Shown here: piece after piece, positions 1 through 64,000 of the stretch
How the letters are laid out: each line of letters opens with the position of its first letter
How positions within the stretch are numbered: position 1 is the first letter of the stretch
Assembly (NCBI GenBank): GCA_965208105.1
Contig: OZ242318.1
Span: 1,984,001-2,048,000, forward strand
From: Candidatus Latescibacterota bacterium
GTDB taxonomy: Bacteria > Latescibacterota > UBA2968 > UBA8231
Direction: 5' to 3'
DNA length: 64,000 nt
Position numbers and translations under genes: made by a program
The notes under the pieces: generated by a model
Database searches by the model: none
What the model saw: the letters and a program-made list of their open reading frames with translations, nothing else
What the model was told of the DNA's origin: nothing

Positions 1-788
1 CGGGAGCTGAAGAGGGGTTCGCCGGAGACGACATCGACGTAGATGCCGGCGGCCTTGTGGTTCCAGTACAGGTTCTTGAAGGGCCGCTCGGTGGCGTCCT
101 GTTGCGTGACCCTGAACTGCAGGTCGGTGAGCTTGCTGCGCAGGATGTCGATCGGGGGTTTGGTATACTGGATTCTCGCTCTTGGCGCCGGGAGGTCCTT
201 GCCCCAGGTCTTCTCGATGAAGCGGTCGCGGCCCGATCCCCGGCGATAGCGCTTGTAGTGCCGGGAATTCTTCAGGTAGTAGTCCTGGTGGTACTCCTCG
301 GCCGGATAGAAGGTGGTTGCCGGACGAATGGGGGTGACGATGGGTTTGTCGAAGCGGCCCGAGGCGTCCAAGGCCCGTTTGCTGGCTTCGGCCAGGGTGC
401 GCTGTTCCTCGTCGTGATAGAATATGGCCGAGGTATACTGATGGCCGCGGTCGTAGAAGGACCCCCCTGCGTCGGTGGGGTCGAATTGACGCCAGAAGAC
501 CTCGAGAAGCTGGCTGTAGGAGACGACCTCGGGGTCGAAGGTGACCAGTACGGACTCGATGTGCCTGGTCGCCCCGGAGCTGACTTCATCGTAGGTCGGG
601 TTTTCGCGCTCGCCGCCGGTGTAGCCGGAGACCGCCTCGGCGACCCCCTCGACCTGGTCGAAGGGAGCTTCGATGCACCAGAAACACCCCCCCGCGAACG
701 TCGCCTGGGCGAGGTCCTGTGCGCGGCTGGCTTGAATGCCAGTCAGACATGTGGTCAGGGCGGTCAGAACGACTAGTCCGGCCTTCAT
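1..788 (-). CDS. msrAB: Fused peptide methionine sulfoxide reductase MsrA/MsrB with N-terminal signal peptide; runs off the left edge
   Basis: Manual translation from ATG 788 (RBS GGAGGAG): [14 protein letters not shown]...[12 protein letters not shown]...SGYTGG...[12 protein letters not shown] (MsrA), then [18 protein letters not shown]...[15 protein letters not shown] (MsrB start). Confidence 0.92.
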
Positions 789-931
789 GGCTCCTCCTTT
801 TGGGCTTGTTTGATCAAGAGACGCTCCGGTATGCCAAAAGGTTCTCACTACCTGGAAGCATGGGTCCCCATGGCAGCGTCAGACCAGCAGGCCGCGGCCG
901 GCCTGAAGACTCGGCCCCTTCTCCTGCGACC

Positions 932-2659
932 TCAGGGGTTTTTGCTATCAGCCCCCAACAACTCCCGCGCATGCGCCAGGGTCGTCGCCGTCTCTTTGCC
1001 GCCTTGCATCCGGGCGAGCTCCTCCACCCGTTCTTCCGCTGCCAGCAGCTTCGCCGAAATCGTCGTCCGATCTCCTTCCACGGCCTTGTCAACCCGATAG
1101 TGCTGGTCCGCAAAGCGGGCAATCTGCGGCAGGTGGGTGATGCAGAAGACCTGGCGGAACCGCGACAGTTCCTTCAGCTTCTGCCCGACGATATCCGCGG
1201 TGCGTCCGCCGATGCCCGCGTCGACCTCGTCGAAGATCAGCGTCGGAATCGGATCGATTTGGACCAGCACGGTCTTCAATGCCAGCATCACGCGGGAGAT
1301 CTCCCCGCCCGAGGCTATCTTCGCCAACGGCTTCGGCTCGGACCCGACATTGGGAGAGATGAAGAACTCGATTTCATCCATCCCGTCAGCCCGCAGCTCG
1401 TAGCGCTTCCCTTCCATCTCCAGGGGACCCTCTGCGGACTCGATGGGGGAAACCATGATTCGGAAAACCGCTTTTTCCATGCCCAGCGTCTGGAGCTCGC
1501 CCTCGATCAAGGACTCGAGCCGGGCCGCGGTCTCCCTCCGTTTCCTCGAGAGTTCCGTCGCCAGTTCTCCCACCTGCCGCGTCGCGATCCGGACCTGATC
1601 CTTCAGCTCCTCGATGCGGTCGGACCCCACCTGAAGACTCTCGAGTTTCTGCGAGGCCTGCGCCTGGTAGGATAGAATCTCCGAGATCGAAGCCCCGTAC
1701 TTGCGCTTGAGCCGGTGGATGAGGTCGAGACGTTCCTCGACCTCGGCAAGGCGGTGCGGGTTGAACTCGACCCTGTCGCGGTAGTCGCGAATCTGGTAGG
1801 CGATGTCCTCCAGCTCGTAGAGGGCAGACTCGAAACGCGTCTTCAACTCCGCCAGGCTTTCGTCCAGCTCGCCGAGCCTGGAAATGGCGCGGCCAGCCGA
1901 TTTCAAGCCGTCCAGGGTCGAAGCCTCGGACAGATCGCCGCCGTAGAGCTGCTCATAAAGCTGATTCGCCGATTCAAAGAGGGTCTCCGCGTTGCCGAGG
2001 AGATGGCGCTCGTTGTCGAGCGCCTCCTCTTCCTCCTCCTGGAGCTGGACTTCATTCAGTTCCTCGAGCTGAAATTCCAACAGGTCCTTCTCCTGCGCCG
2101 CCTCGCTCATTTCCCTGGAGAATTCTGCCAACTGCGACCGGGCGGCGTGGAGTTCATCGTACTGTTTGCGCAGCTCCGACCTCAGCGCCTCATGCCTGCC
2201 GAAGGTATCGAGGAGGTCCCTGTGGGTTTCAGGCCGGAAGAGAGATTGGTGCGCATGCTGCCCGTGGATATCGACGAGCAGATCGCCCACTGCGCTCATG
2301 AACTTAAGACTGACCAGTTGCCCATTTGCGTGGCAGCGAGCGCGGCCGTTTGCGTTGATTTGCCGGGACAGGACCAGGGTTTCCTCTTCATCCAGGATTT
2401 CGGCCAACTCCGAGTCGATGAGACTGTCCCCTGCCGCATGATCCGGCAGCGGAGCCACCGCGATCTGGACCTTGGCGTTGACCGCCCCGTCCCTGACGAT
2501 CCCGGAGGTGCCGCGTTCACCGAGCGCGAGTCCCACCGCGTTCAGGATGACGGATTTCCCCGCACCCGTTTCCCCGGTGAAGACATTGAGCCCGGAGGAG
2601 AACTCCATCCGGAGCTCGTCGATGAGGGCAACGTTGCGTATGTAAAGTTCCTCGATCAT
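932..2659 (-). CDS. recN: DNA repair protein RecN
   Basis: MIEELYIRNVALI, Walker A TGETGAGKS, coiled coil, signature SGGEISR, Walker B LIFDEVDAG, ITHLPQIA. Confidence 0.96.
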   Translation of the reverse strand: MIEELYIRNVALIDELRMEFSSGLNVFTGETGAGKSVILNAVGLALGERGTSGIVRDGAVNAKVQIAVAPLPDHAAGDSLIDSELAEILDEEETLVLSRQINANGRARCHANGQLVSLKFMSAVGDLLVDIHGQHAHQSLFRPETHRDLLDTFGRHEALRSELRKQYDELHAARSQLAEFSREMSEAAQEKDLLEFQLEELNEVQLQEEEEEALDNERHLLGNAETLFESANQLYEQLYGGDLSEASTLDGLKSAGRAISRLGELDESLAELKTRFESALYELEDIAYQIRDYRDRVEFNPHRLAEVEERLDLIHRLKRKYGASISEILSYQAQASQKLESLQVGSDRIEELKDQVRIATRQVGELATELSRKRRETAARLESLIEGELQTLGMEKAVFRIMVSPIESAEGPLEMEGKRYELRADGMDEIEFFISPNVGSEPKPLAKIASGGEISRVMLALKTVLVQIDPIPTLIFDEVDAGIGGRTADIVGQKLKELSRFRQVFCITHLPQIARFADQHYRVDKAVEGDRTTISAKLLAAEERVEELARMQGGKETATTLAHARELLGADSKNP

Positions 2660-2722
2660 GGAATTATTGAAATGAGGGGTCACCCCTGATCGATTCCGGT
2701 CTGGTCCAAATGGGTGAACAAG

Positions 2723-3538
2723 CTACTCCTCGCCCATCTCCGCCAGCAGCCGTTTCACCACTCCCTTTTGCATTTGGCACCCCGACATCTGCAGCAGTTC
2801 GCAGACGTCATCCGACAGCTTGTCCTTGTGTTCCTCGATGGGTCCATACCCGGGCGACCATGAAGCATAGGAAGTGCCGTAGCGGATGAAGTAGGTGCGC
2901 CGCGGATCGTCGAGGGTCCAGCGCCGCCCGCCGTGGCAGAGCGTTTCCGTAAACAGGACCACATCCCCCGCCTTCGCATTGACGTTGGCAACCGTGGGCG
3001 GGCCGTCGTAGATGTTCACGTGCTCAGGCCTGCGGAAGTTCGACTTGTGGCTGCCGGGGATGCAAACGAATCCTCCGCCGGCGGGCACGTCCACCAGGGA
3101 AACGGCGGCGTTGAGGAAGTTTGCAAACACCCTCCCTTCGCTGGCCTGGTAATCGTTCGCCGGGTTGCGAAGCCCCCCCTCGAAGCCGCCGTGGAAGGCA
3201 ATTTCGTCCGATTCCTTCGTGTTTCGCGTGAGTCCGGTCGAGAGCAGTTGGGGATGGTTTCCCGTCAGCGCCAGCACCACCCGCATGATTTCGCGATTGA
3301 GAACCGTCCGCTGGAAGACCTCGTCGGCATACGGAGCGTTGTTGATGGAACGCGGGGTAGTCGACTTGGTGCTCCAATGGCTATAGGTCTTCAACGGCGG
3401 CGGCAGCTCACTGTCGTCGAGAGCGTGCCAGGTATCGCACAGCTCGACCATCCGCTTTACGTCCTCCTGCGGAACGGCCTGCTCTAGCACAATATAGCCC
3501 TGGAGATCGAACCACCATTTTTCTTCTTCGGTCAGCAT
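2723..3538 (-). CDS. Phytanoyl-CoA dioxygenase (PhyH)-family Fe(II)/2OG enzyme
   Basis: FDLQGYIVL, CIPGSHKS, AGDVVLFTETLCHG motifs. Confidence 0.85.
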   Translation of the reverse strand: MLTEEEKWWFDLQGYIVLEQAVPQEDVKRMVELCDTWHALDDSELPPPLKTYSHWSTKSTTPRSINNAPYADEVFQRTVLNREIMRVVLALTGNHPQLLSTGLTRNTKESDEIAFHGGFEGGLRNPANDYQASEGRVFANFLNAAVSLVDVPAGGGFVCIPGSHKSNFRRPEHVNIYDGPPTVANVNAKAGDVVLFTETLCHGGRRWTLDDPRRTYFIRYGTSYASWSPGYGPIEEHKDKLSDDVCELLQMSGCQMQKGVVKRLLAEMGEE

Positions 3539-3877
3539 GAAGTGTCTCTCCTTTTTCTCGATTCGATGGTGAAAATTGGGCCTGAGACGACCGGATTCCC
3601 TGTTGCATCAGGGGGAACCCACAGGGGTCCAGGTCTGTGCGCCCCCCGCCTTCAATATGAAAAACGCAAATTTCACGCCAACGGACAATTTTTCCCGGGA
3701 AAACCTCGCGCCCATGGGGCAGCGACCGCGGGATTGCCCTGCCGAGGCCCGCGGCTGCCTGCCTCCGGGCCCGGTCCGCACGATGCTGCTCCGACCGATA
3801 TTGTTCTGCCGGGTTCTCCCGCCGCTGGCGGGATTGCCCGCCTCTGCCCCCGCTCTCTCCCGCTGTCCCGGGGGCTG

Positions 3878-4963
3878 CTAGGGACGCGCCCGGCCGTAGC
3901 GCGGCCTGACCCCGCCCCCGGCGCTGGACTCGTAGGCTGCTTCCACCACGGCCATGGTACGGTACGCATCCTCGATGGAGGTGGGCAGCTCCCCGGCGGA
4001 GCCTTCGAGAAAGCACTGCAGGCTGGCCATGGTGCCCACGAAGGCATCGGGATACCAGTTCCCTTCCGGCTCCACGGTGATCCACTCGCGCTCGCCGCCC
4101 TCGCCCATCACGCAGTACTCCAGCTCGTCCGGCCTGCCCCGCGGATAGTCGAGAACCACCCCGATCTGGGTGCGGACGGCGCCCCTGGTGCCTTCCCATT
4201 TCACGTAGCTCCACTGATGTCTGCCGCCGAAGTCGTGGCCGTGGTTGGTGGTTACGCTGGCGCGGACGTGGTCGCCGTAGTCCAGGATCACCGACGAGCG
4301 CGTGGCTTCCATATGCGCGGCGGAAGGATGCCTGGTGGTTTTGGCGTACACCCCTGCCGGATCGCCCAGGAAGGAGCGGACCAGGTCGAGGTAGTGGATG
4401 CTGTGGTAGACGATCTCCACCCGCGGAATCTGCGCCAGCCAGCCCCACAGGTGCCAGGGGGTGTGCGTGTTGACGTTGATCTCCATGTCGTGGATCTCGC
4501 CGATGGCCCCTTGATCGATCAGGCTGCGGGCGCCGGCGTTGCAGGGGGCGAAGCGAAGCTGGAAGTTGACCGCCGCGGTCAGCTTCTTGCGGCCGCAGAG
4601 GCCGCGAATCTCCCGCGCGTGCTCGAGATCCTCGCCCATGGGCTTCTGGATGAGTGCCGCGGCTCCGTCGGGCAGGGCGTCGACGATCCCGGGTATGGCG
4701 GATGCCGGTGTGGCGATGTCGAAGACGGCGTTCTGCTTCACCGCCGCCTCCACCGCCTCCTCCAGCGAGCCGTGCACGCAGGGAATCCCGAAGTCCGCGG
4801 CCAGCTTCTCGGCGGCCCCCCGGTCCTTGTCGTAAACACCCGCCACCGGAAAGCCGGATTTGCGGTAGGCCGGCAGGTGGGCGTCGCGCATGATGCCTCC
4901 CGCGCCGATACAGACGATGGGACGAGGGTCGATGGGAAGCCGGGGCTGCTGCTCGATTTTCAT
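3878..4963 (-). CDS. Gfo/Idh/MocA-family oxidoreductase
   Basis: IGAGGIM Rossmann motif, QKPMG, NFQLRFAP, HSIHYLD. Confidence 0.88.
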   Translation of the reverse strand: MKIEQQPRLPIDPRPIVCIGAGGIMRDAHLPAYRKSGFPVAGVYDKDRGAAEKLAADFGIPCVHGSLEEAVEAAVKQNAVFDIATPASAIPGIVDALPDGAAALIQKPMGEDLEHAREIRGLCGRKKLTAAVNFQLRFAPCNAGARSLIDQGAIGEIHDMEINVNTHTPWHLWGWLAQIPRVEIVYHSIHYLDLVRSFLGDPAGVYAKTTRHPSAAHMEATRSSVILDYGDHVRASVTTNHGHDFGGRHQWSYVKWEGTRGAVRTQIGVVLDYPRGRPDELEYCVMGEGGEREWITVEPEGNWYPDAFVGTMASLQCFLEGSAGELPTSIEDAYRTMAVVEAAYESSAGGGVRPRYGRARP

Positions 4964-5102
4964 GGTGGCCGTCCTGTAATTCTAATCTATAGGAGTGAGT
5001 CTATAGGAGCGAAAGCCTGCATTGGTGTGGTGGTCCTAATTAAATTAAGCTCGATTTCGCCAGAAAGTTTTTGTATTTATTGGTTGAGGAAAGGAGCAAG
5101 AC

Positions 5103-5966
5103 ATGACCCGGAAAGACAGAGACAGCATGGGAACCGCACCCCCCGCATCCGCGTTCGGCCGCTACGAGGGCCGCTTCGAGAGGATCGAAACCCCGGAGCT
5201 GAACACTGACGTGCCGGCAGAGAACCAACTCGCCGAGTGGGAGGCGCAGCTCTACGACATTGGATACCTCATCATCCCCGATGTGCTGCCGGCCCCGGCG
5301 GTCGAGCATTTCCGCGAGCGCCTCCTCTCCTTCGAACCTTCCGCCGGCTATTTCTCGTCCTCCCTGGTCCGCATGTTCGAGAGGGGCATGGACTTCGTCG
5401 ACTTCCTGCTGAACCAGCCGGTCTTCTCGCTCATGGAGCGGGTCCTGGGAGAGCGCATGCACATCGTCAGCATGCAGGGGCACCGGATCGTCGCCGGCAA
5501 CGAGCTGTCAGGCTTTCACTCCGACGAAATATACATCCAGCGGCCTGACCACGTGGGCGATGATGTCGAATACCCCTCCGTCGTCAATGCGATCAACTGC
5601 CACTACTACCTCGTCGATGTGCCGGAAGAACTGGGACCGACCCAGGTGGTGCCCGGCAGCCACCGCGCCTGCCGGATGCCGCGGCCCGACGACGGCGATC
5701 CGCCGCGGTGGCGGGGGCAGGGACCGGTGTCACTGACCTGCAAGGCCGGAGACTGCGTCATGTACAGCAACCAGGCGTGGCACCAGGGAGCGCCCAACCG
5801 CAGCGGCCGCGTCCGGCTGTCTGTCGTGCCCACCTATGCCCGGCGCTTCGTGGCCCAGCGCTTCTGGCCGTTCCTCAACTACACCCTGTCGCGGGACATC
5901 CTCGATCGGTGCTCGCCGCGCCAGCGGGAGCTGCTGGGCGAGCATCCGCGCGCGACCTACGGTTAA
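5103..5966 (+). CDS. Phytanoyl-CoA dioxygenase (PhyH)-family protein
   Basis: FHSD (HxD), GPTQVVPGSH, AGDCVMYSNQAWH. Confidence 0.87.
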   Translation: MTRKDRDSMGTAPPASAFGRYEGRFERIETPELNTDVPAENQLAEWEAQLYDIGYLIIPDVLPAPAVEHFRERLLSFEPSAGYFSSSLVRMFERGMDFVDFLLNQPVFSLMERVLGERMHIVSMQGHRIVAGNELSGFHSDEIYIQRPDHVGDDVEYPSVVNAINCHYYLVDVPEELGPTQVVPGSHRACRMPRPDDGDPPRWRGQGPVSLTCKAGDCVMYSNQAWHQGAPNRSGRVRLSVVPTYARRFVAQRFWPFLNYTLSRDILDRCSPRQRELLGEHPRATYG

Positions 5967-6038
5967 AGCCCGTCACCGGGCGTTATCAGCCCCAACACCG
6001 CGCCTTGCGGATCGGCGACGACCGCGATACGGCCGATG

Positions 6039-6845
6039 TCAACTCGTGCGCCCGAGCGGCTCCACGAGGCAAAAATCCGCGCCCTGGGGGTCGCGCGCAA
6101 CCACGATCCTCCCGACATCGGGCACATCCAGGGGCTCGGCCATCAGACGTCCACCCTGATTTCGCACATACCCGGCCGAATCTTCCAGGTTGCCCACCTG
6201 AAAATAGACGTACCACTCCGATTCCACCCCTTCCGCCATCATCTCTTCTGGCATCTGCATCACACCCCCCACCCCTATGCCGCCGACCAACAACACGGTG
6301 TACTCCTCCACCTCGATATCGGCCTGGGTCTCGGTCTCCACACCGAAAACCTGCTTGTAGAACTTCACCGATCGCCTGCTGTCCGTGCTCAAATGCTCGG
6401 GCCAGGTGAACGCCCCGATCTCCGCCCGCACGCCGCTGCCCGCGAACTCGCCCGGTTCCCAGAGCGTGGTCATGCAGCCGGTTGGATCCGCGATCACGGC
6501 GACTTTGCCCGCCCGATCGACCTCCGTGGCCCCGGCGTGAACCGCGCCTCCGCTGTCTCGCGCCCTGCCGAGGGTCTTCTGGATGTCGTCGACAGTGACG
6601 TAAACGTTCCATCCAGGACCGGCGGCCTGGCGCAGCTGCCCCGGCCCCAGCCCGTAGACCGCAGCCGTGGGGACACCGTCGATCATCGCCATCGAATAGG
6701 TCCCGATGCCCATCTCTCCCATCTGCTCGTCAACGAAGTCCCACCCGAATAATCCGGAGTAGAACTCCCTGGCCCCGGAGAGGTCCGTGGTCGCCAGATC
6801 GATCCAGCACGGGGTGCCGTGCTGGTATTCATTCACAAAAGGCAT
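6039..6845 (-). CDS. VOC/glyoxalase-family protein (two domains)
   Basis: HGTPCWIDLATTD...AREFYSGLFGW; second repeat FYKQVFG...DPQGADF. Confidence 0.88.
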   Translation of the reverse strand: MPFVNEYQHGTPCWIDLATTDLSGAREFYSGLFGWDFVDEQMGEMGIGTYSMAMIDGVPTAAVYGLGPGQLRQAAGPGWNVYVTVDDIQKTLGRARDSGGAVHAGATEVDRAGKVAVIADPTGCMTTLWEPGEFAGSGVRAEIGAFTWPEHLSTDSRRSVKFYKQVFGVETETQADIEVEEYTVLLVGGIGVGGVMQMPEEMMAEGVESEWYVYFQVGNLEDSAGYVRNQGGRLMAEPLDVPDVGRIVVARDPQGADFCLVEPLGRTS

Positions 6846-7004
6846 TTGATGAGAAATTCCTCAATCAATCTCCATCAAGGCAAGTTCCTGTTTTAACATG
6901 GGATATACGAGTTATTCCCTACCTGGACGCTGCTGGACCGCGATTTAAATTTGGTGAACCTCCCGGGGAAAAATGGATCATTTAATGTGAGGGTGCGAAA
7001 AAAA

Positions 7005-8153
7005 ATGGACAATACGACAGAAACATCGGATTCGGAGCTGGTCCTTCGTGCAAATTCGGGAGACCAGGAGGCGTTTGGCATCCTCGTCAACAGATATTGG
7101 GCAGAAGTGGCGGCCAATACAAGGAAAATCCTTCATGGGCAGGAGGACGCTCACGATGCAACCCAGGAGACTTTTCTGAGAGCCTATCGGCACTTGGGTG
7201 AGCTTCGTGACGCCAGGAAAGTCGGCCCTTGGCTTCGAAAAATCGCACAAAACGTGGCGAGAAAGTCAGTTCGCCAAAGCGAGCTCGCGCAGAGACGGCT
7301 TCCGCCTCACGAACTACGTGAAGATCTTGCCCGGATTGCCGACAGCGGCCTTCCAATTGGATACAGGGAGGCGAAAATTGTCCTGGGCACATTGAGGCCT
7401 CCTGATAGAACGGTCGTCAACCTCTTCTACCTCATTGGCTTCGACATTGCGCGGATCGCAAACACACTCGACATACCGGAGGGCACGGTGAAAAGCCGCC
7501 TTCACAGAGCCAGGAGGCAACTAAGGGAAAGGATCAAAGCCATGAACGAAGAAGCACGAAGCACAGCGGAGCAGGACCACGGAAGAGATGTCATTTGCGG
7601 GATGAGGGGACAAATCAACTGGAGCAAAATTCCGCTGGACGATGAGTTGTCAGCCTGGAGGCCGCCGCTTTCGGCTGACGAAAAAGAAATAAAAAGTACC
7701 TGGAGCCGCAGCGGTGATGCTATTGTGGGAGACAGCAGGGAGCTGGGCGAATCGGCCCCGGTGTTGATCGGAGGAGACCAAAGCTGGTCGGACTTCGAGC
7801 TCTCAGTGTTGATTACGCCGGTTTCCGCCTGCAACGCCCAGGTAATGTTTCGCTATTCAGATGTGGAAAAAAACTGGTACATGTTCGATATGCTGCTCGG
7901 CTGGCAGGCGATTGCGATCAGCAGGATGGAGGGTGGCCGCCTGACCAAGCTGAGCGTGGTGAACTATCCTCTGGAATGTGGTCAGGAGTACGAGGTGGAG
8001 ATCGCCGCACGGGAGAACTCGATTACCACGTATGTGGACGGGAAGTTGGTCAACCAGGTGACGGATGAGAAGTTTCGCTCTGGGTCAATCGCCTTGAGCG
8101 CATGGAACAGTACCGTCGCCTTCAGGGATTTGAGATACAGGCTGCTGAACTGA
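7005..8153 (+). CDS. ECF sigma-70 factor fused to a C-terminal DUF1080-like beta-sandwich
   Basis: GDQEAFGILV, DATQETFLRAY, WLRKIAQN (region 2); IPEGTVKSRLHRAR (region 4); C-term WSDFELSV...YVDGKLV...GSIAL...FRDL. Confidence 0.85.
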   Translation: MDNTTETSDSELVLRANSGDQEAFGILVNRYWAEVAANTRKILHGQEDAHDATQETFLRAYRHLGELRDARKVGPWLRKIAQNVARKSVRQSELAQRRLPPHELREDLARIADSGLPIGYREAKIVLGTLRPPDRTVVNLFYLIGFDIARIANTLDIPEGTVKSRLHRARRQLRERIKAMNEEARSTAEQDHGRDVICGMRGQINWSKIPLDDELSAWRPPLSADEKEIKSTWSRSGDAIVGDSRELGESAPVLIGGDQSWSDFELSVLITPVSACNAQVMFRYSDVEKNWYMFDMLLGWQAIAISRMEGGRLTKLSVVNYPLECGQEYEVEIAARENSITTYVDGKLVNQVTDEKFRSGSIALSAWNSTVAFRDLRYRLLN

Positions 8154-8303
8154 TTGCCTGGTGCCACCTGATCCCCATTCAGGAGACGATGTGCATGGTG
8201 TGCGCACCCGGGGCTTGTCGATGAATTGCCCGGCAGGTCGAAGGCCCGGGATTGCTGCCCAAGCGCAAGCCGTTCATTTACAGGAGATACCGATCCTGAC
8301 CGG

Positions 8304-8906
8304 CTACTGAGGCTCCTCCGTCCAGGGGATGGAATCGGTCTCGACTGCCCGCCGGATATTCCCAAGCCAGACAGGCCAGAACCAGGAAGTATCCCGGTCA
8401 CCGGGAAGCAGCCTTCCTTCAATCGGGGACCTATTCTCTGAATTGACCGGACCTTTCAAGTATGGCACGAGTTCCGAGTACGGGACCCATGCGTACGGAC
8501 CTCTCTCAGTGTAGGATTTATCTTCCTTGGGCAGTGGATTGTTTGTCACAACCTGCGCTGGAACAAATGGAATTTCTGCGAAGTACAATGCGAAGCCATT
8601 GTGATCCATCACTGGCTCCTGCTCACTGATCGCATTGAGCAGATCAGCTCGCAGAAAGTAGCCTCTGGTCTCTTGCTCGGTTTCCCTCGCGGCTGTTTCT
8701 TCCGCGCTCTCGCCCTCCTGGGAGCCACCTCCGAAAGCTGCCCAGCCTCTTTCACTTCCAGGGTGATCGGCAAGAAGCAGATATACCTGGTCGCCAGATT
8801 TGAAATAGAGCACAATACCCCCACCCGCCGCGCGCTCCGCTCGGACTCCCAAACACGAGCCGGCAACAACCACGCATATGACGAAAAGTCTTCTGATCAA
8901 TTGCAT
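8304..8906 (-). CDS. Nudix hydrolase with predicted signal peptide
   Basis: Nudix box GGSQEGESAEETAARETEQETRG; hydrophobic N-terminus from ATG 8906. Confidence 0.78.
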   Translation of the reverse strand: MQLIRRLFVICVVVAGSCLGVRAERAAGGGIVLYFKSGDQVYLLLADHPGSERGWAAFGGGSQEGESAEETAARETEQETRGYFLRADLLNAISEQEPVMDHNGFALYFAEIPFVPAQVVTNNPLPKEDKSYTERGPYAWVPYSELVPYLKGPVNSENRSPIEGRLLPGDRDTSWFWPVWLGNIRRAVETDSIPWTEEPQ

Positions 8907-9089
8907 TCTCCCTAGAATTAAGGAAATAATCTTGCCTGACGATCCAGGTTTGCGACACCAGGGCGAAGGCCCGGGATTGCCGAATTCCAAGCCGCCTTCA
9001 GGCACCTGGGGCAACCCATGCCAGTTTCACATCAGGCACTGAAGAAAGGAGTTGCCTTCAGCGGTTCTCAATTTTGCCTTCAGAGGAAT

Positions 9090-9749
9090 TCAAACAAATT
9101 CTTCAAGATAAAGCCGCTCAATTTTGGAGGCTAATGCTGCCTGTTGCGGATCTATCTCACATACCTGCCGGATCAGTCTCAAAATATGTTCAGGGGCAAA
9201 TTCACCGGGCACTTCACATCCCACTCGCTCGAACCCGCGATCGAGAATCTCTCCGGCCATCTCTCTCCTGCTTCTGAGAAGAGCCTTGATCGCCGCAAGC
9301 GCATTCATCAATGCACTGTGGGTGTTGGACCATTCAACTCCTCTGGCAGAGGCATTGTCCAGATCGAACTCGGGGTCTCTGCCGATGGATTCGGCGAATA
9401 TTTCGATGTCCACTCGCCAGAATAACGGCACTCCCTCGAATTGGACAAAGTAGAGACGGCGTTTCTGCGAATTCTGAAACTCGGGAGAAGACCGAAGCGA
9501 TTCCACAGGTTGAACTTTGATCATTGTGGGAAGGAACCGGGCCGTGGCTTCATTGAAATTTCTATCTGGAATCTCCCAAACTATGTCAATGTCGCTGTAA
9601 ATGTCAGCGGTCCCTTCAGCCAGTGAACCTTTCAATTCCGCGGTCGATCCAGGCACAGAATTCTTGAGTGAAGATAGGATGCCTTGAGCTAGCGAAGTTC
9701 TGACCGCAGGGTTCAATTCCAATCGCTTCATTCGGGGACAATTGAACAT
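9090..9749 (-). CDS. Pol-beta-type nucleotidyltransferase domain protein
   Basis: GSLAEGTADIYSDID motif. Confidence 0.78.
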   Translation of the reverse strand: MFNCPRMKRLELNPAVRTSLAQGILSSLKNSVPGSTAELKGSLAEGTADIYSDIDIVWEIPDRNFNEATARFLPTMIKVQPVESLRSSPEFQNSQKRRLYFVQFEGVPLFWRVDIEIFAESIGRDPEFDLDNASARGVEWSNTHSALMNALAAIKALLRSRREMAGEILDRGFERVGCEVPGEFAPEHILRLIRQVCEIDPQQAALASKIERLYLEEFV

Positions 9750-9915
9750 TTCGGCAAAGTAGTGCCGAAAATCGAAGGCGCCATCCTATTGGACGGACGG
9801 CACCCAGCTCATGGCAGGCCCCTGGTAAACGAGGTCATGGGAACAGTGAAGCATCCTTTGTCTTTCACTTCTTGCTTCCAATGTGCCTGATTGGCCCTTG
9901 TAATCTCGTCATTCA

Positions 9916-10707
9916 CTAACAGTTTCCCTCCTCCAGATTGGAGAATGGCTGCACTCGATACCAATACCGGTACGTTTCGCTGAAACCATACTTCCGCTGC
10001 AGAGCCAGGGCAGGCTCGTTGTTGGCCATCACCTGCAGGTAAGCAAGGCGCGCCCCCTGTTCAAATCCCCATTTGAGGCGTGCCTCAAGGAGCCCGCTAC
10101 CGAAGCCCCGACCCCGATACTCTGTATCCACCAGCAAATCAAAGAGCCCCATGATCGAGCCCGAAACAACTGCTCGCGCGCAGCCTACAGATCTTCCCTC
10201 AGCCCGTGCGATAACATAGGCCGCAGGAGTGGAGACCGCGTTGAGTAAACTGCGGGCTACCTCCGAGTGCTGACTGCGATCGGACAGACGTCTCCAGGTT
10301 TCGAGCCACTCATCTGTCGCACTTTGGTATAACGATATGGCAGAGGAACAATCGGAACTGGTATCAAGCGGCTTGGTTAGAACCAGTGTATCCGCGTCTC
10401 TGGAGTACTGAAGCATGGCCAATTTCTCCTCCAAATCCACGGGTTGACAAGCAGGAAAAATCTTGAAAAGACAAGGTAGCGACGCCCGCGAGAACGCTGA
10501 TTCACAATGATCCAGCTTCTCCTTGAGCGGGGTTGTGGATCCATAGAGAGGGACTACACAGTTGGCACGGCGACTGTATCCCGCGGACATTCGAACGATC
10601 CAGCCGTCGAAGAACTCTGTTTTCAGCGCGGGCAGCCCGTTCAGCGCCGCCTCTTCCAGAGCTACTACAAGCTCTGGACTTTTCAATGAATCAAGTACTA
10701 TTGCCAT
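9916..10707 (-). CDS. GNAT acetyltransferase
   Basis: GYSRRANCV N-domain; YRGRGFGSGL, AYLQV, NEPALALQRKYGF; start chosen at ATG 10707 just inside an attC-like core. Confidence 0.85.
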   Translation of the reverse strand: MAIVLDSLKSPELVVALEEAALNGLPALKTEFFDGWIVRMSAGYSRRANCVVPLYGSTTPLKEKLDHCESAFSRASLPCLFKIFPACQPVDLEEKLAMLQYSRDADTLVLTKPLDTSSDCSSAISLYQSATDEWLETWRRLSDRSQHSEVARSLLNAVSTPAAYVIARAEGRSVGCARAVVSGSIMGLFDLLVDTEYRGRGFGSGLLEARLKWGFEQGARLAYLQVMANNEPALALQRKYGFSETYRYWYRVQPFSNLEEGNC

Positions 10708-10784
10708 AGGTTTCGATATGCCTATTTGGTGCTTCGGATAACGTTTCGCATTAGCCGAGGCCACATAGCGAGCTGCCGAAGGCC

Positions 10785-10949
10785 TAGTGTCCCGTCGCAG
10801 AGATAGGTTGACGCAATTGGGCCGCCGAGGCGCCAGGCTCACAAGGCGCCTGAGCGAGTCGTACCAGTGGTGTACGGCGAGTGAAGGCAACGCCGTGAGC
10901 CGGGATGGATCGGCGGAATAATGGCGACATATTTCTGCGACGGGACACT
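10785..10949. mobile_element. ~165-bp MITE with ~20-bp terminal inverted repeats, inserted at CTAG
   Basis: TAGTGTCCCGTCGCAGAGATA (10785) vs TATTTCTGCGACGGGACACT (10930-10949), 1 mismatch; terminal AG displaced to 12378-12379 by the IS110. Confidence 0.75.
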
Positions 10950-11021
10950 GATATGTATTGACGGTTGTCAACCCCCTCCGGGGTGGTCATTTCGGATGTT
11001 ATCTTTGCATGAGTTTGTTCG

Positions 11022-11188
11022 GGGACAGAAGGGACGCTGTAGCGACGGTTGATCCGACTGATATTCGCGGGTTGGCTACCGCCTGTCCTGGGTGCGTCGC
11101 GGAGCGGCCTCAATCTAGAGTCGAGGGTCAGCCTGAAAGGCGCCTCATAGTGTCTTCGAGGATTCTCCTGACCGGTCCCTTCTGTCCC
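11022..11188 (-). ncRNA. Putative IS110 bridge/seek RNA
   Basis: 14-bp perfect closing stem GGGACAGAAGGGAC/GTCCCTTCTGTCCC; internal GACACTA and CTAG match the target, ATATCAG matches the donor junction. Confidence 0.7.
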
Positions 11189-11242
11189 GTTTCGATTTAC
11201 ATGAGCAAAGGTCCTATGCCGGCTTCTGAGACGATGAGCTTA

Positions 11243-12262
11243 TCAGGCGGCGATCCGAGGTCTCCTGGCCACGAGGCGGCCGGGGCGTTTCTGCTCCCAG
11301 GCGATGGCCTGTATGGGGGGTGCGGTCTGTTCGGCGCGTCGTTGCAAGGCGGCCGTCTTGCGGGCGGGAAAGCGATAGCACCAGGCCGCTTCCACCAGCA
11401 CACGCCGCACGTGGGCGTTGCCCGCCTTGGTGATCGCCCCTCGCTTTTGCCGGGAGCCGCTGGAATGCTCGCTGGGGACCAGACCGACGAAGGCCATCAG
11501 TTGGCGCGGCGAGTCAAAGCGGGTGAGGTCCCCCAGCTCGGCCAGGGTCGTAACCGCGGTAAGCGTGTCTACCCCGCGCAGCGCCCTCATAGCCCGCGTC
11601 TCCCCTTCCAAAGACCACCCCTCCAAAGTCTGCTGCAGGGCCTGGTCCAACCCCTGGATCCGACCTTGGGCTTCCTGTACCGCGTCCACGTATTCCTGAA
11701 AGACGATCTGCTGGGCCGGATGATCGAAGCGCTGGGTCTCCAGCCAGCGAAAGTGGGCTTGGGTCCAGCGACTGCGCCCGGAGTAGATCCGGCCGTGGCG
11801 CTGCAAGAAGCTGTTCAGCCGCTGGCGCACGCGGCGCTCGGCGTGCTTGAAGTCTTCCCGGCAGCGCTCCAGGTCACGCATCGCCTCCTGCGCTTCGTCG
11901 GGCACCCACACGGGGGTCAACTCGCCGTGTTGGAAAAGCCGCACCAGAGACAGCGCATCGCGCCGGTCGGTCTTGATGCGGTCGCCCGGCCGCCGCGGGA
12001 TCAGCGAGGGCGCCACCACCGTGCAGGCGTGCCCCAGGGCTGTGAGCTGACGGTAGACGCCGTAGCCGCAGGGTCCGGCCTCGTAGCAAAACCGCAACGA
12101 GGTCCCACCACGGGCCAGTTGGCCCGCCAGCTTGGACAACGCGGCGTCCGTAGACGGTATCGTTCCATACAGGGCTGGCCCTTTTCGGCCTTCACCGGCC
12201 AGGGCGACGGTGATCGAATCTTTATGTATGTCCAAGGCGACGAATTTCGTAGATTTACGCAT
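11243..12262 (-). CDS. IS110-family transposase/recombinase; C-terminus looks shortened
   Basis: DEDD residues ALDIHK, CYEAG, KTDRRDA; GLVPSEHSSG catalytic-Ser loop; GNAHVRRVLVEAAW. Confidence 0.92.
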   Translation of the reverse strand: MRKSTKFVALDIHKDSITVALAGEGRKGPALYGTIPSTDAALSKLAGQLARGGTSLRFCYEAGPCGYGVYRQLTALGHACTVVAPSLIPRRPGDRIKTDRRDALSLVRLFQHGELTPVWVPDEAQEAMRDLERCREDFKHAERRVRQRLNSFLQRHGRIYSGRSRWTQAHFRWLETQRFDHPAQQIVFQEYVDAVQEAQGRIQGLDQALQQTLEGWSLEGETRAMRALRGVDTLTAVTTLAELGDLTRFDSPRQLMAFVGLVPSEHSSGSRQKRGAITKAGNAHVRRVLVEAAWCYRFPARKTAALQRRAEQTAPPIQAIAWEQKRPGRLVARRPRIAA

Positions 12263-12431
12263 GGCCTCCTCCTTCTCGCTGGGGATAGGTCTTTGGGTGA
12301 ACTCCGTTTTCCCAAAGATAACCCCCGACAACCGAGTCGGAGGAGGTCTTTCATATCTCCGTCAATACATAAGGTCTAGGCGGCGCAGAATTAGCCCGAT
12401 ATTATCGCTTCGAAGCTTCGTGGCTGCTCGA

Positions 12432-12701
12432 CTACAGCCGGGAAACAAGCTGCTCGTAACCAGCATGAGAGCCGATCCAGAACCAGACTATGAGACCTTC
12501 TGTTTGCACGCCCAAGGCACGGTAATCTCGTGTGACCCTGACAGCGTAGATCGGTTTGGTAGGATGAATCTTCTTGAATCGCAGACTCGGATGGTTTGGA
12601 TTATCCCGAAAACGGGCGTACGCTGCGGCCGCCTGAACCTGGACGTGCTGAGGAAGTTCGCGTAACGCTTTCCGAAAACGATCGGTTGTCCGGGATATCA
12701 T
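12432..12701 (-). CDS. RelE/ParE-like type II toxin
   Basis: 89 aa, HPSLRFKKI...VRVTRDYRALG...WFWIGSHAGY; 4-bp overlap with the upstream acidic ORF. Confidence 0.8.
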   Translation of the reverse strand: MISRTTDRFRKALRELPQHVQVQAAAAYARFRDNPNHPSLRFKKIHPTKPIYAVRVTRDYRALGVQTEGLIVWFWIGSHAGYEQLVSRL

Positions 12702-12916
12702 GAATCACGAGATTCGAAGGGCTCGGTCTTTCCTGATTGGTATTCAGCTACAGCCTCATCCGCCAGGGCAGTCAACTGCTCCGCTGTCGAGTCAAATGCG
12801 CGCTCCCACCGGCGCTCTGACTCCAGCTCCGAAATCAAAACAGCCGCAATCGCATCCTGCTCATCATTCGAGAGCTTCTTGATTTCCAAGATCGCCTTTT
12901 CCAGAAGTTGAGTCAT
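12698..12916 (-). CDS. Putative antitoxin
   Basis: Small acidic protein MTQLLEKAI...EQDAIAAVLISELE...LADEAVAEY coupled to the toxin. Confidence 0.75.
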   Translation of the reverse strand: MTQLLEKAILEIKKLSNDEQDAIAAVLISELESERRWERAFDSTAEQLTALADEAVAEYQSGKTEPFESRDS

Positions 12917-13103
12917 CGGAGTCCTCCTAATCAGGTGTTCGGCAAACTGTCGGGTTAAAGTAAATATAAGGAAGTCGCTCATGGAAGGTCTTGGTGAAAT
13001 TCCATACAGATGACGTTTTCCGAACCAGATTCGGAGGCGCTGAAGGACAGCCCGCTCTCAGGAGGCCTCTCCGATATCCACTCCAACTTCTACAGCCGCT
13101 TCC

Positions 13104-13913
13104 TCAGCGGTTGTCGGCACCCCGGTACATTCCCTTCCTCACAAAACAGTAAATCAGCATCTCGTGGAGAATAGTGAATTGGTCCGGGACACGACGCTCC
13201 AGCAGGGATGCCAACTCTGAATCGAACTCGGCGATCTTTCTCGGTGGCAAGCTAGCCCCTATCCCCCGGCACGCCCTGATCCGACCGCGCCACTGCTCTC
13301 GGGTAAACTGGATCGGCTCCCTCAGTTGGCAGAATGACTGAACATCGAAGTGCTCCAGGGACCAGGATGGAACAGGGTTGGGCTGGTCATAGCCGGCGCC
13401 ACTCCAGTCAGGGTTGTATTTGAGCACCAGTTCTTCGGTCATCTGCGCGGTTTCGTCGAGTTTGGGAAGCCATAAGAGGGATGTCAGAACGAGCCTTCCC
13501 CTCTCTCGCATTATGGAAAGAACTTTCGGAATCAAAACCGCACGATCGAAGTACAACCATGATTGGCCCGCGGAAACGACATCGAAGGTGGCTGGAGGAT
13601 AGTCGATCTGCTCTGCGGCGATGGCGTGAAATTCGGCATCGACCCCCTCGGATGCCGCAAGTTTCCTCGCCTGCTCGATCTGCTCAGCGGATATGTCGAC
13701 GCCGACAACACTGGCCCCGCGAGCCGCGAATGCCCTGGCCAATACCCCCGTTCCGGTACCCAAATCCAGGATCTCCTGGGTTGGGCAGCCCACTCCCAAA
13801 GATGACAGCGTATCGAAAAATGAATCGGGATACCCTGGCCGAAACCGGGCATAGTCGGTGGAGGTCCGGCCCCAATTGAACTCTCTCTCCCCATCGATTC
13901 CTGTGACTTTCAA
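13104..13913 (-). CDS. Class I SAM-dependent methyltransferase
   Basis: YARFRPGYP, ILDLGTGTG, FDVVSAGQSW; TTG start after GGGAGG RBS. Confidence 0.87.
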   Translation of the reverse strand: MKVTGIDGEREFNWGRTSTDYARFRPGYPDSFFDTLSSLGVGCPTQEILDLGTGTGVLARAFAARGASVVGVDISAEQIEQARKLAASEGVDAEFHAIAAEQIDYPPATFDVVSAGQSWLYFDRAVLIPKVLSIMRERGRLVLTSLLWLPKLDETAQMTEELVLKYNPDWSGAGYDQPNPVPSWSLEHFDVQSFCQLREPIQFTREQWRGRIRACRGIGASLPPRKIAEFDSELASLLERRVPDQFTILHEMLIYCFVRKGMYRGADNR

Positions 13914-13980
13914 AACAAGACCTCCCAAGGACCTGGGAACGCCCGCCGCGATTGTCAATTACATCGACCCGCCGGCGGGT

Positions 13981-15369
13981 TCATCCCTTCGCTTTCCTGA
14001 ATCGCCAACCGTACAGGATGCTCCCGAAATAGTTGAACCACCGCCTTGCATCGTGGTCGCCGAAGGGATAATCGGCACCGATCTGTGTCGCGGCGGCGAT
14101 CCCGCTGACGAGGCAGGTCTCCTGGCTGTTGACCAGCGTATGGGCGCCGCAGTGCCAGGTTTGCCTCCTGCCCTGGATGAAGCGGAACAAAGGAACGAGG
14201 AATGCAACGTGGCGCACGTCGTGAACGATGTGCTGGAACCACCACCTCGCGATAATCTGCCGCCCATCGATCTGGCTGACCGGGTTGTAAGTCACCAGGC
14301 AGGGCTTGTCGGAGCGGTTGGCCCACGGCTGCTGGTTGTGCATGATGTAGGTGATTTCATAGTTGTCAGGCCTGGCACCGTATTGTTCGATGTGGTTGCT
14401 CCGCGTCTTCAGGGGATTCACCTCGTTGTCCGGAAGGACCGAGGAGTCCGAATGCACCACCGTATGGTTGTGGAGCTCGCTCTCGTAGCGAACCGACGAG
14501 AGGAGGCAGCGCTCCAGCAACGTGGGTTTGTCGAGGCTCATCAGCGTCTGGTTCGCGTTGCACGCGAAAATCACCTGGTCGAAGGTCTCCTTCACTCCGT
14601 CCTCGTCCTCGACCACGACGCCGGACGGCCGGCGAAACACCTTCCTCACGGGACGGTTGAGGCATATCCTGTCCCTGAAACCGGCTGACAGGTTTTCGTA
14701 GATGCGCCGCGTCCCCTGGTCCCAGGTCTGCATGGGGGTAGCCGATTCGATATCGAAGAACTCGAGGTACCTGCTGAAGAGAGCCGCGGGCATGTCGAAC
14801 ACGTTCGTCGCCATGAGGAAGTTGACGAACATGGGCTTCAGGACCTTGTAGCGGAAGTCCCCGGAGAAACCGCACAGATTCAGGACCGTCCCCATGCTGA
14901 TGTAGTTGAAGGGGTTGAGGGCGTTCAACAGCTTCGATCGGGACCGGGTGAGGCCGCCGAACCAGTGCAGGCGCCCGAGAAGGCGTTGAAACTTCGCGAT
15001 CTCCGGTTTCAGCTGCTGCCTGATGTCGGAGTCGAAGTCGTGGGCGTACACCTGGCCGCGGTAGTGCACGCTGTAGCTGAATCTGGTATCGATCAGTTCG
15101 ATGCCGAACCTCTCCATCAACAAGACCATGTGCCGATACACCGACGGGATGCATGCGGTGACCGAGATGTCGAAGGGAATGGTGCTGCCGTCATCCTGCG
15201 GCATATCGGCCGTGATCGCATTTCCGCCGATGCGCTCCCTTGCTTCGAACAGCCGGAAATCGAACCGGTCGGGGTGGTGGTGCAGCGTCCACGCGGCCCC
15301 CAGCCCTGCAATGCCGCCGCCAACGATGGCTATGCGCCTTGGTTTTGTCCCTGTCCCGCCACTTTCCAT
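13981..15369 (-). CDS. FAD-dependent oxidoreductase (amine oxidase-like)
   Basis: IAIVGGGIAGLGAA...FEARERIGG; WHCGAHTLVNSQE. Confidence 0.85.
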   Translation of the reverse strand: MESGGTGTKPRRIAIVGGGIAGLGAAWTLHHHPDRFDFRLFEARERIGGNAITADMPQDDGSTIPFDISVTACIPSVYRHMVLLMERFGIELIDTRFSYSVHYRGQVYAHDFDSDIRQQLKPEIAKFQRLLGRLHWFGGLTRSRSKLLNALNPFNYISMGTVLNLCGFSGDFRYKVLKPMFVNFLMATNVFDMPAALFSRYLEFFDIESATPMQTWDQGTRRIYENLSAGFRDRICLNRPVRKVFRRPSGVVVEDEDGVKETFDQVIFACNANQTLMSLDKPTLLERCLLSSVRYESELHNHTVVHSDSSVLPDNEVNPLKTRSNHIEQYGARPDNYEITYIMHNQQPWANRSDKPCLVTYNPVSQIDGRQIIARWWFQHIVHDVRHVAFLVPLFRFIQGRRQTWHCGAHTLVNSQETCLVSGIAAATQIGADYPFGDHDARRWFNYFGSILYGWRFRKAKG

Positions 15370-15539
15370 GACCTTCTATTCTACGATGGTCGTTGCCTGC
15401 AGGCCAATCGACGATAGATCTCCACGGCGGCTGATGCCTGGAGACGGGGTGTGGCCGGCGACCCGGAAGAGGCCCGGGTAGTTGCCCCCGGCCCTCTTTA
15501 TGGCTAGCCTAGGGTGGTCCCCACAAAGGAGATTCCTGC

Positions 15540-16559
15540 ATGAATGAGCAATGGCTGCGCTTCGACGCGGCGACCAATCCTTATGGGCCGTCGCCCAGGG
15601 TGCGGCAGGCGATGGCCGCCTTTGCCCGCACCGGAGACTTCAGCCGCTACGACGACGAGGAGCGCGCCGAGTCGCTGCGCGGCGACCTGGCGGAGCATTG
15701 GGGGCTTTCGCCCGATAACTTCATCGTGTACAACGGCTCCGGGGAAGCCGTGGTCTGGCTTTTTCTGGCGCGGTTGCTGCTGGAGCGGCAGCGCCTGCTC
15801 ATCCCCTCTCCGTCCTACGAGCGCTTCGTGGCCCTGGGACAGCGCTGCGCCGCCGAGGTGATCCCGGTGCCGCTGCGCGAGGACGACTTTGCCCTGGTGC
15901 CCGAGCGCTTCATCGAGGCGGGTCGGCAGTCCGGAGCGCGGGTTCTGCTGATGAGCAGCCCCAACAACCCCACGGGCAACCTCCTTTGCGGTGAGCGGGA
16001 GATGGCGCACCTGCTCGACGAGTTGCCCGACTGCCTGTGCATCGTCGATGAAGCCTACGCGGACTATGCCGGCGGCAGCTTCGTGCCCTGGGTTCGGGAG
16101 AGGGGAAACCTGGTTGTGCTGCGGACCTTCTCCAAGGCCTACGGCATGGCTGGCCTGCGGGTGGGCTACGCGGTTGGACCCGAACCCGCCATCGCCGCCC
16201 TGGCTCGGATGCAGGTTCCCTGGGCGGTCAACGGGCTGTCGCTGGCGGCGGCGCAGGCCGCCCTCGCCGACCAGGAATATCTGCGGAAAACCGTCGCCCG
16301 GATCCGCGGCGATTGCCGGGCGCTCTACGACGGGCTTAACCGGCGGCGGTGGTTGCGGGCATATCCGAGCGCGGCGAATTTCTTCTGGGTGCGCTCCGAT
16401 GGGGTCGGGCCGGAGCGGCTGCGGGCGGGCCTGGAGGAACGGCGGGTCCGCGCCCGCTGGCGACAGGACGCGCCTGGCTTCGTGCGGCTGACCTCGCTGC
16501 GCCCTGAGGACAACGAGTACCTGTTGTCGGCGCTCGATGAGGTCGTGAAGCCGTGCTGA
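15540..16559 (+). CDS. PLP-dependent aminotransferase, HisC/CobD-like
   Basis: NPYGPSP, SPNNPTG, VDEAYADY, LRTFSKAYGMAGLRVGY. Confidence 0.88.
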   Translation: MNEQWLRFDAATNPYGPSPRVRQAMAAFARTGDFSRYDDEERAESLRGDLAEHWGLSPDNFIVYNGSGEAVVWLFLARLLLERQRLLIPSPSYERFVALGQRCAAEVIPVPLREDDFALVPERFIEAGRQSGARVLLMSSPNNPTGNLLCGEREMAHLLDELPDCLCIVDEAYADYAGGSFVPWVRERGNLVVLRTFSKAYGMAGLRVGYAVGPEPAIAALARMQVPWAVNGLSLAAAQAALADQEYLRKTVARIRGDCRALYDGLNRRRWLRAYPSAANFFWVRSDGVGPERLRAGLEERRVRARWRQDAPGFVRLTSLRPEDNEYLLSALDEVVKPC

Positions 16560-16795
16560 TACGGGGGGTCAGGAATTTGGCAGGCCCGGGGACCATTCTC
16601 TTCGAACGCCCCCCGGGAAAGTTTGACCGCAGCTGACAAATGGGCAAATTTGACAGAATTTTTTCAGGCTTGGGCATATCTTTCCTGCATTATCCACCTC
16701 TTTCTCATCCTTGTGCCAGGCCAGCCGGCGCGCACGTTGGTGGACGAGTTTCGTGCCACTGGCTCCTGTCAAGTTTTTAGTTAAGGAGAACCGTC

Positions 16796-19501
16796 ATGCT
16801 AAAGGATCGAACATTGCTCGCTTCGGCACTCATGATTCCGGTCGTCGGCCTGCTCGCGCTGGCCGGTGTCTTTTACGACGCGCGCCCCGCCCTGGCGCAG
16901 ACGCAGCAGGACTGTCCAATTCCTGCCGGGGAGACGCCCCCTGAAGCTGTTGTGACGGCACAACAGGTGGAAGACGGCAGCGCTACCTTGAGAGAATTCG
17001 GGTTGGCAACGAGAAACCTTTTCATTCAAGGTGCAGGTTCTCGTGCAATGCAGTTATACGTCGGTTGTATCATGAGGCAGGATGGGAGCGATTTTCACTC
17101 TGGTTCTACCTATCTTGTGCAATTGACGCCTGACGGCAGGGTGTTTGTGCACTCAAAAAACATGGCGCTGTCGGGTAGGCTGCTCAACCGTTTGATTTAT
17201 GTAGCAATTCTTCAAGCATTGGGTATCGGTTTGGATGATTTGCAGAATCCTGCTGCGATAACTGCCGCTTTCACGGAGGCTGCAGGCAGGGATGGCGCCG
17301 AATTCAACGTACCTCGTATCCCGGGGGCTTCAGGTTATGCTTCTGTTTATTTTTCGAAAAATTTCAACCTCCCTATGGTGTTGCTTGCCGGATTCGACCT
17401 CAATGAATCTCACCTGGCCGAAGAAGAATTCGACTTTCGCATTCCCGCCGTTACTGCACGCGACGTGGTGGACCGGGAAACTCTAAAAGCCTTTGTTACG
17501 AACGTAGGAGAGCTTTTTCTCGCACAGCAGGATGGCGGCGACCCGGCCGGGACCTCGAAAGGCAGGGTGGCCTTGAGAGACCCGAACGGGCCCTACAGAC
17601 ACGGTTCCGTATACATCTATATCCTGGATCTTACCAGCGACATCATCCTGGTCCACGGCGCGTTTCCGGACCGATACGAACTGCGGCCTCTGATAGCGAC
17701 CGTCCGGGACGTGGTTACGGGAGAGCTTGTTTTGCCGCAGGTCATCGAGGCGGCGAAAAGCAGCCCGGAAGGCGGCTTCGTGGAGTATTACTTCGACGAC
17801 CCGAACGACGACACCGACAGCGCCGATATTCCCAAGGTGGGTTATGCCCGTCAGTTTACTGGTGAACGCGTGAGAGCAGACGGCACTGTACTCCCTGTAA
17901 ATTTCATTGTAGGGTCTGATTTTTACGTGCGTGTGGCTGATGAGGTCACGGCCGCCGACGTGACGGACGCGGAAACGCTCAAAGCCTTCGTAGACGGCGC
18001 GGCAGCATGGTCGGCGACCTTTACCGATCCCAACGATTTCCCCTCTTATATTGCCACCATCAGCACCGAGGGTCATTGGAAGCACGGGAACACCTATCTC
18101 ATCCTCATGTTGCCGAACGGCGCGGTGATCTACCACACCGATGACCCGACTGTGAACGGCAAGAGCCTGTACGAGGCAGAAGACTCCCGTGGAAACAAGG
18201 TCGTGCAGCAACTCCTCGCGGCAGCCGACATGGGCGGCGGTATTGTCGAGTATTACTGGGACGATCCGGAGCAGGAGGGGGACGAAGAGACCGCCAAGAT
18301 CGCCTATGCCACCAGCTACCTTTCAGGAACGACGGGTACCGCGGTGGTCCTCATCGGCGGCTATTACCAGGACCCCTCCCAGGCCGTTTCGGCGACCTTC
18401 GATCCGTCGATCATTGTCCCCCCCGAGGTAACGGCCGCCGACGTGGTGGACCGGGAGACCCTCAAGGCTTTCGTAGAGGGCTCGAAGGAGAGTTATTCCA
18501 ACGCCCTGGAACAATTCGGGGCCGATGAGCTCCTGCAGCATCAGGATATCTTCAGGCAAGAGGGAGGGCCCTGGAGGCAGGGTTCCATCTACTTCTTTCT
18601 CTTCACCACGGATGGCCATGTAATCTTCCACGGTGCCGACCGGGCGAGAGAGCTGAGGGATGCGACCCTCTGGGAGGATATCAACGGAGTCAAGGTCGCC
18701 CAGGAACTCCTCAAAGTGGCCAAGGCGGGCGGCGGCTACGTCGAGTATTACTTCGACGATCCCGCGGTGACAGGTGACGAAGACCTCGGCTCGCCCAAGG
18801 TGGGCTATGCGGAGCTGTTGACCTTCCAGGGCCGGGAATACGTCCTCGGTGCCGGGTTCTATACCGGTGACGCCGATATTGCCCGGAGGACCGTCACCCG
18901 CACGGAAGTAGAGGCAACGGTCCTGGGCGACGCCGTTCAGGGGTTGGCCCTCGAGTTCTCCCGCGCCACCTCGGGCCGCCAGGCAAATTACGCCTGGAAC
19001 GCGTTCACCGATGCCAACGGCCAGGTGTCCCTGACCATCTCCAGCACGAGGCTGGTGAGTGGTTACTACCGCGCCCGCGCCCGCAACGCCGCCGGCCAGG
19101 TCGTCGGCCAGTGGAACAGCATTCCCCTCAACCAGAACAAACGCCAGGTCCTGGAACTGACGCTGGGTGCCGGCATGAGGGTCGTGCGGGTCGAGCAACT
19201 GGCAGCAGCCAAGGCCGTGGCGGCAACCAGCGGTCTGGCACGTAATGTGCCCAATCCCTTCAACAGCTCCACCCAGATTCCCTATCACCTGTCCAGCTCC
19301 GGACCGGTGAGGTTGGTGATCTACAATGTTCTGGGCCAGCCCGTGCGCACGTTGGTTGACCAGTTCCAGGCTGCCGGCTCCTACCGGGTCAGGTGGGACG
19401 CCCGCGACCAGGAAGGCGCCTCGCTGTCATCCGGGGTCTATTTCACCCGCCTGAGCTATCCCGGCGGGGTGCAGACGCAACGGCTGCTCTACCTCAAGTA
19501 G
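16796..19501 (+). CDS. Secreted protein with four Cache-like repeats and a C-terminal FlgD-Ig/sorting-like domain
   Basis: Signal peptide; repeats VTAxDVxDxETLKAFV...GGxVEYYFDDP...KVGYA; C-term NVPNPFNSSTQIPY...IYNVLGQPVRTLV...WDARD...SSGVYF. Confidence 0.8.
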   Translation: MLKDRTLLASALMIPVVGLLALAGVFYDARPALAQTQQDCPIPAGETPPEAVVTAQQVEDGSATLREFGLATRNLFIQGAGSRAMQLYVGCIMRQDGSDFHSGSTYLVQLTPDGRVFVHSKNMALSGRLLNRLIYVAILQALGIGLDDLQNPAAITAAFTEAAGRDGAEFNVPRIPGASGYASVYFSKNFNLPMVLLAGFDLNESHLAEEEFDFRIPAVTARDVVDRETLKAFVTNVGELFLAQQDGGDPAGTSKGRVALRDPNGPYRHGSVYIYILDLTSDIILVHGAFPDRYELRPLIATVRDVVTGELVLPQVIEAAKSSPEGGFVEYYFDDPNDDTDSADIPKVGYARQFTGERVRADGTVLPVNFIVGSDFYVRVADEVTAADVTDAETLKAFVDGAAAWSATFTDPNDFPSYIATISTEGHWKHGNTYLILMLPNGAVIYHTDDPTVNGKSLYEAEDSRGNKVVQQLLAAADMGGGIVEYYWDDPEQEGDEETAKIAYATSYLSGTTGTAVVLIGGYYQDPSQAVSATFDPSIIVPPEVTAADVVDRETLKAFVEGSKESYSNALEQFGADELLQHQDIFRQEGGPWRQGSIYFFLFTTDGHVIFHGADRARELRDATLWEDINGVKVAQELLKVAKAGGGYVEYYFDDPAVTGDEDLGSPKVGYAELLTFQGREYVLGAGFYTGDADIARRTVTRTEVEATVLGDAVQGLALEFSRATSGRQANYAWNAFTDANGQVSLTISSTRLVSGYYRARARNAAGQVVGQWNSIPLNQNKRQVLELTLGAGMRVVRVEQLAAAKAVAATSGLARNVPNPFNSSTQIPYHLSSSGPVRLVIYNVLGQPVRTLVDQFQAAGSYRVRWDARDQEGASLSSGVYFTRLSYPGGVQTQRLLYLK

Positions 19502-19532
19502 CGCTGCACGGTTCCGCAGCAAACGTCAGCCT

Positions 19533-19593
19533 GAGAAGCCGCCTGAGAATTCGTAGTGCCGAGCAACCGTCGGGAATTTTCAGGCGGCTTCTC
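19533..19593 (+). terminator. Long inverted repeat (terminator- or REP-like) after the Cache protein gene
   Basis: GAGAAGCCGCCTGAGAATTC / GAATTTTCAGGCGGCTTCTC, 20-bp stem with one G.T; no U-tract. Confidence 0.45.
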
Positions 19594-19640
19594 CGTTCAG
19601 GGCTGCCTGACCTGGCGCCCGGAAAGGCAGGGAGACGGCT

Positions 19641-22600
19641 ATGCTTCACAAGACCAGAAATCTCGTTGAAGACTGGCGCAAGGGAGACGCGGAGAAGCTC
19701 GCCATTCTCGAGACGGAGGCGGATTCTGCCTGGCCGGGGGGCGGGGGGTGGCAGACGACAGCCGACGAGCAGGAGCGCGATATCCGCGAGAGCAACCTGA
19801 TGGGGGCCTTCGTCACCGAGAACGAACAAAGGATCATCAGCATCTGCACGCTCAGGGCCGATCCGGGGCAGAAAGCCCATGTGTTCATTCCTTACCTCAA
19901 CTGCCACCCGGATTACCACGGCAAGAAGCACGGCAAGTCCGTACTCTGGGCAGCGGTGGACCGCGCCTGCGAGGCGGGGTTCCAGAAGGTCGATCTGGTC
20001 ACCTGGCCGGGGAACCTTAAGGCAGTTCCCCTGTACAAGAAGATGGGGTTCATGTGGCGGCCCGACTCGTCCGTGCACATGGAAAATTTCACCCCCGCGG
20101 CCCGCCGCCATCCCCTCGCCGCCGCCTTCTTCGCCAGACACGATTGGTACGAGACCCACATCCGGGACCTCGCCCTGGAGGAGGACGTGATGACGCGGGG
20201 GAAGGTGAAGGTCTACGAGTATCTCTGGCGGGCGCCGGAGGGTGGCTTCCTCAGACTGGTGTTCGACCGCCAGAGCTGGGGACTCATCGAGATCGAGAAC
20301 GAGGACCTGTCGGCGTCGTGCAGCCTTTCCGGGGAAAAGCTGGTTGCGGGGGTCCCCCACTCGGTGCACTGGCGAATCGTGAACAAGAAACCGGACCCGG
20401 TTCGGGTCTCTCTCTCCGCCTCGGGCGATCCCGGGGTCGAGGTCCGCAAGCGCGAGGAACTGGAGGTAAAGGCCGCCGCCGAACTCGCGGGGACGTTCGT
20501 GATCGATCCGGACATCAAGGAGAAAACACACCAACCCAAAGCGGCGGTGCTGCGGACCGACCTGGTGATCGACGGCGTGGGGATCGACCTGGGGGCGGGG
20601 GTCGACGTTCGCCAGGCGGTGGAGGTTTCCATCGATGCCGTGCGCTCGATCCTGGTCCCCGGGGCGCCACAGGAAGCGCTGCTGACACTACGCTCGAACC
20701 TGGACGAGGCCTGTAGCGCGAAGCTGCGGGTGAGGCCGGCGGGTGGCGCGGATGTGAAGGGGGGCAAGCGCAGGGTGGAACTGGACCCGAAGGGCGGAGC
20801 CGAGTTGCCTGCACGCCTGACCGCCCCGCGGTCCGGACCCGTGGCGCTGGACGTCGAGACGAGCGCGGTGGCGGGAGGGAAGACAATCCCCGTCAAGACC
20901 AGGCGGATCGACCTCCTGGCCGTCGAGCGGGGGGGCGTTTCCGCCGGGATAGGGGAGGAGAACGCCCTGCTCTGCGGCGGCGGCCTGATGCTCAGCGCCG
21001 ATCTGCGCACTGGGCAGGTCTCGATCTTCCACCGGCTGCGCGCCTTGAGGTCCCCCCGGCTGGAGCTGCATTGCCCGAGGCTGGGACCGCCCTTTGCGGG
21101 AGGAGACCTGTTTCAGGAGAAGGCCGAGGCGTCGGTCGAGGAGGACGCCCTCGGGGTCGTGCTCCGCCTGCGGACCCGGTCCGCGCTGCGGCCGGGTGTG
21201 ATCCTGGACAGGCGGGTCGGCCTGGGGCAGGGCCCCCTGGTCAGGGTGGTGGATACGGTGATCAACGGATCGGCCCAGGCGATGGACCTGTCACTGCTAC
21301 ATGGTTGGTCGATGAGGATAGGTCCCCGGGCGTCGCCCGTCGTGCCCCGGAAGCATGGGATTTACCGGCAGGCCGCCGGCTCGGGGGGACGCGAACTGGA
21401 CGATCTCAAACTGCCCGGAGAGGGAGCGGCGTGGCCGGAGGGATGGATCTGCGCCGAAAAGGAGGATGGCTGCGCCGCCGGAATTCTCTGGGAGCGGGCC
21501 GAGAGGGTGGAACCTGGCACCTGGGGCAGTCTGCGGATTGGGGCTGGACGTGTGAAGCCGGGGGAATCGAGACAACTGGACCCGGTCTACGCATTTGCCG
21601 GGGATGGTAACTGGCAGACGATCCGGGGCTGGTGGCGGACCCTGTTCGGCACCGTTCCGGAGATCGAGTCCTCCCCTGACCCGACCCACAGGGCGATTGA
21701 ATTCGAGATCGAGCCCGCTCCCCTGCTGATCGCCGGCGGGAGGACCGAGGCGACCCTGCGCCTCCGCCACCCGGGTGAATACAAACTCGACGGGGAACTG
21801 ATTCTGCAAGAATCCGCCGGTCTTCGTCCGGACCCTGCCTCCGTCAAGGTTTCGGGGCTCTGCGAGACCAATCCCGTCGTGCGCAAGGTGGGGTTTCGCC
21901 CTGCGCAGCGCGCCCGGCCGGAAACGGAGGAAATCGGCGTGCGATTCGAGACCGGGGAGGCGGTCTACCGATTTTCAGGAAGGGCGCTGGTCCTTCCCCG
22001 GAAGGCGCCCCAGGTCCGGGTGTCGCGCCTGGAGAAAGGCCGCGTGCTCGTCGTGGACAACGGAGTTCTGACGGCGAAGGTCGCGCCTGCCTTCATGGGG
22101 TCCGTCATCTCCCTTCAGCGCGAGGGCAGGGAGTATCTCAACAGTTCCTATCCGGACACCGTACCCCGCGGCTGGTGGAATCCCTGGCACGGCGGCATTT
22201 CGCCCGCCTACGACCGCTTGGAAGATACACTCTACAAGGAACGGTTCCGCTACCGCGTTATCGAACGCAAGGGGCGCCAGGGCATGGTATGGCGCGGGGT
22301 GCGCGTCCACTGCCGCATCGCGCAGGAACATGCCCGCGGCCAGTCCATCGCACTGGAGTACCTGCTGGCCCCCGGCGCGGATGTGCTTGCGATTCTGCCA
22401 AGCTGCCGCGACGAGCTCGGAATCAGCGCCGAGGGGGACCTGGGCTTCCACATCTGGCCGGGGTTCGCCGCCTCGCCAGGGACCGCGTCGTTCCACAACG
22501 CAACCCATGAGTCGACTGCCGCGCTTGCCGCGCCCCACTGGGCCTGGGCCGGACGCTGGAGCTGGGGCGGGATGGTGGGGAAGAGCGGAGAGGCATTGTT

Positions 22601-22796
22601 CCTGAGCGCAATAGGTGAGGGGGTGGAAGCGAGCGGCACCTCCCTGGGGGGCGATGGATGCATGCTCGAAGGCAACCTGGAGCGGCGGATGTCTCCCCGC
22701 GAGCGGATCGAAGGGCTGTTTTTCCTTCTGCCGACCACGGGCCTGGAGGAGGGAAAGGCCGGCGCGGTCTGGAGTGAGTTCGAAGCGCTGCCATAG
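19641..22796 (+). CDS. Large protein with N-terminal GNAT domain and beta-rich C-terminal domains
   Basis: LNCHPDYHGKKHGKSVL, TWPGNLKAVPLYKKMGF; 1051 aa. Confidence 0.75.
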   Translation: MLHKTRNLVEDWRKGDAEKLAILETEADSAWPGGGGWQTTADEQERDIRESNLMGAFVTENEQRIISICTLRADPGQKAHVFIPYLNCHPDYHGKKHGKSVLWAAVDRACEAGFQKVDLVTWPGNLKAVPLYKKMGFMWRPDSSVHMENFTPAARRHPLAAAFFARHDWYETHIRDLALEEDVMTRGKVKVYEYLWRAPEGGFLRLVFDRQSWGLIEIENEDLSASCSLSGEKLVAGVPHSVHWRIVNKKPDPVRVSLSASGDPGVEVRKREELEVKAAAELAGTFVIDPDIKEKTHQPKAAVLRTDLVIDGVGIDLGAGVDVRQAVEVSIDAVRSILVPGAPQEALLTLRSNLDEACSAKLRVRPAGGADVKGGKRRVELDPKGGAELPARLTAPRSGPVALDVETSAVAGGKTIPVKTRRIDLLAVERGGVSAGIGEENALLCGGGLMLSADLRTGQVSIFHRLRALRSPRLELHCPRLGPPFAGGDLFQEKAEASVEEDALGVVLRLRTRSALRPGVILDRRVGLGQGPLVRVVDTVINGSAQAMDLSLLHGWSMRIGPRASPVVPRKHGIYRQAAGSGGRELDDLKLPGEGAAWPEGWICAEKEDGCAAGILWERAERVEPGTWGSLRIGAGRVKPGESRQLDPVYAFAGDGNWQTIRGWWRTLFGTVPEIESSPDPTHRAIEFEIEPAPLLIAGGRTEATLRLRHPGEYKLDGELILQESAGLRPDPASVKVSGLCETNPVVRKVGFRPAQRARPETEEIGVRFETGEAVYRFSGRALVLPRKAPQVRVSRLEKGRVLVVDNGVLTAKVAPAFMGSVISLQREGREYLNSSYPDTVPRGWWNPWHGGISPAYDRLEDTLYKERFRYRVIERKGRQGMVWRGVRVHCRIAQEHARGQSIALEYLLAPGADVLAILPSCRDELGISAEGDLGFHIWPGFAASPGTASFHNATHESTAALAAPHWAWAGRWSWGGMVGKSGEALFLSAIGEGVEASGTSLGGDGCMLEGNLERRMSPRERIEGLFFLLPTTGLEEGKAGAVWSEFEALP

Positions 22797-22972
22797 GGAT
22801 TTCCTGGGAATAAAGTGGCCGGAATCAGGAGAGGGGAACCTCCGCCTGCACTTATAGCGCGCTTCACCAGTCCGGGTGCCCGGGACTGCATCGCGCCTGC
22901 CGGCGGCGCGGCCGATAGCGGATCGCCCACCCCGCAGCCGGGTATCCCCCACCATCACCTGGAGTACAGACG

Positions 22973-24196
22973 ATGACGCCACGCGCAGTCCCCTCCATCG
23001 CCGACCTGCGCCATACCAGGCTCTGCTATCGGCAGGACCACTACTGCGGCCATCCGCGGCAGCTGCCGTTCCGCAACCATGGCAACGGCGAGATCGTCGT
23101 CGGGCACTACCACGCCCCCTCTCGCTATGCAACCCGCGACGACGTCAGCCACTCCTCGACCACCGGCTACTTCAGCCGCGCCAAAATGCTGCTGCAACGG
23201 ACGCTGAATCACGGTGAGACCTGGCGCCCGGAGGACGAGGTGGTCATCGGCGACAACAGCCGCTCCCTGGCCGAGCGCCGGGCGATCATGCGCCGGGCCG
23301 ATGACCCGGAGGTGGCGCGCGAGACCATCGACATCACCGGTCCCGACGCCATGGTCTCGTTTGCGCGGCAGGTCACCGGCCCCGAGGACGACCGCGAGCA
23401 GGCCACCTTCGAGTGCCTCGCCTTCCGCTCAGGCGACCGCGGCCGCACCTGGGAAACCGTGCCCACGCGCGTGGCGCCGCCGCCCGGCTACAGCTACATC
23501 GCCATCGACGGCGCCGCGCCAACCCGGTTTGCCGATGACACCCTGGTGGTGCCGGCCTGGCTGGACAACCGCAACACCGGCGGTCCGCACCCCTTCGACG
23601 CGGCCATCGTGGCCCTCTACGGCTCCGACGATCAGGGGCTCAGCTGGCAGTTCCTGTCCGAGGTGGTCCGCGAGCCCACGGGGCGGGGACGGCCCGGCTA
23701 CGCGAACCTGCTCATGCTGCCCGGCGGACGGCTGCAGTGCTACTTCAACAGGATCGGCGGGCTGCGGCACTCCCTCGAGATGACCGCCTCCGACGACGGC
23801 GGCTACAGCTGGTCCACGCCCCAGCCGCTGGTGGTCTGGGGACAATCGCCCTGGGCAGCGCTGGGCCGGCAGCATGTCTGGGAAGGGGCGGCGCACAAGG
23901 GACCGCTCTACCGCTCCCCCTGGCCGCTGCGCCTGCGCGACGGACGAATCGTGGTCCTCTTCGGCCGCCGCAAGCAGCCCTTCGGCATGGGTCTGATCGT
24001 GAGCGAGGACGACGGCGCCACCTGGTCCGCCGAGGCGGTCATTCGCGCCGACGCCAGCGACTGGGACCTGGGATACCCGGTGGCGACGCAGTTGGATGAC
24101 GGCCGCATCTTCACCGCCTACTATTTCATGGAGGATGACGGCAACGGCTTCGGCGGCACCCGCCACATCGCCGCCAGCTTCTTCCGCCTCGTGTGA
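22973..24196 (+). CDS. BNR/Asp-box (sialidase-like) beta-propeller protein
   Basis: Asp boxes SGDRGRTW, SDDQGLSW, SDDGGYSW, SEDDGATW; DLGYP. Confidence 0.82.
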   Translation: MTPRAVPSIADLRHTRLCYRQDHYCGHPRQLPFRNHGNGEIVVGHYHAPSRYATRDDVSHSSTTGYFSRAKMLLQRTLNHGETWRPEDEVVIGDNSRSLAERRAIMRRADDPEVARETIDITGPDAMVSFARQVTGPEDDREQATFECLAFRSGDRGRTWETVPTRVAPPPGYSYIAIDGAAPTRFADDTLVVPAWLDNRNTGGPHPFDAAIVALYGSDDQGLSWQFLSEVVREPTGRGRPGYANLLMLPGGRLQCYFNRIGGLRHSLEMTASDDGGYSWSTPQPLVVWGQSPWAALGRQHVWEGAAHKGPLYRSPWPLRLRDGRIVVLFGRRKQPFGMGLIVSEDDGATWSAEAVIRADASDWDLGYPVATQLDDGRIFTAYYFMEDDGNGFGGTRHIAASFFRLV

Positions 24197-24458
24197 TAGC
24201 GGGACCGATGCCGCCAGTTGCATTGAATATGTGGCCCGACCGACAACCAGGCCCAATTGGGCTGAAGGATCGGCAAACGATCATCAGAGGGCATGTCCTT
24301 ACCCTTACGTGGGCCCAGCGCCTTGACAGAAAGTCCAAATAGGGCCTTAATTTTTCACAAGCTTGATCGCAACTCTTTCACCCATTTCGTCTCTGGACAC
24401 GTGCACCCGCATCTGATCGGCGAGAGCGTCCCGCAGGTCGTCGACGCGGCTGGGCGGC

Positions 24459-24591
24459 TATAGCGGGTTCAGTACGATCACCACCGACGGCCGTGCTCGA
24501 GTGGGCAGTCGACTATCGTGAGGATCTGCTGGAGAACTGGGACCTATGCCATCAACTGAAGCCGCCGCGACCGATCCCACCGCTGGAGTAG
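24459..24591 (+). pseudogene. 3' remnant of a DUF4160-type gene
   Basis: Frame reads AVLEWAVDYREDLLENWDLCHQLKPPRPIPPLE*, overlapping the DUF2442 gene; no intact 5' part. Confidence 0.6.
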
Positions 24592-24881
24592 TCCCCCCGC
24601 CTCGACCCTCCACGCCATGGCGGGTCAAAAGCGTCGAACCCCTGCCTGGACTGCGATTGCAGGTCCACTTCGGCGACGGTACATCGGGTCAGGTGGACAT
24701 GAGGAGTTTCCTCGGGAGCCCCGCGGTCCATAACACCGTTTTCGAGCCGCTTGTTGATGAGAGTTTGTTCCGCCAGGTCCGGGTAGACCTGGGAGCCCTC
24801 GTCTGGCCGACAGGGGCTGATCTTTCTCCTGATTCCATGTACGACGCCATTCGCGATTCAGGGGAGTGGGTCGTCAAATGA
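24546..24881 (+). CDS. DUF2442 domain protein (putative antitoxin)
   Basis: VKSVEPLPGLRLQVHFGDGTSGQVD...FEPL..F.QV...LVWPTGADLSPD. Confidence 0.8.
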   Translation: MPSTEAAATDPTAGVVPPPRPSTPWRVKSVEPLPGLRLQVHFGDGTSGQVDMRSFLGSPAVHNTVFEPLVDESLFRQVRVDLGALVWPTGADLSPDSMYDAIRDSGEWVVK

Positions 24882-24963
24882 TTCGAGAAAGCGCAGGAAG
24901 AATTGAGGAAAGCTGAAAGCAGGCCTCCGCGTCACCTTTGACGACGCGGAGGCGGATTGGCCA

Positions 24964-25425
24964 CTACAGTGGGTCGCCCTCGAATTGCACGTACGCCGGC
25001 TGCTCGTTGGCCACGGCCATATCGACCGCCTGGCCGAAAGCATCCAAGATTTTCTGGCCGTCCGAACCAGGGGGTACGGTGACCACCGACTCGGAATCCA
25101 CACCCTCCGAGGACATGTCATCGGCGGCACAGGTAACCGTTATCTCCATCGAGCTGTACAATCCCAGGGTTATGATCGATCCCACGATGGATCCAAAGCT
25201 CTGGGTTGCCTCTATTTTCGCTATGCCGTTGCTGCATTGGTTTTGGGCCTGAATCACCTCTGACGCAATCTTGTGAGACAAAAACCACACACCCCAGCCC
25301 TTTGACTCGATCGTCATGGTCTTATCGCCGGGTGGGCGTCTCATATCGACGGTTGCGCAGCCGGCATAAAGAATAATTCCCAAACAGGCGGCGAAGACGG
25401 AACTCCCCAGCAATTGCCTGGTCAT
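24964..25425 (-). CDS. Bor/Iss-like lipoprotein
   Basis: Lipobox YAGC; CSNGIAKIEATQSFGSIVGSIITLGLYSSMEITVTC resembles the Bor family. Confidence 0.62.
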   Translation of the reverse strand: MTRQLLGSSVFAACLGIILYAGCATVDMRRPPGDKTMTIESKGWGVWFLSHKIASEVIQAQNQCSNGIAKIEATQSFGSIVGSIITLGLYSSMEITVTCAADDMSSEGVDSESVVTVPPGSDGQKILDAFGQAVDMAVANEQPAYVQFEGDPL

Positions 25426-25574
25426 TTTATCCCTCCTTATGGTTGACAAAAATGGACTGGCTGGCTCCCTCTTTCCAGGTGGGCCAATATAGGAGCATCG
25501 CCGAAGCCGCACAATGGAAGGCGATTCCCGTGTGGTGGTCCCCATTTCCGCACAACGGTACGGCATGGCTGCTG

Positions 25575-25660
25575 ACCTCCGGCCGGTCGGGAGCCCCGAG
25601 ATTCAGGAGGGGCTGCCGGAAGCCAAGGCCCGTATGCGCGGAGGCCAGGTGAATGTGGAA
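25575..25660 (-). repeat. Highly degenerate attC remnant
   Basis: CTGCCGGAAGCCAAGGCCCGTATGCGCGG resembles TTGCCGAGGGCCAAGGCGCGTAGCGCCG at 41885; cores lost. Confidence 0.35.
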
Positions 25661-25679
25661 GAAGACGTGCGGACCAGGT

Positions 25680-26450
25680 CTATACTGCAAGGGAATCGCA
25701 GTTCTCTCTCAGCCACTTGTTCTCTTTTTCCAGTTCCGCAAGGTCACCGCGTTGGTAGAAGATGGACCATGGGTGGAGTCCCTGCCTGCCCAGGGTATCG
25801 ATCCTGCGGCATTCTTCCAATTGCAGATCGCTCAAGGTGTCCAGGATTGCTCTGGTCTCCGTGCCATAGGTGTCAGCAAGAACCATCAGCCTGGCCCTGA
25901 GATCTGGCTTGGCGGGAAATCCAGCTTTTTTCCAGTGGTCTTCGCCGCGGAGAGGCACCGCGTGCCAGGCAAACTGACTGACATCGCAGAGAGGATGGCC
26001 TGGTTCGGCAAAGTCCCAGTCGATTATTCCATTTAAGGATTGCCCTTCCCAGACAGTATTCCAGGGTCCAAGGTCCCCGTGTCGGATGATCATTCCCGGC
26101 CTCCAGGCGATATGAGGAACATGCCATTCCACATTCTCCGGTGGCTCGAAGTCTCTCACCGCATGGTGATACCTGCTCAGGAAACGCGCGACCTCGGAGA
26201 GCCCCTTTTCCTCCAGCATCACCTGCGGCCAAGGTCGCAGAGCCACCTTCCCCGGGATGAACGATAGCACCTCTCTTCCGAGCTCGTCGAATCCAAGGAC
26301 GCGAGGAGCTCCTGAAAAGCCAACTTCCTCCAGGTAGCGCAGCAAGGAATGGACGGCCGGGGTCCACCTATGGACAGGCCTGCGCACGGTGTCTCCAATC
26401 CGCGCAACGGAATTGACACAGCCTTGGGCGGATTCACCTTCCTGTACCAT
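25680..26450 (-). CDS. APH-family phosphotransferase
   Basis: GAPRVLGFD, IRHGDLGPWN, IIDWDFA. Confidence 0.85.
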   Translation of the reverse strand: MVQEGESAQGCVNSVARIGDTVRRPVHRWTPAVHSLLRYLEEVGFSGAPRVLGFDELGREVLSFIPGKVALRPWPQVMLEEKGLSEVARFLSRYHHAVRDFEPPENVEWHVPHIAWRPGMIIRHGDLGPWNTVWEGQSLNGIIDWDFAEPGHPLCDVSQFAWHAVPLRGEDHWKKAGFPAKPDLRARLMVLADTYGTETRAILDTLSDLQLEECRRIDTLGRQGLHPWSIFYQRGDLAELEKENKWLRENCDSLAV

Positions 26451-26548
26451 CTTCAGATCCTCTCAAGCCACATTGCGGTTGACCTGTTTCCTGGCCGCAT
26501 ACCTTCCAACCCCCACCGCGTTGCGAGTCCAAACCCACCGGTCATTTC

Positions 26549-26634
26549 CGGTAATGTTGTCCCCTCTTGCGAACCCGCCTCAGCGGATTGGACCGAAGCC
26601 CCTTGGGCCTGAGCCGCAAGCCGACGTGTTACGT
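26549..26634 (-). repeat. attC-like site (core TAAT)
   Basis: GTAATGTT..TTGCG AACCCGC..GCGGATT..CGCAA..ACGTGTTA. Confidence 0.65.
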
Positions 26635-26645
26635 GCTGGTGCGGA

Positions 26646-27236
26646 TCACGACCTGGCAATCTCAGGTAATTCGAGTCTGAGAATGCCGCAAAACCTGAAC
26701 GATTTGCTCCTGCTCTCGAGGAAATCCTCGCCGAAAACCAGGGACCCGAGGGCCCGCATGACGCCAGCGTGGGTCACCACCAGGACTCCTCCAGTTTCAG
26801 CCAGGCTTCTGACGGCTTTGAGGCCACGTTCCACTCTTGCCATGAAGTCGTCGATACGCTCAGCTCCTGGGATTTCTGCAGGATTCACCAATCCGGTGTC
26901 CTGGTCAAAGGCATCCGGATACCGTTCAGCTTGTTGTTGCTGCGTCAGACCCTGAAAGTCCCCCTCGTGTCTTTCGATCAGGTCGTCCGACAAACGTAAA
27001 TCGGGAATGCCCAGCAGGCGGGATAGGATCTCCGCTGTCTGAATTGCGCGGCCGAAAGAAGAGCTGAGAATCGCGGCAAGATTTTCTCGTTCGAGTTCCT
27101 TGGCAAGTTGATGCACCTGGCCGATGCCAACATCGGTCAGCGGTGAATCCAACTGACCTTGCGAAAGTCCCTGGCGCTTCCACTCCGTCTCACCATGCCT
27201 CACACATATGATGCTATTGCCAAATGCTGCCATCAT
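26646..27236 (-). CDS. Histidine phosphatase (phosphoglycerate mutase family)
   Basis: VRHGETEW, RAIQTA, VVTHAG. Confidence 0.87.
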   Translation of the reverse strand: MMAAFGNSIICVRHGETEWKRQGLSQGQLDSPLTDVGIGQVHQLAKELERENLAAILSSSFGRAIQTAEILSRLLGIPDLRLSDDLIERHEGDFQGLTQQQQAERYPDAFDQDTGLVNPAEIPGAERIDDFMARVERGLKAVRSLAETGGVLVVTHAGVMRALGSLVFGEDFLESRSKSFRFCGILRLELPEIARS

Positions 27237-27281
27237 CGATCCAGGTTACAGAATCGGAGACCAGTTTACCGGCGCTTACAA

Positions 27282-27370
27282 AAAACCATTGCCGGTTTGC
27301 GTACCCGCGAAGCGGGTTGCCGAAGACCGAGGCGCGAACAGCGCCGCAGCGCAAGAACCCGCTGATATGC
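27282..27370 (-). repeat. attC-like site with both cores mutated
   Basis: TTGCG ACCCGCGAAGCGGGT TGCCGAAG..GGCGC..GCGCC GCAGCGCAA..GCTGATA. Confidence 0.6.
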
Positions 27371-27454
27371 GGTGCGGGCTTCACTCCGACAGATGGAAGT
27401 TAACCTGCCTTCAGCTGCGCCGGTTGCGGATCGGCTGCAAGGCTTGTCCTCGCC

Positions 27455-28447
27455 TCAATAGTCTACGCCGCGCACCCCGTCGAACACTCTACCCAGCGTA
27501 TCCAGCCGGGAATGGAGGTCCGGTGGAAGAGGGCCCATAGCTGCGCAACCGACATTTTCCTCAAGTTGTTCCACCGTCGCCGCGCCAGGGATCACGGTGG
27601 CCACATCCATGTCCGCCAGCAGGAATCGAGTCGCAAGCGCGGCCAGACTGATCCCGGTCTCTCGATGGATCGAGTAAAGCTCTGCAAATCGAGTCCGAAG
27701 GTCGTCGTCCATCCAATCGGGAGGATGCTCCAGCCACTCTTCACAAGGAACGGCAAGCAGCCCCTGCTGCAGAGGCGCTCCGAGGACCACACCCTTGCCC
27801 AGTTCGCTGGTCAGTGGCAGAAGGAACTGCCTGGCATTGCGCCAGATCAGGCTGTACTGAAACGCAACCAGCACGACCTCCACCGGGAGAGCTATCTCGC
27901 GCAGTACCTTTGCCAGGAGATGAGCGTTGTTGCCGGAAATGCCCAGATGCTTCGCCATTCCCTGCTCCCTGGCCCACCACAGGAATTGGGTCACCGGCGC
28001 CTCGCCGTAGTCGTAAACCCCGTCTGCGCTGATGTGCCGCGTCTGGCGCGGGGGGGCCTCGTCCTGCCAATACACACTCCAATCAGCCTCGTGGATGTAG
28101 AGAATGTCCACGCAATCTCGCCGCAGGGACCGCAGCGTCTGCTCGAACTGCGCCTTGAAGGCGTCCAACTCGCGGTACGGTCCGGTGCGCCAGTCCCATC
28201 GCCCGCACTTCGTCCCCAGGAGACAGGGTTCCTTCCGTCCCTGGAGAGCTTCTCCCAGGACTTCCTGAGAATTCCCGTAGAGGGGAGCAGTGTCGAAATA
28301 GTTCACTCCCAGTTCCAAAGCGCGATGGACAACGCGAATACCTTCATCGCGCGCCGTCTCTCCCTCATGGATGAAGGCCCCGCCCAGGCCAATCTCGCTA
28401 ACCTCAAGACCGGTCTTTCCCAACGCCCGTTTATTGATCACTGTCAT
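27455..28447 (-). CDS. Aldo/keto reductase
   Basis: LGKTGLEVSEIGLG, FDTAPLYG, TKCG, YIHE, VIPGA. Confidence 0.9.
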   Translation of the reverse strand: MTVINKRALGKTGLEVSEIGLGGAFIHEGETARDEGIRVVHRALELGVNYFDTAPLYGNSQEVLGEALQGRKEPCLLGTKCGRWDWRTGPYRELDAFKAQFEQTLRSLRRDCVDILYIHEADWSVYWQDEAPPRQTRHISADGVYDYGEAPVTQFLWWAREQGMAKHLGISGNNAHLLAKVLREIALPVEVVLVAFQYSLIWRNARQFLLPLTSELGKGVVLGAPLQQGLLAVPCEEWLEHPPDWMDDDLRTRFAELYSIHRETGISLAALATRFLLADMDVATVIPGAATVEQLEENVGCAAMGPLPPDLHSRLDTLGRVFDGVRGVDY

Positions 28448-28569
28448 ACCTCAAGTAGACTTCGAATGAAATTCCGGCTGGCCTTTGCGCACTCCAGAGG
28501 CGTCTTGCCTGCCCATTGGGCCTTCTGCCCGGCCGTGTTGCAGCCGGAGTGATGGTTTTCGCATTCCAT

Positions 28570-30495
28570 CTAGTTAGCTCCGGGAGTTGGCGCTCCATGC
28601 CGCTTCAAGAGCTCGACGACCTCACCATGCCCTGCTCGCGCGGCCACTGCCACTGGCTGCGCCCAGGGCGCCCCGGCCAGATTCGGATCCGCTCCCTTCT
28701 CCAGGAGAAATTCGGCCATCTTGCAGCTCCCGAATCGGGCTGCCCACCCAAGCGGCGTGGCGTCATGGTGAAGCTCGATGGCGTCGATGTCGGCACCGAA
28801 CCCCAATGCCAGCTCCGCTCTCTTCATGTTTTCATCTTCATCCTCGTATCGACCTTCGGGATTGCAGTTGTGCCGGCTGGCGGCCAGACGATGCAATGGG
28901 GCAATTCGCAGGAAGTTAGGAAGATTCGGATCCAATCCACGCTCGAGAAGCGTTCGAAAAATGGCAATGTCGCCTTTCCAGAGATTTCCCTGGCACACCG
29001 TGACTGTCGATGGCATCGGGATACCGAGCTCCAACAGTCGGTCCAAAAGCTCAGCGTCATCGCGAATCCGAACGAACAGCTCACTCATCAATGGATCGTT
29101 CGGGTTGCGCTCGAACATCTGTTGCAGCCGCTCGGTGTACGTCCAGTCCTGATCCTCTCCGCCGTATCTGTACAACAGCTCCAGCATCTTGCGGTTTTTC
29201 CCCTGAGCTCGATTCCTTGTCGCTGTCGCGGCCGAGGTGGCTGTGCCATGGGAATCCTGACCCTCGGCATTGGGATCCGCGCCGTGTTGCAGCAGGAGCT
29301 CGGCGACATCGTAGTGGTCGTACCATACCGCAGCCCACAGGGCGAATCCCCAACGCCCCTCACGACAGGTCGCGTCTGCGCCGTTATCGATCAAAAAACG
29401 CAACATCTCGAGATATCCATGCTGGGCGGCGGCAGCCTTTGGCGTCATGCCCATGGGGGACTCGTAATTTACCAGGTCAGGGTTGGCACTCACCATCGCC
29501 TTGACCCTCTCGATGTCGTTCCTTGCCACCGCAACCTCGATGGTGTATTCGGCCCCCTTTGACAACAGCAGGTCCACCAACTCCATGTCCTCGGAGCCAT
29601 GAATGTATATGTCGTTCCAGATGGCGTGATCGATGGGGCGCATCCGCGCTTTTCCATCCGCTTGATTGAGGTCGGCGCCCCGGTCGATCAGCAGCTCGAT
29701 CAATTCAACATCCCGGTTGACGACCGCCTTGTGCAGCGGTGAGATCCCTTGACGGTCCGATTGATCGACAAGCTCCGGGTGGGCCGCCAGCAACTCGGCA
29801 ACGCGCACGCCGTCCGCCTGTGCCACGGCATCGTGAAACCGTTCGGACCCCTCGTCATAGCGGTGCAGCTGCGCAACCGCCCGCCGAATGGCGCTTGCCG
29901 TCTCCTGGTGGCCGCGATCTTCGGCCAGTTTGAGGATCGTATCCTTCCCGAACCAGGAAGTAGCGGTCGGTCTGGCCCCGCGCTCGAGCAACACTTGAAC
30001 CGTTCGCGTGTGTCCTTCCTGCGTTGCGAAAACGATCGGAGAGCAGCCGAAAAACTCAGCGTTAACGAGACTTGAATCGGCGTCGAGGAGGGATTCAAGT
30101 GATTTCGTGTTCCCTGCCATGGCCGCGACGATTAACGGCCAAACCTCTTTGGAAAACGAATCGTGGCATCCATGAGTCACCAGGAACGGATCCTCGATCA
30201 GGAGCCGCGCCTTCTCCTTGCTGCTCAACCCCACCGCCGGCCGCCGTTTGGCGATTCGATCTACGAGCTTCTGCCAGCTTGCAAGACCGTATTCGCGCGC
30301 GATGACCAGCTGGGCGTCGCTCAGCTTGAACGAGACCCTGGCAATCTCATCGTCGGTGGCTTCAAGAAGCTTCGGATGACTCTCGCGAATGCGCTGGAAG
30401 GCATCCGGAGCCGCATCCCTCCAATGCTTTCGCAGGGTCTTGGCGAGGGTTTTCTGCTGTTGGAGACTGGGGACTACGGGCAGGCGGCGGCGCAT
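28570..30495 (-). CDS. Ankyrin-repeat protein with N-terminal LPxxPSL...AQLVIAREYG..SW domain
   Basis: Multiple ankyrin repeats (SPLHKAV, TPLGWAARFG); ATG 30495 with AGGAGG RBS. Confidence 0.87.
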   Translation of the reverse strand: MRRRLPVVPSLQQQKTLAKTLRKHWRDAAPDAFQRIRESHPKLLEATDDEIARVSFKLSDAQLVIAREYGLASWQKLVDRIAKRRPAVGLSSKEKARLLIEDPFLVTHGCHDSFSKEVWPLIVAAMAGNTKSLESLLDADSSLVNAEFFGCSPIVFATQEGHTRTVQVLLERGARPTATSWFGKDTILKLAEDRGHQETASAIRRAVAQLHRYDEGSERFHDAVAQADGVRVAELLAAHPELVDQSDRQGISPLHKAVVNRDVELIELLIDRGADLNQADGKARMRPIDHAIWNDIYIHGSEDMELVDLLLSKGAEYTIEVAVARNDIERVKAMVSANPDLVNYESPMGMTPKAAAAQHGYLEMLRFLIDNGADATCREGRWGFALWAAVWYDHYDVAELLLQHGADPNAEGQDSHGTATSAATATRNRAQGKNRKMLELLYRYGGEDQDWTYTERLQQMFERNPNDPLMSELFVRIRDDAELLDRLLELGIPMPSTVTVCQGNLWKGDIAIFRTLLERGLDPNLPNFLRIAPLHRLAASRHNCNPEGRYEDEDENMKRAELALGFGADIDAIELHHDATPLGWAARFGSCKMAEFLLEKGADPNLAGAPWAQPVAVAARAGHGEVVELLKRHGAPTPGAN

Positions 30496-30630
30496 GGCGG
30501 ACCTCCTTTCGACGGATTGCCTGGCCCGCATACAGGCAGAAAGAAGGTTCCCCAAGGATAAAACGAAGAGCGAAGTTCAGGTGAACGTGGTTCTTCCCGC
30601 GGGTTGGGTGCACCCTGATGTGCAGAGCAT

Positions 30631-30659
30631 AACCTAAGTCCTGTCAAAGGCTATGTCAA
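30631..30659 (-). promoter_or_regulatory. Putative sigma-70 promoter of the ankyrin gene
   Basis: TTGACA-17 bp-TAGGTT on the minus strand, ~135 nt upstream of the ATG. Confidence 0.4.
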
Positions 30660-30777
30660 TTGTGCTCGGCGACCGCTTTGGAAGTGGCTTAGCCAGATGT
30701 CCACTTGCAAGCATGAACCTCATCTCTCTCGTCCTGTTAAGTGAAGTCTGACCTCGGAAATGCTCACTTGCCCAGCA

Positions 30778-31425
30778 TTACGAAACAATAAAGGGATCAT
30801 CCAAATCATTGTTGTCGAGTACTATTGAAGCCCGTTTTCTGGGTTGGCAGTTCTGGATGTATATTTTCTGGCCTTCTATGTAACGCCTATTCTGCTCTGC
30901 ATCAGGATCCGGATTGCCCTCTCCACGAAGAGCGCATCTGGGAATCGAGTTTTCGAAATCCACGTCCAAGTAGATTGAATAGTCCCAGAGGTCCCTGAGT
31001 TCAGCCCTGTGCAAGAAAATCCCGTCCAACAAGAGAATCGACTTCGGCTCCGCGTACAGTTCAGGCGACTCAACACAGGTATCGATCCTGTGATCGAACG
31101 CCTTAGTATGAAAACGCCCGGACCCTCCAGGACCTAGAGGGTTGAGAAGTAAGCCGAAAAGTTGATCGTAGTTGTACGAGTCTTCGAAAAAACCTGACGG
31201 CGAATATTTCCCCTGACGGTACCTGATTGCCCTAGGATTGTGAAAGAAATCTACTGACGCACGGATGATCGGCCGACTTTCAATGGTGTGGGCAAGCTCA
31301 TCCGCGAATGTTGTCTTGCCGGCACCATCTACACCGTCGATGGCGACTCGTACCACATTGCCAGGGAAGATCGCGCAGATTTCCGCGGCGATTTGCTCGA
31401 GGATCACACCCCGCTTTGATGGCAT
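30778..31425 (-). CDS. Uridine-kinase-like P-loop protein
   Basis: AIDGVDGAGKTT, SVDFFH, LLDGIFL, RRYIEGQ. Confidence 0.82.
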   Translation of the reverse strand: MPSKRGVILEQIAAEICAIFPGNVVRVAIDGVDGAGKTTFADELAHTIESRPIIRASVDFFHNPRAIRYRQGKYSPSGFFEDSYNYDQLFGLLLNPLGPGGSGRFHTKAFDHRIDTCVESPELYAEPKSILLLDGIFLHRAELRDLWDYSIYLDVDFENSIPRCALRGEGNPDPDAEQNRRYIEGQKIYIQNCQPRKRASIVLDNNDLDDPFIVS

Positions 31426-31453
31426 GATATACGTAAAACCTTAGTCGCATTTC

Positions 31454-31470
31454 CCATAACGTGCTACCTG
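31454..31470 (-). repeat. Collapsed attC (interior deleted)
   Basis: CGCATTTCCCATAAC-GT-GCTACCTG: both cores juxtaposed across ACGT. Confidence 0.45.
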
Positions 31471-32159
31471 TCTGCGACGTGGGCCTGTCCTTCACGTTCG
31501 AACGTGATGCTTCCCTCGTCGGCGTCCAAGATGACTTCGACGCCTAGCGGAATTGTCAGGCAGCTTCTTCCGTGTCCAGACGGCAGCCCTGACGCGATGG
31601 GGATTCCAAATTCAGAAAGCAGCTCGGAGACACTTCCCCATAGCATGTGCAGGTTCGAACACTCAAACATGTCGGAGAACACCATGCCGCGAACGCCGTC
31701 TAGCTTTCCGGCATTCCTGAGGTGTGTCACCATCGCGTCAATTTGCCTAGCATCCTTTCCCGCATCCTCAAGAAACAAAATCCGCTGATCCGTCTCAATT
31801 TCATGATCTGTACCTATCGACTCGACCAGCCGCGTGAGGTTGCCCCCCACAATTTCGCCCTGGGCCATGCCCTCGCGGAGACATGTGAGTCCGTTGATCG
31901 GGCGAAACTCCCAATAGAAAAGATGATCGTGCAAGGAGACCTGAGACCCTGTTTTCTCTGGATACTCGAGCATTCTAGCTGTAGCGATGTTTGGGCCGTG
32001 GAAAACAACAAGGTCACAAGCACGTTGTAAAAAAAGGAGAAGACTGGTTACGTCACTGTATCCAACGACTGCCTTACGGACATCCCTTATTTCTGGCTTT
32101 CCCACATGGAACAGATGTGAGCCGACTTTAATTTCATGCAGCGATGAGAGGTCAGGCAT
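31464..32159 (-). pseudogene. LD-carboxypeptidase (S66 family), N-terminally truncated
   Basis: GYSDVTSL, FHGP, GGNL, LFLED, SGHG present; N-terminal RGGYG region absent. Confidence 0.7.
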
Positions 32160-32200
32160 GTCAGCTGTGTTCCGTACGATTTGCTCGACTTGAGCATGTC

Positions 32201-32285
32201 ACATAATGTTTTCACCGGGCCCGAACCGCGAAGCTGTTGCGCGAAGGCGCGTCAGCGCCGAAGCCCGGGCACGGTTGTGTTATAT
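32201..32285 (-). repeat. attC site (core TAAT)
   Basis: TAATGTTTTCACCGGGCCCG..two hairpins..CGGGCACGG TTGTGTTA. Confidence 0.8.
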
Positions 32286-32309
32286 GCCCTGCCTCCGTCG
32301 CACCGAGGA

Positions 32310-32912
32310 TCAATTGCTCTCCTCCAGTCGATGCAAGTGGTAGGCATTGTTGTATTGGACAAGGGTCCAGATTCCCTCAGACAGAGACCATTCGGTAATG
32401 CCTGTATTCAAAGGTTGCAGCCAGACCTTGGTCTCGGTTCCTGAAAAAAGCCTTTTCGTTGAGCCGGCGATGAATCCGCCATGAGTCACTGCTACTACTG
32501 TTTGTCCGGCGAATCGTTGCGAGTAGGACAACAAGGCCGAATGTGCTCTGTCAGACAGCTCCTGGAAGGTTTCGGCGCCCGGAGGCGTGGAATCTCCATA
32601 CTTTGCCTGGATCTGAGAGGTGGTGAGACCCTCGGCTTGTCCCATTCGCAGCTCACATAGATCTGGATCCTCCATTACGCATTGTGCCGGCAATACATCC
32701 AACAGAATCTTGGCGGTCTGACGCGCTCGCGCAATAGTGCTGCTGAGCAGTGTTTGACAATCGGAGAATTCGCCTGACTCTCGCAGATGTGTCGCAAGCG
32801 CATGAACTTGCTCCCTGCCCAGGTCTGTGAGGCCTGAGCACGTGCGCTCACCCGAGTTCGTCTCGGTAAGCTGGTCTTTGCCTTGTCCGTGCCGGACGAG
32901 TACTATCCGCAT
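32310..32912 (-). CDS. Histidine phosphatase family
   Basis: LVRHGQG, RARQTA, AVTHGG, NTGITE. Confidence 0.87.
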   Translation of the reverse strand: MRIVLVRHGQGKDQLTETNSGERTCSGLTDLGREQVHALATHLRESGEFSDCQTLLSSTIARARQTAKILLDVLPAQCVMEDPDLCELRMGQAEGLTTSQIQAKYGDSTPPGAETFQELSDRAHSALLSYSQRFAGQTVVAVTHGGFIAGSTKRLFSGTETKVWLQPLNTGITEWSLSEGIWTLVQYNNAYHLHRLEESN

Positions 32913-32945
32913 TGGATGCTAGCTTCACGAAGATTCTGGCATGAC

Positions 32946-33015
32946 ATATAACGTCTCCACGGTTGCCAACAGGCCAAGCCACCGAAGGCGGCGCGGCGGG
33001 AGCCGGTTGTTTGAG
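32946..33015 (-). repeat. attC site, short degenerate form
   Basis: TAACGTCTCCACGGTTGCC..GCCACCGAAGGCGGC..CCGGTTGTTT. Confidence 0.6.
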
Positions 33016-33026
33016 GAGGTGAAAAC

Positions 33027-33914
33027 CTACCAAACCCCCGTGGCGCGTTCCGGACTTGCGACGCCTTCAGGGAAAAACCTGTAGCCTCGTTCCCAGTTTT
33101 CCCGCTGGCGACTTCGTGCACCCCACTCCAGTTCCCTCATCGCTCGCCCAAACCAGAACCAACGGCCTCTTTGCTTCAAATCATCCGTGTTAAAGCAGTA
33201 GCTGGAGAGAACCCCGTCGATGAACCCCTCTCCAAGCTCCCATAGCCATCCGAAGTCGCATGCGGGGTCCCCAATGACCACATCCCCGAAGTCAATTACC
33301 CCGGCAAAGCGACCACCATCCACCAGAATGTGCGGCGGTTCGATATCGGCATGGATTACACTGCGTAAAATCTCGCTTGAGAGGTCTGCCGCCATGATCT
33401 CCCGGACCACTTTGTCACAGTACGACAATTCGTCAGGGGTCAGAGTGCCTTGTCTCACGATCCGTATGTAGTCGAACAAGAAACCTCTCACCTCGTCATA
33501 CCACGGATCGTCTTGAGGGATGCCTAAGGATTCGGCTTCCCCCAGGGGAAGGCCGTGGAGGGCATTGAGAACCGCTGCGACACCACCCGCGAGGCCGAGG
33601 CGTTGATCCTCTGCCAGGGAGATGAATTCTTCATACGTCAGGGAATGTCCGGGAATCGAAGGATATCCAGCGACGCGGTACTCGCCGTCAACGTGTGTAT
33701 AGTCGGGAACTGGCAATCCCGTCTCTCGAAGACGCCTAAGCAGCTTGACCTCTTGCTCAAGGGGTTCGTGCTCCGGATCTTCACAGGCAAATCGAAATAC
33801 GTACGAGTCGTCAAGGAGCACTACATCGTGATCGTAGTGCAGTAACTCAGCCTCCTCCCAATCGAGATCAGGCCACAGTCGCCGCAATTCACCTAGACGC
33901 TGTTCGAGTTCCAC
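33027..33914 (-). CDS. APH-family phosphotransferase
   Basis: IHADIEPPHIL, GVIDFGDVVIGDPACD. Confidence 0.85.
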   Translation of the reverse strand: MELEQRLGELRRLWPDLDWEEAELLHYDHDVVLLDDSYVFRFACEDPEHEPLEQEVKLLRRLRETGLPVPDYTHVDGEYRVAGYPSIPGHSLTYEEFISLAEDQRLGLAGGVAAVLNALHGLPLGEAESLGIPQDDPWYDEVRGFLFDYIRIVRQGTLTPDELSYCDKVVREIMAADLSSEILRSVIHADIEPPHILVDGGRFAGVIDFGDVVIGDPACDFGWLWELGEGFIDGVLSSYCFNTDDLKQRGRWFWFGRAMRELEWGARSRQRENWERGYRFFPEGVASPERATGVW

Positions 33915-33948
33915 GTGGATTTCTGTCCTTTGTCTACGCTTCCATGTC

Positions 33949-34034
33949 CTCTAACGTTATGCCGATATGCGAACCCGCGTCAGCGGGGTTGAGCGATGAC
34001 CGCCAGGCCAAAGCCGGGCACGGTCGTGTTGACC
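33949..34034 (-). repeat. attC site
   Basis: TAACGTTATGCCG..AACCCGC..GCGGGGTT..CGGGCACGGTCGTGTTG. Confidence 0.75.
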
Positions 34035-34069
34035 GATGGCGGCACCCTCAACATGTCTCCACAACCGTT

Positions 34070-35002
34070 TCATGCTGCTCCTCGGAATAGCGGACCATGC
34101 CTCAATTTCCAAACACACTCATCAACCTCAGACTCATTATCGGTCTGCAAGAAACACATTAACCCCGAAAATTCACGAAGGATCCACAGCTGGCGCACGC
34201 GATGTTCAAGTAAACCGTCCATCCCACCACATTCCTGTGTGTAGGCCGCCAAAACCGCCTCGGCGAACTCTTGACCCAGGTGATGCTGGACCGCCAAATC
34301 CTGGGCGGGATCCCCCAAAGTGGCATCCTCGAAGTCTAGAACAGCCGCAACTTCTGAAACATCCTCGTCGACCAGGACGTTGGCGTAAAACAGATCGCCG
34401 TGAACAAGAACGGGCTCGTAGGTCTGCATTCGCTCGTCGGCTACAAACTTTTCCCACCAGCGACGCACCTCATGGTATTCGCCCAGCGATAGGGCAGTCT
34501 CAAGATGCGGCAATACGTTCTGTTGCATCGGGTTGAGGGCTTCCGGCCTGCTGTGAAAGAGCGGGAGATCGAGATCGACAAATTCCTCTACCGGAGTGCT
34601 GTGGAGCTGCCGGAGAAATCTGCCCAGGTCATCGGCGATCCGGTGCCAATCGAGAATTTCCAGGTGGCCCTTGTGCAAGGGCACGCCAGTGAGTTTTGGA
34701 TAGCCCAAAACTCCATACGGAGCCAGCTTGGAAGGCGAGGCGCACCACTTGGGATTGGGGACTGATAGATCGAGGTAGGGCGCTGCTCTCAGAAGCACCT
34801 GGGCTTCCCTATCGTAGCCTGCGGCAACAGACTCATTCTTGCTCAAGCGAAACACAATGCCGGCGGCGGATTCAACTACCAGGCTGGACACGCCGGCATC
34901 CAGCCGCTTCAGTGGAGCAATGCGTCCTAAATCCGGAAAAAGATCGCCCAGGTCCTGTTGAACTCTGGTGAGGTCGTTGAAATGATCCTGGTCGTCCAAC
35001 AA
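34070..35002 (-). CDS. APH-family phosphotransferase
   Basis: VHGDLFYANVLV, VLDFEDATLGDPAQD. Confidence 0.85.
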   Translation of the reverse strand: MLDDQDHFNDLTRVQQDLGDLFPDLGRIAPLKRLDAGVSSLVVESAAGIVFRLSKNESVAAGYDREAQVLLRAAPYLDLSVPNPKWCASPSKLAPYGVLGYPKLTGVPLHKGHLEILDWHRIADDLGRFLRQLHSTPVEEFVDLDLPLFHSRPEALNPMQQNVLPHLETALSLGEYHEVRRWWEKFVADERMQTYEPVLVHGDLFYANVLVDEDVSEVAAVLDFEDATLGDPAQDLAVQHHLGQEFAEAVLAAYTQECGGMDGLLEHRVRQLWILREFSGLMCFLQTDNESEVDECVWKLRHGPLFRGAA

Positions 35003-35039
35003 CTCTGTCTCTCTGACGCGTATGCCGTTAGCCGCTTTC

Positions 35040-35114
35040 GCTTAACTTCTCAGTGCCCCCGAACCGGCGCGGCGGTTGGGCGAAGGGCCTGGAGGCTGGG
35101 GCACGGGATTAGGC
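35040..35114 (-). repeat. attC site
   Basis: TAAC..GTGCCCC..AACCG..CGGTT..GGGGCAC..ATTA; overlaps the stop codon of the adjacent gene. Confidence 0.72.
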
Positions 35115-36017
35115 GAGGTCGGCCCCCCTGGAATTTCCAGGACTCGCTATCCCACTTTTTCGTAAAAAGACCATCAGATCTTCACGCACCCCAACACTTC
35201 TTTGGACAGGGCTGTGTGATTCATCCGGATACATCCGAAATTCGGCTCCGGGAATCCTCATTGCAAGATCCCGGCCCCAATCCACGGGCACTTCTCTGTC
35301 TTTATCCCCGTGAACGACAAGTGTGGGAGCCCCTATCCGACCACATTCGACAATCACATCTCTACGAAGGTATGCGCCAATCGCTTGCAACTGGGTTCCA
35401 TACCATTGCACACGCTCTATCAAGCTGGACCTCTCCACAAGTTTCTGTATTCGTTCTTCGTATTCTCGCAAGGTTCCTCGCTCCTTCATCTCCTCGCGTT
35501 CCCACAGGATGTCTAGAGAAAGCTCAACACCCTTTGGTCGATTCTTCCAAGCTGCCGCCGCATCCTGTTTCTCAAGGATTTCGACCTGTTCTTTGACAAT
35601 TGCGGTAATCGGGTCTTCCTCGGGCCAAAGATTCGCAGCGGTACCAGCCAAAACGAGTGTATTGACTCTCTCCGGATAGATCGTTGCAAACAACACTGCA
35701 ACTGGACCCCCTGCAGAAGAACCAATCAGGTGCGCCCTTTCCACTTCAAGGTAGCCTAGCAGCTCAGACAAATCCCGCACCTGATTCTCAATATCATAGC
35801 CACCCTCCGGACGAGAAGACAGCCAGCAGCCCCGGCGATCGTAGATCACAAATCGGAAATCTGAAGTGAAATCCGTCTCCCATCCCCACATACCACTCGA
35901 TTGCGCACGGAGATGCATGTCAAGAGAGGGGAATCCTCCGTGTATAAACACGACGACCTCGCCCTCGCCTCGTGCATCGTAGAACATCCGGAAGCCGTTT
36001 ACAGACGCATATGGCAT
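35109..36017 (-). CDS. Alpha/beta hydrolase
   Basis: FIHGG, YDRRG, GSSAGG nucleophile elbow, HGDKD, H near the C-terminus. Confidence 0.87.
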   Translation of the reverse strand: MPYASVNGFRMFYDARGEGEVVVFIHGGFPSLDMHLRAQSSGMWGWETDFTSDFRFVIYDRRGCWLSSRPEGGYDIENQVRDLSELLGYLEVERAHLIGSSAGGPVAVLFATIYPERVNTLVLAGTAANLWPEEDPITAIVKEQVEILEKQDAAAAWKNRPKGVELSLDILWEREEMKERGTLREYEERIQKLVERSSLIERVQWYGTQLQAIGAYLRRDVIVECGRIGAPTLVVHGDKDREVPVDWGRDLAMRIPGAEFRMYPDESHSPVQRSVGVREDLMVFLRKSGIASPGNSRGADLA

Positions 36018-36054
36018 AGTTCCATCTCAGTAAGCTTTGCGGAGCCGACTTATC

Positions 36055-36134
36055 GTATAACCTACCAGGGTTGCAGACGCCTGCCGCGGGAAGGTGTGCC
36101 GTCAGCGCCGAAGCCCGGGGGCTCAGTGTTAACT
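36055..36134 (-). repeat. attC site, degenerate
   Basis: TAACC..CAGCGCCGAAGCCCGGGG..GTGTTA. Confidence 0.6.
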
Positions 36135-36180
36135 GATGTTGTGGCCGGTATTGACTTCAAAACGCAGGGGGCGACGTACA

Positions 36181-36697
36181 CTACTTCTCCACGACAAAGT
36201 GAACATGGTCTGTTGCATCCCTGAACTGAGGCAGCTCCGAAGTCTCCGATGCGAATTCCACGACGTTCTCATATGCCGCTTGTTCATTCTTCCTGAGCGA
36301 CTCAAGAAGTGGTGCCATGCCTCCGACGAAGCTTTCTACACCCGCATAGCTGACGATTCGCAGCCCTACATCTTGGATTTCCTTGCCAGCGACCTCAGGG
36401 TTGGACCAGTGACATTCGGTAAAACCGGAAAGCTCACAAGCTTGGAAAGTCTTTTCGTCGAGCATGCTCCTCAGAAAGGTAGAATTCCTGAAGCGCTCTG
36501 GGAAATCGACTACCCCGGTTCTGATCAGCCCCCATGAATTGAGGAAGGCCACAATCGCCCTACTGTCCGGCTTTAGAATGCGAACCAGCTCGCTCAGAGC
36601 CTGAGATCGATCATCACTTTTGATAAAGCCCTGCATCCAACCGATCCCACTCGCTTTCAGGCGCTGAGTCGTAGTGGGTTTTGACGTACTTGCTCAT
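36181..36697 (-). pseudogene. SAM methyltransferase with apparent internal deletion/frameshift
   Basis: MSKYVKTHYDSAPESEWDRL..* (ATG 36697), then other frame ALSELVRILKP...; SAM-binding motif I missing. Confidence 0.62.
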
Positions 36698-36711
36698 TCA
36701 AGCACAATTTC

Positions 36712-36838
36712 AGTTAAGGTTTTCCGCTTTGCGAACTAGGCGCGTCCCGAAGGGCTGGTGCGAGCTTTGCGAACCGAGAATCGGTTGCCACAGGCCCAAG
36801 GCGCCAAAGGCGCCGCAGCGCAAAACGTGCTGTTAAGT
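36712..36838 (-). repeat. attC site, long form with extra hairpins
   Basis: TAAG..TTTGCG..CCCGAAGGG..AACCGAGAATCGGTT..GGCGCCAAAGGCGCC..CGCAAAA..GTTA. Confidence 0.75.
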
Positions 36839-36882
36839 GAGGTAGCATCAACTAACTTAGTCTAAGCTCCTCATAACACGTC

Positions 36883-36968
36883 ACTTAACGTTTCAGTGCC
36901 CCCCAACCGGCGCGGCGGTTGGGCGAAGGGCCGAATTGCCCGGAGCAGGGAGCACGGACGTGTTACCT
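36883..36968 (-). repeat. attC site
   Basis: TAACGTTTCAGTGC..GCACGGACGTGTTA. Confidence 0.82.
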
Positions 36969-37796
36969 GACCGGGACAGTCTCAATTTGTCGCATTCTCG
37001 CCACAAAAGCCCATGGAATCTCCCTGAACTTTGACTGGCCTAGCTCCCTCTCCTCCCGAGGTTCAAATACGGGCTCGGCAATACCGTCCATGACTAATCC
37101 GGCATCGAAGAGGATTGAGAGCAGTGCAGACAAAGGTCTGTGGTAGTAGTGCTGAATGTCTCTTCCGCAGATGCCTCTTCCCACGCCTGCCACAGGCGTG
37201 ATATAAGAGCTAACCTTTATCGTGTGAATCTGCTGTCTTCCTTGCTCACCGTAACTTTCCTCAACGACCCTGGAAGTACCAGCGACGTTGTTGAAGCATG
37301 GATGCATAACTGAGAAAACAAATCTCCCCTCCGATTTCAGGATTCGAGGTATGGTCTGAGCAAGGGGACGAAGCTGGGCCAAATCCATTAGGGCCATGTT
37401 GCAAACAACGGCGTCGTAAGTTTCTCCATTAAGCGCCGCCAGCTGCTCCTCTGAGGTGACATCCATCACCTTGTATTTGATCTGTTCCTCATTCTCGCGG
37501 GTTCGCCGCCTGGCCATATCGATCATTACCTGGCTCACGTCAATCGCTGTGACCAAAATGCCTAACCGTGCTAGATGGCGAGCATAGATACCATTTCCGC
37601 AGCCGACATCGAGAATAACCTCTCCATTAGTGGGAAATAGCAGTTCATCGACCGAGGGTCTCACAAGCTCCAGATGGAAATCATTCCCTTGGTCTCCCAT
37701 CCGGCTGTCCCAAATGTCGGCCTGCTCATCCCACTCTCTCTTGGCAATATCAGAATTTTCGGGCCACTCGTCCGGGGGCTGATCCATTGATTTCAA
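36963..37796 (-). CDS. Class I SAM methyltransferase
   Basis: ILDVGCGNG, YDAVVCNMALMD, FVFSVMHPCF; stop lies inside the attC core. Confidence 0.87.
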   Translation of the reverse strand: MKSMDQPPDEWPENSDIAKREWDEQADIWDSRMGDQGNDFHLELVRPSVDELLFPTNGEVILDVGCGNGIYARHLARLGILVTAIDVSQVMIDMARRRTRENEEQIKYKVMDVTSEEQLAALNGETYDAVVCNMALMDLAQLRPLAQTIPRILKSEGRFVFSVMHPCFNNVAGTSRVVEESYGEQGRQQIHTIKVSSYITPVAGVGRGICGRDIQHYYHRPLSALLSILFDAGLVMDGIAEPVFEPREERELGQSKFREIPWAFVARMRQIETVPVR

Positions 37797-37842
37797 TCCG
37801 CGATTCCTCTCTCAAGGATGATTTGCCTCATTCTTCAACGGC

Positions 37843-37933
37843 AGGTAAGGTTTCGCCGCTTTGCGAACCAGCGAAGCGGGTTGCCGAAGGCCAAGCCGCG
37901 ATCATCGTCCTTGCGCAAAACGCGCTGTTAGCC
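37843..37933 (-). repeat. attC site (core TAAG)
   Basis: TTTGCG AACCAGCGAAGCGGGTT..CGCAAAA CGCGCTGTTA. Confidence 0.78.
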
Positions 37934-37968
37934 GCCGTAGCTAAGCAATGATCCGGGATCAAGTTGCT

Positions 37969-38355
37969 CTACTCAAATAATCGCCGAACCGCAAGGGCAT
38001 TATGAACGAAAGTCTCTTCGAAAGGCGTGCGCCCATTCAAATTCCTGGACTCCCGTTCAGCTCCCCGATCTAATAGCAACTCCGCCACCTGTCGTTGGTT
38101 GCCGTGTGCAGCAGCATGAAGAGGTGTTGTGCCCCAGTGGGAGTTTTGGTTGTGCGCATTGATGCTTGCTCCTTGATCGAGCAAGTACGCCACTACCTCG
38201 GCATGACCCTTCCACGCGGCGCAGTGGAGTGGCATTGAACCATCCTTGTCTGTTGCGGCTAGAAGGGCTGCATCCCTGTTTATCAACAGCTTGACCGTCT
38301 TGATGTCGCCTCGCTTGGCCGCTTTGATTACCTGTTTCTCTTCCTCGGTTCCCAT
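37969..38355 (-). CDS. Small ankyrin-repeat protein
   Basis: PLHCAAWKGH, TPLHAAAHGN. Confidence 0.88.
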   Translation of the reverse strand: MGTEEEKQVIKAAKRGDIKTVKLLINRDAALLAATDKDGSMPLHCAAWKGHAEVVAYLLDQGASINAHNQNSHWGTTPLHAAAHGNQRQVAELLLDRGAERESRNLNGRTPFEETFVHNALAVRRLFE

Positions 38356-38409
38356 TTTTATCCTCTAAAAGGTGGAATGGTGATGAACCCCAGCCCGATC
38401 GTCAAAATT

Positions 38410-38465
38410 CGCTATAGGAGCTGGGTACCCGGAGGTCGGCGCAGCGCAAAACCGTGATGTTGTGG
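38410..38465 (-). repeat. attC site, partially deleted
   Basis: GGCGCAGCGCAAAACCGTGATGTTG right half retained. Confidence 0.55.
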
Positions 38466-38500
38466 GAAGTGCGCTTTTCCACCGGCGCATCAAAACATTT

Positions 38501-39388
38501 CTATTTGCGCGGAAGGATCCAGGTCTCGTACGCCAGATGCCAATCCTCCAGATGATTGAGAAGGACTCCACTCTTGATCGATCGATCACAACCTGTAAGC
38601 CTGTGGATTTCTGCCTGTCGTGTCTCGGGATGCTCACGATTCAGTAAGTTGCGTTGAAACCAATCGAGTCGCGTGCGGTCTATTTCGCCTATTTGAGTGG
38701 TCACCCAGCTTTCAAACGCCATGTAGGTCGGTTGGTTCTCCGTGACGAAGGAGATCATCGCATCACGGTCGAGGCCAAGAACGTCCAATACGTGCTGATC
38801 CAATCCCCTGCCACATGCCGGGTAATCAGTGCGGAGCAATCCCCTGGACTTCAGGAGAACTTTGTGCCAGGTACGGGCAAGTTGCAGGACATCGAGGGGA
38901 CCTACGTCGATACTGCTGACCAAAGGAGGAATTCCAGCAGGAATCTGACCTTTGACAAAGTCATTGGCGTGAAATAGATGCCAGTCCTGAAGCGTATTCA
39001 GCAACAAAACAGATGTATAAGTATCTGCTTCGGGATCGAATCCAATATCTTCATAGGTCTCCGTAATTTTGTGTGGCCGAATGTGGCGCCGATATTTGAC
39101 GATTTCATTGAATCTCGCGATCTGAGCTGTGGGCAATTGACCGATTTTTCTAGTGATGATCCACCGTTCGAACGAAACATAGTCGGGTAGTTCTGATCGG
39201 AGATAGTCGTATATCTCGTCGACATCCAAATTCATCGCCTGGAGACAAAAGGTGTCCAGGCCACCACTATTGTCCGGGTAACCGGGATCAAGAAGATCAA
39301 CAGCCCGTGTCACCGCCTTCCACCACGTTCGAGGCAGCTGGCAAACGCCAATGCTGCCCCTGCAGATACTACTGATCAGGGGGACCAT
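38501..39388 (-). CDS. Protein with two tandem DUF5069-like domains
   Basis: VPLISS..G.IGVCQLPRTWWK..YP and PPLVSS..GPLDVLQLARTWHK..DYP; both end LLNxLxDWH. Confidence 0.65.
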   Translation of the reverse strand: MVPLISSICRGSIGVCQLPRTWWKAVTRAVDLLDPGYPDNSGGLDTFCLQAMNLDVDEIYDYLRSELPDYVSFERWIITRKIGQLPTAQIARFNEIVKYRRHIRPHKITETYEDIGFDPEADTYTSVLLLNTLQDWHLFHANDFVKGQIPAGIPPLVSSIDVGPLDVLQLARTWHKVLLKSRGLLRTDYPACGRGLDQHVLDVLGLDRDAMISFVTENQPTYMAFESWVTTQIGEIDRTRLDWFQRNLLNREHPETRQAEIHRLTGCDRSIKSGVLLNHLEDWHLAYETWILPRK

Positions 39389-39444
39389 AGTAGATTCGTC
39401 CGGTCTGAAGCCTTTTGATAATCAACGGGCCTATCACGCATTTC

Positions 39445-39526
39445 CCATAACTTTCTCGCCGTGCCCCTTCCGCGAAGCGGTTGCGCGAAGGGCGATGTCC
39501 CGAAGCCTGGCACGAAGGTGTTACGC
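39445..39526 (-). repeat. attC site
   Basis: TAAC..CGTGCC..CCGCGAAGCGG..GGCACG..GTTA. Confidence 0.82.
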
Positions 39527-39611
39527 GATGGCGTGCCTGATACGTGCTTGCCGGGACGGCAAGTACGCTCGCTCACCTGAGTCACTGTAACTTTCCGCTC
39601 ACTGCACAAGA

Positions 39612-40427
39612 TTACGTCTTGTCGCCGTTCAGAGAGACTGAATGCTCCTTGACGATCATCCTATCTGCAAGAAGGGTGACAAAGTTGAAGCAAGGCGGAT
39701 GCTCTTCGTCAAAGTTCACTTCCTGTTCATGGGGCCAATAGTTGAGTTGGCAAAAGGTGCTGCCTACACTGATATAGGCAATGCCATCCTTGTGGATATG
39801 GGTCCCCCGATGAACATGACCGAAGAAAACGCCTCGGAGACGCTCTCTTGCCGGCAACAGTGCTTCATGTAAATCAGTGCCATTAAGCATGCCCACGTCT
39901 CTTGAATACCACTTGGAATCCAAATCGAGGGGCGAGTGATGAATAAAAACAGTCAATGAGCCGTTCTGCCGGCTAACCTCCGCTCGAACAAAATCAAGCT
40001 GGTCTTCTGTTACTTTACCAAAGTGGCCGACCTCTTCATATGGCTGCTGGGCATCCAGCACCAGAAACCGTTCGCCCTGATACGAGAATCGATAGCAGTT
40101 CAGGTCCGAATTGGATAGAACATCCTCTTTAGGACCCATTGTCAGATGCTTGCGCATATAATCACGCGTGTCATGATTGCCTGTTACAAAGTAGGTCGGG
40201 ATGTTGATTTGAGAAAATGCTTCCGCCGCCAGTTCGTAAGCGACCTCAGTATTATGATTCGCTACGTCCCCTGTATGAATCACAAATTGGGGGCGTGTCG
40301 GCAGGCTATTTATGGCTTCAAGGACCCGCAATAGATTACGGAATGGATTGTTGCCTAGCGCGATCCAATCTCTCAAATGTCCTAAGTGTGTGTCACTGAT
40401 ATGGACGAAATGCAGGGAATCTGCCAT
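39612..40427 (-). CDS. Metallophosphoesterase, CpdA/Icc-like
   Basis: SDTH, TGD, GNHD, HH, GHVH; ATG 40427 after GGAGGAGG. Confidence 0.88.
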   Translation of the reverse strand: MADSLHFVHISDTHLGHLRDWIALGNNPFRNLLRVLEAINSLPTRPQFVIHTGDVANHNTEVAYELAAEAFSQINIPTYFVTGNHDTRDYMRKHLTMGPKEDVLSNSDLNCYRFSYQGERFLVLDAQQPYEEVGHFGKVTEDQLDFVRAEVSRQNGSLTVFIHHSPLDLDSKWYSRDVGMLNGTDLHEALLPARERLRGVFFGHVHRGTHIHKDGIAYISVGSTFCQLNYWPHEQEVNFDEEHPPCFNFVTLLADRMIVKEHSVSLNGDKT

Positions 40428-40522
40428 GTTTTCCTCCTCCACCAGGAGATGGGTCCAATGACTTATACAAGGGGTCCGAGGCCCATGGATGGGCCGCGCC
40501 AGCTGTTCAAGGGCACACTTGC

Positions 40523-40616
40523 GGGTAACGTTCTCGCCACTTGCGAATCCGCGTAGCGGGTTGCCCTCAGGCCGAAGGGAGCGAATGCAACCGAAGCGCA
40601 AGTGGACGTGATATAG
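40523..40616 (-). repeat. attC site
   Basis: TAAC..CCACTTGCG..CGCAAGTGG ACGTGATA; stem sequence covaries relative to other sites. Confidence 0.8.
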
Positions 40617-40666
40617 GAAGTGCCAGCCGGAGTGGTAGGGTGACGCCCTGCCACAGACGACTGGAT

Positions 40667-41083
40667 CTAATGATCCTGGCCTGCGTAGATCCACATCGGT
40701 TCCGTTTTGCCTGCCCTGGCGAACCCGCACTTCTTGTAGAAGTCGATTGCCCTGCCATCTGCAACAAGCATATGTTGATGAAAGCCCTCATAATTTGACA
40801 TCAGCCTCTTCATCAATTCCGATCCTACTCCTTGCCCCTGATATTCGGGATGAACCAGCAAGTGTGGATAGTACACAACGAGATGGCCGTCAGAGATGGC
40901 GTTGCCCAATCCTATCAGACGGTCTCCGTCCCAAGCAGTCAGCAAGGAATGTGAGTTCAGTAACGCATTACGAAGTTCGGTCGGCTTTCTTGCTGAAGAC
41001 CAATCATTAGCCGAATAGAGTCCCAGTATGGCATCAAGTGGAATATCCCGTGTTTCTCTGTATCTAATCGAGGAGCCACTCAT
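40667..41083 (-). CDS. GNAT acetyltransferase
   Basis: LLVHPEYQGQGVG, FYKKCGF. Confidence 0.88.
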   Translation of the reverse strand: MSGSSIRYRETRDIPLDAILGLYSANDWSSARKPTELRNALLNSHSLLTAWDGDRLIGLGNAISDGHLVVYYPHLLVHPEYQGQGVGSELMKRLMSNYEGFHQHMLVADGRAIDFYKKCGFARAGKTEPMWIYAGQDH

Positions 41084-41183
41084 ACTTACCACCTGTTCTG
41101 CGATTACTTTCTAGGGAAAGCCGTTCTGCTCGCCCAAAAGGCGTTTCCACCACCTGCCCATGGGGGCTTTAGGTTGGTATTAC

Positions 41184-41265
41184 CTATATCGCTTTCACCG
41201 TGCCCGAACCGCGTAGTGGTTGCGCGAAGGGCGTTAGCTCGAAGCCGGGCACGGACGTGTTAGAC
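41184..41265 (-). repeat. attC site (core TATC)
   Basis: CCGTGCCCG..CGGGCACGG ACGTGTTA. Confidence 0.82.
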
Positions 41266-41286
41266 GTTCGTGCCGCTTCATTCGCA

Positions 41287-41835
41287 TTATTGGCTGGCGA
41301 TGTAGTCACGTAGCTTCTCGATCGCCGGCGGGTCTACATCTCGAAGTGGTGCGCCAGCTCGGTGCTTGTGAAAATTGACTTTCTCGTCCAGTTGCGCTTC
41401 AGCGCTTAGGATCGGGCAAGTAAGAGCGCCCAATTGGCCATCTGGAGCAGAGAAAGCTCCTTGTGGATATGGCCAATCGGTCCATCGGCCAGAGGTCACA
41501 ACTTCGCCCGATCCGGTCCTTTCGAGAAGCCCAAAACTGACAAACTGATCAAGTTTGTAGAATCCAATGTGTTCTTCCGGATGACGTAGCACTTGGGGAA
41601 CATATCCAAGTGCTGTAAGACAGGTGGTTACTGTGGAGACATCTGCCTTCCAAATCGCCCAATCTATGTCGCTGTGGACGCGCAAGACTTCGCCTAACAA
41701 GAAGTCCACAGCCCAACCCCCACCCAACCAGTGCTGAGCAGAGCAAGCAGTCAATGCCTCGTGGATCTCTCTAATCAAGCCAAGCTGGGTGGGGTTCGGC
41801 TCTTCCATACACCCACGGATTCCAGTCTCAGACAT
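41287..41835 (-). CDS. Nucleotidyltransferase, ANT(2'')/Lnu-like
   Basis: WLGGGWAVDFLLGEVLRVHSDID motif. Confidence 0.8.
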   Translation of the reverse strand: MSETGIRGCMEEPNPTQLGLIREIHEALTACSAQHWLGGGWAVDFLLGEVLRVHSDIDWAIWKADVSTVTTCLTALGYVPQVLRHPEEHIGFYKLDQFVSFGLLERTGSGEVVTSGRWTDWPYPQGAFSAPDGQLGALTCPILSAEAQLDEKVNFHKHRAGAPLRDVDPPAIEKLRDYIASQ

Positions 41836-41884
41836 AGGTTCAACTCAGGAAAGAACAATTACCAACACTCTGAAGCGGCATGAC

Positions 41885-41970
41885 GGCTAACTGCCTGTAT
41901 TCGAACCCACGAAGTGGGTTGCCGAGGGCCAAGGCGCGTAGCGCCGCAGCGCAACACCGTGCTGTCAGCC
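41885..41970 (-). repeat. attC site
   Basis: TAAC..AACCCACGAAGTGGGTT..GGCGCGTAGCGCC..GTCA. Confidence 0.78.
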
Positions 41971-41979
41971 GTTGGCGGG

Positions 41980-42750
41980 TCAATCCTGTGCCTTTCGATA
42001 GTAGTCGATCGGACCTCTGAACTCGAACGTTGCCTCTTTTAACGGAAAGTATGCGGGAACTTCACTATCTAACCATGCAGAAACCGATTCGAGGGACTCT
42101 TTTCCTTCCTCCACCGCGGCAATCACGTTCGTTTGGCTCAGGAGGTACTCGATGAGATGTGAGGATGTAAACGTGACATCGTTCTCGTACTTCTCGGAGC
42201 CCAACAAGAGAAATCCCTCCTCTTGGGCTTCTTCTTCCGTGAACTGAGTCATGTTCCGTGGCGGAGATGGATACCTCTTGAGATGAGTACCGTGAATCCA
42301 GTCGTGGAATTTCGGATTTTCCTTCATGTTGCCGGTGAACGTGTTGTTGTAGATGACCATGGGCGACGATTGCCGTAAAACCCGTCGTGCTTCTGCCAAG
42401 AAGGGTGGTCGATCGAACCAATGGAATGCGCAGGCCGCGGTAATGAGATCGACACAGTCTCCGTCGATCGGAATGTCGTCGGCGGACGCCACGTGATAGA
42501 TTATCTTTTCATCCAGTTCTGCGAGAGCTATCATCTCTGGGGATCGATCAATTGCGACGATTTTGGTGGCGACTTCTCGCAGTGCGATGCTCGACTGACC
42601 AGTGCCGCAAGCTACATCCAAGGCTGTGCCGACCGGTCTATCGATGCCCAGGAATGCCTTGATGCGGCTGATTACGACTGGATGGAAATAGGGCCGGGCA
42701 TCCCTGTATCTTTTGGCTGCGCTTTTATGATCGAAGTAACCGGGACTCAA
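41980..42750 (-). CDS. Class I SAM methyltransferase
   Basis: YRDARPYFH, ALDVACGTG, AFHWFD. Confidence 0.87.
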   Translation of the reverse strand: MSPGYFDHKSAAKRYRDARPYFHPVVISRIKAFLGIDRPVGTALDVACGTGQSSIALREVATKIVAIDRSPEMIALAELDEKIIYHVASADDIPIDGDCVDLITAACAFHWFDRPPFLAEARRVLRQSSPMVIYNNTFTGNMKENPKFHDWIHGTHLKRYPSPPRNMTQFTEEEAQEEGFLLLGSEKYENDVTFTSSHLIEYLLSQTNVIAAVEEGKESLESVSAWLDSEVPAYFPLKEATFEFRGPIDYYRKAQD

Positions 42751-42778
42751 CTGAAACCTCCAATACGAACCCGCTTAC

Positions 42779-42864
42779 GGCTAACGGCTGGCCATTCACG
42801 AAGCCGCGTAGCGGCTTTCAGCGAAGGGGCGTATGCCCCGAAGCCGTGAATGGGCTTGTTAGGT
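42779..42864 (-). repeat. attC site
   Basis: TAAC..CCATTCACG AAGCCGCGTAGCGGCTT..GGGGCGTATGCCCC..CGTGAATGG..GTTA. Confidence 0.85.
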
Positions 42865-43560
42865 GTCGTCGCAACGTTCTATCATGGCCCTACAGTGGCC
42901 CTCAAGATGGCGAAGATCGTCCTGATCCAGACTGCAATCGCTGCTGCAGACATACGAATCAAGATCCATTTGAATCAGTTGATGAAAACGGGCATCCAAT
43001 ACTCTCAAGCCCCATTCGCCGGCCTCTATCTTAGTGCAGAGATGACATTCCACCAGGGTAAATGCAACTCGGCAAAACATCAACGCAGGATTCTTGAATT
43101 TGGTTCGTATCTGCGGAACTACGTGCCGAATGCACTGCCGCAGTAAAGGCCACGGAACGCGTTTCAGAATCCTGTTGTGAGGTGTACCGAGAAGATCCCT
43201 CCCTGATTCAAAAATATCTTGCCTGAATAAAAGAAAATCTTTGCTACCATCAGGCTTGAGGATAATTGTATTGTTCATCTTGAGAAGGAAATCAACAGGA
43301 GTGGGGAAAACGTCGGCATTGATATGGTCTATCGTTGCTGCTGTTATGTCGTAAGACAGAGACTGTGATTTTACGAGTTCCAGGAGATGTACCCTTTTCT
43401 CCGACGGAGTGAGACGCTTCGTGGCAAGAAGAAGGTCAACATCACTCGTCTCAGGGTTGCCAAATTCCCGAGCGCGTGAGCCACCCATCCAAACCGATTC
43501 CAGTTCTCCTTCGTAAATCTCACCGAGTCCCTCCACAAAGCCATCTATTGCACTTCTCAT
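42859..43560 (-). CDS. Aminoglycoside adenylyltransferase-like (AadA/DUF4111-type) nucleotidyltransferase
   Basis: GGSRA..SDVDLL; C-term LMFCRV..TKIEAGEWGL; stop lies inside the attC core. Confidence 0.7.
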   Translation of the reverse strand: MRSAIDGFVEGLGEIYEGELESVWMGGSRAREFGNPETSDVDLLLATKRLTPSEKRVHLLELVKSQSLSYDITAATIDHINADVFPTPVDFLLKMNNTIILKPDGSKDFLLFRQDIFESGRDLLGTPHNRILKRVPWPLLRQCIRHVVPQIRTKFKNPALMFCRVAFTLVECHLCTKIEAGEWGLRVLDARFHQLIQMDLDSYVCSSDCSLDQDDLRHLEGHCRAMIERCDDT

Positions 43561-43674
43561 AGCAAGAAATTCCGGGGAGAAATAAATCGGGCTCCTGTCC
43601 GACCTCTATCTAACATCGAGGAAGCATATCCTGGAGTGATGTCAATAAGGCCAGCTTCACTCATATGCGATGAC

Positions 43675-43753
43675 ACCAAACGTTCAGTGGCTCACGAACC
43701 CGCGATATCGGGTTTGTGCGGAGCGAAGCGGAGCCGTGAGCCACATGTTATGC
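43675..43753 (-). repeat. attC site (core AAAC)
   Basis: GTGGCTCACG..CGTGAGCCAC ATGTTA. Confidence 0.82.
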
Positions 43754-43798
43754 GCATGTGAGGTTATCTGGACCCGCCAAACACGAGGGGGACGAAGC

Positions 43799-44578
43799 TT
43801 AGCATCCGTCTTTTTGAAGCACAATCTGCCGGAAGCCCCATTCTATCTGAGTGGTTCCCCCGCCCTCAGAGACAATTGCTTCCAACTCACGTTCCAGCGC
43901 TCCAATTTCTTGCTCCCCATAGTTCGCTTGAATGAAAGGCTCATTCTTCCACGACTGGATGTTCAAGGTAAACATAGTCGCTGCCTGGAAGTTGGACACG
44001 CCTATACGTGCGACGTTACTTGTGGCCTTGTCCAAGCCGTCGGGAATGTCCATCTTTTCCAGCGTAGGTCCGACACAAAGTTGGGTAGATTGGTCGGCCA
44101 AAAGAGCCTCCACAATACCGACATACTTGGAGAAAACGTGGTGACTGGTTTCAATCCATTCAACTTCTTCCAACAGCAAGAGCCCATTGTGTACCATCTG
44201 GCTGGCCCAATTTCGGATTACTTTTCTCGGCTCTCTAAAATGCGTCAGCAAGAGCCGGCAGAATAGGAAATTGGCAGCCCCGACGGGAAATGGAACCACA
44301 GTTATATCGTGCAGTTGAAACGATACCCTATCGGTCTCTCCCTCTTTGGCGAGGGAGATGAAGCGGTCTGAATTGTCAAGGCCAACGATCTTATCCGCGT
44401 GCGTCGCTTCTGCGAGCATATGTGTCGAGTATCCGGGACCGCATCCCAAATCTAAGGCTAGCTGAGGACGGTTTCTGAGAGATCTCAGGATGAATTCTCG
44501 GGACGAGGCTGCGTATACTTCGGCCAGATACTTAAGGCGCCTAGCAGCCAGATCCGTGTCCGTGAATTGGTATTTCAC
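43799..44578 (-). CDS. Class I SAM methyltransferase (Tam-like)
   Basis: ALDLGCGPG, CRLLLTH. Confidence 0.85.
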   Translation of the reverse strand: MKYQFTDTDLAARRLKYLAEVYAASSREFILRSLRNRPQLALDLGCGPGYSTHMLAEATHADKIVGLDNSDRFISLAKEGETDRVSFQLHDITVVPFPVGAANFLFCRLLLTHFREPRKVIRNWASQMVHNGLLLLEEVEWIETSHHVFSKYVGIVEALLADQSTQLCVGPTLEKMDIPDGLDKATSNVARIGVSNFQAATMFTLNIQSWKNEPFIQANYGEQEIGALERELEAIVSEGGGTTQIEWGFRQIVLQKDGC

Positions 44579-44669
44579 TGTGCTTATGGTCTTTCTGAAC
44601 TCAATGTCCCAACTGTAATCCCTTCGTTCCCTCTCTCCTACCGCCCTATTTTCCCGATACCACCATTGC

Positions 44670-44752
44670 GCATAACGTTCTCGCCGTGCCCGAACCGCGA
44701 ATGCGGTTGCGTGAAGGGCGCATTCCCGAAGCCGGGCACGGACGTGTTATGC
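44670..44752 (-). repeat. attC site (consensus type)
   Basis: TAACGTTCTCG CCGTGCCCG AACCGCGAATGCGGTT..CGGGCACGG ACGT GTTA. Confidence 0.9.
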
Positions 44753-44781
44753 GGAGCTGGTGACGTCCAGCCTCGAGCTAC

Positions 44782-45690
44782 CTATGCAGGTGTGTAGTTG
44801 AAATAGCTATAGGTCAAGTCAACGACCTGAAATCCCGTATTGCTGTAAAGCAACTGAGCTCGATAGTTATCAAACCGGGTGTTTAGAATTGCGTTTTCGT
44901 ATCCGCACTTGTGTAGTTCATGCAGTGATCTTCTTAGGAGAAAAGCACCCACTCCTTTTGACCGGTCGGCTTTGGATACGTTTAGACTTGCAATGTAGGC
45001 ACACTTCTGAGCTGCTGGTGCATGAATCTGCATACCCGCCGAGAAGCATTGTATTTCGGCCACCGTCTTGCTATCTCGGCAAAGCTGGATATTCAGACTG
45101 GGCAGGTTGCTTTCTCCATTCGACGTCCTTACAAGTTCTTCCAATCTTGAAACGATTCCAGGGGGCTTCGGAACAGAGTCAGTCTCTACCAGACTGCGAT
45201 TCATGAAATACCACCCAGAGTACTTTTTATATCCGTTTGCACCGAATAGTCCGTGAACATGAGCCAATCGGTCAGACAAACTGGGCACGTCAAAGCGATA
45301 AAAAGAGTAGATCTTCGGAAAAAATGCCTGTATCCGGTCAAAACCCAATTCTCCGAAGTAATTTTCGGCGGCTTCGAGGATCAGCTGACCCAGTTTGCGA
45401 TGGCCGGGCTTGTAAGAAAGAAAACGAATCAATCCCGCGTCCGGGCTACCCTTTCTCTTTTCTTTTAGTCCTGCAAGGTGCGCGAAACCGACGATTCTGC
45501 TGTCTGTAAGCCCAACGATAAGCTTCTCAGAGTAGAGATCGTAGTCCGAAGCTTCTTTTTCCCAACTCCACACGTCACGTCTGAGTTCCTCACCCGTTAC
45601 CGGATAACAAAACGGTATACTAGCAACTTGCTGGTTGTAGGATTCAGCAAGCTGCGCAATGTCGTTGATGTGCCATAGCGATATTTCCAT
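44782..45690 (-). CDS. Tandem GNAT acetyltransferase
   Basis: DRSKGVGAFL, DNYRAQLLYSNTGF. Confidence 0.8.
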   Translation of the reverse strand: MEISLWHINDIAQLAESYNQQVASIPFCYPVTGEELRRDVWSWEKEASDYDLYSEKLIVGLTDSRIVGFAHLAGLKEKRKGSPDAGLIRFLSYKPGHRKLGQLILEAAENYFGELGFDRIQAFFPKIYSFYRFDVPSLSDRLAHVHGLFGANGYKKYSGWYFMNRSLVETDSVPKPPGIVSRLEELVRTSNGESNLPSLNIQLCRDSKTVAEIQCFSAGMQIHAPAAQKCAYIASLNVSKADRSKGVGAFLLRRSLHELHKCGYENAILNTRFDNYRAQLLYSNTGFQVVDLTYSYFNYTPA

Positions 45691-45797
45691 TAGGCCTTCA
45701 AATCCTAGCTTCCATCAAAAACCCAATGCCGAGTTTCGAGACCCGCCGAAAGTAGAAGCGATCTCTTGCCCAAACCGATCCTCAGGACGACAGTTTC

Positions 45798-45880
45798 GCA
45801 TAACGATTTCGCCGTGCCCGAACCGCGAAGCGGTTGCGCGAGGCGGCCTGGCGCCGAAGCCGGGCACGGACGTGTTATGG
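45798..45880 (-). repeat. attC site
   Basis: Consensus type with GCGAAGC hairpin. Confidence 0.9.
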
Positions 45881-46279
45881 GCCTGTGCCTCGCTTGATTG
45901 CCCGCGCACATCGCCGCTCTACAGAAAAGCGAATTCCGTCGTATTCGCTCTTTGGCCGATAGCCTCCAAGGGAATCTGCCTCCTCGAGGCAACGCAAAGC
46001 CTTCTTCGGTTCGCCCGTTTTGGAAAGTGGACTCGCAAGCCAAGTCCATGCCCGTGCTGCCTTTGCAGTTGGCAAACCAAGCTCAAGTGCTTTCCTGTAA
46101 GCCGGTATCGCATCGACCTCCTATCCCCGATTGTCCCTCGTTACAGCGAGCCAATACCAGGCATCCGACGAATCCGGTTCGGCAGCGACTGCGGATTCGA
46201 ATTGATCAATCGCAGCTTTCCACCGACGAGCATCTCGAAGCCTAAGTCCCTCTTTCAGAGGGAGTGCCGCCGACCCCAT
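45875..46279 (-). pseudogene. TPR protein interrupted by one in-frame TAG (46121-46123)
   Basis: MGSAALPLKEGLRLRD..AIDQFESAVAAEPDSSDAWYWLAVTRDNRG*EVDAIPAYRKALELG..AWTWLAS. Confidence 0.72.
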
Positions 46280-46337
46280 TGAAGGCCCCTTTCTTTACCA
46301 AGTCCCCGATAGCTCGCCAACTCAATAGAAGCATGGC

Positions 46338-46407
46338 CTATAACGCTTTCCGGTTGCCGAAGGCCAAGGCGCCCGAGGGCGCCGCAGCGGCAACCGCGCT
46401 GTTATCG
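46338..46407 (-). repeat. attC site, short single-hairpin form
   Basis: TAAC..CGGTTGCCG..GGCGCCCGAGGGCGCC..CGGCAACCG..GTTA. Confidence 0.87.
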
Positions 46408-46436
46408 GCTGTCGCGTCTGGGCTCCTTTTGGATAT

Positions 46437-47438
46437 TCAATGTGCGATACGATCGATCCAATCACCTACATGCTCGAGAGCAATCAATGATATACGCTCT
46501 CCAAGCTCTGCATACTCCGCTGGTGATCCCGTTTTCGCAAGTTGCAAGCGATGGTTTAGACCGGGCAAATCGGCGATCTGACAATTGACCCTCGTCTCTC
46601 GCAATATTCTGAGAAGGGCTTTCTTGTTCTGAGGTGGCAGGACTTGCCAGTCCTTTTCAGCGTACAAGGCGAGCAGCGGGCACCGAATCTTCTTGAGATC
46701 ACTGGATGGTGCATAGTCCGGAAGAAATCTGAACCAGGGAGACCGAAGCTCCGCAACGAACTCCTCATCTAAGGAACGTTCCACCTCGGAACGCAAGCCT
46801 GAAACTGCGTCGAGGATCTCAGCGTTGGTTTTGTTTTGCCGAACGCCGTTGACAACAAGAGCCAGGTAGCGTCGCTCATTTTCGAGCTGCCGGTCACTTG
46901 CCCCTTCATGCTTGAGATGCAACTCCTTTTGCAATTGCAGCGTCTCCTCGATTCCGACTACTGGATACGCCAGTAGGACTGCGAAGGAAACATCTTGCCT
47001 CCGTGCTGCAACCATAACCGCAACCAACGACCCCTCACTGTGACCAATTAACCCGACGCGATTTGGTCTAACGCGCTCGTCTTGACGAAGCAAATCAAAT
47101 CCTGCCGCCACATCGTTTGCAAGATCCCGTGTTGTTGCCTCTTCCAAATTACCTGACGACTTCCCAGTACCTCGCTTGTCGGCTCTCAGGACAGCCCAAC
47201 CACGACCTGCGAGATACTGGGATGTGGCAACGAGCATGGGTTCGTCTCGTGTTTGCGGACCGTCTCCGCCAATTAAGATGACTGCGGGATGGGGTCCATT
47301 TGATTTGGGAAGCTGAAGACTTGCGGACAGTTCAATACCGTCCGCAGGATTCATGAAGGACACTTCAAGGACGTTCGCGACAGCTTGGTCTCCCATGCTG
47401 CCCACTGCGAACGCTACCAAGATTCCCATCACACTCAA
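46437..47438 (-). CDS. Alpha/beta hydrolase (peptidase S9/S15-like), probably exported
   Basis: DKRGTGKS, GHSEG, KDWQV, GLNH. Confidence 0.87.
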   Translation of the reverse strand: MSVMGILVAFAVGSMGDQAVANVLEVSFMNPADGIELSASLQLPKSNGPHPAVILIGGDGPQTRDEPMLVATSQYLAGRGWAVLRADKRGTGKSSGNLEEATTRDLANDVAAGFDLLRQDERVRPNRVGLIGHSEGSLVAVMVAARRQDVSFAVLLAYPVVGIEETLQLQKELHLKHEGASDRQLENERRYLALVVNGVRQNKTNAEILDAVSGLRSEVERSLDEEFVAELRSPWFRFLPDYAPSSDLKKIRCPLLALYAEKDWQVLPPQNKKALLRILRETRVNCQIADLPGLNHRLQLAKTGSPAEYAELGERISLIALEHVGDWIDRIAH

Positions 47439-47466
47439 AATACGGAACTCCGCATTACGCGATTGC

Positions 47467-47548
47467 CGATAACGTTTTCGTGCCCCCGAAACGCAAAGCG
47501 GTTGGGCGAAGGGCCGAACGGCCCGAAGCCGGAGACCCGGTGTTACCT
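47467..47548 (-). repeat. attC site
   Basis: TAACGTTTTCG..GGGCCGAACGGCCC..GTGTTA. Confidence 0.82.
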
Positions 47549-47584
47549 GGAGTTGTGGCCTGGGGGCGAGCGGTTGAAGGAGCC

Positions 47585-47899
47585 CTATACTTTAAGCCCT
47601 ATGTCACGTGGCTCAATCGCCTCTAGTTCTTCGGCCTCAGATCGGGTGGCATGATACAGATCCCAGCGAAGTTGGAGATTCAGCCAAAACGCGGGCGACA
47701 CATCGAAATATCTCGCTAGACGCAGGGCTGTGCTCGGAGTAATACCACGTCTACCGTTTACCAGTTCGTTGACCCTTTGATAGGGAACATGAATGGCGGC
47801 AGCCAATTCGCGCTGCGTTAAATTTAGAGGATTCAGAAATTCCTCCAATAGCATCTCACCCGGATGAGTCGGAACACGATCTGTTGGAATACGCACCAT
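47585..47899 (-). CDS. higA: HigA antitoxin (HTH)
   Basis: PTHPGEMLLEEFL..LTQRELA..ITPSTALRLARYF..FWLNLQ. Confidence 0.92.
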   Translation of the reverse strand: MVRIPTDRVPTHPGEMLLEEFLNPLNLTQRELAAAIHVPYQRVNELVNGRRGITPSTALRLARYFDVSPAFWLNLQLRWDLYHATRSEAEELEAIEPRDIGLKV

Positions 47900-48215
47900 G
47901 ATCGACACCTCTCGTTAGTCGTTCGTGATAGTCGACAATCTCGACATCCTTAGGACCAGCATCCGACCATACAAAGCAAATTCGGTATTGGTCATTGATC
48001 CGGAAACTGTGTTGTCCAGACCGCCTGCCCCGCAAGACCTCGAGATGATTACCAGGTGGACTGTGTAGATCGCGCAGCTCATCAGCCGAGTCCAGTTGTT
48101 CGAGCTTTCGTGCAGCTACAGTCCACAATTGCGATGGACAAGTGCCACGTGCGGCGCGTGTGTCCCGTCCATTGAAGATATCCTCTGCGCCGGCACGCCG
48201 AAACGATTGAATCAT
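47856..48215 (-). CDS. higB: HigB toxin (RelE family) with C-terminal extension
   Basis: MIQSFR..PPGNHLEVLRG..SFRINDQYRICFVW..VEIVDYH. Confidence 0.9.
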   Translation of the reverse strand: MIQSFRRAGAEDIFNGRDTRAARGTCPSQLWTVAARKLEQLDSADELRDLHSPPGNHLEVLRGRRSGQHSFRINDQYRICFVWSDAGPKDVEIVDYHERLTRGVDHGAYSNRSCSDSSG

Positions 48216-48221
48216 GATAGC

Positions 48222-48250
48222 ATAATAACACGGAATCCATGCTAGGTCAA
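48222..48250 (-). promoter_or_regulatory. higBA promoter with operator-like palindrome
   Basis: TTGACC-17 bp-TATTAT, 6 nt before the ATG; imperfect IR TAGCATGGA/TCCGTGTTA in the spacer. Confidence 0.65.
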
Positions 48251-48311
48251 TGTATCAGACTACATTCGCGGTTGGTGTTTTCAGATGACCATGCAGCCCG
48301 GCCACAATTTC

Positions 48312-48399
48312 AGGTAACGTTCCGCCGGTTTGCGAACCGCGAAGCGGTTGCTGATGGCCAAGGCGGCAAGGCCGCCACAGCGGAAACCGGATGTTACCT
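48312..48399 (-). repeat. attC site
   Basis: TAAC..CCGGTTT..AACCGCGAAGCGGTT..GGCGGCAAGGCCGCC..AAACCGG..GTTA. Confidence 0.88.
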
Positions 48400-48444
48400 G
48401 CCGTCACAGCCGGGGATTCCGAAAATCGAAGGTCAATGGCCCGA

Positions 48445-49458
48445 CTAATCCAGTTTCATCGACATCCCGCCAAACCCCAAATACCAGTATCGGTATCCTA
48501 CAGAATGAAGAATCGACCGAACAGGGCTATGGACACTTGACACTTCGTAACCGCACTCGGCGCCTTGCCGAACCATTTCTGCTACAGCATGATGGTAGAG
48601 GACTTTCCCAATACCGCGTCTACGGAAACCCGGCACGACATAGAGACCGCATACCCTTGCCATCACTTCACGTTGCTGCCGGTCAGGCTCAACGTGTCCG
48701 AGCCACCCTACCAGATCTTCATCTACCAACGCAGCAAAGGTCGTCTGTGTAGTTGGCACCAGATCAGCCGGTGGACCTCCCGTATCCATGCGCCTTAGAC
48801 TACCAAGTTCGTCCACCGTGCAAGATCTGACAGTGATACCCTCGGCGCCGAGAAACTCGATCATCTGCCGGATCTCGGACGACAGCCCGAAACCTTCCAG
48901 AGATCCACCCATGAAGACCTCATATCCCGCGTCCGTGTAAATCCATGACCTTCCTTCCTCGACCAGAGTTTGCTCCCAATTCTCTTCCCACGAGAACCCC
49001 GCTTCGAGAACAGCCATGTGGATTGGAGATTCGACCTCCACCGCTCCGCTGGGGCCTACCAGGGCCTTCTTGAGCCCGAATCCACGGAAAGATTTAAGAG
49101 CTTCGCCCAGGAGAGCATCCGCGATTTGCTGCCCTGTGTGATCTTTGTGCATAAACGCAGATAGGATATACCCAACAAGCTCTTCCCTGTTTACCGAACA
49201 GATAAGGATGCCAACAGGCACATCCCCCCTTCGGGCTACAATTACTGTTTCTGGAAATACCTCGCCTCTCCACTGTGAAACGGCCCGACCCTCAAGTGCT
49301 TCTTCCATATAAGACGTAAACGTATGGAGACCAACCGAGGCCACATTTGGATGCTCGTACCCATCGGGACGGATCACGTATGGCCTTTTTCCATAGAGTT
49401 GCCACCAGAATTCAGCACATTCGTCAGATATGCTTTCGCGATATTTAACCAAAGTCAT
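48445..49458 (-). CDS. Tandem GNAT acetyltransferase
   Basis: VVPGFRRRGIGKVL acetyl-CoA motif; N-terminal second GNAT-like half. Confidence 0.8.
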   Translation of the reverse strand: MTLVKYRESISDECAEFWWQLYGKRPYVIRPDGYEHPNVASVGLHTFTSYMEEALEGRAVSQWRGEVFPETVIVARRGDVPVGILICSVNREELVGYILSAFMHKDHTGQQIADALLGEALKSFRGFGLKKALVGPSGAVEVESPIHMAVLEAGFSWEENWEQTLVEEGRSWIYTDAGYEVFMGGSLEGFGLSSEIRQMIEFLGAEGITVRSCTVDELGSLRRMDTGGPPADLVPTTQTTFAALVDEDLVGWLGHVEPDRQQREVMARVCGLYVVPGFRRRGIGKVLYHHAVAEMVRQGAECGYEVSSVHSPVRSILHSVGYRYWYLGFGGMSMKLD

Positions 49459-49529
49459 TGAAAGACCTCCACGATTGAACAGGTCCTGACTTCACAAGAT
49501 GTCCCTCCCCCCGGACGGGGCTTAATGGC

Positions 49530-49612
49530 AGGTAACGTCTTCGCCGTGCCCGAACCGCGAATGCAGTTGCGCGAAGGGCGAATGCCCGAACCCGGGCACG
49601 GACGTGTTAGGC
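49530..49612 (-). repeat. attC site
   Basis: Consensus type. Confidence 0.9.
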
Positions 49613-49624
49613 GTAGTGCACCCT

Positions 49625-50034
49625 CTAGCGATAATGCCTGACTTTTGGATCTCGAAATCTCATCGCCGAGGTATGCCATAGATTGAAACCGATTCCTCCA
49701 CTGTTGTATGAGTCATCAGTAAGCCGGTTTACCAGATGCCCATCAATGTAGCTTGTCAGCGATTGGCCCCGAGCAGCGATCACGATTTCGTATTCGCGGC
49801 CAATTTCAGTGGGAAAATCAATCACATCAAGCCAGATAACCCCGCCTGTATCCGGACCCCGCTTGCTGATAGCGACCGATAGCGGTGTCCAGAAGTCCAG
49901 CATATAGAAAGACTTGCCTCGCGCAGCAGGGACTCCCATTCGAAGGGCTGCTCCGATTCGTGGTGGACGGCAGCTGCTGGTATGGCAAAAGCCAGCAGAC
50001 CCACGGCCAACAGTGTTCCCCATTCGAATGTCAT
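49625..50034 (-). pseudogene. Secreted DUF1080-like protein with internal deletion/frameshift
   Basis: Signal peptide MTFEWGTLLAVGLLAFAIPAAA..WESLL (ATG 50034), then other frame YMLDF..EYEIVIAARGQSLTSYIDG..GGIGF..FRD. Confidence 0.65.
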
Positions 50035-50057
50035 GATGCCCTCCATCTGTGCATTAC

Positions 50058-50137
50058 GCCTTGTTCTCGCCGTGCCCGAACCGCGAATGCGGTTGCGCGA
50101 AGGGCATAGCCCGAAGCCGGGCACGGACGTGTTATAG
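50058..50137 (-). repeat. attC site with destroyed R' core
   Basis: Consensus interior; left core reads GCCTT instead of GCCTAAC. Confidence 0.85.
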
Positions 50138-50181
50138 GAAATGCCAGCTGGTGCGCCGAAGTAATTCTCAGAGGATTAAGC

Positions 50182-50754
50182 CTAACTCCTAATCTGGATT
50201 TCCCAGTTCGATCTGGCCATAACATAGATCGCGCCCTCCCACCACTTATCAGACCGGAGTAGGCACTTCTCCCTGATTTCGGCCAGCCTGAATCCAAGAC
50301 GTTCAGGTATTGCCCGACTTGCCTGGTTGACAGTCGCAGCGCAGACCGTCACTGTGCCCAAACGTAGCTCCGTAAATGCGATATCAAGTAGTGACTTGCA
50401 GCACTTGGTTATGATCCCCTTTCCTCTGTAGGATTTAAAGAGCCAGTAGCCAAGGTCCCCAGTATCTCCGACTTTGATTCCAGAAATCCGACATGTTCCA
50501 GCGACTTTCCCTCCTAGTTCGACCGCCCCTCCGAGCCGGGTGGAGGTCTTCAGGGCTTCGTTCACACGATAAATCTCCGCATGGAGGTCCGCAATGTTTT
50601 CCATCGTGTTGATCGAATGAATCCAAAATAAGTCATCTTTCTCATTTTCGATCAGGTGATATAACTTGGCAACATCAGTCTTGGAATAGGGCCTGATGCA
50701 CAGCCCATCCTCGACTTGAATGGTTTGCGTGCAATCGTATGTAGTCGCGGCCAT
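50182..50754 (-). CDS. RimJ/RimL-family GNAT
   Basis: LGYWLFKSYRGKGIIT, NQASRAIPERLGF. Confidence 0.88.
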   Translation of the reverse strand: MAATTYDCTQTIQVEDGLCIRPYSKTDVAKLYHLIENEKDDLFWIHSINTMENIADLHAEIYRVNEALKTSTRLGGAVELGGKVAGTCRISGIKVGDTGDLGYWLFKSYRGKGIITKCCKSLLDIAFTELRLGTVTVCAATVNQASRAIPERLGFRLAEIREKCLLRSDKWWEGAIYVMARSNWEIQIRS

Positions 50755-50811
50755 GAGATCCCCTCAGTCAGGAGGTTTTAAAAGATCGCATATGTCCAAA
50801 ATTTGGCTTTC

Positions 50812-50893
50812 CTATAACGTTTTTTGGCTACCCGACCTGCTCAGCAGGTCCCGAAGGGCCGGGCGAAGCCCGAGCGGGTAGACGATGTTAGGC
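50812..50893 (-). repeat. attC site, three-hairpin form
   Basis: CTACCCG ACCTGCTCAGCAGGT CCCGAAGGG..GGGCGAAGCCC..CGGGTAG..GTTA. Confidence 0.85.
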
Positions 50894-50944
50894 GACGTGA
50901 GATTTTACTTTCATAAACCACAGTGATCAAAGACCTCTCAAAAT

Positions 50945-51676
50945 CTATTCATAAAACTGAAGAAATACAGATAGCGGCGCTTCCAAGGCCAGAATGGGGC
51001 AGGGGAAGGCACGTTGCAGGTCCGAAAAGGCCTCTACCTCAGGTGCGTTTATCGAATGCAGAAATTGATCGACTAGGTCGCGCTTTACTTCGCCTTCATG
51101 ATTAAGGAATTGCCCCCAGTTACCATAATACTTCAGTTCCTTCAAGGGCGCCGATGTCGCCGTGTCCAAGTAGGACGGTGGGAAAAGCCGGCGGTAGGCC
51201 TCAATGCTGTAGAGCCAGGAACATCCAACCACTGTACGAGCATTCGGCACTTGCTTGCTGATGTGATCAATGAGGGCGTCCAACTCCGACTTGCGGACCG
51301 AGGATCGGACTATCGACAGCGGCCCATGTCCTGACGTGTCGCTGTTGCGAAAGTGCAGGCGTATTCTGCCACCGTCCCGCACCTCATAGCGGAAACAGCC
51401 AAATGTGGGCTCGTCCGAGGAGGTATTGGACGAATCTCTCTCCCGATTTTTGAGATATATCTCATAGATGCACGCAAGCGGGTCGGCCGCCGTCTCGATG
51501 GTTTTGCAATAATCGGTCCAGCGTCCCTCATCTTTCGAGTCTTATTCGGCAATCCCCAGACGCAGCGGAATGTTGGTCCACTCCTTTAGGACCGTGGCTA
51601 TAGGCCCGTGTATAATCCGGGCGACTACTAGACCGAAAGCGTAGTTCACCTCAAAGTATTCGATTGGTAGTGCCAT
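50945..51676 (-). pseudogene. Hypothetical protein interrupted by one in-frame TAA (51542-51544)
   Basis: MALPIEYFEVNYAF..LRLGIAE*DSKDEGRW..FGCFRYEVRDGGRIRLHF is continuous with ORF 50945..51382. Confidence 0.65.
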
Positions 51677-51795
51677 CTGCTATTTCTGTTTTTCAGGAAG
51701 TCAGAAAAAATGGCGATTCGGTGTCTCACTTCAATTCACACCTTACCTTCATTTCACCAGATCCCCTCAAAGAAATCCACCGCTTTTTTCATGTT

Positions 51796-51885
51796 GCCAA
51801 ACGTTATGCCGGTTGCCGAACTCGCGAAGCGAGTTGCCGTAGGCCAGGGAGCACCTGCGCCGAAGCGGCAAACATGCTGTTAGCC
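51796..51885 (-). repeat. attC site (core AAAC)
   Basis: TTGCCG AACTCGCGAAGCGAGTT..CGGCAA..GTTA. Confidence 0.85.
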
Positions 51886-51915
51886 GACGTTGGTCGACTC
51901 TTCCTTGAAATGGCC

Positions 51916-52596
51916 TCAAGAAGACATACCCTCGAGGTGATCAAATAGATCGTCGATGCAGTCGACCGAAGCCAGCTTAGGGGCAGTCTCCCATGCAATG
52001 TCCCGAGATGCATACCATTTGGCTTGCACCGGCCGCATGCCCACAGCCGCAGCACCTTGCAATTCATCAAACCCACCGTCGCCCACAAAAACGCCCTCTT
52101 TTGGTCTGAATTGGAGGCGCTCGCACGCTAGATGATATATCTCGGCTTCGGGCTTCATGGTATTCACTTGGCACGAGAAAACATGATCATCGACAACATC
52201 CCGCAGGGGGCACTCTGGCCAACAGACGATCTCGTCAGGTGTCGCATTACTCAGGATTCCGACCCGCCAACCGCTAGCCCGAAGCCGTGACAGCAAGCGT
52301 ATCGTCTTGGGCTCGACCTCAAGCAAATAGTCTCGCTTACGTGACTCCCTATCCTTGCTGAGTTCATCTAAGGTTGCGGCATCCACTGAAGTGCATAGTG
52401 CCTCGCACAACGCTGATAAGGTTTCCCTATACGATGCAAACTTGCCGGTCATTCGGTCTCTGCTGCTAGTTCGCCACCATGCCCTGACGTCTTCCAACTC
52501 CAAACCGAGCCGATCAGCAAACGACTGCTGCGTCGGACGATCCGGATACTGCTGTGTTACGAGCGTTTCGAAGAGATCGAATAGAGCCGCTTTCAC
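51916..52596 (-). CDS. HAD-superfamily hydrolase
   Basis: LFDLFETL, LSNA, KPEAEIY, FVGDGGFDEL. Confidence 0.88.
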   Translation of the reverse strand: MKAALFDLFETLVTQQYPDRPTQQSFADRLGLELEDVRAWWRTSSRDRMTGKFASYRETLSALCEALCTSVDAATLDELSKDRESRKRDYLLEVEPKTIRLLSRLRASGWRVGILSNATPDEIVCWPECPLRDVVDDHVFSCQVNTMKPEAEIYHLACERLQFRPKEGVFVGDGGFDELQGAAAVGMRPVQAKWYASRDIAWETAPKLASVDCIDDLFDHLEGMSS

Positions 52597-52654
52597 AAGG
52601 TCTCTAATTCACATGGCTGGAGCCATCAAATCGAGGGTCTCCCAACCCAATGTC

Positions 52655-52751
52655 GGCTAACGTTCCGCCGGTTTGCGAAGCCCGAGCTTGTCGAGGGGTT
52701 GCCGAAGGCCGGGCGCCAAAGGCGCCGCAGCGCAACACCGCGCTGTTACCT
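52655..52751 (-). repeat. attC site (near-identical to 61287-61383)
   Basis: TAACGTTCCGCCGGTTTGCGAAGCCCGAGCTTGTCGAGGGGTT..GCTGTTA. Confidence 0.88.
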
Positions 52752-52773
52752 GAAAGTGGAACACGAATCCGAA

Positions 52774-53307
52774 CTATCCATCTGCAGTGTCTTTTGTCAA
52801 GTAAACGTAAAGTTCCTCGTCGCGTTGAGGCTGGCCATCTGCATCATAGTACGTGTAACCTGAAAGAAATTCTCCGTATCCAGCATCTTGGTAACCAAGT
52901 CTCCTATATAGTTCACGTGCCACATCCTGGCTTGGATTGTGTGCTGTGACCTCAAGACCGACGAGTTTCACGCCCCTGTTTCGAACAAGGTTTTCAGCCG
53001 ACTCCATTAGCAATCTGCCAAACCCCTTTCCGCGAGCGTCTTCCGAAACCGTGAGGTCGCCAATCTCCGCACAGCCAAGTTCACCTGCCTGATATGTCCG
53101 GTCGCAGCGCCCACCCGGCCATCGTACAAGGACGTATCCAATTGGAATGCAATCATCCCACGCAACAAGGAAGGATAGCTCACCGGACCTCTGCCATCCG
53201 AAATACTTGATATGACGATTGCCAGGTGTACCAGGTTTCTCAGGAAAAGCCGCGACTAAGTGAGGTATGTCGGCTTCTTCTGCAACTCGAACCATTGACG
53301 TTTTCAT
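52774..53307 (-). CDS. GNAT acetyltransferase
   Basis: VSEDARGKGFGRLL, ARELYRRLGY. Confidence 0.88.
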   Translation of the reverse strand: MKTSMVRVAEEADIPHLVAAFPEKPGTPGNRHIKYFGWQRSGELSFLVAWDDCIPIGYVLVRWPGGRCDRTYQAGELGCAEIGDLTVSEDARGKGFGRLLMESAENLVRNRGVKLVGLEVTAHNPSQDVARELYRRLGYQDAGYGEFLSGYTYYDADGQPQRDEELYVYLTKDTADG

Positions 53308-53314
53308 CCATTTC

Positions 53315-53397
53315 AGGTAACGATATCGCCGTGCCCGAACCGCGAATGCGGTTGCGTAAAGGGCGTAACCCCGAAGCCGGGCACGGACGTGTTAGCC
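53315..53397 (-). repeat. attC site
   Basis: Consensus type. Confidence 0.9.
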
Positions 53398-54084
53398 GTT
53401 GGGCCCCGCTTTAGAGGACAACCATTGAGCCAGAATCTCGGCGACACTGCTCATTGCCATCTGAAGATTTGTCTTGAAATCATCAGGTGCGGATTCGTCG
53501 GCATCGTCCGTGACTCCTCTCATCTCAAGGTACGGGACTTCGCTGAACCTGCACGCGCGCGCCCCGCCGGCGCCCTCCCAGGCGACAACCAGAGCTTGAG
53601 TCCGCTCACGAACCTGCACTCTCCGACTGGGTTCGACGATGTCCTCATCACCGCTTGCGATTACACCGAAGTGGACTTCGTGGCCCTCCACAGCCGCCGG
53701 CATCCCACGCAAACTCTGGAGCGCTGTCGGATCACCCTCGAATGAGGGCACCGGACTGTCGTTGAACCTGTTGATGTAATCGTGCTCAACCGTTCGGGTG
53801 CCGACCACCACATCCCCGACGCGCAGTCCATCCGCCAGCCCCCCAGCGGCACCTGTGCAAATCACGAGGTCCCAACCTGATCCCGCATCCAGAAGATGCT
53901 GCAGCTGAACTCCGAACTGAGCCTTGCCTGTGCCACCCACCGCAAGAGTGAGTCCGAGGTCGGGGAACTGGGTGACAGGCAGCCGCCCTATGGTCTTAGC
54001 TCGTTGATCATGCCCGGCCGCCACGAGATCGTCGCGAATGGCTTCCAGCTCTTCTAGCATTGGTGCTACAGCGGCCACTTGCAT
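53392..54084 (-). CDS. MTA/SAH nucleosidase-like (PNP/UDP family)
   Basis: APMLEE, GGTGK, TGAAGGL..GDVVV, ASGD, WEGAG, RGVTD. Confidence 0.85.
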   Translation of the reverse strand: MQVAAVAPMLEELEAIRDDLVAAGHDQRAKTIGRLPVTQFPDLGLTLAVGGTGKAQFGVQLQHLLDAGSGWDLVICTGAAGGLADGLRVGDVVVGTRTVEHDYINRFNDSPVPSFEGDPTALQSLRGMPAAVEGHEVHFGVIASGDEDIVEPSRRVQVRERTQALVVAWEGAGGARACRFSEVPYLEMRGVTDDADESAPDDFKTNLQMAMSSVAEILAQWLSSKAGPNG

Positions 54085-54133
54085 CTAATTCACATCCCAA
54101 GTGTCCCTTTGTGCTTCCCTTAGGGGGCCTTAC

Positions 54134-54215
54134 GGCTAAAGTTTTCGTGCCCCCGAGCCGCGCTGGGGTTGGGCGAAAGGCCGAATGGCCTGAAGCCGGG
54201 GGCAGGGTGTTATAG
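54134..54215 (-). repeat. attC site (core TAAA); part of the duplicated cassette
   Basis: Matches 62003-62084. Confidence 0.85.
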
Positions 54216-54250
54216 GCCGTGACAGCCTGCAAACAATCAATTAGGAGCGG

Positions 54251-55051
54251 CTATAGCACCTGTATTTTCGATGCAAATCTCTGAAATCGATCAAGTGTTA
54301 TATTCGCCCAACCGACAACAGTCTCAGAGGGTTGCTCAGTTTGCAATTCATTTAGCGCAGAGACTTCGAAATATGAACCATAGATAGCGCCGCAGATATA
54401 ATAATCGCGCACGGGATCTGTAGACTCAACCGAAAGCCTACCCATGTAGGATTCGATCAGCGATTCTATGTTCAAAAGTTTTGGATACGGCGTAACTTGC
54501 GCTCCGGTCCGGAGGACCAGATCGGCAAACGGAGAACTCAACCAGGATAGGCCCAAGTCGAACGCGACGATCTTCTTGCCTAACATGCCTAGATTGGAAT
54601 TGGCCGGATCACCATGCGAGACGCAGGTGCACCGGCTTGCAACCATTTTCTGAAACTCACGGAATATGTACGAGGCAGAGGGTAAGGCACCGAAGTCACT
54701 GCGATAAAGCCGCGAATTAGGGTCCCCCGCTTCGGCAACGAGCTGCGACATGACCGTCCAGTATGATGAAAAGTAGCCAAGATTGCACGGCGGATACTCT
54801 ACCACGCTAACAGAATTGAACTCCACGACCCAATGGAGAACGCGTTCGAAACCAGCTATTTCGGACGTGTCAAACGGCAAGGGCGCGGCCTTTTCCAGGA
54901 CTATCTTCCGCCTACAGCCGTCTTCAATCACGTCAAGCAACTGCACAACGGGCGCACCCGCATCGTTGAGGGCTTTATACTTCTCGACCTCTGAAAACCC
55001 GGGTCTCTCTGGCTTGATCACGTAGGTGCCACAGTCTTGAACCTGAGACAT
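54251..55051 (-). CDS. APH/choline-kinase-like phosphotransferase (copy 1)
   Basis: YVIKP, SHGDPANSN, AFDLG. Confidence 0.72.
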   Translation of the reverse strand: MSQVQDCGTYVIKPERPGFSEVEKYKALNDAGAPVVQLLDVIEDGCRRKIVLEKAAPLPFDTSEIAGFERVLHWVVEFNSVSVVEYPPCNLGYFSSYWTVMSQLVAEAGDPNSRLYRSDFGALPSASYIFREFQKMVASRCTCVSHGDPANSNLGMLGKKIVAFDLGLSWLSSPFADLVLRTGAQVTPYPKLLNIESLIESYMGRLSVESTDPVRDYYICGAIYGSYFEVSALNELQTEQPSETVVGWANITLDRFQRFASKIQVL

Positions 55052-55087
55052 TTGATCGGCTTAGTACACAGCGTCATCTGGTATGGC

Positions 55088-55169
55088 CTATAACGTTTCC
55101 GTGCCCCCGAACCGCGCAGCGGTTGGGCGAAGGGTCGAACGGCCCGGAGCCGGGGGCACGGTGTTATAG
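55088..55169 (-). repeat. attC site
   Basis: CCGTGCCCCCG..CGGGGGCACGG TGTTA. Confidence 0.9.
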
Positions 55170-55215
55170 GATGTGCCAGCCGAGCTTGGAGTACACACGG
55201 CTCTGAGTTCCACCA

Positions 55216-56181
55216 TCACGCTTCAACCGCTTCCGCGATAAAATGGGTGTATGCGTCGCGGTAATCAGGCTGCCATTCTGTCAGATCTGATCCCCATTGA
55301 CGAGCAGCCATCCAACCAAGAGCAATCTTCCCTGCAGTAACCAAGTCGGGCCCTTCAAGGCTTCTAAGTCCTGCCTCGCTGCGCTTGACGGCCATTCTGT
55401 GAATGAGATCTCGATGCCCCGGCCGACCGCTCTCGCCCGAATTGAGAACCTGAAGATAAGCTGGATCCAGAATCCAGGACTGACGCTTTGGGTGAATATC
55501 AATTAGAACCACACGCTCTCCATCCGGAGGCGGATCTCTCACCAAGCCGTTGCAGAGGTGGAAGTCATCGAAGCAAATGTCAGATCCGCACTTCTCTAGG
55601 AGAAAGCGCCAATGGAGGTCGACTTTTTGTAGAAGTTTATCAACGGATCCCGGAGGGTTCCGGTCAATCGATCCCTGAAGCCAACGGGAAACTTCCATCG
55701 GAGTTGTCTCATTCAAACTGGGGTCTTGTATTTTTTCTGCCTGTTGGTAGAAGCGAATTCCCGCGTCAAGCAGCAATTCGAACTCCCTGCCGTTCCAGGC
55801 ACTCCCCAAAGGTCCAAATGGAATGGCTTCCAAAGCGAGCCAATGCACATCAATTCTTCCCAGCCGAGATCCTGAAGCGTAGACCTTGGGCACTAGGTCA
55901 GGTGCAAAGCGATTGAGTTCATTACACCAGAAATTTTCTCGTGTACTGGTACCAACTTTGATAATCACTACGAGGCCTGTCTTTCGATGTAGACCTCGGA
56001 GATGAACAGCGACCATTCCATACTCTTGAAGGAAAGGCTGGATATCGCTAGCGATCGCAGTGATTGCTTCTGTTTGGTTGGCGGCTTTGAGAATCTCACC
56101 CAAGACCGCGCCTGATCGGGATACCCGGCCGTCGCCTTCAAAGATTTTCACGTCTGCACTCCTCTTGGATCTGGCTGGCAT
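55216..56181 (-). CDS. Kinase-like (APH-fold) protein
   Basis: VIIKVG, VPKVY, WLALE, DDFHLCNGL, VLID; true start may be GTG 56151. Confidence 0.62.
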   Translation of the reverse strand: MPARSKRSADVKIFEGDGRVSRSGAVLGEILKAANQTEAITAIASDIQPFLQEYGMVAVHLRGLHRKTGLVVIIKVGTSTRENFWCNELNRFAPDLVPKVYASGSRLGRIDVHWLALEAIPFGPLGSAWNGREFELLLDAGIRFYQQAEKIQDPSLNETTPMEVSRWLQGSIDRNPPGSVDKLLQKVDLHWRFLLEKCGSDICFDDFHLCNGLVRDPPPDGERVVLIDIHPKRQSWILDPAYLQVLNSGESGRPGHRDLIHRMAVKRSEAGLRSLEGPDLVTAGKIALGWMAARQWGSDLTEWQPDYRDAYTHFIAEAVEA

Positions 56182-56184
56182 TTC

Positions 56185-56275
56185 CTATAACGTTACGCCG
56201 ATTGCCGAACCTGCGAAGCAGGTTGCCAGATGCCAAGGCGCGACGAGCGCCGCAGGGGAAAACGAGTTGTTATGC
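56185..56275 (-). repeat. attC site
   Basis: TAAC..AACCTGCGAAGCAGGTT..GGCGCGACGAGCGCC..GTTA. Confidence 0.85.
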
Positions 56276-56287
56276 GATCGGCACTCG

Positions 56288-57373
56288 TCAAGAAGATCGA
56301 AATGGTCCTCCATATCTGACCAAAACGTGCCACAAGTATTTCAGGAGTCCGCGCACTTTCCGAGGATCACCCCAGTTGCTCCACTCAGAAGGATTTCTCC
56401 CCAGGTCCATTGCCGCAGATCCAATCACTCTTGGATCCACGCGGCCATCAATGGCCACGTGTGTGGCAAATGGCGGCATCACGGGACCCCTGAAATCGCT
56501 TGGCACCTCATCAGCTGGCAACGTGAAACCCATGTGCCAGAAACAATCGATGGAATACTCGGAACACACTTCCTCGAGAACTTCGCCGATATGTGTATTC
56601 TTGAAAGAAGGATCAACAACCATTATGTCGGCATCGGTGCGCAGACAAACGTCACCGTGAACCTGTGCCTCGATGTAGTGATTCAAATTGCGGTTGGCCT
56701 CTCGTCCAGATGGATCCTTGAAAGGTTGCTCAAGTTCAGTGAATAGATGCTCGACAAGCCTCCCAGTAGTCAGGTTCCGTTCACCTATCGCAAAATCGCT
56801 GAAGAACGCGTCTTTCATCATGGCGGCAAGTATGCCGTCGAAAGCCTTGTACGTACCATTGGAGCCCGAGTGCGATGAATCCAAGTACGTAAACGTCGTC
56901 CGAGTTGAGACCTCCGGTTTTAAGAGCAGAAAGCAGCATCCAAACCGAGGTGAAGGTCCGTCAGGATGCAACATTAGATCGAGCGCCCCGTACTTGGGCC
57001 GTTCCTCGTCGGAGGTTTCGTTATTGTGATACGCACCACCGAAGAGCCTATCTTCCCACCTGTCGCGCTCACCACCGGAATAAGCAGTTTCGCCACCGCT
57101 CGACATTTTGGTCACGAACTGGTTTCGATAGATTCCCTGTTCTAGCAACGCCTGGGCTACTGGTTTCAGGTCTGGATCTGGTCTGTCCGGATGGAAGTGC
57201 AACCCGACTCGGGCGTGAGACTTGAGCTTGGCGACAGTCTGGTCGAATCGTTCCGGGGCAATATCCGATTGGTAAAGGATGTCGGACAGCCATTTCAGCG
57301 CCCAGTCTCTTTGCTCTCGCCCACAGTGGGTGAAATGATCTAGAGCGGCTAATTGCGATTTTGTCAGATTCAT
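56288..57373 (-). CDS. DUF3626-like protein
   Basis: LHFHPDR, YRNQF, RPKYGALD, GPSPRFG, YIEAQVHG. Confidence 0.78.
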   Translation of the reverse strand: MNLTKSQLAALDHFTHCGREQRDWALKWLSDILYQSDIAPERFDQTVAKLKSHARVGLHFHPDRPDPDLKPVAQALLEQGIYRNQFVTKMSSGGETAYSGGERDRWEDRLFGGAYHNNETSDEERPKYGALDLMLHPDGPSPRFGCCFLLLKPEVSTRTTFTYLDSSHSGSNGTYKAFDGILAAMMKDAFFSDFAIGERNLTTGRLVEHLFTELEQPFKDPSGREANRNLNHYIEAQVHGDVCLRTDADIMVVDPSFKNTHIGEVLEEVCSEYSIDCFWHMGFTLPADEVPSDFRGPVMPPFATHVAIDGRVDPRVIGSAAMDLGRNPSEWSNWGDPRKVRGLLKYLWHVLVRYGGPFRSS

Positions 57374-57413
57374 AGAACAATCGGTGCGGGCACTATTCAG
57401 ACTTGAACTTACC

Positions 57414-58573
57414 TAGTGCTCTGTTAAGGATTCAGGCTTGTACTTTTTCGTACATGTTGGTATCATGGGGACATATGTCCATTTTTCTGGGAGGGTCCTG
57501 CCATGTGCCTCCATGCTCGAACACCGGATGCTGCCGAATCGAAAGAACTGGGCCGATGGCTGAAGCGGCCACGCAATGCCGTACAGATGCGACGAGGGCA
57601 ATTGATCTCCCTCAGTGCCCAGGGTATGCGGGTCCAGGAGCTGTCGGCGACGCTGCATCTGCACGAGGAATACATCCGCTCCCTGGTCCGACGATACAAC
57701 GAGGAAGGGCTGGCGTCGCTTCGCACGCGAGCCCACCCGGGGCGCACCCCAGCGCTGACGCCCGAAGACGAGTCCGTGGTGGTGGAGATCGCCAAGATGC
57801 CCCCTCGGGCTTTCGGCCAACCCTTCAACCAGTGGTCGCTGCGCAAGCTGACCGACTGTCTGGTCGGGCGCAAGATGATCCCCAAGGTCTCGCACGTGAC
57901 CATCGCCAAGGTCTTGGACCGGCATAAGGTCACCTACCAACGTACCCGCACCTGGAAGGAGTCGAAGGATCCGGATTTCTCCTCGAAAAAAAACGCATCG
58001 ACCGCCTCTACCGGCGTGCGCCGAAGGACTCGGTCGTAGTCTGCTTCGACGAAATGGGGCCCGTGCAGATCAAGCCCCATGCCGGCTCCTCCTGGGCGCC
58101 GCAGAAGCACCCGGTGCGGCACCGAGCCACCTACACCCGGCACGCCGGGGTCAGCTATTTCTTCGGCGCCTACAACGTCCACGAGGACGTCCTGTGGATG
58201 CATCACAAGCGAAAGAAGCACGCCTCGGAGGTGCTCACTTTCCTCAAGGCCATCCGGCACCGCTACCGCAAGGCCCAACGCATCTACCTCGTTCTGGACA
58301 ATTTGTCGACGCACGCGACCCCAAAGATTCGGCAATGGTGTCGGCAGCATCGAGTCTCCCTCGTCTTCACCGCTACCAACGCCTCCTGGATGAACCGTCT
58401 CGAATGCCATCTGACCGCCGCCCACTACTTCGTCATCAAGAACAGCGACCCAAGGGACCATCGAGACATCGGCCAGCGCATGCAGGAATACCTCGTATGG
58501 AGAAATCGAAACCAGGACGATGCCAAGCTCGCCAAAATACAAAATTCAATGCCCACTCTTTAACAGCGCACTA
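57414..58573 (+). mobile_element. IS630-family insertion sequence
   Basis: IRs TAGTGCTCTGTTAAGGA / revcomp TAGTGCGCTGTTAAAGA; TA duplication within CTAG; two overlapping ORFs. Confidence 0.92.
57503..58563 (+). CDS. IS630 transposase (ORFA HTH + ORFB DDE, joined by a probable -1 frameshift at A8, 57986-57993)
   Basis: WSLRKL HTH; frameshifted KKRIDRLY..VCFDEMGP..LDNLSTH..SWMNRLE. Confidence 0.88.
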
Positions 58574-58583
58574 GTGCCCGTTC

Positions 58584-58665
58584 GCATAACGTTTCCGCCG
58601 TGCCCGAACCGCGCAAGCGGTTGCGCGAAGGGCGTAGCCCGAAGCCGGGCACGGACGTGTTATCT
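58584..58665 (-). repeat. attC site
   Basis: Consensus type. Confidence 0.9.
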
Positions 58666-58711
58666 GACGTGCGATTCACTGCGTAGTCCACCAGGAACTT
58701 CGAGCGTGCGT

Positions 58712-59542
58712 CTATTTGGTGACCACCCAGTAGGTGTCGGTCTCGTTTTGAGATCCTATGTACGGTCCACAGTCGTGGCTCCCGTAGAGCTCCCAACGCT
58801 CAAATCCAGCTAGGCGCAGCGGCAACTGGAACTCTGCCGGATAGATCCATCGTGCCTGCATCGGTACTTTCGACGTTTCCCCACTGTGCCTGAAGGTCCA
58901 CGTATAGCTTTCTCTTTGAGATGCAAGATCGCAGCTCTTGGCGTAGCTAACCTCGATCTCTTTACCTGTCTCGGGATGAATGAATACACCGAATTCCTCC
59001 TCAGGAGGAGTGGAATCCAGGTGGAGGAGCAAGTCGCCGGTGTAAGAAGGAACGTAGAAATTCAACAACAAGCGTCCTCCAGGATGCAGACAATTGTAGA
59101 CTCTGCTCAGGCACGCGATTTGGATCGCCCGCGTCGATAGCATCATGATGGAACTGGCAGGGATCAGCACTGTTCTAAACCGGTTATCGTAGGTGAAGTC
59201 CCCGAGGTCCTGATGGGAAATTCGCGTGGCGATGTCCGCGATGCCCAGATCGATTCCTTTACCTATGAGCACGTCCAACATGGGCAAAGAAGAATCAAAC
59301 CCGAAAACATCAAATCCGTCCGCGAGCAGAGGCAGCATGATCGAGCCCGTTCCGCAAGCCGCCTCCAAAGTAGCACCTTGCGTGTCATGCAGCTGACCTC
59401 GGTAAAACGCCAATTCGTGTTGACGCTGTGCCGATCTTCCACCGCTCTCACTCCACTGGTCGTAGATCAGCGACCACCACAGGCTGTTATAGCCAATTTC
59501 GTTCTCCTGCAAGGCGGTTCCGATATTCGGTCGATCTAGCAT
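58712..59542 (-). CDS. Class I SAM methyltransferase
   Basis: LEAACGTG, FDSSLPML, LHPGGRLL. Confidence 0.85.
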   Translation of the reverse strand: MLDRPNIGTALQENEIGYNSLWWSLIYDQWSESGGRSAQRQHELAFYRGQLHDTQGATLEAACGTGSIMLPLLADGFDVFGFDSSLPMLDVLIGKGIDLGIADIATRISHQDLGDFTYDNRFRTVLIPASSIMMLSTRAIQIACLSRVYNCLHPGGRLLLNFYVPSYTGDLLLHLDSTPPEEEFGVFIHPETGKEIEVSYAKSCDLASQRESYTWTFRHSGETSKVPMQARWIYPAEFQLPLRLAGFERWELYGSHDCGPYIGSQNETDTYWVVTK

Positions 59543-59550
59543 CGCATGTC

Positions 59551-59636
59551 AGATAACGTTCTCGCCGTTGCCCGAACCGCGAATGCGGTTGCGCGAAGGC
59601 GCCTCAGCGCCGAAGCCGGGCACGGACGTGTTACCT
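59551..59636 (-). repeat. attC site
   Basis: Consensus type. Confidence 0.9.
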
Positions 59637-59681
59637 GCCGTGGCCATCCTGCGCGGATGAAAATTCCTCGTAGCACCCGAT

Positions 59682-60479
59682 TCACACCTCTGGCTTAAAG
59701 CCTACGGCGCGACACCACGCAAAGGCCGCATAGGCATCGGGAGATACCGACCACTCCTCCCAGGCTTCGGTTATTGCTTTCAACTCGTCATCTGTTGCAA
59801 GTGCGTGTTCTTGCGCGTTCTGAACAAAGGCTCCGTCCTGGAAGTAGTGCACTTGTCTGGTCCCAAACGTCTTCACTTTGTCCTCAGTTCCATAGCAGAG
59901 ATACTTGGAAGTGACAGTCACATCTTTAAAACTCGCGCCATTCAATAGACCGCGAAGTTCGCGGCCGCAATATGGACCGCCTGTGCCTTTGAGAGTCCAG
60001 AGCTGCTCTCGAATTGAATAGCTGCGTCGAAGTAAGGACGAACGTGGTCCGCCGACGATGAAACCACCGTATTCCACGTCCGCGATTCCTAATACCCCAC
60101 CGGGTTTGAGGACGCGCTTCACCTCCAGGAGTGCGTCTTGTGGGCGATCCAGGGTCTCGACCACCGAGTGGCAGAGGCAGGCATCGAAGCTATTGTCTGC
60201 GAAATCGAGTCCGTAGACATCACCGACGCAAAAGTCAACGTTTCCAATCGCGTGGACGCGAGCATACGTTTCAGCATCTCCGAAACCATCATCACTATGA
60301 TCAACACCGACTACGCTACGCACCTTCTCGGCCACACCCAAAGCAATGCTTCCGCCACCGCATCCTACGTCCAGGACTTTGAACTCTGGTGCCAAGTGTG
60401 GAAACAGGAACTCGGCATAATCGTCCGCGTTCCGGCCGGCCATGTAGTCTTCAAAGCTCATGCCAGAGGTGTCTTCCAA
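59682..60479 (-). CDS. UbiE-like SAM methyltransferase
   Basis: VLDVGCGGG, FADNSFD, RVLKPGG. Confidence 0.87.
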   Translation of the reverse strand: MEDTSGMSFEDYMAGRNADDYAEFLFPHLAPEFKVLDVGCGGGSIALGVAEKVRSVVGVDHSDDGFGDAETYARVHAIGNVDFCVGDVYGLDFADNSFDACLCHSVVETLDRPQDALLEVKRVLKPGGVLGIADVEYGGFIVGGPRSSLLRRSYSIREQLWTLKGTGGPYCGRELRGLLNGASFKDVTVTSKYLCYGTEDKVKTFGTRQVHYFQDGAFVQNAQEHALATDDELKAITEAWEEWSVSPDAYAAFAWCRAVGFKPEV

Positions 60480-60495
60480 TGCGGAAAGCCATGGC

Positions 60496-60587
60496 AGGTA
60501 ACGCTTTCCGGTTGCCGAACTCGCGAAGCGAGTTGCCGGAGGCCCAGACGCCCAGAGGGCGGCGCAGCGGCAAACGTGTTGTTACAT
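60496..60587 (-). repeat. attC site
   Basis: TAAC..TTGCCG AACTCGCGAAGCGAGTT..CGGCAA..GTTA. Confidence 0.88.
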
Positions 60588-60661
60588 GAAGTGCAATCGT
60601 GGAGTGTGGCCAGGACGGCCACCTCCATTCCCCTGAGTTGCGAGGCCTGTGGCTGCAACAC

Positions 60662-60922
60662 TCAGGCCGCAGCAGTCTGCCTCACTTCCCATCCTGGAAA
60701 CACCAGAACTGCCGGATGGCACTGCAGTGCTTGAGCCAAAACTTTCGCACGTTCTACTCCCAGCTGCACCCGATCGTTCTCAATGGCAGAAATAGTGGAT
60801 TGAGGAATCCCAGTTCGGCGTGACAGCTCGTTCTGGCTCAATTCCTGCAGCTCTCTGACTATCCGTACTGACTCACCCACGGACACTTCAATCCGCTTCC
60901 TGGCTGGACGGTAGTTCTTCAT
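60662..60922 (-). CDS. XRE-HTH antitoxin (HigA-like)
   Basis: RELQELSQNELSRRTGIPQSTISAIE. Confidence 0.85.
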   Translation of the reverse strand: MKNYRPARKRIEVSVGESVRIVRELQELSQNELSRRTGIPQSTISAIENDRVQLGVERAKVLAQALQCHPAVLVFPGWEVRQTAAA

Positions 60923-60923
60923 T

Positions 60924-61205
60924 TCACTTTCTCCGATAATCGTGGACTGTAATATCCACTACCTTCACAAGGATCTCGCTTGCAACAACCTCATAAATGA
61001 CTCGAAAATGAAGACCAAGCCTCGATGATCTGTGGCCCTTCCATTCGCCCCGCAGGGCTTCGTCGTGAAACCCCTTGATGAGCCTCAGGCCAGCGGGGCC
61101 GGACACCGCAACGATGTCCTTCCACTTCTCGTAGCGTTTGAGAACCTCGTCAGGCATGGTTCGGAGTCTTTTCTCGACTCTCCGATGCTCAAGGAGGGTC
61201 CACAT
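60924..61205 (-). CDS. RelE/HigB/YafQ-family toxin
   Basis: GFHDEALRGEWKGHRSSRL..FRVIY..HDY; toxin-first order. Confidence 0.85.
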   Translation of the reverse strand: MWTLLEHRRVEKRLRTMPDEVLKRYEKWKDIVAVSGPAGLRLIKGFHDEALRGEWKGHRSSRLGLHFRVIYEVVASEILVKVVDITVHDYRRK

Positions 61206-61212
61206 ACCAGGT

Positions 61213-61240
61213 AAGATATATACTCATTTAGATATGTCAA
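61213..61240 (-). promoter_or_regulatory. Putative promoter of the TA cassette
   Basis: TTGACA-16 bp-TATCTT, 7 nt before the ATG. Confidence 0.55.
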
Positions 61241-61286
61241 CATGGGATCGGTTCATGGGCGGCCATGGATGGCCGACCTACATTTC

Positions 61287-61383
61287 ATGTAACGTTCCGC
61301 CGGTTTGCGAAGCCCGAGCTTGTCGAGGGGTTGCCGAAGGCCGGGCGCCAAAGGCGGCGCAGCGCAACACCGCGCTGTTATAC
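61287..61383 (-). repeat. attC site (near-identical to 52655-52751)
   Basis: One internal substitution relative to 52655. Confidence 0.88.
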
Positions 61384-61968
61384 GACGGCGTGATCATCCC
61401 CGCCCTCGACGCTCCAGCATGTCTCGACCACACCGAAGTCAGGCCGAGACAGGACGATCCAAGATGGCAGCCCCAACTGTTTCCACAAAGCAAACGGTTC
61501 CAGCGCTGAAATGCGGCTCACGAAAAGGCTCAGCACCGTCCCGTGAGTTATGAGAGCCAAATTCGCCTGTGGAAATCGGTCTGATAGTTCATACACGGCC
61601 TTCGAAAATCTGTTGTACGCTGTATCCGCCGTCTCCTCGCCGAAAATAAATTCAGTTGGTCGAGAGAAAAAACGACCGATCGACTCCTCAAAGCGCTCCT
61701 TTTCCAGGAAGCCAACGTTGCATCGTTCATGTTCTTGCAACCCATCAACGACTTCTACCGGCGTTTTCAGAAAGCGCGCTGAGATTTCAGCTGTTTCTAC
61801 GGCTTTAGGTTCGGTGCTACTGACAATCACATCGAGATCATATTGGACCAATTTCTCAGCGAGTATCTGAGAACGGACGCGGCCTTCCCGCGACAGATGC
61901 CATTCATTGGCTGGGACCGTAGAATCGATCTCCGGTAGCGAATGCTTCACCAAAACGATCATCTGCAT
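61378..61968 (-). CDS. Histidine phosphatase-like protein (KHS instead of RHG)
   Basis: LVKHS, SSTEPKAVETA, ITHGT; stop lies inside the attC core. Confidence 0.8.
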   Translation of the reverse strand: MQMIVLVKHSLPEIDSTVPANEWHLSREGRVRSQILAEKLVQYDLDVIVSSTEPKAVETAEISARFLKTPVEVVDGLQEHERCNVGFLEKERFEESIGRFFSRPTEFIFGEETADTAYNRFSKAVYELSDRFPQANLALITHGTVLSLFVSRISALEPFALWKQLGLPSWIVLSRPDFGVVETCWSVEGGDDHAVV

Positions 61969-62002
61969 CTTCTCGGTTCTTCTTCTCGTCTAATCTGCTG
62001 TC

Positions 62003-62084
62003 GTATAACGTTTTCGTGCCTCCGAGCCGCGCTGCGGTTGGGCGAAAGACCGAATGGCCTGAAGCCGGGGGCACGGTGTTATAG
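62003..62084 (-). repeat. attC site; part of the duplicated cassette
   Basis: Matches 54134-54215. Confidence 0.88.
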
Positions 62085-62119
62085 GCCGTGACAGCCTGCA
62101 AGCAATCAATTAGGAGCGG

Positions 62120-62920
62120 CTATACCACCTGTATTTTCGATGCAAATCTCTGAAATCGATCAAGTGTTATATTCGCCCAACCGACAACAGTCTCAGAGGG
62201 TTGCTCAGTTTGCAATTCATTTAGCGCAGAGACTTCGAAATATGAACCATAGATAGCGCCACAGATATAATAATCGCGCACGGGATCTGTAGACTCAACC
62301 GAAAGCCTACCCATGTAGGATTCGATCAGCGATTCTATGTTCAAAAGTTTTGGATACGGCGTAACTTGCGCTCCGGTCCGGAGGACCAGATCGGCAAACG
62401 GAGAACTCAACCAGGATAGGCCCAAGTCGAACGCGACGATCTTCTTGCCTAACATGCCTAGATTGGAATTGGCCGGATCACCATGCGAGACGCAGGTGCA
62501 CCGGCTTGCAACCATTTTCTGAAACTCGCGGAATATGTACGAGGCAGAGGGTAAGGCACCGAAGTCACTGCGATAAAGCCGCGAATTAGGGTCCCCCGCT
62601 TCGGCAACGAGCTGCGACATGACCGTCCAGTATGATGAAAAGTAGCCAAGATTGCACGGCGGATACTCTACCACGCTAACAGAATTGAACTCCACGACCC
62701 AATGGAGAACGCGTTCGAAACCAGCTATTTCGGACGTGTCAAACGGCAAGGGCGCGGCCTTTTCCAGGACTATCTTCCGCCTACAGCCGTCTTCAATCAC
62801 GTCAAGCAACTGCACAACAGGCGCACCCGCATCGTTGAGGGCTTTATACTTCTCGACCTCTGAAAACCCGGGTCTCTCTGGCTTGATCACGTAGGTGCCG
62901 CAGTCTTCAACTTGAGACAT
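62120..62920 (-). CDS. APH-like phosphotransferase (copy 2)
   Basis: Differs from 54251..55051 at 2 residues (position 5 Q/E, last residue L/V). Confidence 0.72.
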   Translation of the reverse strand: MSQVEDCGTYVIKPERPGFSEVEKYKALNDAGAPVVQLLDVIEDGCRRKIVLEKAAPLPFDTSEIAGFERVLHWVVEFNSVSVVEYPPCNLGYFSSYWTVMSQLVAEAGDPNSRLYRSDFGALPSASYIFREFQKMVASRCTCVSHGDPANSNLGMLGKKIVAFDLGLSWLSSPFADLVLRTGAQVTPYPKLLNIESLIESYMGRLSVESTDPVRDYYICGAIYGSYFEVSALNELQTEQPSETVVGWANITLDRFQRFASKIQVV

Positions 62921-62956
62921 TTGATCGGCTTAGTACACAGCGTCATCTGGCATGGC

Positions 62957-63039
62957 CTATAACGTTTCAGTGCCCCCGAACCGCGAAGCGGTTGGGCGAA
63001 GGGCCGAATGGCCCGTAGCCGGGCACGGACGTGTTATAG
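62957..63039 (-). repeat. attC site
   Basis: TAAC..GTGCCC..AACCGCGAAGCGGTT..GGGCCGAATGGCCC..GGGCAC..GTTA. Confidence 0.9.
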
Positions 63040-63073
63040 GAAGTGCCAAACCTCTTGCCTTGGCACAGCAATC

Positions 63074-63739
63074 TCAATTCCTCGCACATCCTCGCCAGAC
63101 GGCTTTGAAAGGCTCGCCTGTGATTCTATCGGGTACGAATAGGTGCTCGATCTGAAGATGCGTCCACTCTTGAAAGTGACCTTCAAGCTCGGATTGGGAG
63201 AAGAAGTGAACTGTTTGGCCACCCGCTTCAAGCACCCGGTTTGGCCCTAGCTTCTTGGATACGCGCCTTCGGCGTGCTCGAAGCTCAAGGTCATCAACTG
63301 AGTTCACGTGAAAGATGAAAATCCCTGAGGGGCGCAGAATGCGCCTTACCTCCTGAATGACGGTCATCGTCGTCATGTCGTCGAACATGTGAAGCGCCAC
63401 GTTGGAAAAAACGGCATCGAAGCACTGTTTGGGAAAGGGAAGCCCTCTGGCCATATCAGCCCTCACAAAATCGGCCCCGGGGATCCGCTTTGAACGGGCG
63501 ATGTCTAGGGCCTTTTCAGAAAAATCCAGGCCCACGGCTTGGAGGCCTAACGTTGCAAGACGACGTACGTCGTTCCCAGTCCCACATCCCAGATCCAGAA
63601 CCTTTCTGCATCTACACGCGGCCAGAGTGCCCAAAAAAGGATCTATCCAGAGCCCGCCCCAATTCAGATCACCTTCGCGTTCGAAGCGGTCATTCCAAAC
63701 CGCGGAATCCCCGTAGAAAGTATCATCGCTTGGGGTCAA
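63074..63739 (-). CDS. Class I SAM methyltransferase
   Basis: VLDLGCGTG, FDAVFSNVALH, ILRPSG. Confidence 0.87.
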   Translation of the reverse strand: MTPSDDTFYGDSAVWNDRFEREGDLNWGGLWIDPFLGTLAACRCRKVLDLGCGTGNDVRRLATLGLQAVGLDFSEKALDIARSKRIPGADFVRADMARGLPFPKQCFDAVFSNVALHMFDDMTTMTVIQEVRRILRPSGIFIFHVNSVDDLELRARRRRVSKKLGPNRVLEAGGQTVHFFSQSELEGHFQEWTHLQIEHLFVPDRITGEPFKAVWRGCARN

Positions 63740-63749
63740 TTGGCATTTC

Positions 63750-63812
63750 CTATAACGTTATGCCGGTTGCCGAAGGCGCGAATGCGCCGCAGCGGTAACC
63801 GTGCTGTTAGCC
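63750..63812 (-). repeat. attC site, minimal 63-bp form
   Basis: TAAC..CGGTTGCCG AA GGCGCGAATGCGCC GCAG CGGTAACCG..GTTA. Confidence 0.87.
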
Positions 63813-63889
63813 GCTGGCCAGTCCTCACTTTTACCCTCGTGGCATCCTAAGATCAAGTGGCTTCGCTAGTCTGAGAAAGAAGTAACCTA

Positions 63890-64000
63890 TCACGACTTTC
63901 CGCCGACCCAGCTCACTAGGGCGGGCAGGAGCTTCCTCTCCACTTCACCTACGGGCGTCTTGAGCCCGTGGTGGAAGCCTGTCACCGCAACTCGTCCCTT
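63890..64000 (-). CDS. 3' end of the next cassette gene (partial, function unknown)
   Basis: Open frame KGRVAVTGFHHGLKTPVGEVERKLLPALVSWVGGKS* entering from the right edge. Confidence 0.45.
   Translation of the reverse strand, partial: KGRVAVTGFHHGLKTPVGEVERKLLPALVSWVGGKS

Follow-up and report, generated by a model that had tools for sequence, protein, structure and literature searches.

Classical integrons, of which the Vibrio cholerae superintegron (with VCR sites) and class 1 integrons are examples, carry a tyrosine recombinase and an attI junction at one end of a cassette array. The cassettes are promoterless, contain one ORF each and terminate in an imperfect-palindrome site. The R box of these attC sites has the form RYYYAAC/GTTRRRY with a G after AAC, and crossover takes place on the bottom strand at AA|C. 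Their terminal structure is variable, possibly branched, with GAA-type loops; the bottom strand folds better, and site types are common within a taxon. The locus described here resembles classical integrons in all of these respects, its terminal junction being attI-like. XerCD acts on folded single-stranded DNA in the integration of CTX phage. Recombination of single-stranded substrates by Xer is also described in PMC5027507. Relatives of IntI have been reported as "integron-like" simple tyrosine recombinases (Smyshlyaev, Bateman and Barabas 2021) and as four "intermediate" recombinases (Cury et al. 2016); in these the IntI-specific insertion "is not fully conserved" and they were placed between IntI and Xer. 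The accessible parts of both papers give neither cassette arrays nor a function to insertion-less members. Cury et al. 2016 report fewer than three attC sites beside the intermediate recombinases and conclude that these are not IntI.

The window analyzed here comprises 64,000 nucleotides of a Candidatus Latescibacterota genome (G000; contig OZ242318.1, positions 1,984,001 to 2,048,000). From position 32204 to 64000, and on to window-equivalent position 77050 (genome 2061050), 47 sites bound 47 recognizable cassettes across ~45 kb. Within the window lie 33 of these sites, the first at 32204–32282 and the last at 63753–63809. In 46 of the 47 cassettes the longest ORF is on the − strand and is followed by a hairpin site of 57–152 nt. 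The cassettes have a median length of 896 nt, with a median of 38 nt between stop codon and site. The GC content of the array is 0.51–0.57 versus 0.58–0.69 left of 26 kb. The − strand genes at ~25.7–32.2 kb are cassette-like accessory genes. An IS630-like insertion with HTH_32 and DDE_3 domains (57413–58570, + strand) lies inside a cassette and outside the recombination system; it is absent from contigs of two runs, which join 57412 to 58571.

Three internal cassette duplications (99.5%, 97.6% and 95.7% identity) have both ends at TAA|C on the + strand. The cassette of site 53318–53394 recurs at window-equivalent 66053–66884, again with boundaries at TAA|C, that of site 59554–59633 recurs at 71695–72679, and that of site 62006–62081 duplicates 54137–55090. 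The array ends at 77050 in an attI-like junction that likewise contains TAA|C; a tyrosine-recombinase gene follows ~210 bp downstream, junction and gene both lying outside the window. Homology to the congener G001 (92% over 1208 nt) begins exactly at TAAC 77047–77050; to the left of it every cassette differs, and the platform conserved between both genomes is exactly the recombinase plus attI, from TAAC onward. Judged from these sequences, the duplicated cassette ends and the comparison with G001 locate the crossover within the 5' arm of the sites, at TAA|C, which marks the cassettes as integron-type and the + strand as the bottom strand. We read the region as a sedentary gene-cassette array of the integron type; the observation in the initial annotation holds. 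Structured intergenic repeats of the REP or MITE kind, spread by other means and only coincidentally linked to cassettes and recombinase, are scarcely credible as an explanation: hairpin repeats are indeed frequent in bacterial genomes and matches to our site model (R1, see below) are scattered over several places in G000, G001 and relatives, but here one site belongs to each ORF and always to one strand. In a whole-genome pattern scan the 45-kb array held 19 of 72 + strand matches and none of 49 on the − strand. Moreover, whole cassettes are duplicated with TAA|C ends, and the cassette content is fully replaced between congeners beside a conserved junction.

Read on the + strand, a site starts with TAAC-G, followed by a 4-nt pyrimidine-rich loop, 2 bp, a 9-bp helix and a branched tip. 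On the return arm the helix is followed by a bulge of one base in most sites, then by 2 bp and T-GTTA. In the R box, RYYTAAC-G pairs with T-GTTARRY. The 4-nt loop is found on the 5' arm only, and the helix of ~11 bp is usually broken by one unpaired 3'-arm base of any identity. The tip is variable, made up of between one and four small hairpins in which GAA-type loops are frequent; among 39 sites (27 of them in the window) two had one hairpin, 21 had two, 15 had three and one had four. The initial annotation took this branching for a non-canonical trait, but branched, variable terminal structures are already described for chromosomal attC sites (PMC5027507, PMC2727003). The stems it quoted are all present with exact complements: CCGTGCCCG (44673 and others), CCACTTGCG (40526), CCATTCACG (42782), GTGGCTCACG (43678) and CGGTTGCCG (46341 and 63753). 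The asymmetry between a 7-nt and a 4-nt spacer, also noted there, is real, with a 5' spacer longer by 3 nt in 26, by 2 nt in three and by 4 nt in two of the 39 sites; the simple spacer rule fails in the other eight, whose stems are imperfect. In the "7-nt spacer", however, the final two nucleotides pair with nucleotides 2–3 of the "4-nt spacer" (CG/CG, GC/GC, TA/TG). The bottom strand outfolds the top strand in 30 of the 39 sites. DNA folding of the + strand at 63750, 44670 and 50812 resulted in z-scores of −3.0, −4.0 and −3.4, and in every minimum free energy (MFE) structure the R box, the 5' loop of 4 nt, the stem and one 3' bulge were recovered. These three examples fold as originally described, whereas the fourth, at 36712, is composite.

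A covariance model, R1, was built from 10 sites and searched over 389,050 bases. It yielded 99 matches at E ≤ 1, of which 36 lie in the window and 35 of these on the + strand. The search added six degenerate sites that had been missed earlier as well as one outside the range of the initial annotation (26549–26634, + strand, degenerate, 26.4 bits, E = 3.7e-5). The latter suggests an older, decayed array stretch at ~25.7–32.2 kb. In the 99-site alignment, which was fitted to our own structure model and is biased towards that structure, 93.4% of 2274 cells are paired and all 26 modelled pairs change on both sides, in line with the earlier claim that structure and not sequence is kept. None of 500 shuffles matched the observed pairing, and slid controls were 25–53% paired. 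The sites are far from chance. The 3' arm has one unpaired base in 79 of the 99 aligned sites (A in 28, T in 25, G in 14, C in 12); 19 sites have none. The combination of 4-nt loop, 2 bp and 1-nt bulge occurs in 64 of 99, and the same without the bulge in 13 of 99. The 5' arm is longer by 2–4 nt in 86 of 99, and an extra 3'-arm base falls within the 9-bp helix in only eight. Standard extrahelical bases were not found in the sites, and there is no pair of them 6 bp apart. The initial annotation saw no L-box bulge, but most sites do have one bulge on the canonical arm, at ~position 11 instead of 16 and 23/24, and no particular base is preferred there.

The sites listed here for the window are all on the + strand and fall largely into three types (R1 scores in bits). 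Type A is represented by the reference example at 44673–44749 (94.8; z = −4.0) and by 45801–45877 (86.9), 49533–49609 (90.0), 53318–53394 (92.1) and 58587–58662 (95.9). Further type A sites are 32204–32282 (degenerate R box TAAT; 69.6), 39448–39523 (stem decayed; 56.5), 41187–41262 (R box TATC; 81.2), 50054–50134 (R box TTAC, longer 5' loop; 77.3) and 59554–59633 (one extra T in the 5' stem; 83.7). Type B comprises 48315–48396 (40.6), 60499–60584 (30.7), 51799–51882 (R box AAAC; 30.8), 56188–56272 (stem decayed; 28.7) and the degenerate 37846–37930 (R box TAAG; 26.5). Two type B sites have three hairpins (52658–52748, 27.6; 61290–61380, 25.9) and two have one, namely 46341–46404 (23.5) and the shortest site of 57 nt at 63753–63809 (39.7; z = −3.0). 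Type C includes 62006–62081 (62.3), 47470–47545 (3' arm decayed; 54.5), 54137–54212 (R box TAAA; 51.5) and 55091–55166 (uninterrupted 11-bp stem, no bulge; 76.1), with a degenerate C-like site at 35043–35111 (26.4, and fold). Hybrids between types C and A are located at 36886–36965 (45.9) and 62960–63036 (66.9), and in 33952–34031, which ends in GTTG (35.5), the 5' arm is of type B and the 3' arm of type A. The site at 41881–41967 (21.1) has a type B interior and 3' arm together with an attI-like 5' arm, 20 of 21 nt being identical to the attI junction. The remaining sites are 40526–40613 (stem CCACTTGCG, 3' R box mutated to GATA; 48.0), 42782–42861 (stem CCATTCACG, two hairpins; 72.2), 43678–43750 (10-bp stem GTGGCTCACG, R box AAAC, no 3' bulge; 32.9) and 50815–50890 (three hairpins, stem CTACCCG; 36.0; z = −3.4). 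In the composite site at 36712–36835 the 5' arm is duplicated and the R box reads TTAAG/GTTAA; R1 matches it only in part (20.0), and folded as 36709–36838, its MFE structure does not close (z = −0.6).

Could the recombinase act instead on double-stranded DNA, at RYYTAAC-GTT and the adjoining arm as in Xer/dif or pdif systems, with the hairpins serving another purpose, e.g. as terminators or in mRNA stability of the cassette genes? The AACGTT at the crossover end is palindromic, and the sites follow the stop codons at the distance (median 38 nt) where a terminator would sit. In addition the enzyme has a Xer-like architecture and lacks the insertion which, according to PMC9024848, is thought necessary for recombination of folded substrates. 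We nevertheless regard this explanation as quite improbable. The far-end GTTA is kept and the arms covary over 11 bp without sequence conservation, which fits a folded substrate and not a double-stranded core site, and the left half-site would belong to the neighboring cassette, where conservation extends no further than YTAA. A terminator role leaves the TAA|C boundaries and the fixed cross-phylum asymmetry of 3–4 nt unexplained, and by eye no T run follows the hairpins in the mRNA sense.

The recombinase gene (~77253–78190 in window-equivalent numbering, + strand, outside the window) adjoins the attI-like junction. In this genome it is a pseudogene, a nonsense codon (TAA) having replaced GAA, and the array may for that reason be static today; the gene is intact in G001, and all catalytic residues are present in that copy. 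A comparison with TIGR02249 resulted in 210.8 bits (cut-off 265), with model positions 180–234 unmatched. The best solved relative by both sequence and fold is VchIntIA (PDB-entry 2a3v), whose residues 179–238 face only 18 residues in the recombinase. The stretch from GKGxKDR to HxLRHSF measures 73 residues in 15 of 15 short-type proteins, 113–114 in all seven canonical IntI of relatives, and 79–83 in the three Xer-like proteins of this genome. An AlphaFold model (mean pLDDT 82.9) contains no extra helix at the insertion position. In a phylogenetic tree the short-type proteins and IntI split from Xer (support 92/89); the short-type family itself is not resolved as a clade. By sequence, then, the recombinase is closer to integron integrases than to Xer but has no counterpart of the ~40-residue IntI-specific insertion. 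In VchIntIA this insertion carries residues that bind the extrahelical bases. No canonical IntI was found in this genome.

An ordinary integron remnant (CALIN), with normal attC sites, a canonical IntI lost or acting in trans and the short recombinase as an unrelated Xer-like or mobile-element gene, would account for several of these observations. CALINs are frequently encountered, mostly with no intI pseudogene in their vicinity (PMC4889954); R box, G after AAC, branched tip, cassette layout and TAA|C are all canonical (PMC2727003). Site clusters without any recombinase exist as satellites, far from any such gene (G000 at ~1.04 Mb and 2.74–2.75 Mb; several places in G001). Canonical IntI is present in 8 of 41 relatives, and G008, G021 and a Nitrospirae MAG have it as well as the short-type recombinase, so that a canonical IntI may act in trans. 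Against this, the short-type recombinase is found at the same array end in eight genomes of the set (G000, G001, G010, G014, G016, G008, G040 and G030) as well as in Desulfitobacterium, Dehalococcoidia, Nitrospirae, Paenibacillus, Atribacteria and other loci, and the platform conserved in G001 is limited to recombinase and attI. At 80 homologue loci from many phyla, 47 strict hairpin sites lie downstream of the gene (334 kb) versus three upstream (582 kb). Canonical IntI is missing not only here but also from four of five distant genomes with such arrays. Among the 41 relatives, at least eight R1 matches occur in 10 of 12 genomes with a short-type recombinase and in none of the 29 others; the five with canonical IntI only have no R1 match. 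The canonical-IntI arrays of G019 and G008, from the same family, differ in site anatomy, with two single-base 3'-arm bulges (6 bp apart in G019), and an R1 search of them gave no matches. Taken together, a CALIN of this kind seems rather unlikely to us.

The arm asymmetry is also found in other phyla. In the homologue loci the arm difference amounts to −4 at 22 sites and to −3 at another 11, and shuffled sequences gave four matches. A Desulfitobacterium locus contains 12 one-ORF cassettes with a site after each, and the Dehalococcoidia sites have the same two-hairpin, GAA-flanked tip. Of the homologue loci, 36 have a downstream flank of 2 kb or more; only 14 of these show a strict site, and several, e.g. 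in Chlorobiaceae, some Paenibacillus and Saccharicrinis, have none. The short-type protein family is therefore not uniformly array-linked.

Based on these results we consider it probable that the sites represent an attC class of their own, on which insertion-less IntI-like recombinases act, because the recombinase lacks the insertion, canonical IntI is missing, the same asymmetry recurs across phyla and the canonical arrays of relatives differ. No description of such a pairing was found in the literature searched. Each cassette consists of one − strand ORF and a site that, we propose, is recombined as a folded single strand, the + strand being the bottom strand. The insertion-less family would provide the cognate enzyme, an assignment drawn from adjacency and co-occurrence among related, non-independent genomes. 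Strand choice could be achieved through the 4-nt bulge beside the cleaved AAC in place of extrahelical bases on the opposite arm: this bulge would share an arm with the cleaved AAC on the bottom strand and lie on the opposite arm on the top strand. Of the original proposal of "a distinct attC class read by different rules", the first half is thus supported and the second is plausible. Canonical IntI might tolerate these sites, most of which have one bulged base on the canonical arm. Deletion of extrahelical bases does not abolish recombination of some attC sites, as described in PMC5027507.

Compared with classical integrons, the recombinase here lacks the IntI-specific insertion and stays below the TIGR02249 cut-off, and in most distant family members its gene is co-directional with the cassettes. 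Whereas classical attC sites have a central spacer of 5–6 nt on both arms, the sites of this array have a 4-nt loop on the cleaved arm only; the 5' arm and not the 3' arm is therefore the longer one. The extrahelical-base pair 6 bp apart on the L'' arm is missing, and the single bulge, where present, lies ~5 nt nearer the R box with no preferred identity. The array resembles CALINs (Cury et al. 2016) in that no protein with the IntI-specific region is encoded nearby or genome-wide and in its recombinase-free satellite clusters. IntegronFinder would probably file it under CALIN, provided that its attC model recognizes the sites. What separates it from CALINs is that the main array is bordered by an attI-like junction and a conserved IntI-like recombinase, in this as in many other genomes. 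A 28-bp dif-like core as in Xer/pdif systems is missing; the sites are hairpins of 57–152 nt with an integron R box, in a one-way array with a dedicated recombinase gene at its end. By analogy with XerCD and CTX, an insertion-less recombinase of Xer architecture may here work on a folded hairpin whose central region is unpaired. In comparison with the intermediate recombinases, as far as the published descriptions of Cury et al. go, a single array here has 47 sites, and it hints at an overlooked, possibly ancestral kind of integron.

From position 32204 to the end of the window (G000:C1:1984001-2048000), each gap between minus-strand ORFs holds an imperfect palindrome, TAAC...GTTA on the plus strand. 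The series continues past the window to window-equivalent position 76597 (same numbering, extended beyond the window end). By eye and with a covariance model we counted 47 sites bounding 47 cassettes, with 33 of the sites inside the window. All but one of the 47 cassettes have their longest ORF on the minus strand; the cassettes have a median length of 896 nt, and a median of 38 nt separates the stop codon from the site. As in integrons, the cassette consists of one ORF with a downstream site and is bounded at AA|C of R'. The GC content is 0.51–0.57 in the array versus 0.58–0.69 further left.

For the organism the array amounts to a 45-kb store of accessory genes, including methyltransferases, phosphotransferases, histidine phosphatases, an ankyrin-repeat protein and others. 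SAM methyltransferase cassettes are found at 58712-59542, 59682-60479 and 63074-63739, a DUF3626 cassette at 56288-57373 and an alpha/beta hydrolase cassette at 35109-36017. At E ≤ 0.001 no Pfam family matched the cassette ORFs at 55216-56181 (321 residues) and 62120-62920 (266 residues). An IS630-like element on the plus strand (57413-58570; two ORFs with HTH_32 and DDE_3 domains) lies within the cassette flanked by sites 56188 and 58587, and in contigs from two public runs position 57412 is joined directly to 58571.

Left of the series we observed a degenerate site (26549-26634) and a weak partial match (27289-27344). Minus-strand accessory genes occupy 25680-32200 (an APH-family gene, a histidine phosphatase, an aldo-keto reductase, an ankyrin-repeat protein, a kinase and an LD-carboxypeptidase), and APH and histidine-phosphatase genes occur again at 32310-33914. 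The array probably once reached to about 25.7 kb. More sites of the same class are located elsewhere in the genome, outside the window (1041319-1046051, 2742126-2750705, 4490175 and 288584); no match to the integrase models TIGR02249 or NF011946 was found near these clusters. The congener (G001) has larger clusters of this kind, e.g. at 218-279 kb.

The initial annotation had described each site on the plus strand as TAAC, 7 nt, a 9-bp stem enclosing hairpins, 4 nt and GTTA. This is accurate for the commonest type, and all five stems quoted there are present with exact partners. In folds calculated with DNA parameters, the G following AAC pairs with the T preceding GTTA, and the last two bases of the 7-nt spacer pair with bases 2 and 3 of the 4-nt spacer, which replaces the 7/4-nt spacers by a one-sided loop of 4 nt. 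With the arms named as read on the plus strand, the R box is followed by a 4-nt loop confined to the 5' arm, a 2-bp helix, a single unpaired 3'-arm base, a 9-bp helix and a junction. The tip beyond the junction is made up of one to four small hairpins (inner region 20–117 nt). Three of the four examples annotated at first fold on the plus strand with z-scores of -3.0, -4.0 and -3.4; the fourth, at 36712, is a composite, decayed site with another fold (z = -0.6).

A covariance model built from ten sites with the folded structure was searched against 389,050 bases in 19 sources and yielded 99 matches at E ≤ 1. The layout with a 4-nt loop and one bulged base is exact in 64 of the 99 sites, and a further 13 have the loop without the bulge. 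In 64 of the 99, the stretch from the R box to the 2-bp helix has four unpaired nucleotides on the 5' arm and none on the 3' arm. The loop is rich in pyrimidines (TTCT in 15 sites, TTTT in 13, TTCC in 10, and others). The larger spacer asymmetry noted initially (7 versus 4 nt in that reading) recurs as a 5' arm that exceeds the 3' arm by 2–4 nt in 86 of the 99 sites. The accompanying claim that an L-box bulge is missing holds for a pair of extrahelical bases 6 bp apart, none of which was found, but not for single bulges: one bulged base of any identity is present in 79 of the 99 sites and absent from 19, at about position 11 when counted here from the outer end of R'', a numbering that may not match the published one exactly. 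An extra 3'-arm base inside the 9-bp helix occurs in only 8 of the 99 sites.

Covariation of the stems, another of the early observations, was confirmed: changes on both sides were found at 26 of 26 pairs and 93.4% of the cells in the alignment of the matches are paired, figures which overstate the independent support because the alignment was fitted to the proposed structure and many sites are close kin. None of 500 shuffles reached the observed pairing, and slid partners were paired in 25–53% of cases. The TAAC/GTTA pairs of the R box have their commonest form in 87–89 of 98 distinct rows, with a G.U pair after AAC in 85. A more honest measure of support is the number of distinct stems, with 28 different 5'-stem strings among 39 sites and, in our reading, at least ten clearly different stems. 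RNAalifold on a MAFFT alignment of 29 sites returned only 4 pairs, since MAFFT had misaligned the arms; the model-based alignment was used instead.

Two sites, at 36712-36835 and window-equivalent 75588-75684, are composite, with an arm duplicated internally or with a second 3' arm of another type added. They look like the outcome of illegitimate or homologous exchange between sites. A site beside the intact recombinase gene of the congener (L108:17745-17832) is a near-perfect palindrome with symmetric arms and a long spacer on both. It offers no arm asymmetry to distinguish the strands, and the model matched it on both of them (73.4 and 20.5 bits).

The recombination point can be read from three cassettes that are duplicated within the array at 95.7–99.5% identity: 53308-54139 corresponds to window-equivalent 66053-66884, 54137-55178 to 62006-63048, and 59542-60529 to window-equivalent 71695-72679. 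At the readable boundaries the homology extends from the TAAC of the cassette's own site to the ...TAA of the next one, which places the joint at TAA|C on the plus strand. Both copies of the second duplication are followed by similar sites, which makes its right end unreadable. At the end of the array, no DNA is shared with the congener except 77047-78254 (92% identity), which begins exactly at TAAC; left of 77047 the cassettes of the two genomes are unrelated. An attI-like feature is thus present at TAAC 77047-77050, where the shared platform begins and different cassettes abut in each genome, and from this comparison we read the putative attI as the entry point for cassettes. With a site 3' of the ORF, a crossover in the distal R' at 5'-AA|C of the bottom strand and an attI by the recombinase gene, the pattern is that of integron cassettes.

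Of 39 sites, 30 have a better fold on the bottom than on the top strand; a bottom-strand folding bias is reported for attC sites by Nivina et al. (PMC5027507). The opposite assignment, with the plus strand as the top strand, is ruled out by the side of the crossover, the orientation of the ORFs and a comparison with the canonical array of a relative (G019). From crossover side and covariation we infer that only the folded bottom strand is recombined. A site of the Xer/dif type has a double-stranded core of 28 bp with two 11-bp arms and a spacer of 6–8 bp. Over such a core, the covariation of the arms argues for a folded substrate.

At 41881-41967 the 5' arm is identical to the attI junction in 20 of 21 nt (CTAACTGCCTGTAT.CGAACC) and is followed by a site of type B, one of the sequence classes of the sites. 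The attI is likewise similar to the 5' arm of type B sites and may itself derive from a half-site. Alternatively, 41881-41967 is a relic of another platform.

We also compared the region 53000-62999 with contigs of four public runs from four studies (90% likeness). Both ends fell in or at sites for 13 of the 15 joints listed, and the contigs continue into unlike sequence for 24–63% of the placed contig sequence. Such joints fit a reshuffling of cassettes between populations; assembly chimeras at repeated sites look alike, and we did not count the joints as evidence. Of sampled words from the same region, 28–58% are present in public sponge or marine metagenome runs, which indicates that subsets of these cassettes occur in other samples.

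A tyrosine-recombinase gene lies about 210 bp to the right of the junction, outside the window and on the plus strand (L001:1441-2379, genome coordinates ~2061253-2062190). In this genome it has an in-frame TAA at about codon 58, where the congener has GAA and an intact ORF of 312 residues. The stop codon may reflect genuine inactivation or an error in sequencing. It suggests that the array may no longer be reshuffled by its own enzyme in this genome, in which no canonical IntI was found.

Homologues of the recombinase have PF13495 and PF00589 on record, and the catalytic residues (R147, K172, H237, R240, H263 and Y272) are invariant in an alignment of 25 proteins. The best-scoring model is that of the integron integrase, yet the scores are below the cut-offs (TIGR02249, 210.8 versus 265 bits; NF011946, 151.5 versus 435 bits). 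Among solved structures, VchIntIA (2a3v) comes closest in both sequence and predicted fold, with archaeal Xer proteins ranking behind it. The recombinase lacks the additional IntI-specific domain near patch III (the intI_Cterm region with the I2 helix): positions 180–234 of TIGR02249 have no match, residues 179–238 of VchIntIA stand opposite only 18 residues, and the predicted structure shows no extra helix in the insertion region. The same region is said, in work by MacDonald et al., to contact the extrahelical bases. Cury et al. take the missing segment as the signature of IntI. The distance from the GKGxKDR to the HxLRHSF motif is 73 residues in all 15 members of this insertion-less (short) family, 113–114 in 7 canonical IntI of the relatives and 79–83 in 3 Xer-like proteins of the same genome.

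The recombinase shares 34–40% identity with canonical IntI of the relatives and 25–29% with the Xer-like proteins of its host. A tree of the 25 proteins sets the short family and IntI apart from Xer (support 92/89). IntI forms one clade (100/100) and the short family a comb, so that the tree leaves IntI either sister to the short family or nested within it. A tblastn search against 72,556 plasmids gave nothing above 47% identity and no lead to a mobile form; the matches were rhizobial recombinases and, on enterobacterial plasmids, presumably class 1 IntI.

Among 41 relatives, canonical IntI occurs in 8 and the short type in 12. In three genomes with close orthologues (G010, G014 and G016; 84–92% identity), sites of the window's types lie beside the gene in the divergent arrangement seen here; in three with 50–55% identity (G008, G030 and G040), such sites lie beside the gene in a co-directional arrangement. 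Searching all 41 genomes with the model resulted in 8–52 matches in 10 of the 12 short-type genomes and in at most 5 matches in each of the other 29. The five genomes with canonical IntI only had no model matches.

The pairing extends to 80 loci of homologues with 47–64% identity, from Dehalococcoidia, Bacillota, Nitrospirota, Atribacterota, Bacteroidota and others. The protein family as a whole has at least 7981 members at E ≤ 1e-20. A strict pattern that required TAAC, then a stem of 9 bp or longer, then GTTA found 50 sites in the 80 loci (4 in shuffled sequence), 47 of them in 334 kb downstream of the gene versus 3 in 582 kb upstream. The arm difference was -4 in 22 and -3 in 11 of the strict sites. 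A Desulfitobacterium locus has twelve one-ORF cassettes in succession, and the sites of Dehalococcoidia have the same two-hairpin tip with GAA-type flanks. Folds of the distant sites contain the 4-nt loop and uninterrupted stems of 11–15 bp, mostly without the bulge, and canonical IntI is absent from four of five such genomes. The association of recombinase and array is not universal: only 14 of the 36 loci whose downstream flank spans 2 kb or more have a strict site, and in some lineages none was found.

Based on the observed cassette layout, crossover point, conservation of the folded arms, and recombinase type with its linkage to the arrays, we propose the following mechanism. The site would be recombined as a folded bottom strand, with one monomer on the R box cleaving at AA|C and a second monomer on the helix of about 11 bp. 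The 4-nt pyrimidine loop would give the cleaved strand a "central region" of 6 nt opposite only 2 nt. Such a one-sided loop would kink the hairpin in one direction and so mark the strand, since the bottom strand has it on the AAC arm and the top strand on the opposite one. It may also hold the second monomer inactive, a role proposed for the central spacer by Bouvier et al. The single bulge of the lineage in the window may have only an accessory role. The initial annotation had put forward a distinct attC class read by different rules. That the sites form a class of their own, and that this class is linked to a distinct recombinase clade, is well supported computationally; different reading rules are what the proposed mechanism would entail.

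In practice, integrons are defined by the IntI-specific domain together with attC sites that have extrahelical bases. By this definition they are described as nearly absent from Firmicutes and several other phyla, and the IntegronFinder 2.0 paper gives one complete integron and a few CALINs in Firmicutes. Cury et al. (2016) reported 21 recombinases without intI_Cterm near attC sites; four of these, each with fewer than 3 attC sites, were intermediate between IntI and Xer, and they were concluded not to be IntI. Together with Smyshlyaev et al., these papers contain the nearest statements in the open full-text literature covered; within that coverage we found no link of insertion-less IntI-like recombinases to cassette arrays and no description of this site class.

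Tentatively, the arrays and the insertion-less recombinases might be viewed as a second, widespread and possibly ancestral integron lineage, in which the 4-nt pyrimidine bulge on the cleaved arm, and not extrahelical bases, determines the choice of strand, and within or beside which canonical IntI arose by gaining the I2 insertion and the reading of extrahelical bases. As part of this possible reading, the hosts would be Chloroflexi-like sponge symbionts, Bacillota, Nitrospirota, Atribacterota and others, including phyla said to be almost without integrons. Should insertion-less relatives indeed operate arrays whose hairpins follow a different grammar, current surveys underestimate the spread of cassette platforms, and an unrecognised integrase may adjoin many "CALINs". 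The origin of integrons from Xer-like recombinases would become directly testable with a living intermediate in hand, and there would be a second, independent solution to strand choice on folded DNA as well as a new structure-specific recombination system usable as a tool.

Canonical attC sites are described (PMC5027507, PMC2727003) as having an R box with AAC, a G right after it, 5–6 nt of central spacer in either arm, two to three extrahelical bases along the R''-L'' arm (G16, sometimes 20, and T23/24; first and last 6 bp apart) and a variable terminal structure, which ranges from 3 nt to the "complex branched" tips of chromosomal sites such as VCRs; three unpaired features are stated there to be common to all known attC sites. 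In control folds by the same method, sites beside canonical IntI in G019 and G008 carry two bulges of one base each on the 3' arm (spaced 6 bp in G019), and none of these sites matches the window's model. Rfam at gathering thresholds gave no match in the window, as expected, because attC is no Rfam family. The sites of the window share with classical attC the R box (RYYYAAC on the bottom strand, GTTRRRY), the G after AAC and the variable terminal structure. Branching, initially taken as a non-canonical trait, is therefore ordinary. The differences lie nearer the R box. Where classical attC sites have two or three extrahelical bases, the first and last 6 bp apart, the sites of the window have at most one bulged base, about five positions closer to the R box; in place of the spacer of about 5–6 nt on each arm they have a 4-nt loop on one side only, adjacent to the cleaved AAC; and the asymmetry of the arms is opposite to that of classical attC.

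Follow-up and report, generated by a model that had tools for sequence, protein, structure and literature searches.

Extended pairing of cognate cassette ends and a fixed bottom-strand G·T pair in an integron-like array of a Latescibacterota bacterium

The cassette array and the adjoining recombinase

A total of 49 attC-like sites, all on the + strand, were found between positions 26549 and 76600 in window-extended coordinates, the window being the whole 64,000-nucleotide stretch of DNA analyzed here. The covariance model that located them was first built from 10 sites and then rebuilt from 39, the registers at 75585-75687 and the attI core at 77044-77050 were placed by hand, and the cassettes number 49 once the attI junction is included. 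The whole array covers about 50 kb, of which the window contains a part; it runs on for 13 kb past the window, as far as an attI-like site with a divergent recombinase gene. The genes are encoded by the minus strand, and the + strand is the attC bottom strand. As in integron gene cassettes, palindromes carrying AAC and GTT follow the ORFs on one strand, and both triplets (...AAC and GTT...) are in register at 38 of the 49. The cores are arranged as for a G|TT crossover, with core positions 2-7 matching the inverse core that belongs to the downstream cassette. Two duplicated cassettes (53315/66060 and 54134/62003) retain the attC on their R'' side while the neighbouring core changes, and cassettes of this array were seen with different neighbours on contigs of other samples, a weak indication as assemblers can mis-join at repeats. 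In the distal part of the array (26-39 kb of the window), either the cassettes are degenerate or the attC sites between them were missed.

The attI core (ATCTAAC; L008 13044-13050) is about 200 nt from the start of the recombinase gene, so that a divergent recombinase gene by the first cassette and a core-bearing junction are both present, as in a complete integron. The IntI-like recombinase is XerC/D-like in length and is without the IntI-specific insertion, which in IntI reads the extrahelical bases; the integrase model aligned at 2-179 and 235-315 only, and the comparison with IntI1 contains 44 gap positions. Because the insertion is missing, an intact ortholog scores 230.7 bits, below the TIGR02249 cut-off of 265 at which it would count as the IntI of a complete integron. 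The copy in this genome carries a TAA stop codon, for which reason its array may be frozen. The short recombinase adjoins such arrays in six genomes (G001, G010, G040, G016, G014 and G008), and this type of attC was found neither in five genomes with canonical IntI only nor within 20 kb of canonical intI genes. Two genomes (G021 and G008) carry both recombinase types, and the short type is therefore not proven as the acting enzyme.

The locus shares an attC array and promoterless ORFs in one orientation with both the CALINs and the complete integrons of IntegronFinder, as these are outlined in passages of Cury 2016 (PMC4889954), and differs from a CALIN as outlined there by its divergent tyrosine recombinase gene and attI-like junction. 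Standard tools with a requirement for the IntI domain would be likely to class these arrays as orphan attC clusters, and we infer that they would be filed as CALINs.

Pairing between the two ends of a cassette

The two ends of one cassette (cognate ends) were found to be complementary past the 7-nt core, to about position 16-17. Four end pairs quoted in an earlier sequence-only reading of this DNA were all located where it had placed them and pair to positions 17, 15, 15 and 19 respectively (Table 1). Across the whole array, Watson-Crick matches make up 244 of the 392 cells at positions 9, 10 and 12-17, as compared with 132.4±9.4 for permuted ends, and none of 20000 permutations reaches the observed value. 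The same was observed for the 27 cassettes in the range of the sequence-only reading (140 of 216 cells versus 76.2±7.4; 0 of 20000) and after two identical arm pairs were dropped (231 of 376 versus 125.1±9.3; 0 of 20000). Cognate ends thus match far above shuffled or non-cognate ends and the arms are specific to their cassette, as that reading had proposed.

Watson-Crick matches were also compared position by position between 48 adjacent cognate pairs and 2353 non-cognate pairs. Positions 5-7 match in 41-42 of the 48 cognate pairs (about 32% of the non-cognate), position 9 in 36 of 48 (37%) and position 10 in 27 of 48 (30%), whereas positions 12-16 match in 37, 31, 32, 29 and 27 of 48 respectively as against 27-47% of the non-cognate pairs. 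At positions 17-19 the counts are 20, 16 and 16 of 48 (about 25% non-cognate), and from position 20 onward cognate matching is at baseline. All four Watson-Crick pair types were seen at positions 12-15 among 150 distinct pairs, and the first cassette, at attI, has the same arms, paired to position 14. The earlier claim of a 14-19 bp repeat around each cassette holds in so far as the extension beyond the core is real, but an unbroken run (Watson-Crick or a + strand wobble at each position) of at least 14 positions occurs in only 14 of the 49 cassettes, including 7 of the 27 in the range concerned, and in 0.5% of non-cognate pairs. Runs of at least 12 positions were found in 19 of the 49 and runs of 8 or fewer in another 19; many runs are interrupted by a T·T at position 10, with the pairing resuming beyond it.

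Pairing beyond the core is itself a published property of attC sites. Most classical cassettes self-pair over 9-11 consecutive nucleotides according to a passage in Bouvier et al. 2009 (PMC2727003), a statement that rests there on Rowe-Magnus 2003 and Sundström 1991. The geometry in that passage is the same as here, the partner of R'' and its outer flank lying at the other end of the cassette because the crossover falls at G|TT, and positions 1-10 of the present array agree with the 9-11 nt figure. The consecutive pairing is thus found here as well and is exceeded: unlike the classical R'/R'' pairing so described, it restarts past position 11 for 5-6 positions, with an invariant G-C pair at position 8 and a fixed bottom-strand G·T pair at position 11 (122 of 150). 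The sequence-only reading had taken the feature to be undescribed, which stands in part, as pairing to 9-11 nt is published (Bouvier 2009, PMC2727003), whereas the literature searched did not report the longer stem and its fixed wobble on the bottom strand, and the passages on attC found there do not name wobble pairs as strand determinants. Our canonical comparison consists of five class 1 cassettes, in which the cognate ends pair over 8, 8, 12, 12 and 8 positions, and of the array beside the canonical IntI of one relative (G019; about 9 pairs, counted by eye), and the long stem, invariant G-C at position 8 and fixed G·T at position 11 were seen in neither.

Seven related genomes, which represent at least three families, contributed 96 cognate pairs in which the pattern recurs, with G·T at position 11 in 81 of them and Watson-Crick pairs at positions 12-16 in 78, 75, 68, 59 and 48 of the 96 versus 0.50-0.26 in controls; the array family as such was seen in at least eight genomes. 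In one orthologous cassette shared by two families, both arms have changed in such a way that positions 5 and 13 stay paired and position 10 becomes paired again. This is the one compensatory example among 15 homologous cassette pairs, where 12 single-sided changes break a pair and 19 make one.

Table 1. Positions of the array, of one folded site and of the paired cassette ends used as examples
Feature	Positions	Strand	Remarks
Cassette array	26549..64000	genes and attC top strand on (-)	Covariance-model sites: 35 within the window, 14 in L008
attC-like site, bottom-strand reading GCATAAC ... GTTATCT	58584..58665	+	91.7 bits with the R2 model; folded
R'' core and outer arm, cassette 58666-59550	58659..58675	+	Positions 1-17; G at position 11 is 58669
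R' core and outer arm, cassette 58666-59550	59541..59557	+	T at position 11 is 59547
R'' core and outer arm, cassette 59637-60495	59630..59644	+	Positions 1-15
R' core and outer arm, cassette 59637-60495	60488..60502	+	
R'' core and outer arm, cassette 51886-52654	51879..51893	+	Positions 1-15
R' core and outer arm, cassette 51886-52654	52647..52661	+	
R'' core and outer arm, cassette 47549-48311	47542..47560	+	Positions 1-19; wobbles at 9 and 11
R' core and outer arm, cassette 47549-48311	48300..48318	+	
R'' core and outer arm, cassette 55170-56184	55163..55181	+	Positions 1-19; T·T at 10, G·T at 11
R' core and outer arm, cassette 55170-56184	56173..56191	+	Long ORF begins with the ATG of positions 11-13

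Fixed G·T pairs and strand asymmetry

G opposite T at position 11 was found in 35 of the 49 cassettes and in 20 of the 27 in the range where over 15 had been claimed. It consists of two conserved bases and is not the covarying pair that had been suspected, since 70% of non-cognate pairs also show it: one arm carries a fixed G (39 of 49) and the opposite arm a fixed T (43 of 49), and as they face each other in non-cognate combinations they do so in the array as well. The G·T could therefore reflect two separate sequence requirements instead of a structural one. The strand specificity proposed for it is borne out, with the wobble on the + strand and the genes on the minus strand; among 150 distinct pooled cognate pairs, the bottom strand has G·T at position 11 in 122 and A·C or C·A in none. 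Position 8 is an invariant G-C pair, G at this position being invariant on both arms. A second fixed G·T occurs immediately inside the core (AAC-G / T-GTT) in 37 of 38 sites of this array and 100 of 110 sites of its relatives, and the two bottom-strand wobbles, 11 positions apart, bracket a 10-bp arm.

Folding of the 49 cassettes with DNA parameters and 15-nt flanks gave a predicted bottom-strand energy of -32.4 kcal/mol at the circular junction versus -26.1 kcal/mol in the array context, the circle being more stable in 86% of the cassettes. In 43 of the 49 the bottom strand is predicted to fold more stably than the top strand, by a mean difference of 2.7 kcal/mol, a small gap that is partly due to bulges. 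In the predicted folds, the R''-L'' arm has one bulged A in one site subfamily and none in another, and the spacer is one-sided, the R'-L' arm having a bulge of 3-4 nt versus 0-1 nt opposite.

Strand selection in canonical sites depends on extrahelical bases, an unpaired central spacer and a variable terminal structure, as set out in passages of Bouvier 2009 and Nivina 2016 (PMC5027507). In common with the sites described in those passages, the present ones are imperfect hairpins whose strands differ only at non-Watson-Crick features, and a bulged base on the R''-L'' arm is predicted for one subfamily. The spacer is two-sided in canonical sites and predicted to be one-sided here, and the recombinase adjoining the present sites is without the IntI insertion.

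Possible roles of the extended stem

How a recombinase distinguishes between the hairpins of a palindromic site, which are almost identical on the two strands, ranks among the central issues of integron biology, and extrahelical bases are the accepted answer. The best reading of the present array, and one that we hold to be rather probable, is that in the excised cassette the repeats form a lengthened R-box stem whose bottom-strand G·T pairs would aid the choice of strand. The two arms of an inverted repeat would together make up the base of the attC hairpin belonging to that cassette. With a crossover that separates G from TT in the R' core, coding-strand sequence 3' of the crossover would travel with the next cassette, and the partner of the R''-side arm would therefore lie about 0.5-2 kb off, at the other end of the cassette, so placed that the arms would join only in the excised circle. 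The partners do lie at opposite cassette ends, in keeping with the earlier suggestion that they meet only in a circle or with the gene looped out. On the folded bottom strand, the R-box helix would then occupy about 16-17 positions in this lineage and not 7 to 11 bp, with a fixed GTTA at positions 1-4, cassette-specific positions 5-7, the invariant G-C at 8, variable positions 9-10, the fixed G·T at 11 and cassette-specific positions 12-16/17. Cassette-specific pairing, its recurrence in relatives and the asymmetry of the strands are observed facts; beyond them, the extra helix may make the bottom-strand fold of the circle more stable and thereby favour capture at attI, and both wobbles may help the recombinase to take the bottom strand because they are A·C mismatches on the coding strand. 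There is circumstantial support for the idea that a long stem with G·T could replace extrahelical bases, since the adjoining recombinase is without the insertion and the stem and G·T were unseen in the canonical-IntI array and in the five class 1 cassettes. The lengthened R helix with its fixed wobble would provide a concrete, mutable element for testing another answer to the question of strand choice.

A bolder form of this reading, possible though doubtful, takes the arrays as a separate integron-like branch whose IntI-like recombinase never had, or has lost, the extrahelical-base domain. The strand would then be chosen by two bottom-strand-only wobbles that flank the 10-bp R arm at positions 0 and 11, a helical turn from each other, and in the circle the long cassette-specific distal helix would keep the outer wobble from opening. 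If true, this would be a second, independent solution to folded single-strand recognition.

The fixed bases might instead mark putative sequence-specific contacts of the recombinase at positions 8 and 11-13, in a Xer-type arm of 11-13 bp, which we regard as unlikely. Xer sites have an 11-bp arm and the enzyme is XerC/D-like in length, while both arms have an invariant G at position 8, the base at position 11 is constant whatever its partner and positions 12-13 are biased to T/G and G; the G·T would be a by-product and the distal pairing would only keep the helix closed. Such contacts would need A at position 11 on the R' side but G on the R'' side, each on its own 5'-to-3' strand, and leave unexplained why the arms need different bases at one helical position. 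It is quite improbable that the arms are a functionless relic of cassette origin, having once formed the base of a longer hairpin until the first excision split it, in which case they would be merely a longer case of a textbook feature. The fading of the pairing with distance, its poor state in the distal, presumably old, cassettes and the common pair-breaking single-sided changes are all consistent with a relic, whereas the retention of the pattern across seven genomes of at least three families argues against it. Both arms also lie mostly outside the long ORF, so that protein constraint does not hold them, and the compensatory changes in one orthologous cassette pair weaken the idea of a footprint of cassette genesis.

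Least probable of all is a set of transposon-like units, one per gene, each ending in inverted repeats of its own and separated from the next by a palindrome as spacer. The repeats flank each gene exactly, from GTT to AAC, but they vary between units, and in the duplicates the palindrome on one side stays with the cassette while the far core follows the neighbour, which is the pattern of integron cassettes. We also consider it very improbable that the pairing acts in the mRNA by joining the 5' and 3' ends of the transcript or by controlling an ATG at positions 11-13. Although such an ATG is present in 22 of the 49 cassettes, in the transcript the fixed non-canonical pair takes the form of an A·C mismatch, since it is the non-coding strand that has the wobble, and the long ORF begins at that ATG in 2 of the 49 only, one of them being cassette 55170-56184.

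Organization of the cassette array

Ten near-identical imperfect palindromes of 82-86 nt, picked by eye, were aligned to give a first covariance model, and the 39 best matches to it served to build the model used here (R2). A total of 49 attC-like sites were found with R2 in the window and the stretch to its right (L008; window-extended coordinates are 64000 plus the L008 coordinate), all of them on the + strand. The sites start at window position 26549 and continue to 13 kb past the right end of the window, which makes the array roughly double the length of the range of 38459-63756 given by the sequence-only reading. On the + strand the sites have the form xxxxAAC ... GTTxxxx, the long ORFs between them lie on the minus strand, and one site subfamily carries a single bulged A in the 3' arm of the fold predicted with DNA parameters. 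Gene direction and the bulged A together identify the + strand as the attC bottom strand. The array is closed by an attI-like junction (ATCTAAC), and a gene for a tyrosine recombinase, divergent in orientation, lies about 200 nt away.

In the distal part of the array (window 26549-38459) the cores are degenerate (AAT, ATC, AAG) and end pairing is poor; this part also includes a 4.8-kb site-free gap (27370-32201) containing a 661-aa ORF. A stretch that looks like an insertion sequence is located just inside the 5' arm of a 2.3-kb cassette, and contigs from two sequencing runs of other public samples (X5 and X6) join across it. Elsewhere in this genome, at a large distance from the recombinase gene, more clusters of the same attC family were observed (G000:C1:2741446-2750705 and 1041319-1046051, together with single sites), and their cassettes have the same arms (17 pairs).

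Coordinates of features in and beside the cassette array
Feature	Coordinates	Remarks
attI-like junction	L008 13044-13050	
Tyrosine recombinase gene	L008 13249-14193 (window-extended 77249-78193)	outside the window
Duplicated cassette pair 1	window 54216-55087 and 62085-62956	same array
Duplicated cassette pair 2	window 53398-54133 and L008 2143-2878	same array
Duplicated cassette pair 3	window 59637-60495 and L008 7786-8645	same array
IS-like stretch	window 57413-58577	1158 bp; 7-nt direct repeat CTAGTGC at the flanks; short inverted ends; two minus-strand ORFs

Pairing between the two ends of a cassette

For each adjacent pair of sites, a 30-base stretch starting with the G of the right-hand GTT of the first site was compared with the reverse-complemented 30-base stretch that runs up to the C of the left-hand AAC of the second. 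Positions are counted outward from the core G, the core being positions 1-7, and the counts per position were scripted on these ends, with no formal alignment of circularised junctions. The four end pairs quoted by the sequence-only reading proved correct in the sequence. Compared with 2353 non-adjacent pairs, the 48 adjacent pairs show a large Watson-Crick excess at positions 5-7, 9, 10 and 12-16, a weak excess at positions 17-19 and none from position 20 on. When positions 9, 10 and 12-17 are taken together, 244 of 392 are Watson-Crick paired in the whole array against 132.4±9.4 with permuted partners, and 140 of 216 against 76.2±7.4 in the range 38459-63756. Permuted partners thus match far worse than cognate ends, as none of 20000 permutations reached the observed value in either set, and this outcome stands without the two identical arm pairs. 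All four Watson-Crick pair types are present at positions 12-15 in a pooled set of 150 de-duplicated cognate pairs from this genome and seven others.

Pairing past the core, as proposed, is therefore present, but a 14-19 bp repeat on each cassette is not, since an unbroken run of at least 14 occurs in 14 of the 49 cassettes and a run of at most 8 in 19 of them. Short runs arise because position 10 is often T·T, because a few arms have a one-base bulge beside the G, and because distal cassettes are degenerate or an intervening site was missed. The T·T at position 10 adjoins G·T in 35 of the 150 distinct pairs, where positions 10-11 form a two-position non-Watson-Crick patch (coding strand: R'' arm ...NTG..., R' arm ...NAA...).

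The cassette-specific arms are the base of the cassette's own attC. Duplicated cassettes retain their distinctive R''-side attC (53315/66060 and 54134/62003) while the core beyond it varies with the neighbour; this is the pattern of an integron and rules out terminal repeats of a transposon-like element. Contigs from other public samples also carry cassettes of the window beside other neighbours, and long contigs from runs X5 and X10 have them in a different order (90% likeness; only stretches covered by contigs were considered), but such changes are weak evidence because the attC repeats exceed the assembler's word and mis-joins are possible. A feature of the mRNA or the start codon was considered as well, as ATG is over-represented at positions 11-13 (22 of 49 cassettes, for example window 59545-59547). 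It was rejected because the long ORF starts at this ATG in only two of the 49 cassettes; in addition, both arms lie mostly beyond the long ORF, and in the transcript the fixed non-canonical pair becomes a mismatch. The ATG usually opens a frame of just 1-30 codons that differs from the frame of the long ORF.

Fixed wobbles and predicted folding

Of the 49 sites, 39 have G at position 11 of the R''-side arm and 43 have T at position 11 of the R'-side arm; 34 of the 48 cognate pairs have G·T there. The recurrence of this wobble was confirmed, but not paired covariation, since 70% of non-cognate pairs have G·T too. Position 8 is G-C throughout. Positions 8 and 11 are thus conserved bases of an extended consensus without covariation. 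Within the pooled set, 122 of 150 pairs have G·T at position 11 and 12 have a Watson-Crick pair there; A·C and C·A do not occur. A second fixed wobble occurs just inside the core (+ strand AAC-G ... T-GTT). It was counted in 37 of 38 sites of this genome and in 100 of 110 sites of relatives, and the inner and outer wobbles lie 11 positions apart. Four intact class 1 attC sites and the sites of G019 (a related genome) likewise have the inner wobble but lack the outer one; the inner wobble may therefore be general to attC sites, whereas the outer one does not seem to be.

Folds were predicted for the 49 cassettes with DNA parameters and 15-nt flanks. For the circular junction the predicted energies are -32.4 (bottom strand) and -29.7 kcal/mol (top strand), and for the in-array context -26.1 and -24.8 kcal/mol respectively. 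In 86% of cassettes the circle is predicted to be more stable than the in-array form, and in 43 of 49 the bottom strand more stable than the top. From its base, the predicted bottom strand consists of the outer stem, the core, the inner G·T, a bulge of 3-4 nt on the 5' arm and two base pairs, followed towards the tip by the bulged A on the 3' arm (in the one subfamily), a 9-bp stem and a branched tip. From these energies and the asymmetry we infer a putative role of the stem in circle capture and strand choice.

Relatives, known attC sites and the recombinase

R2 matches were found in 23 of 41 genomes (this genome counted), which represent four families of one class. Twenty stretches of the matching genomes gave 172 R2 sites, of which 171 were used after one partial match was dropped. 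These form 155 adjacent pairs, and 113 of them have both triplets in register and a spacing of 200-3500 nt; seven genomes other than this one contribute 96 of the 113. Of those 96 cognate pairs, 81 have G·T at position 11, and Watson-Crick pairing at positions 12-16 was observed in 78, 75, 68, 59 and 48 pairs, against control fractions of 0.50, 0.32, 0.31, 0.27 and 0.26, with pairing at baseline from position 18 on. Fifteen homologous cassette pairs were found in total among the compared genomes. In one, shared by genomes of two families, both arms have changed, with pairing kept at positions 5 and 13 and restored at position 10; in the remaining pairs the changes are single-sided and go in both directions. 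The long stem is real, cassette-specific and conserved.

The principle of such a stem is already known. According to Bouvier et al. 2009 (PMC2727003), self-pairing in most cassettes extends past the 7-nt R'/R'' to 9-11 consecutive nt, so that pairing beyond the core is already described. In the parts of the attC literature covered here, neither a stem longer than 11 nt nor a fixed G·T in the outer stem was found, although older papers may contain relevant alignments. The cross-taxon comparison covers the relatives, one array beside a canonical IntI (G019) and five class 1 cassettes. The ends of the class 1 cassettes, from an E. coli plasmid, pair over 8, 8, 12, 12 and 8 positions and, unlike those of this array, have no fixed G at position 8 and no G·T at position 11. 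The G019 array, from a genome of the same family, has sites of about 122 nt whose cassettes pair over about 7-12 positions, also with neither fixed feature (about nine pairs, by eye). The longer stem with G·T is absent from both sets. At 5500-5600 (minus strand) of an E. coli plasmid (L060), the OXA-10 cassette is joined to the aadA1 cassette by an attI1-like AAAACAAAG|TT junction in place of a full attC.

One R2 match (L073) was found in 80 recombinase loci, mainly XerD-like, from other phyla, near relatives of this genome being left out, and none near canonical intI genes; R2 is tuned to the attC family of the array, and divergent sites escape it. A generic hairpin finder was not relied on, as its hits were mostly false with RNA parameters and it recovered none of the array's own sites, the positive control, with DNA parameters.

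The recombinase beside the array lacks the IntI-specific insertion of about 40 aa. It matches the integron-integrase model only at model positions 2-179 and 235-315, in two matches that are 42 nt apart, and is 39% identical to IntI1 with 44 gap positions at the extra segment of IntI1. The gene has a TAA stop in this genome where the ortholog in the related genome G001 has a Glu codon. The G001 ortholog is intact (312 aa) and scores 230.7 bits against a cut-off of 265 for the integron-integrase model, with XerA as its next closest match. At this length, and carrying a wobble that is fixed and strand-specific, the stem appears to be a variant particular to this lineage and linked to a non-canonical recombinase. 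Among the 41 genomes, full-length canonical IntI was found in eight and the short type in eleven, and no R2 site was found in the five genomes with canonical IntI only. The short type adjoins arrays of the same attC family in G001, G010, G040, G016, G014 and G008, and both recombinase types occur in G021 and G008.
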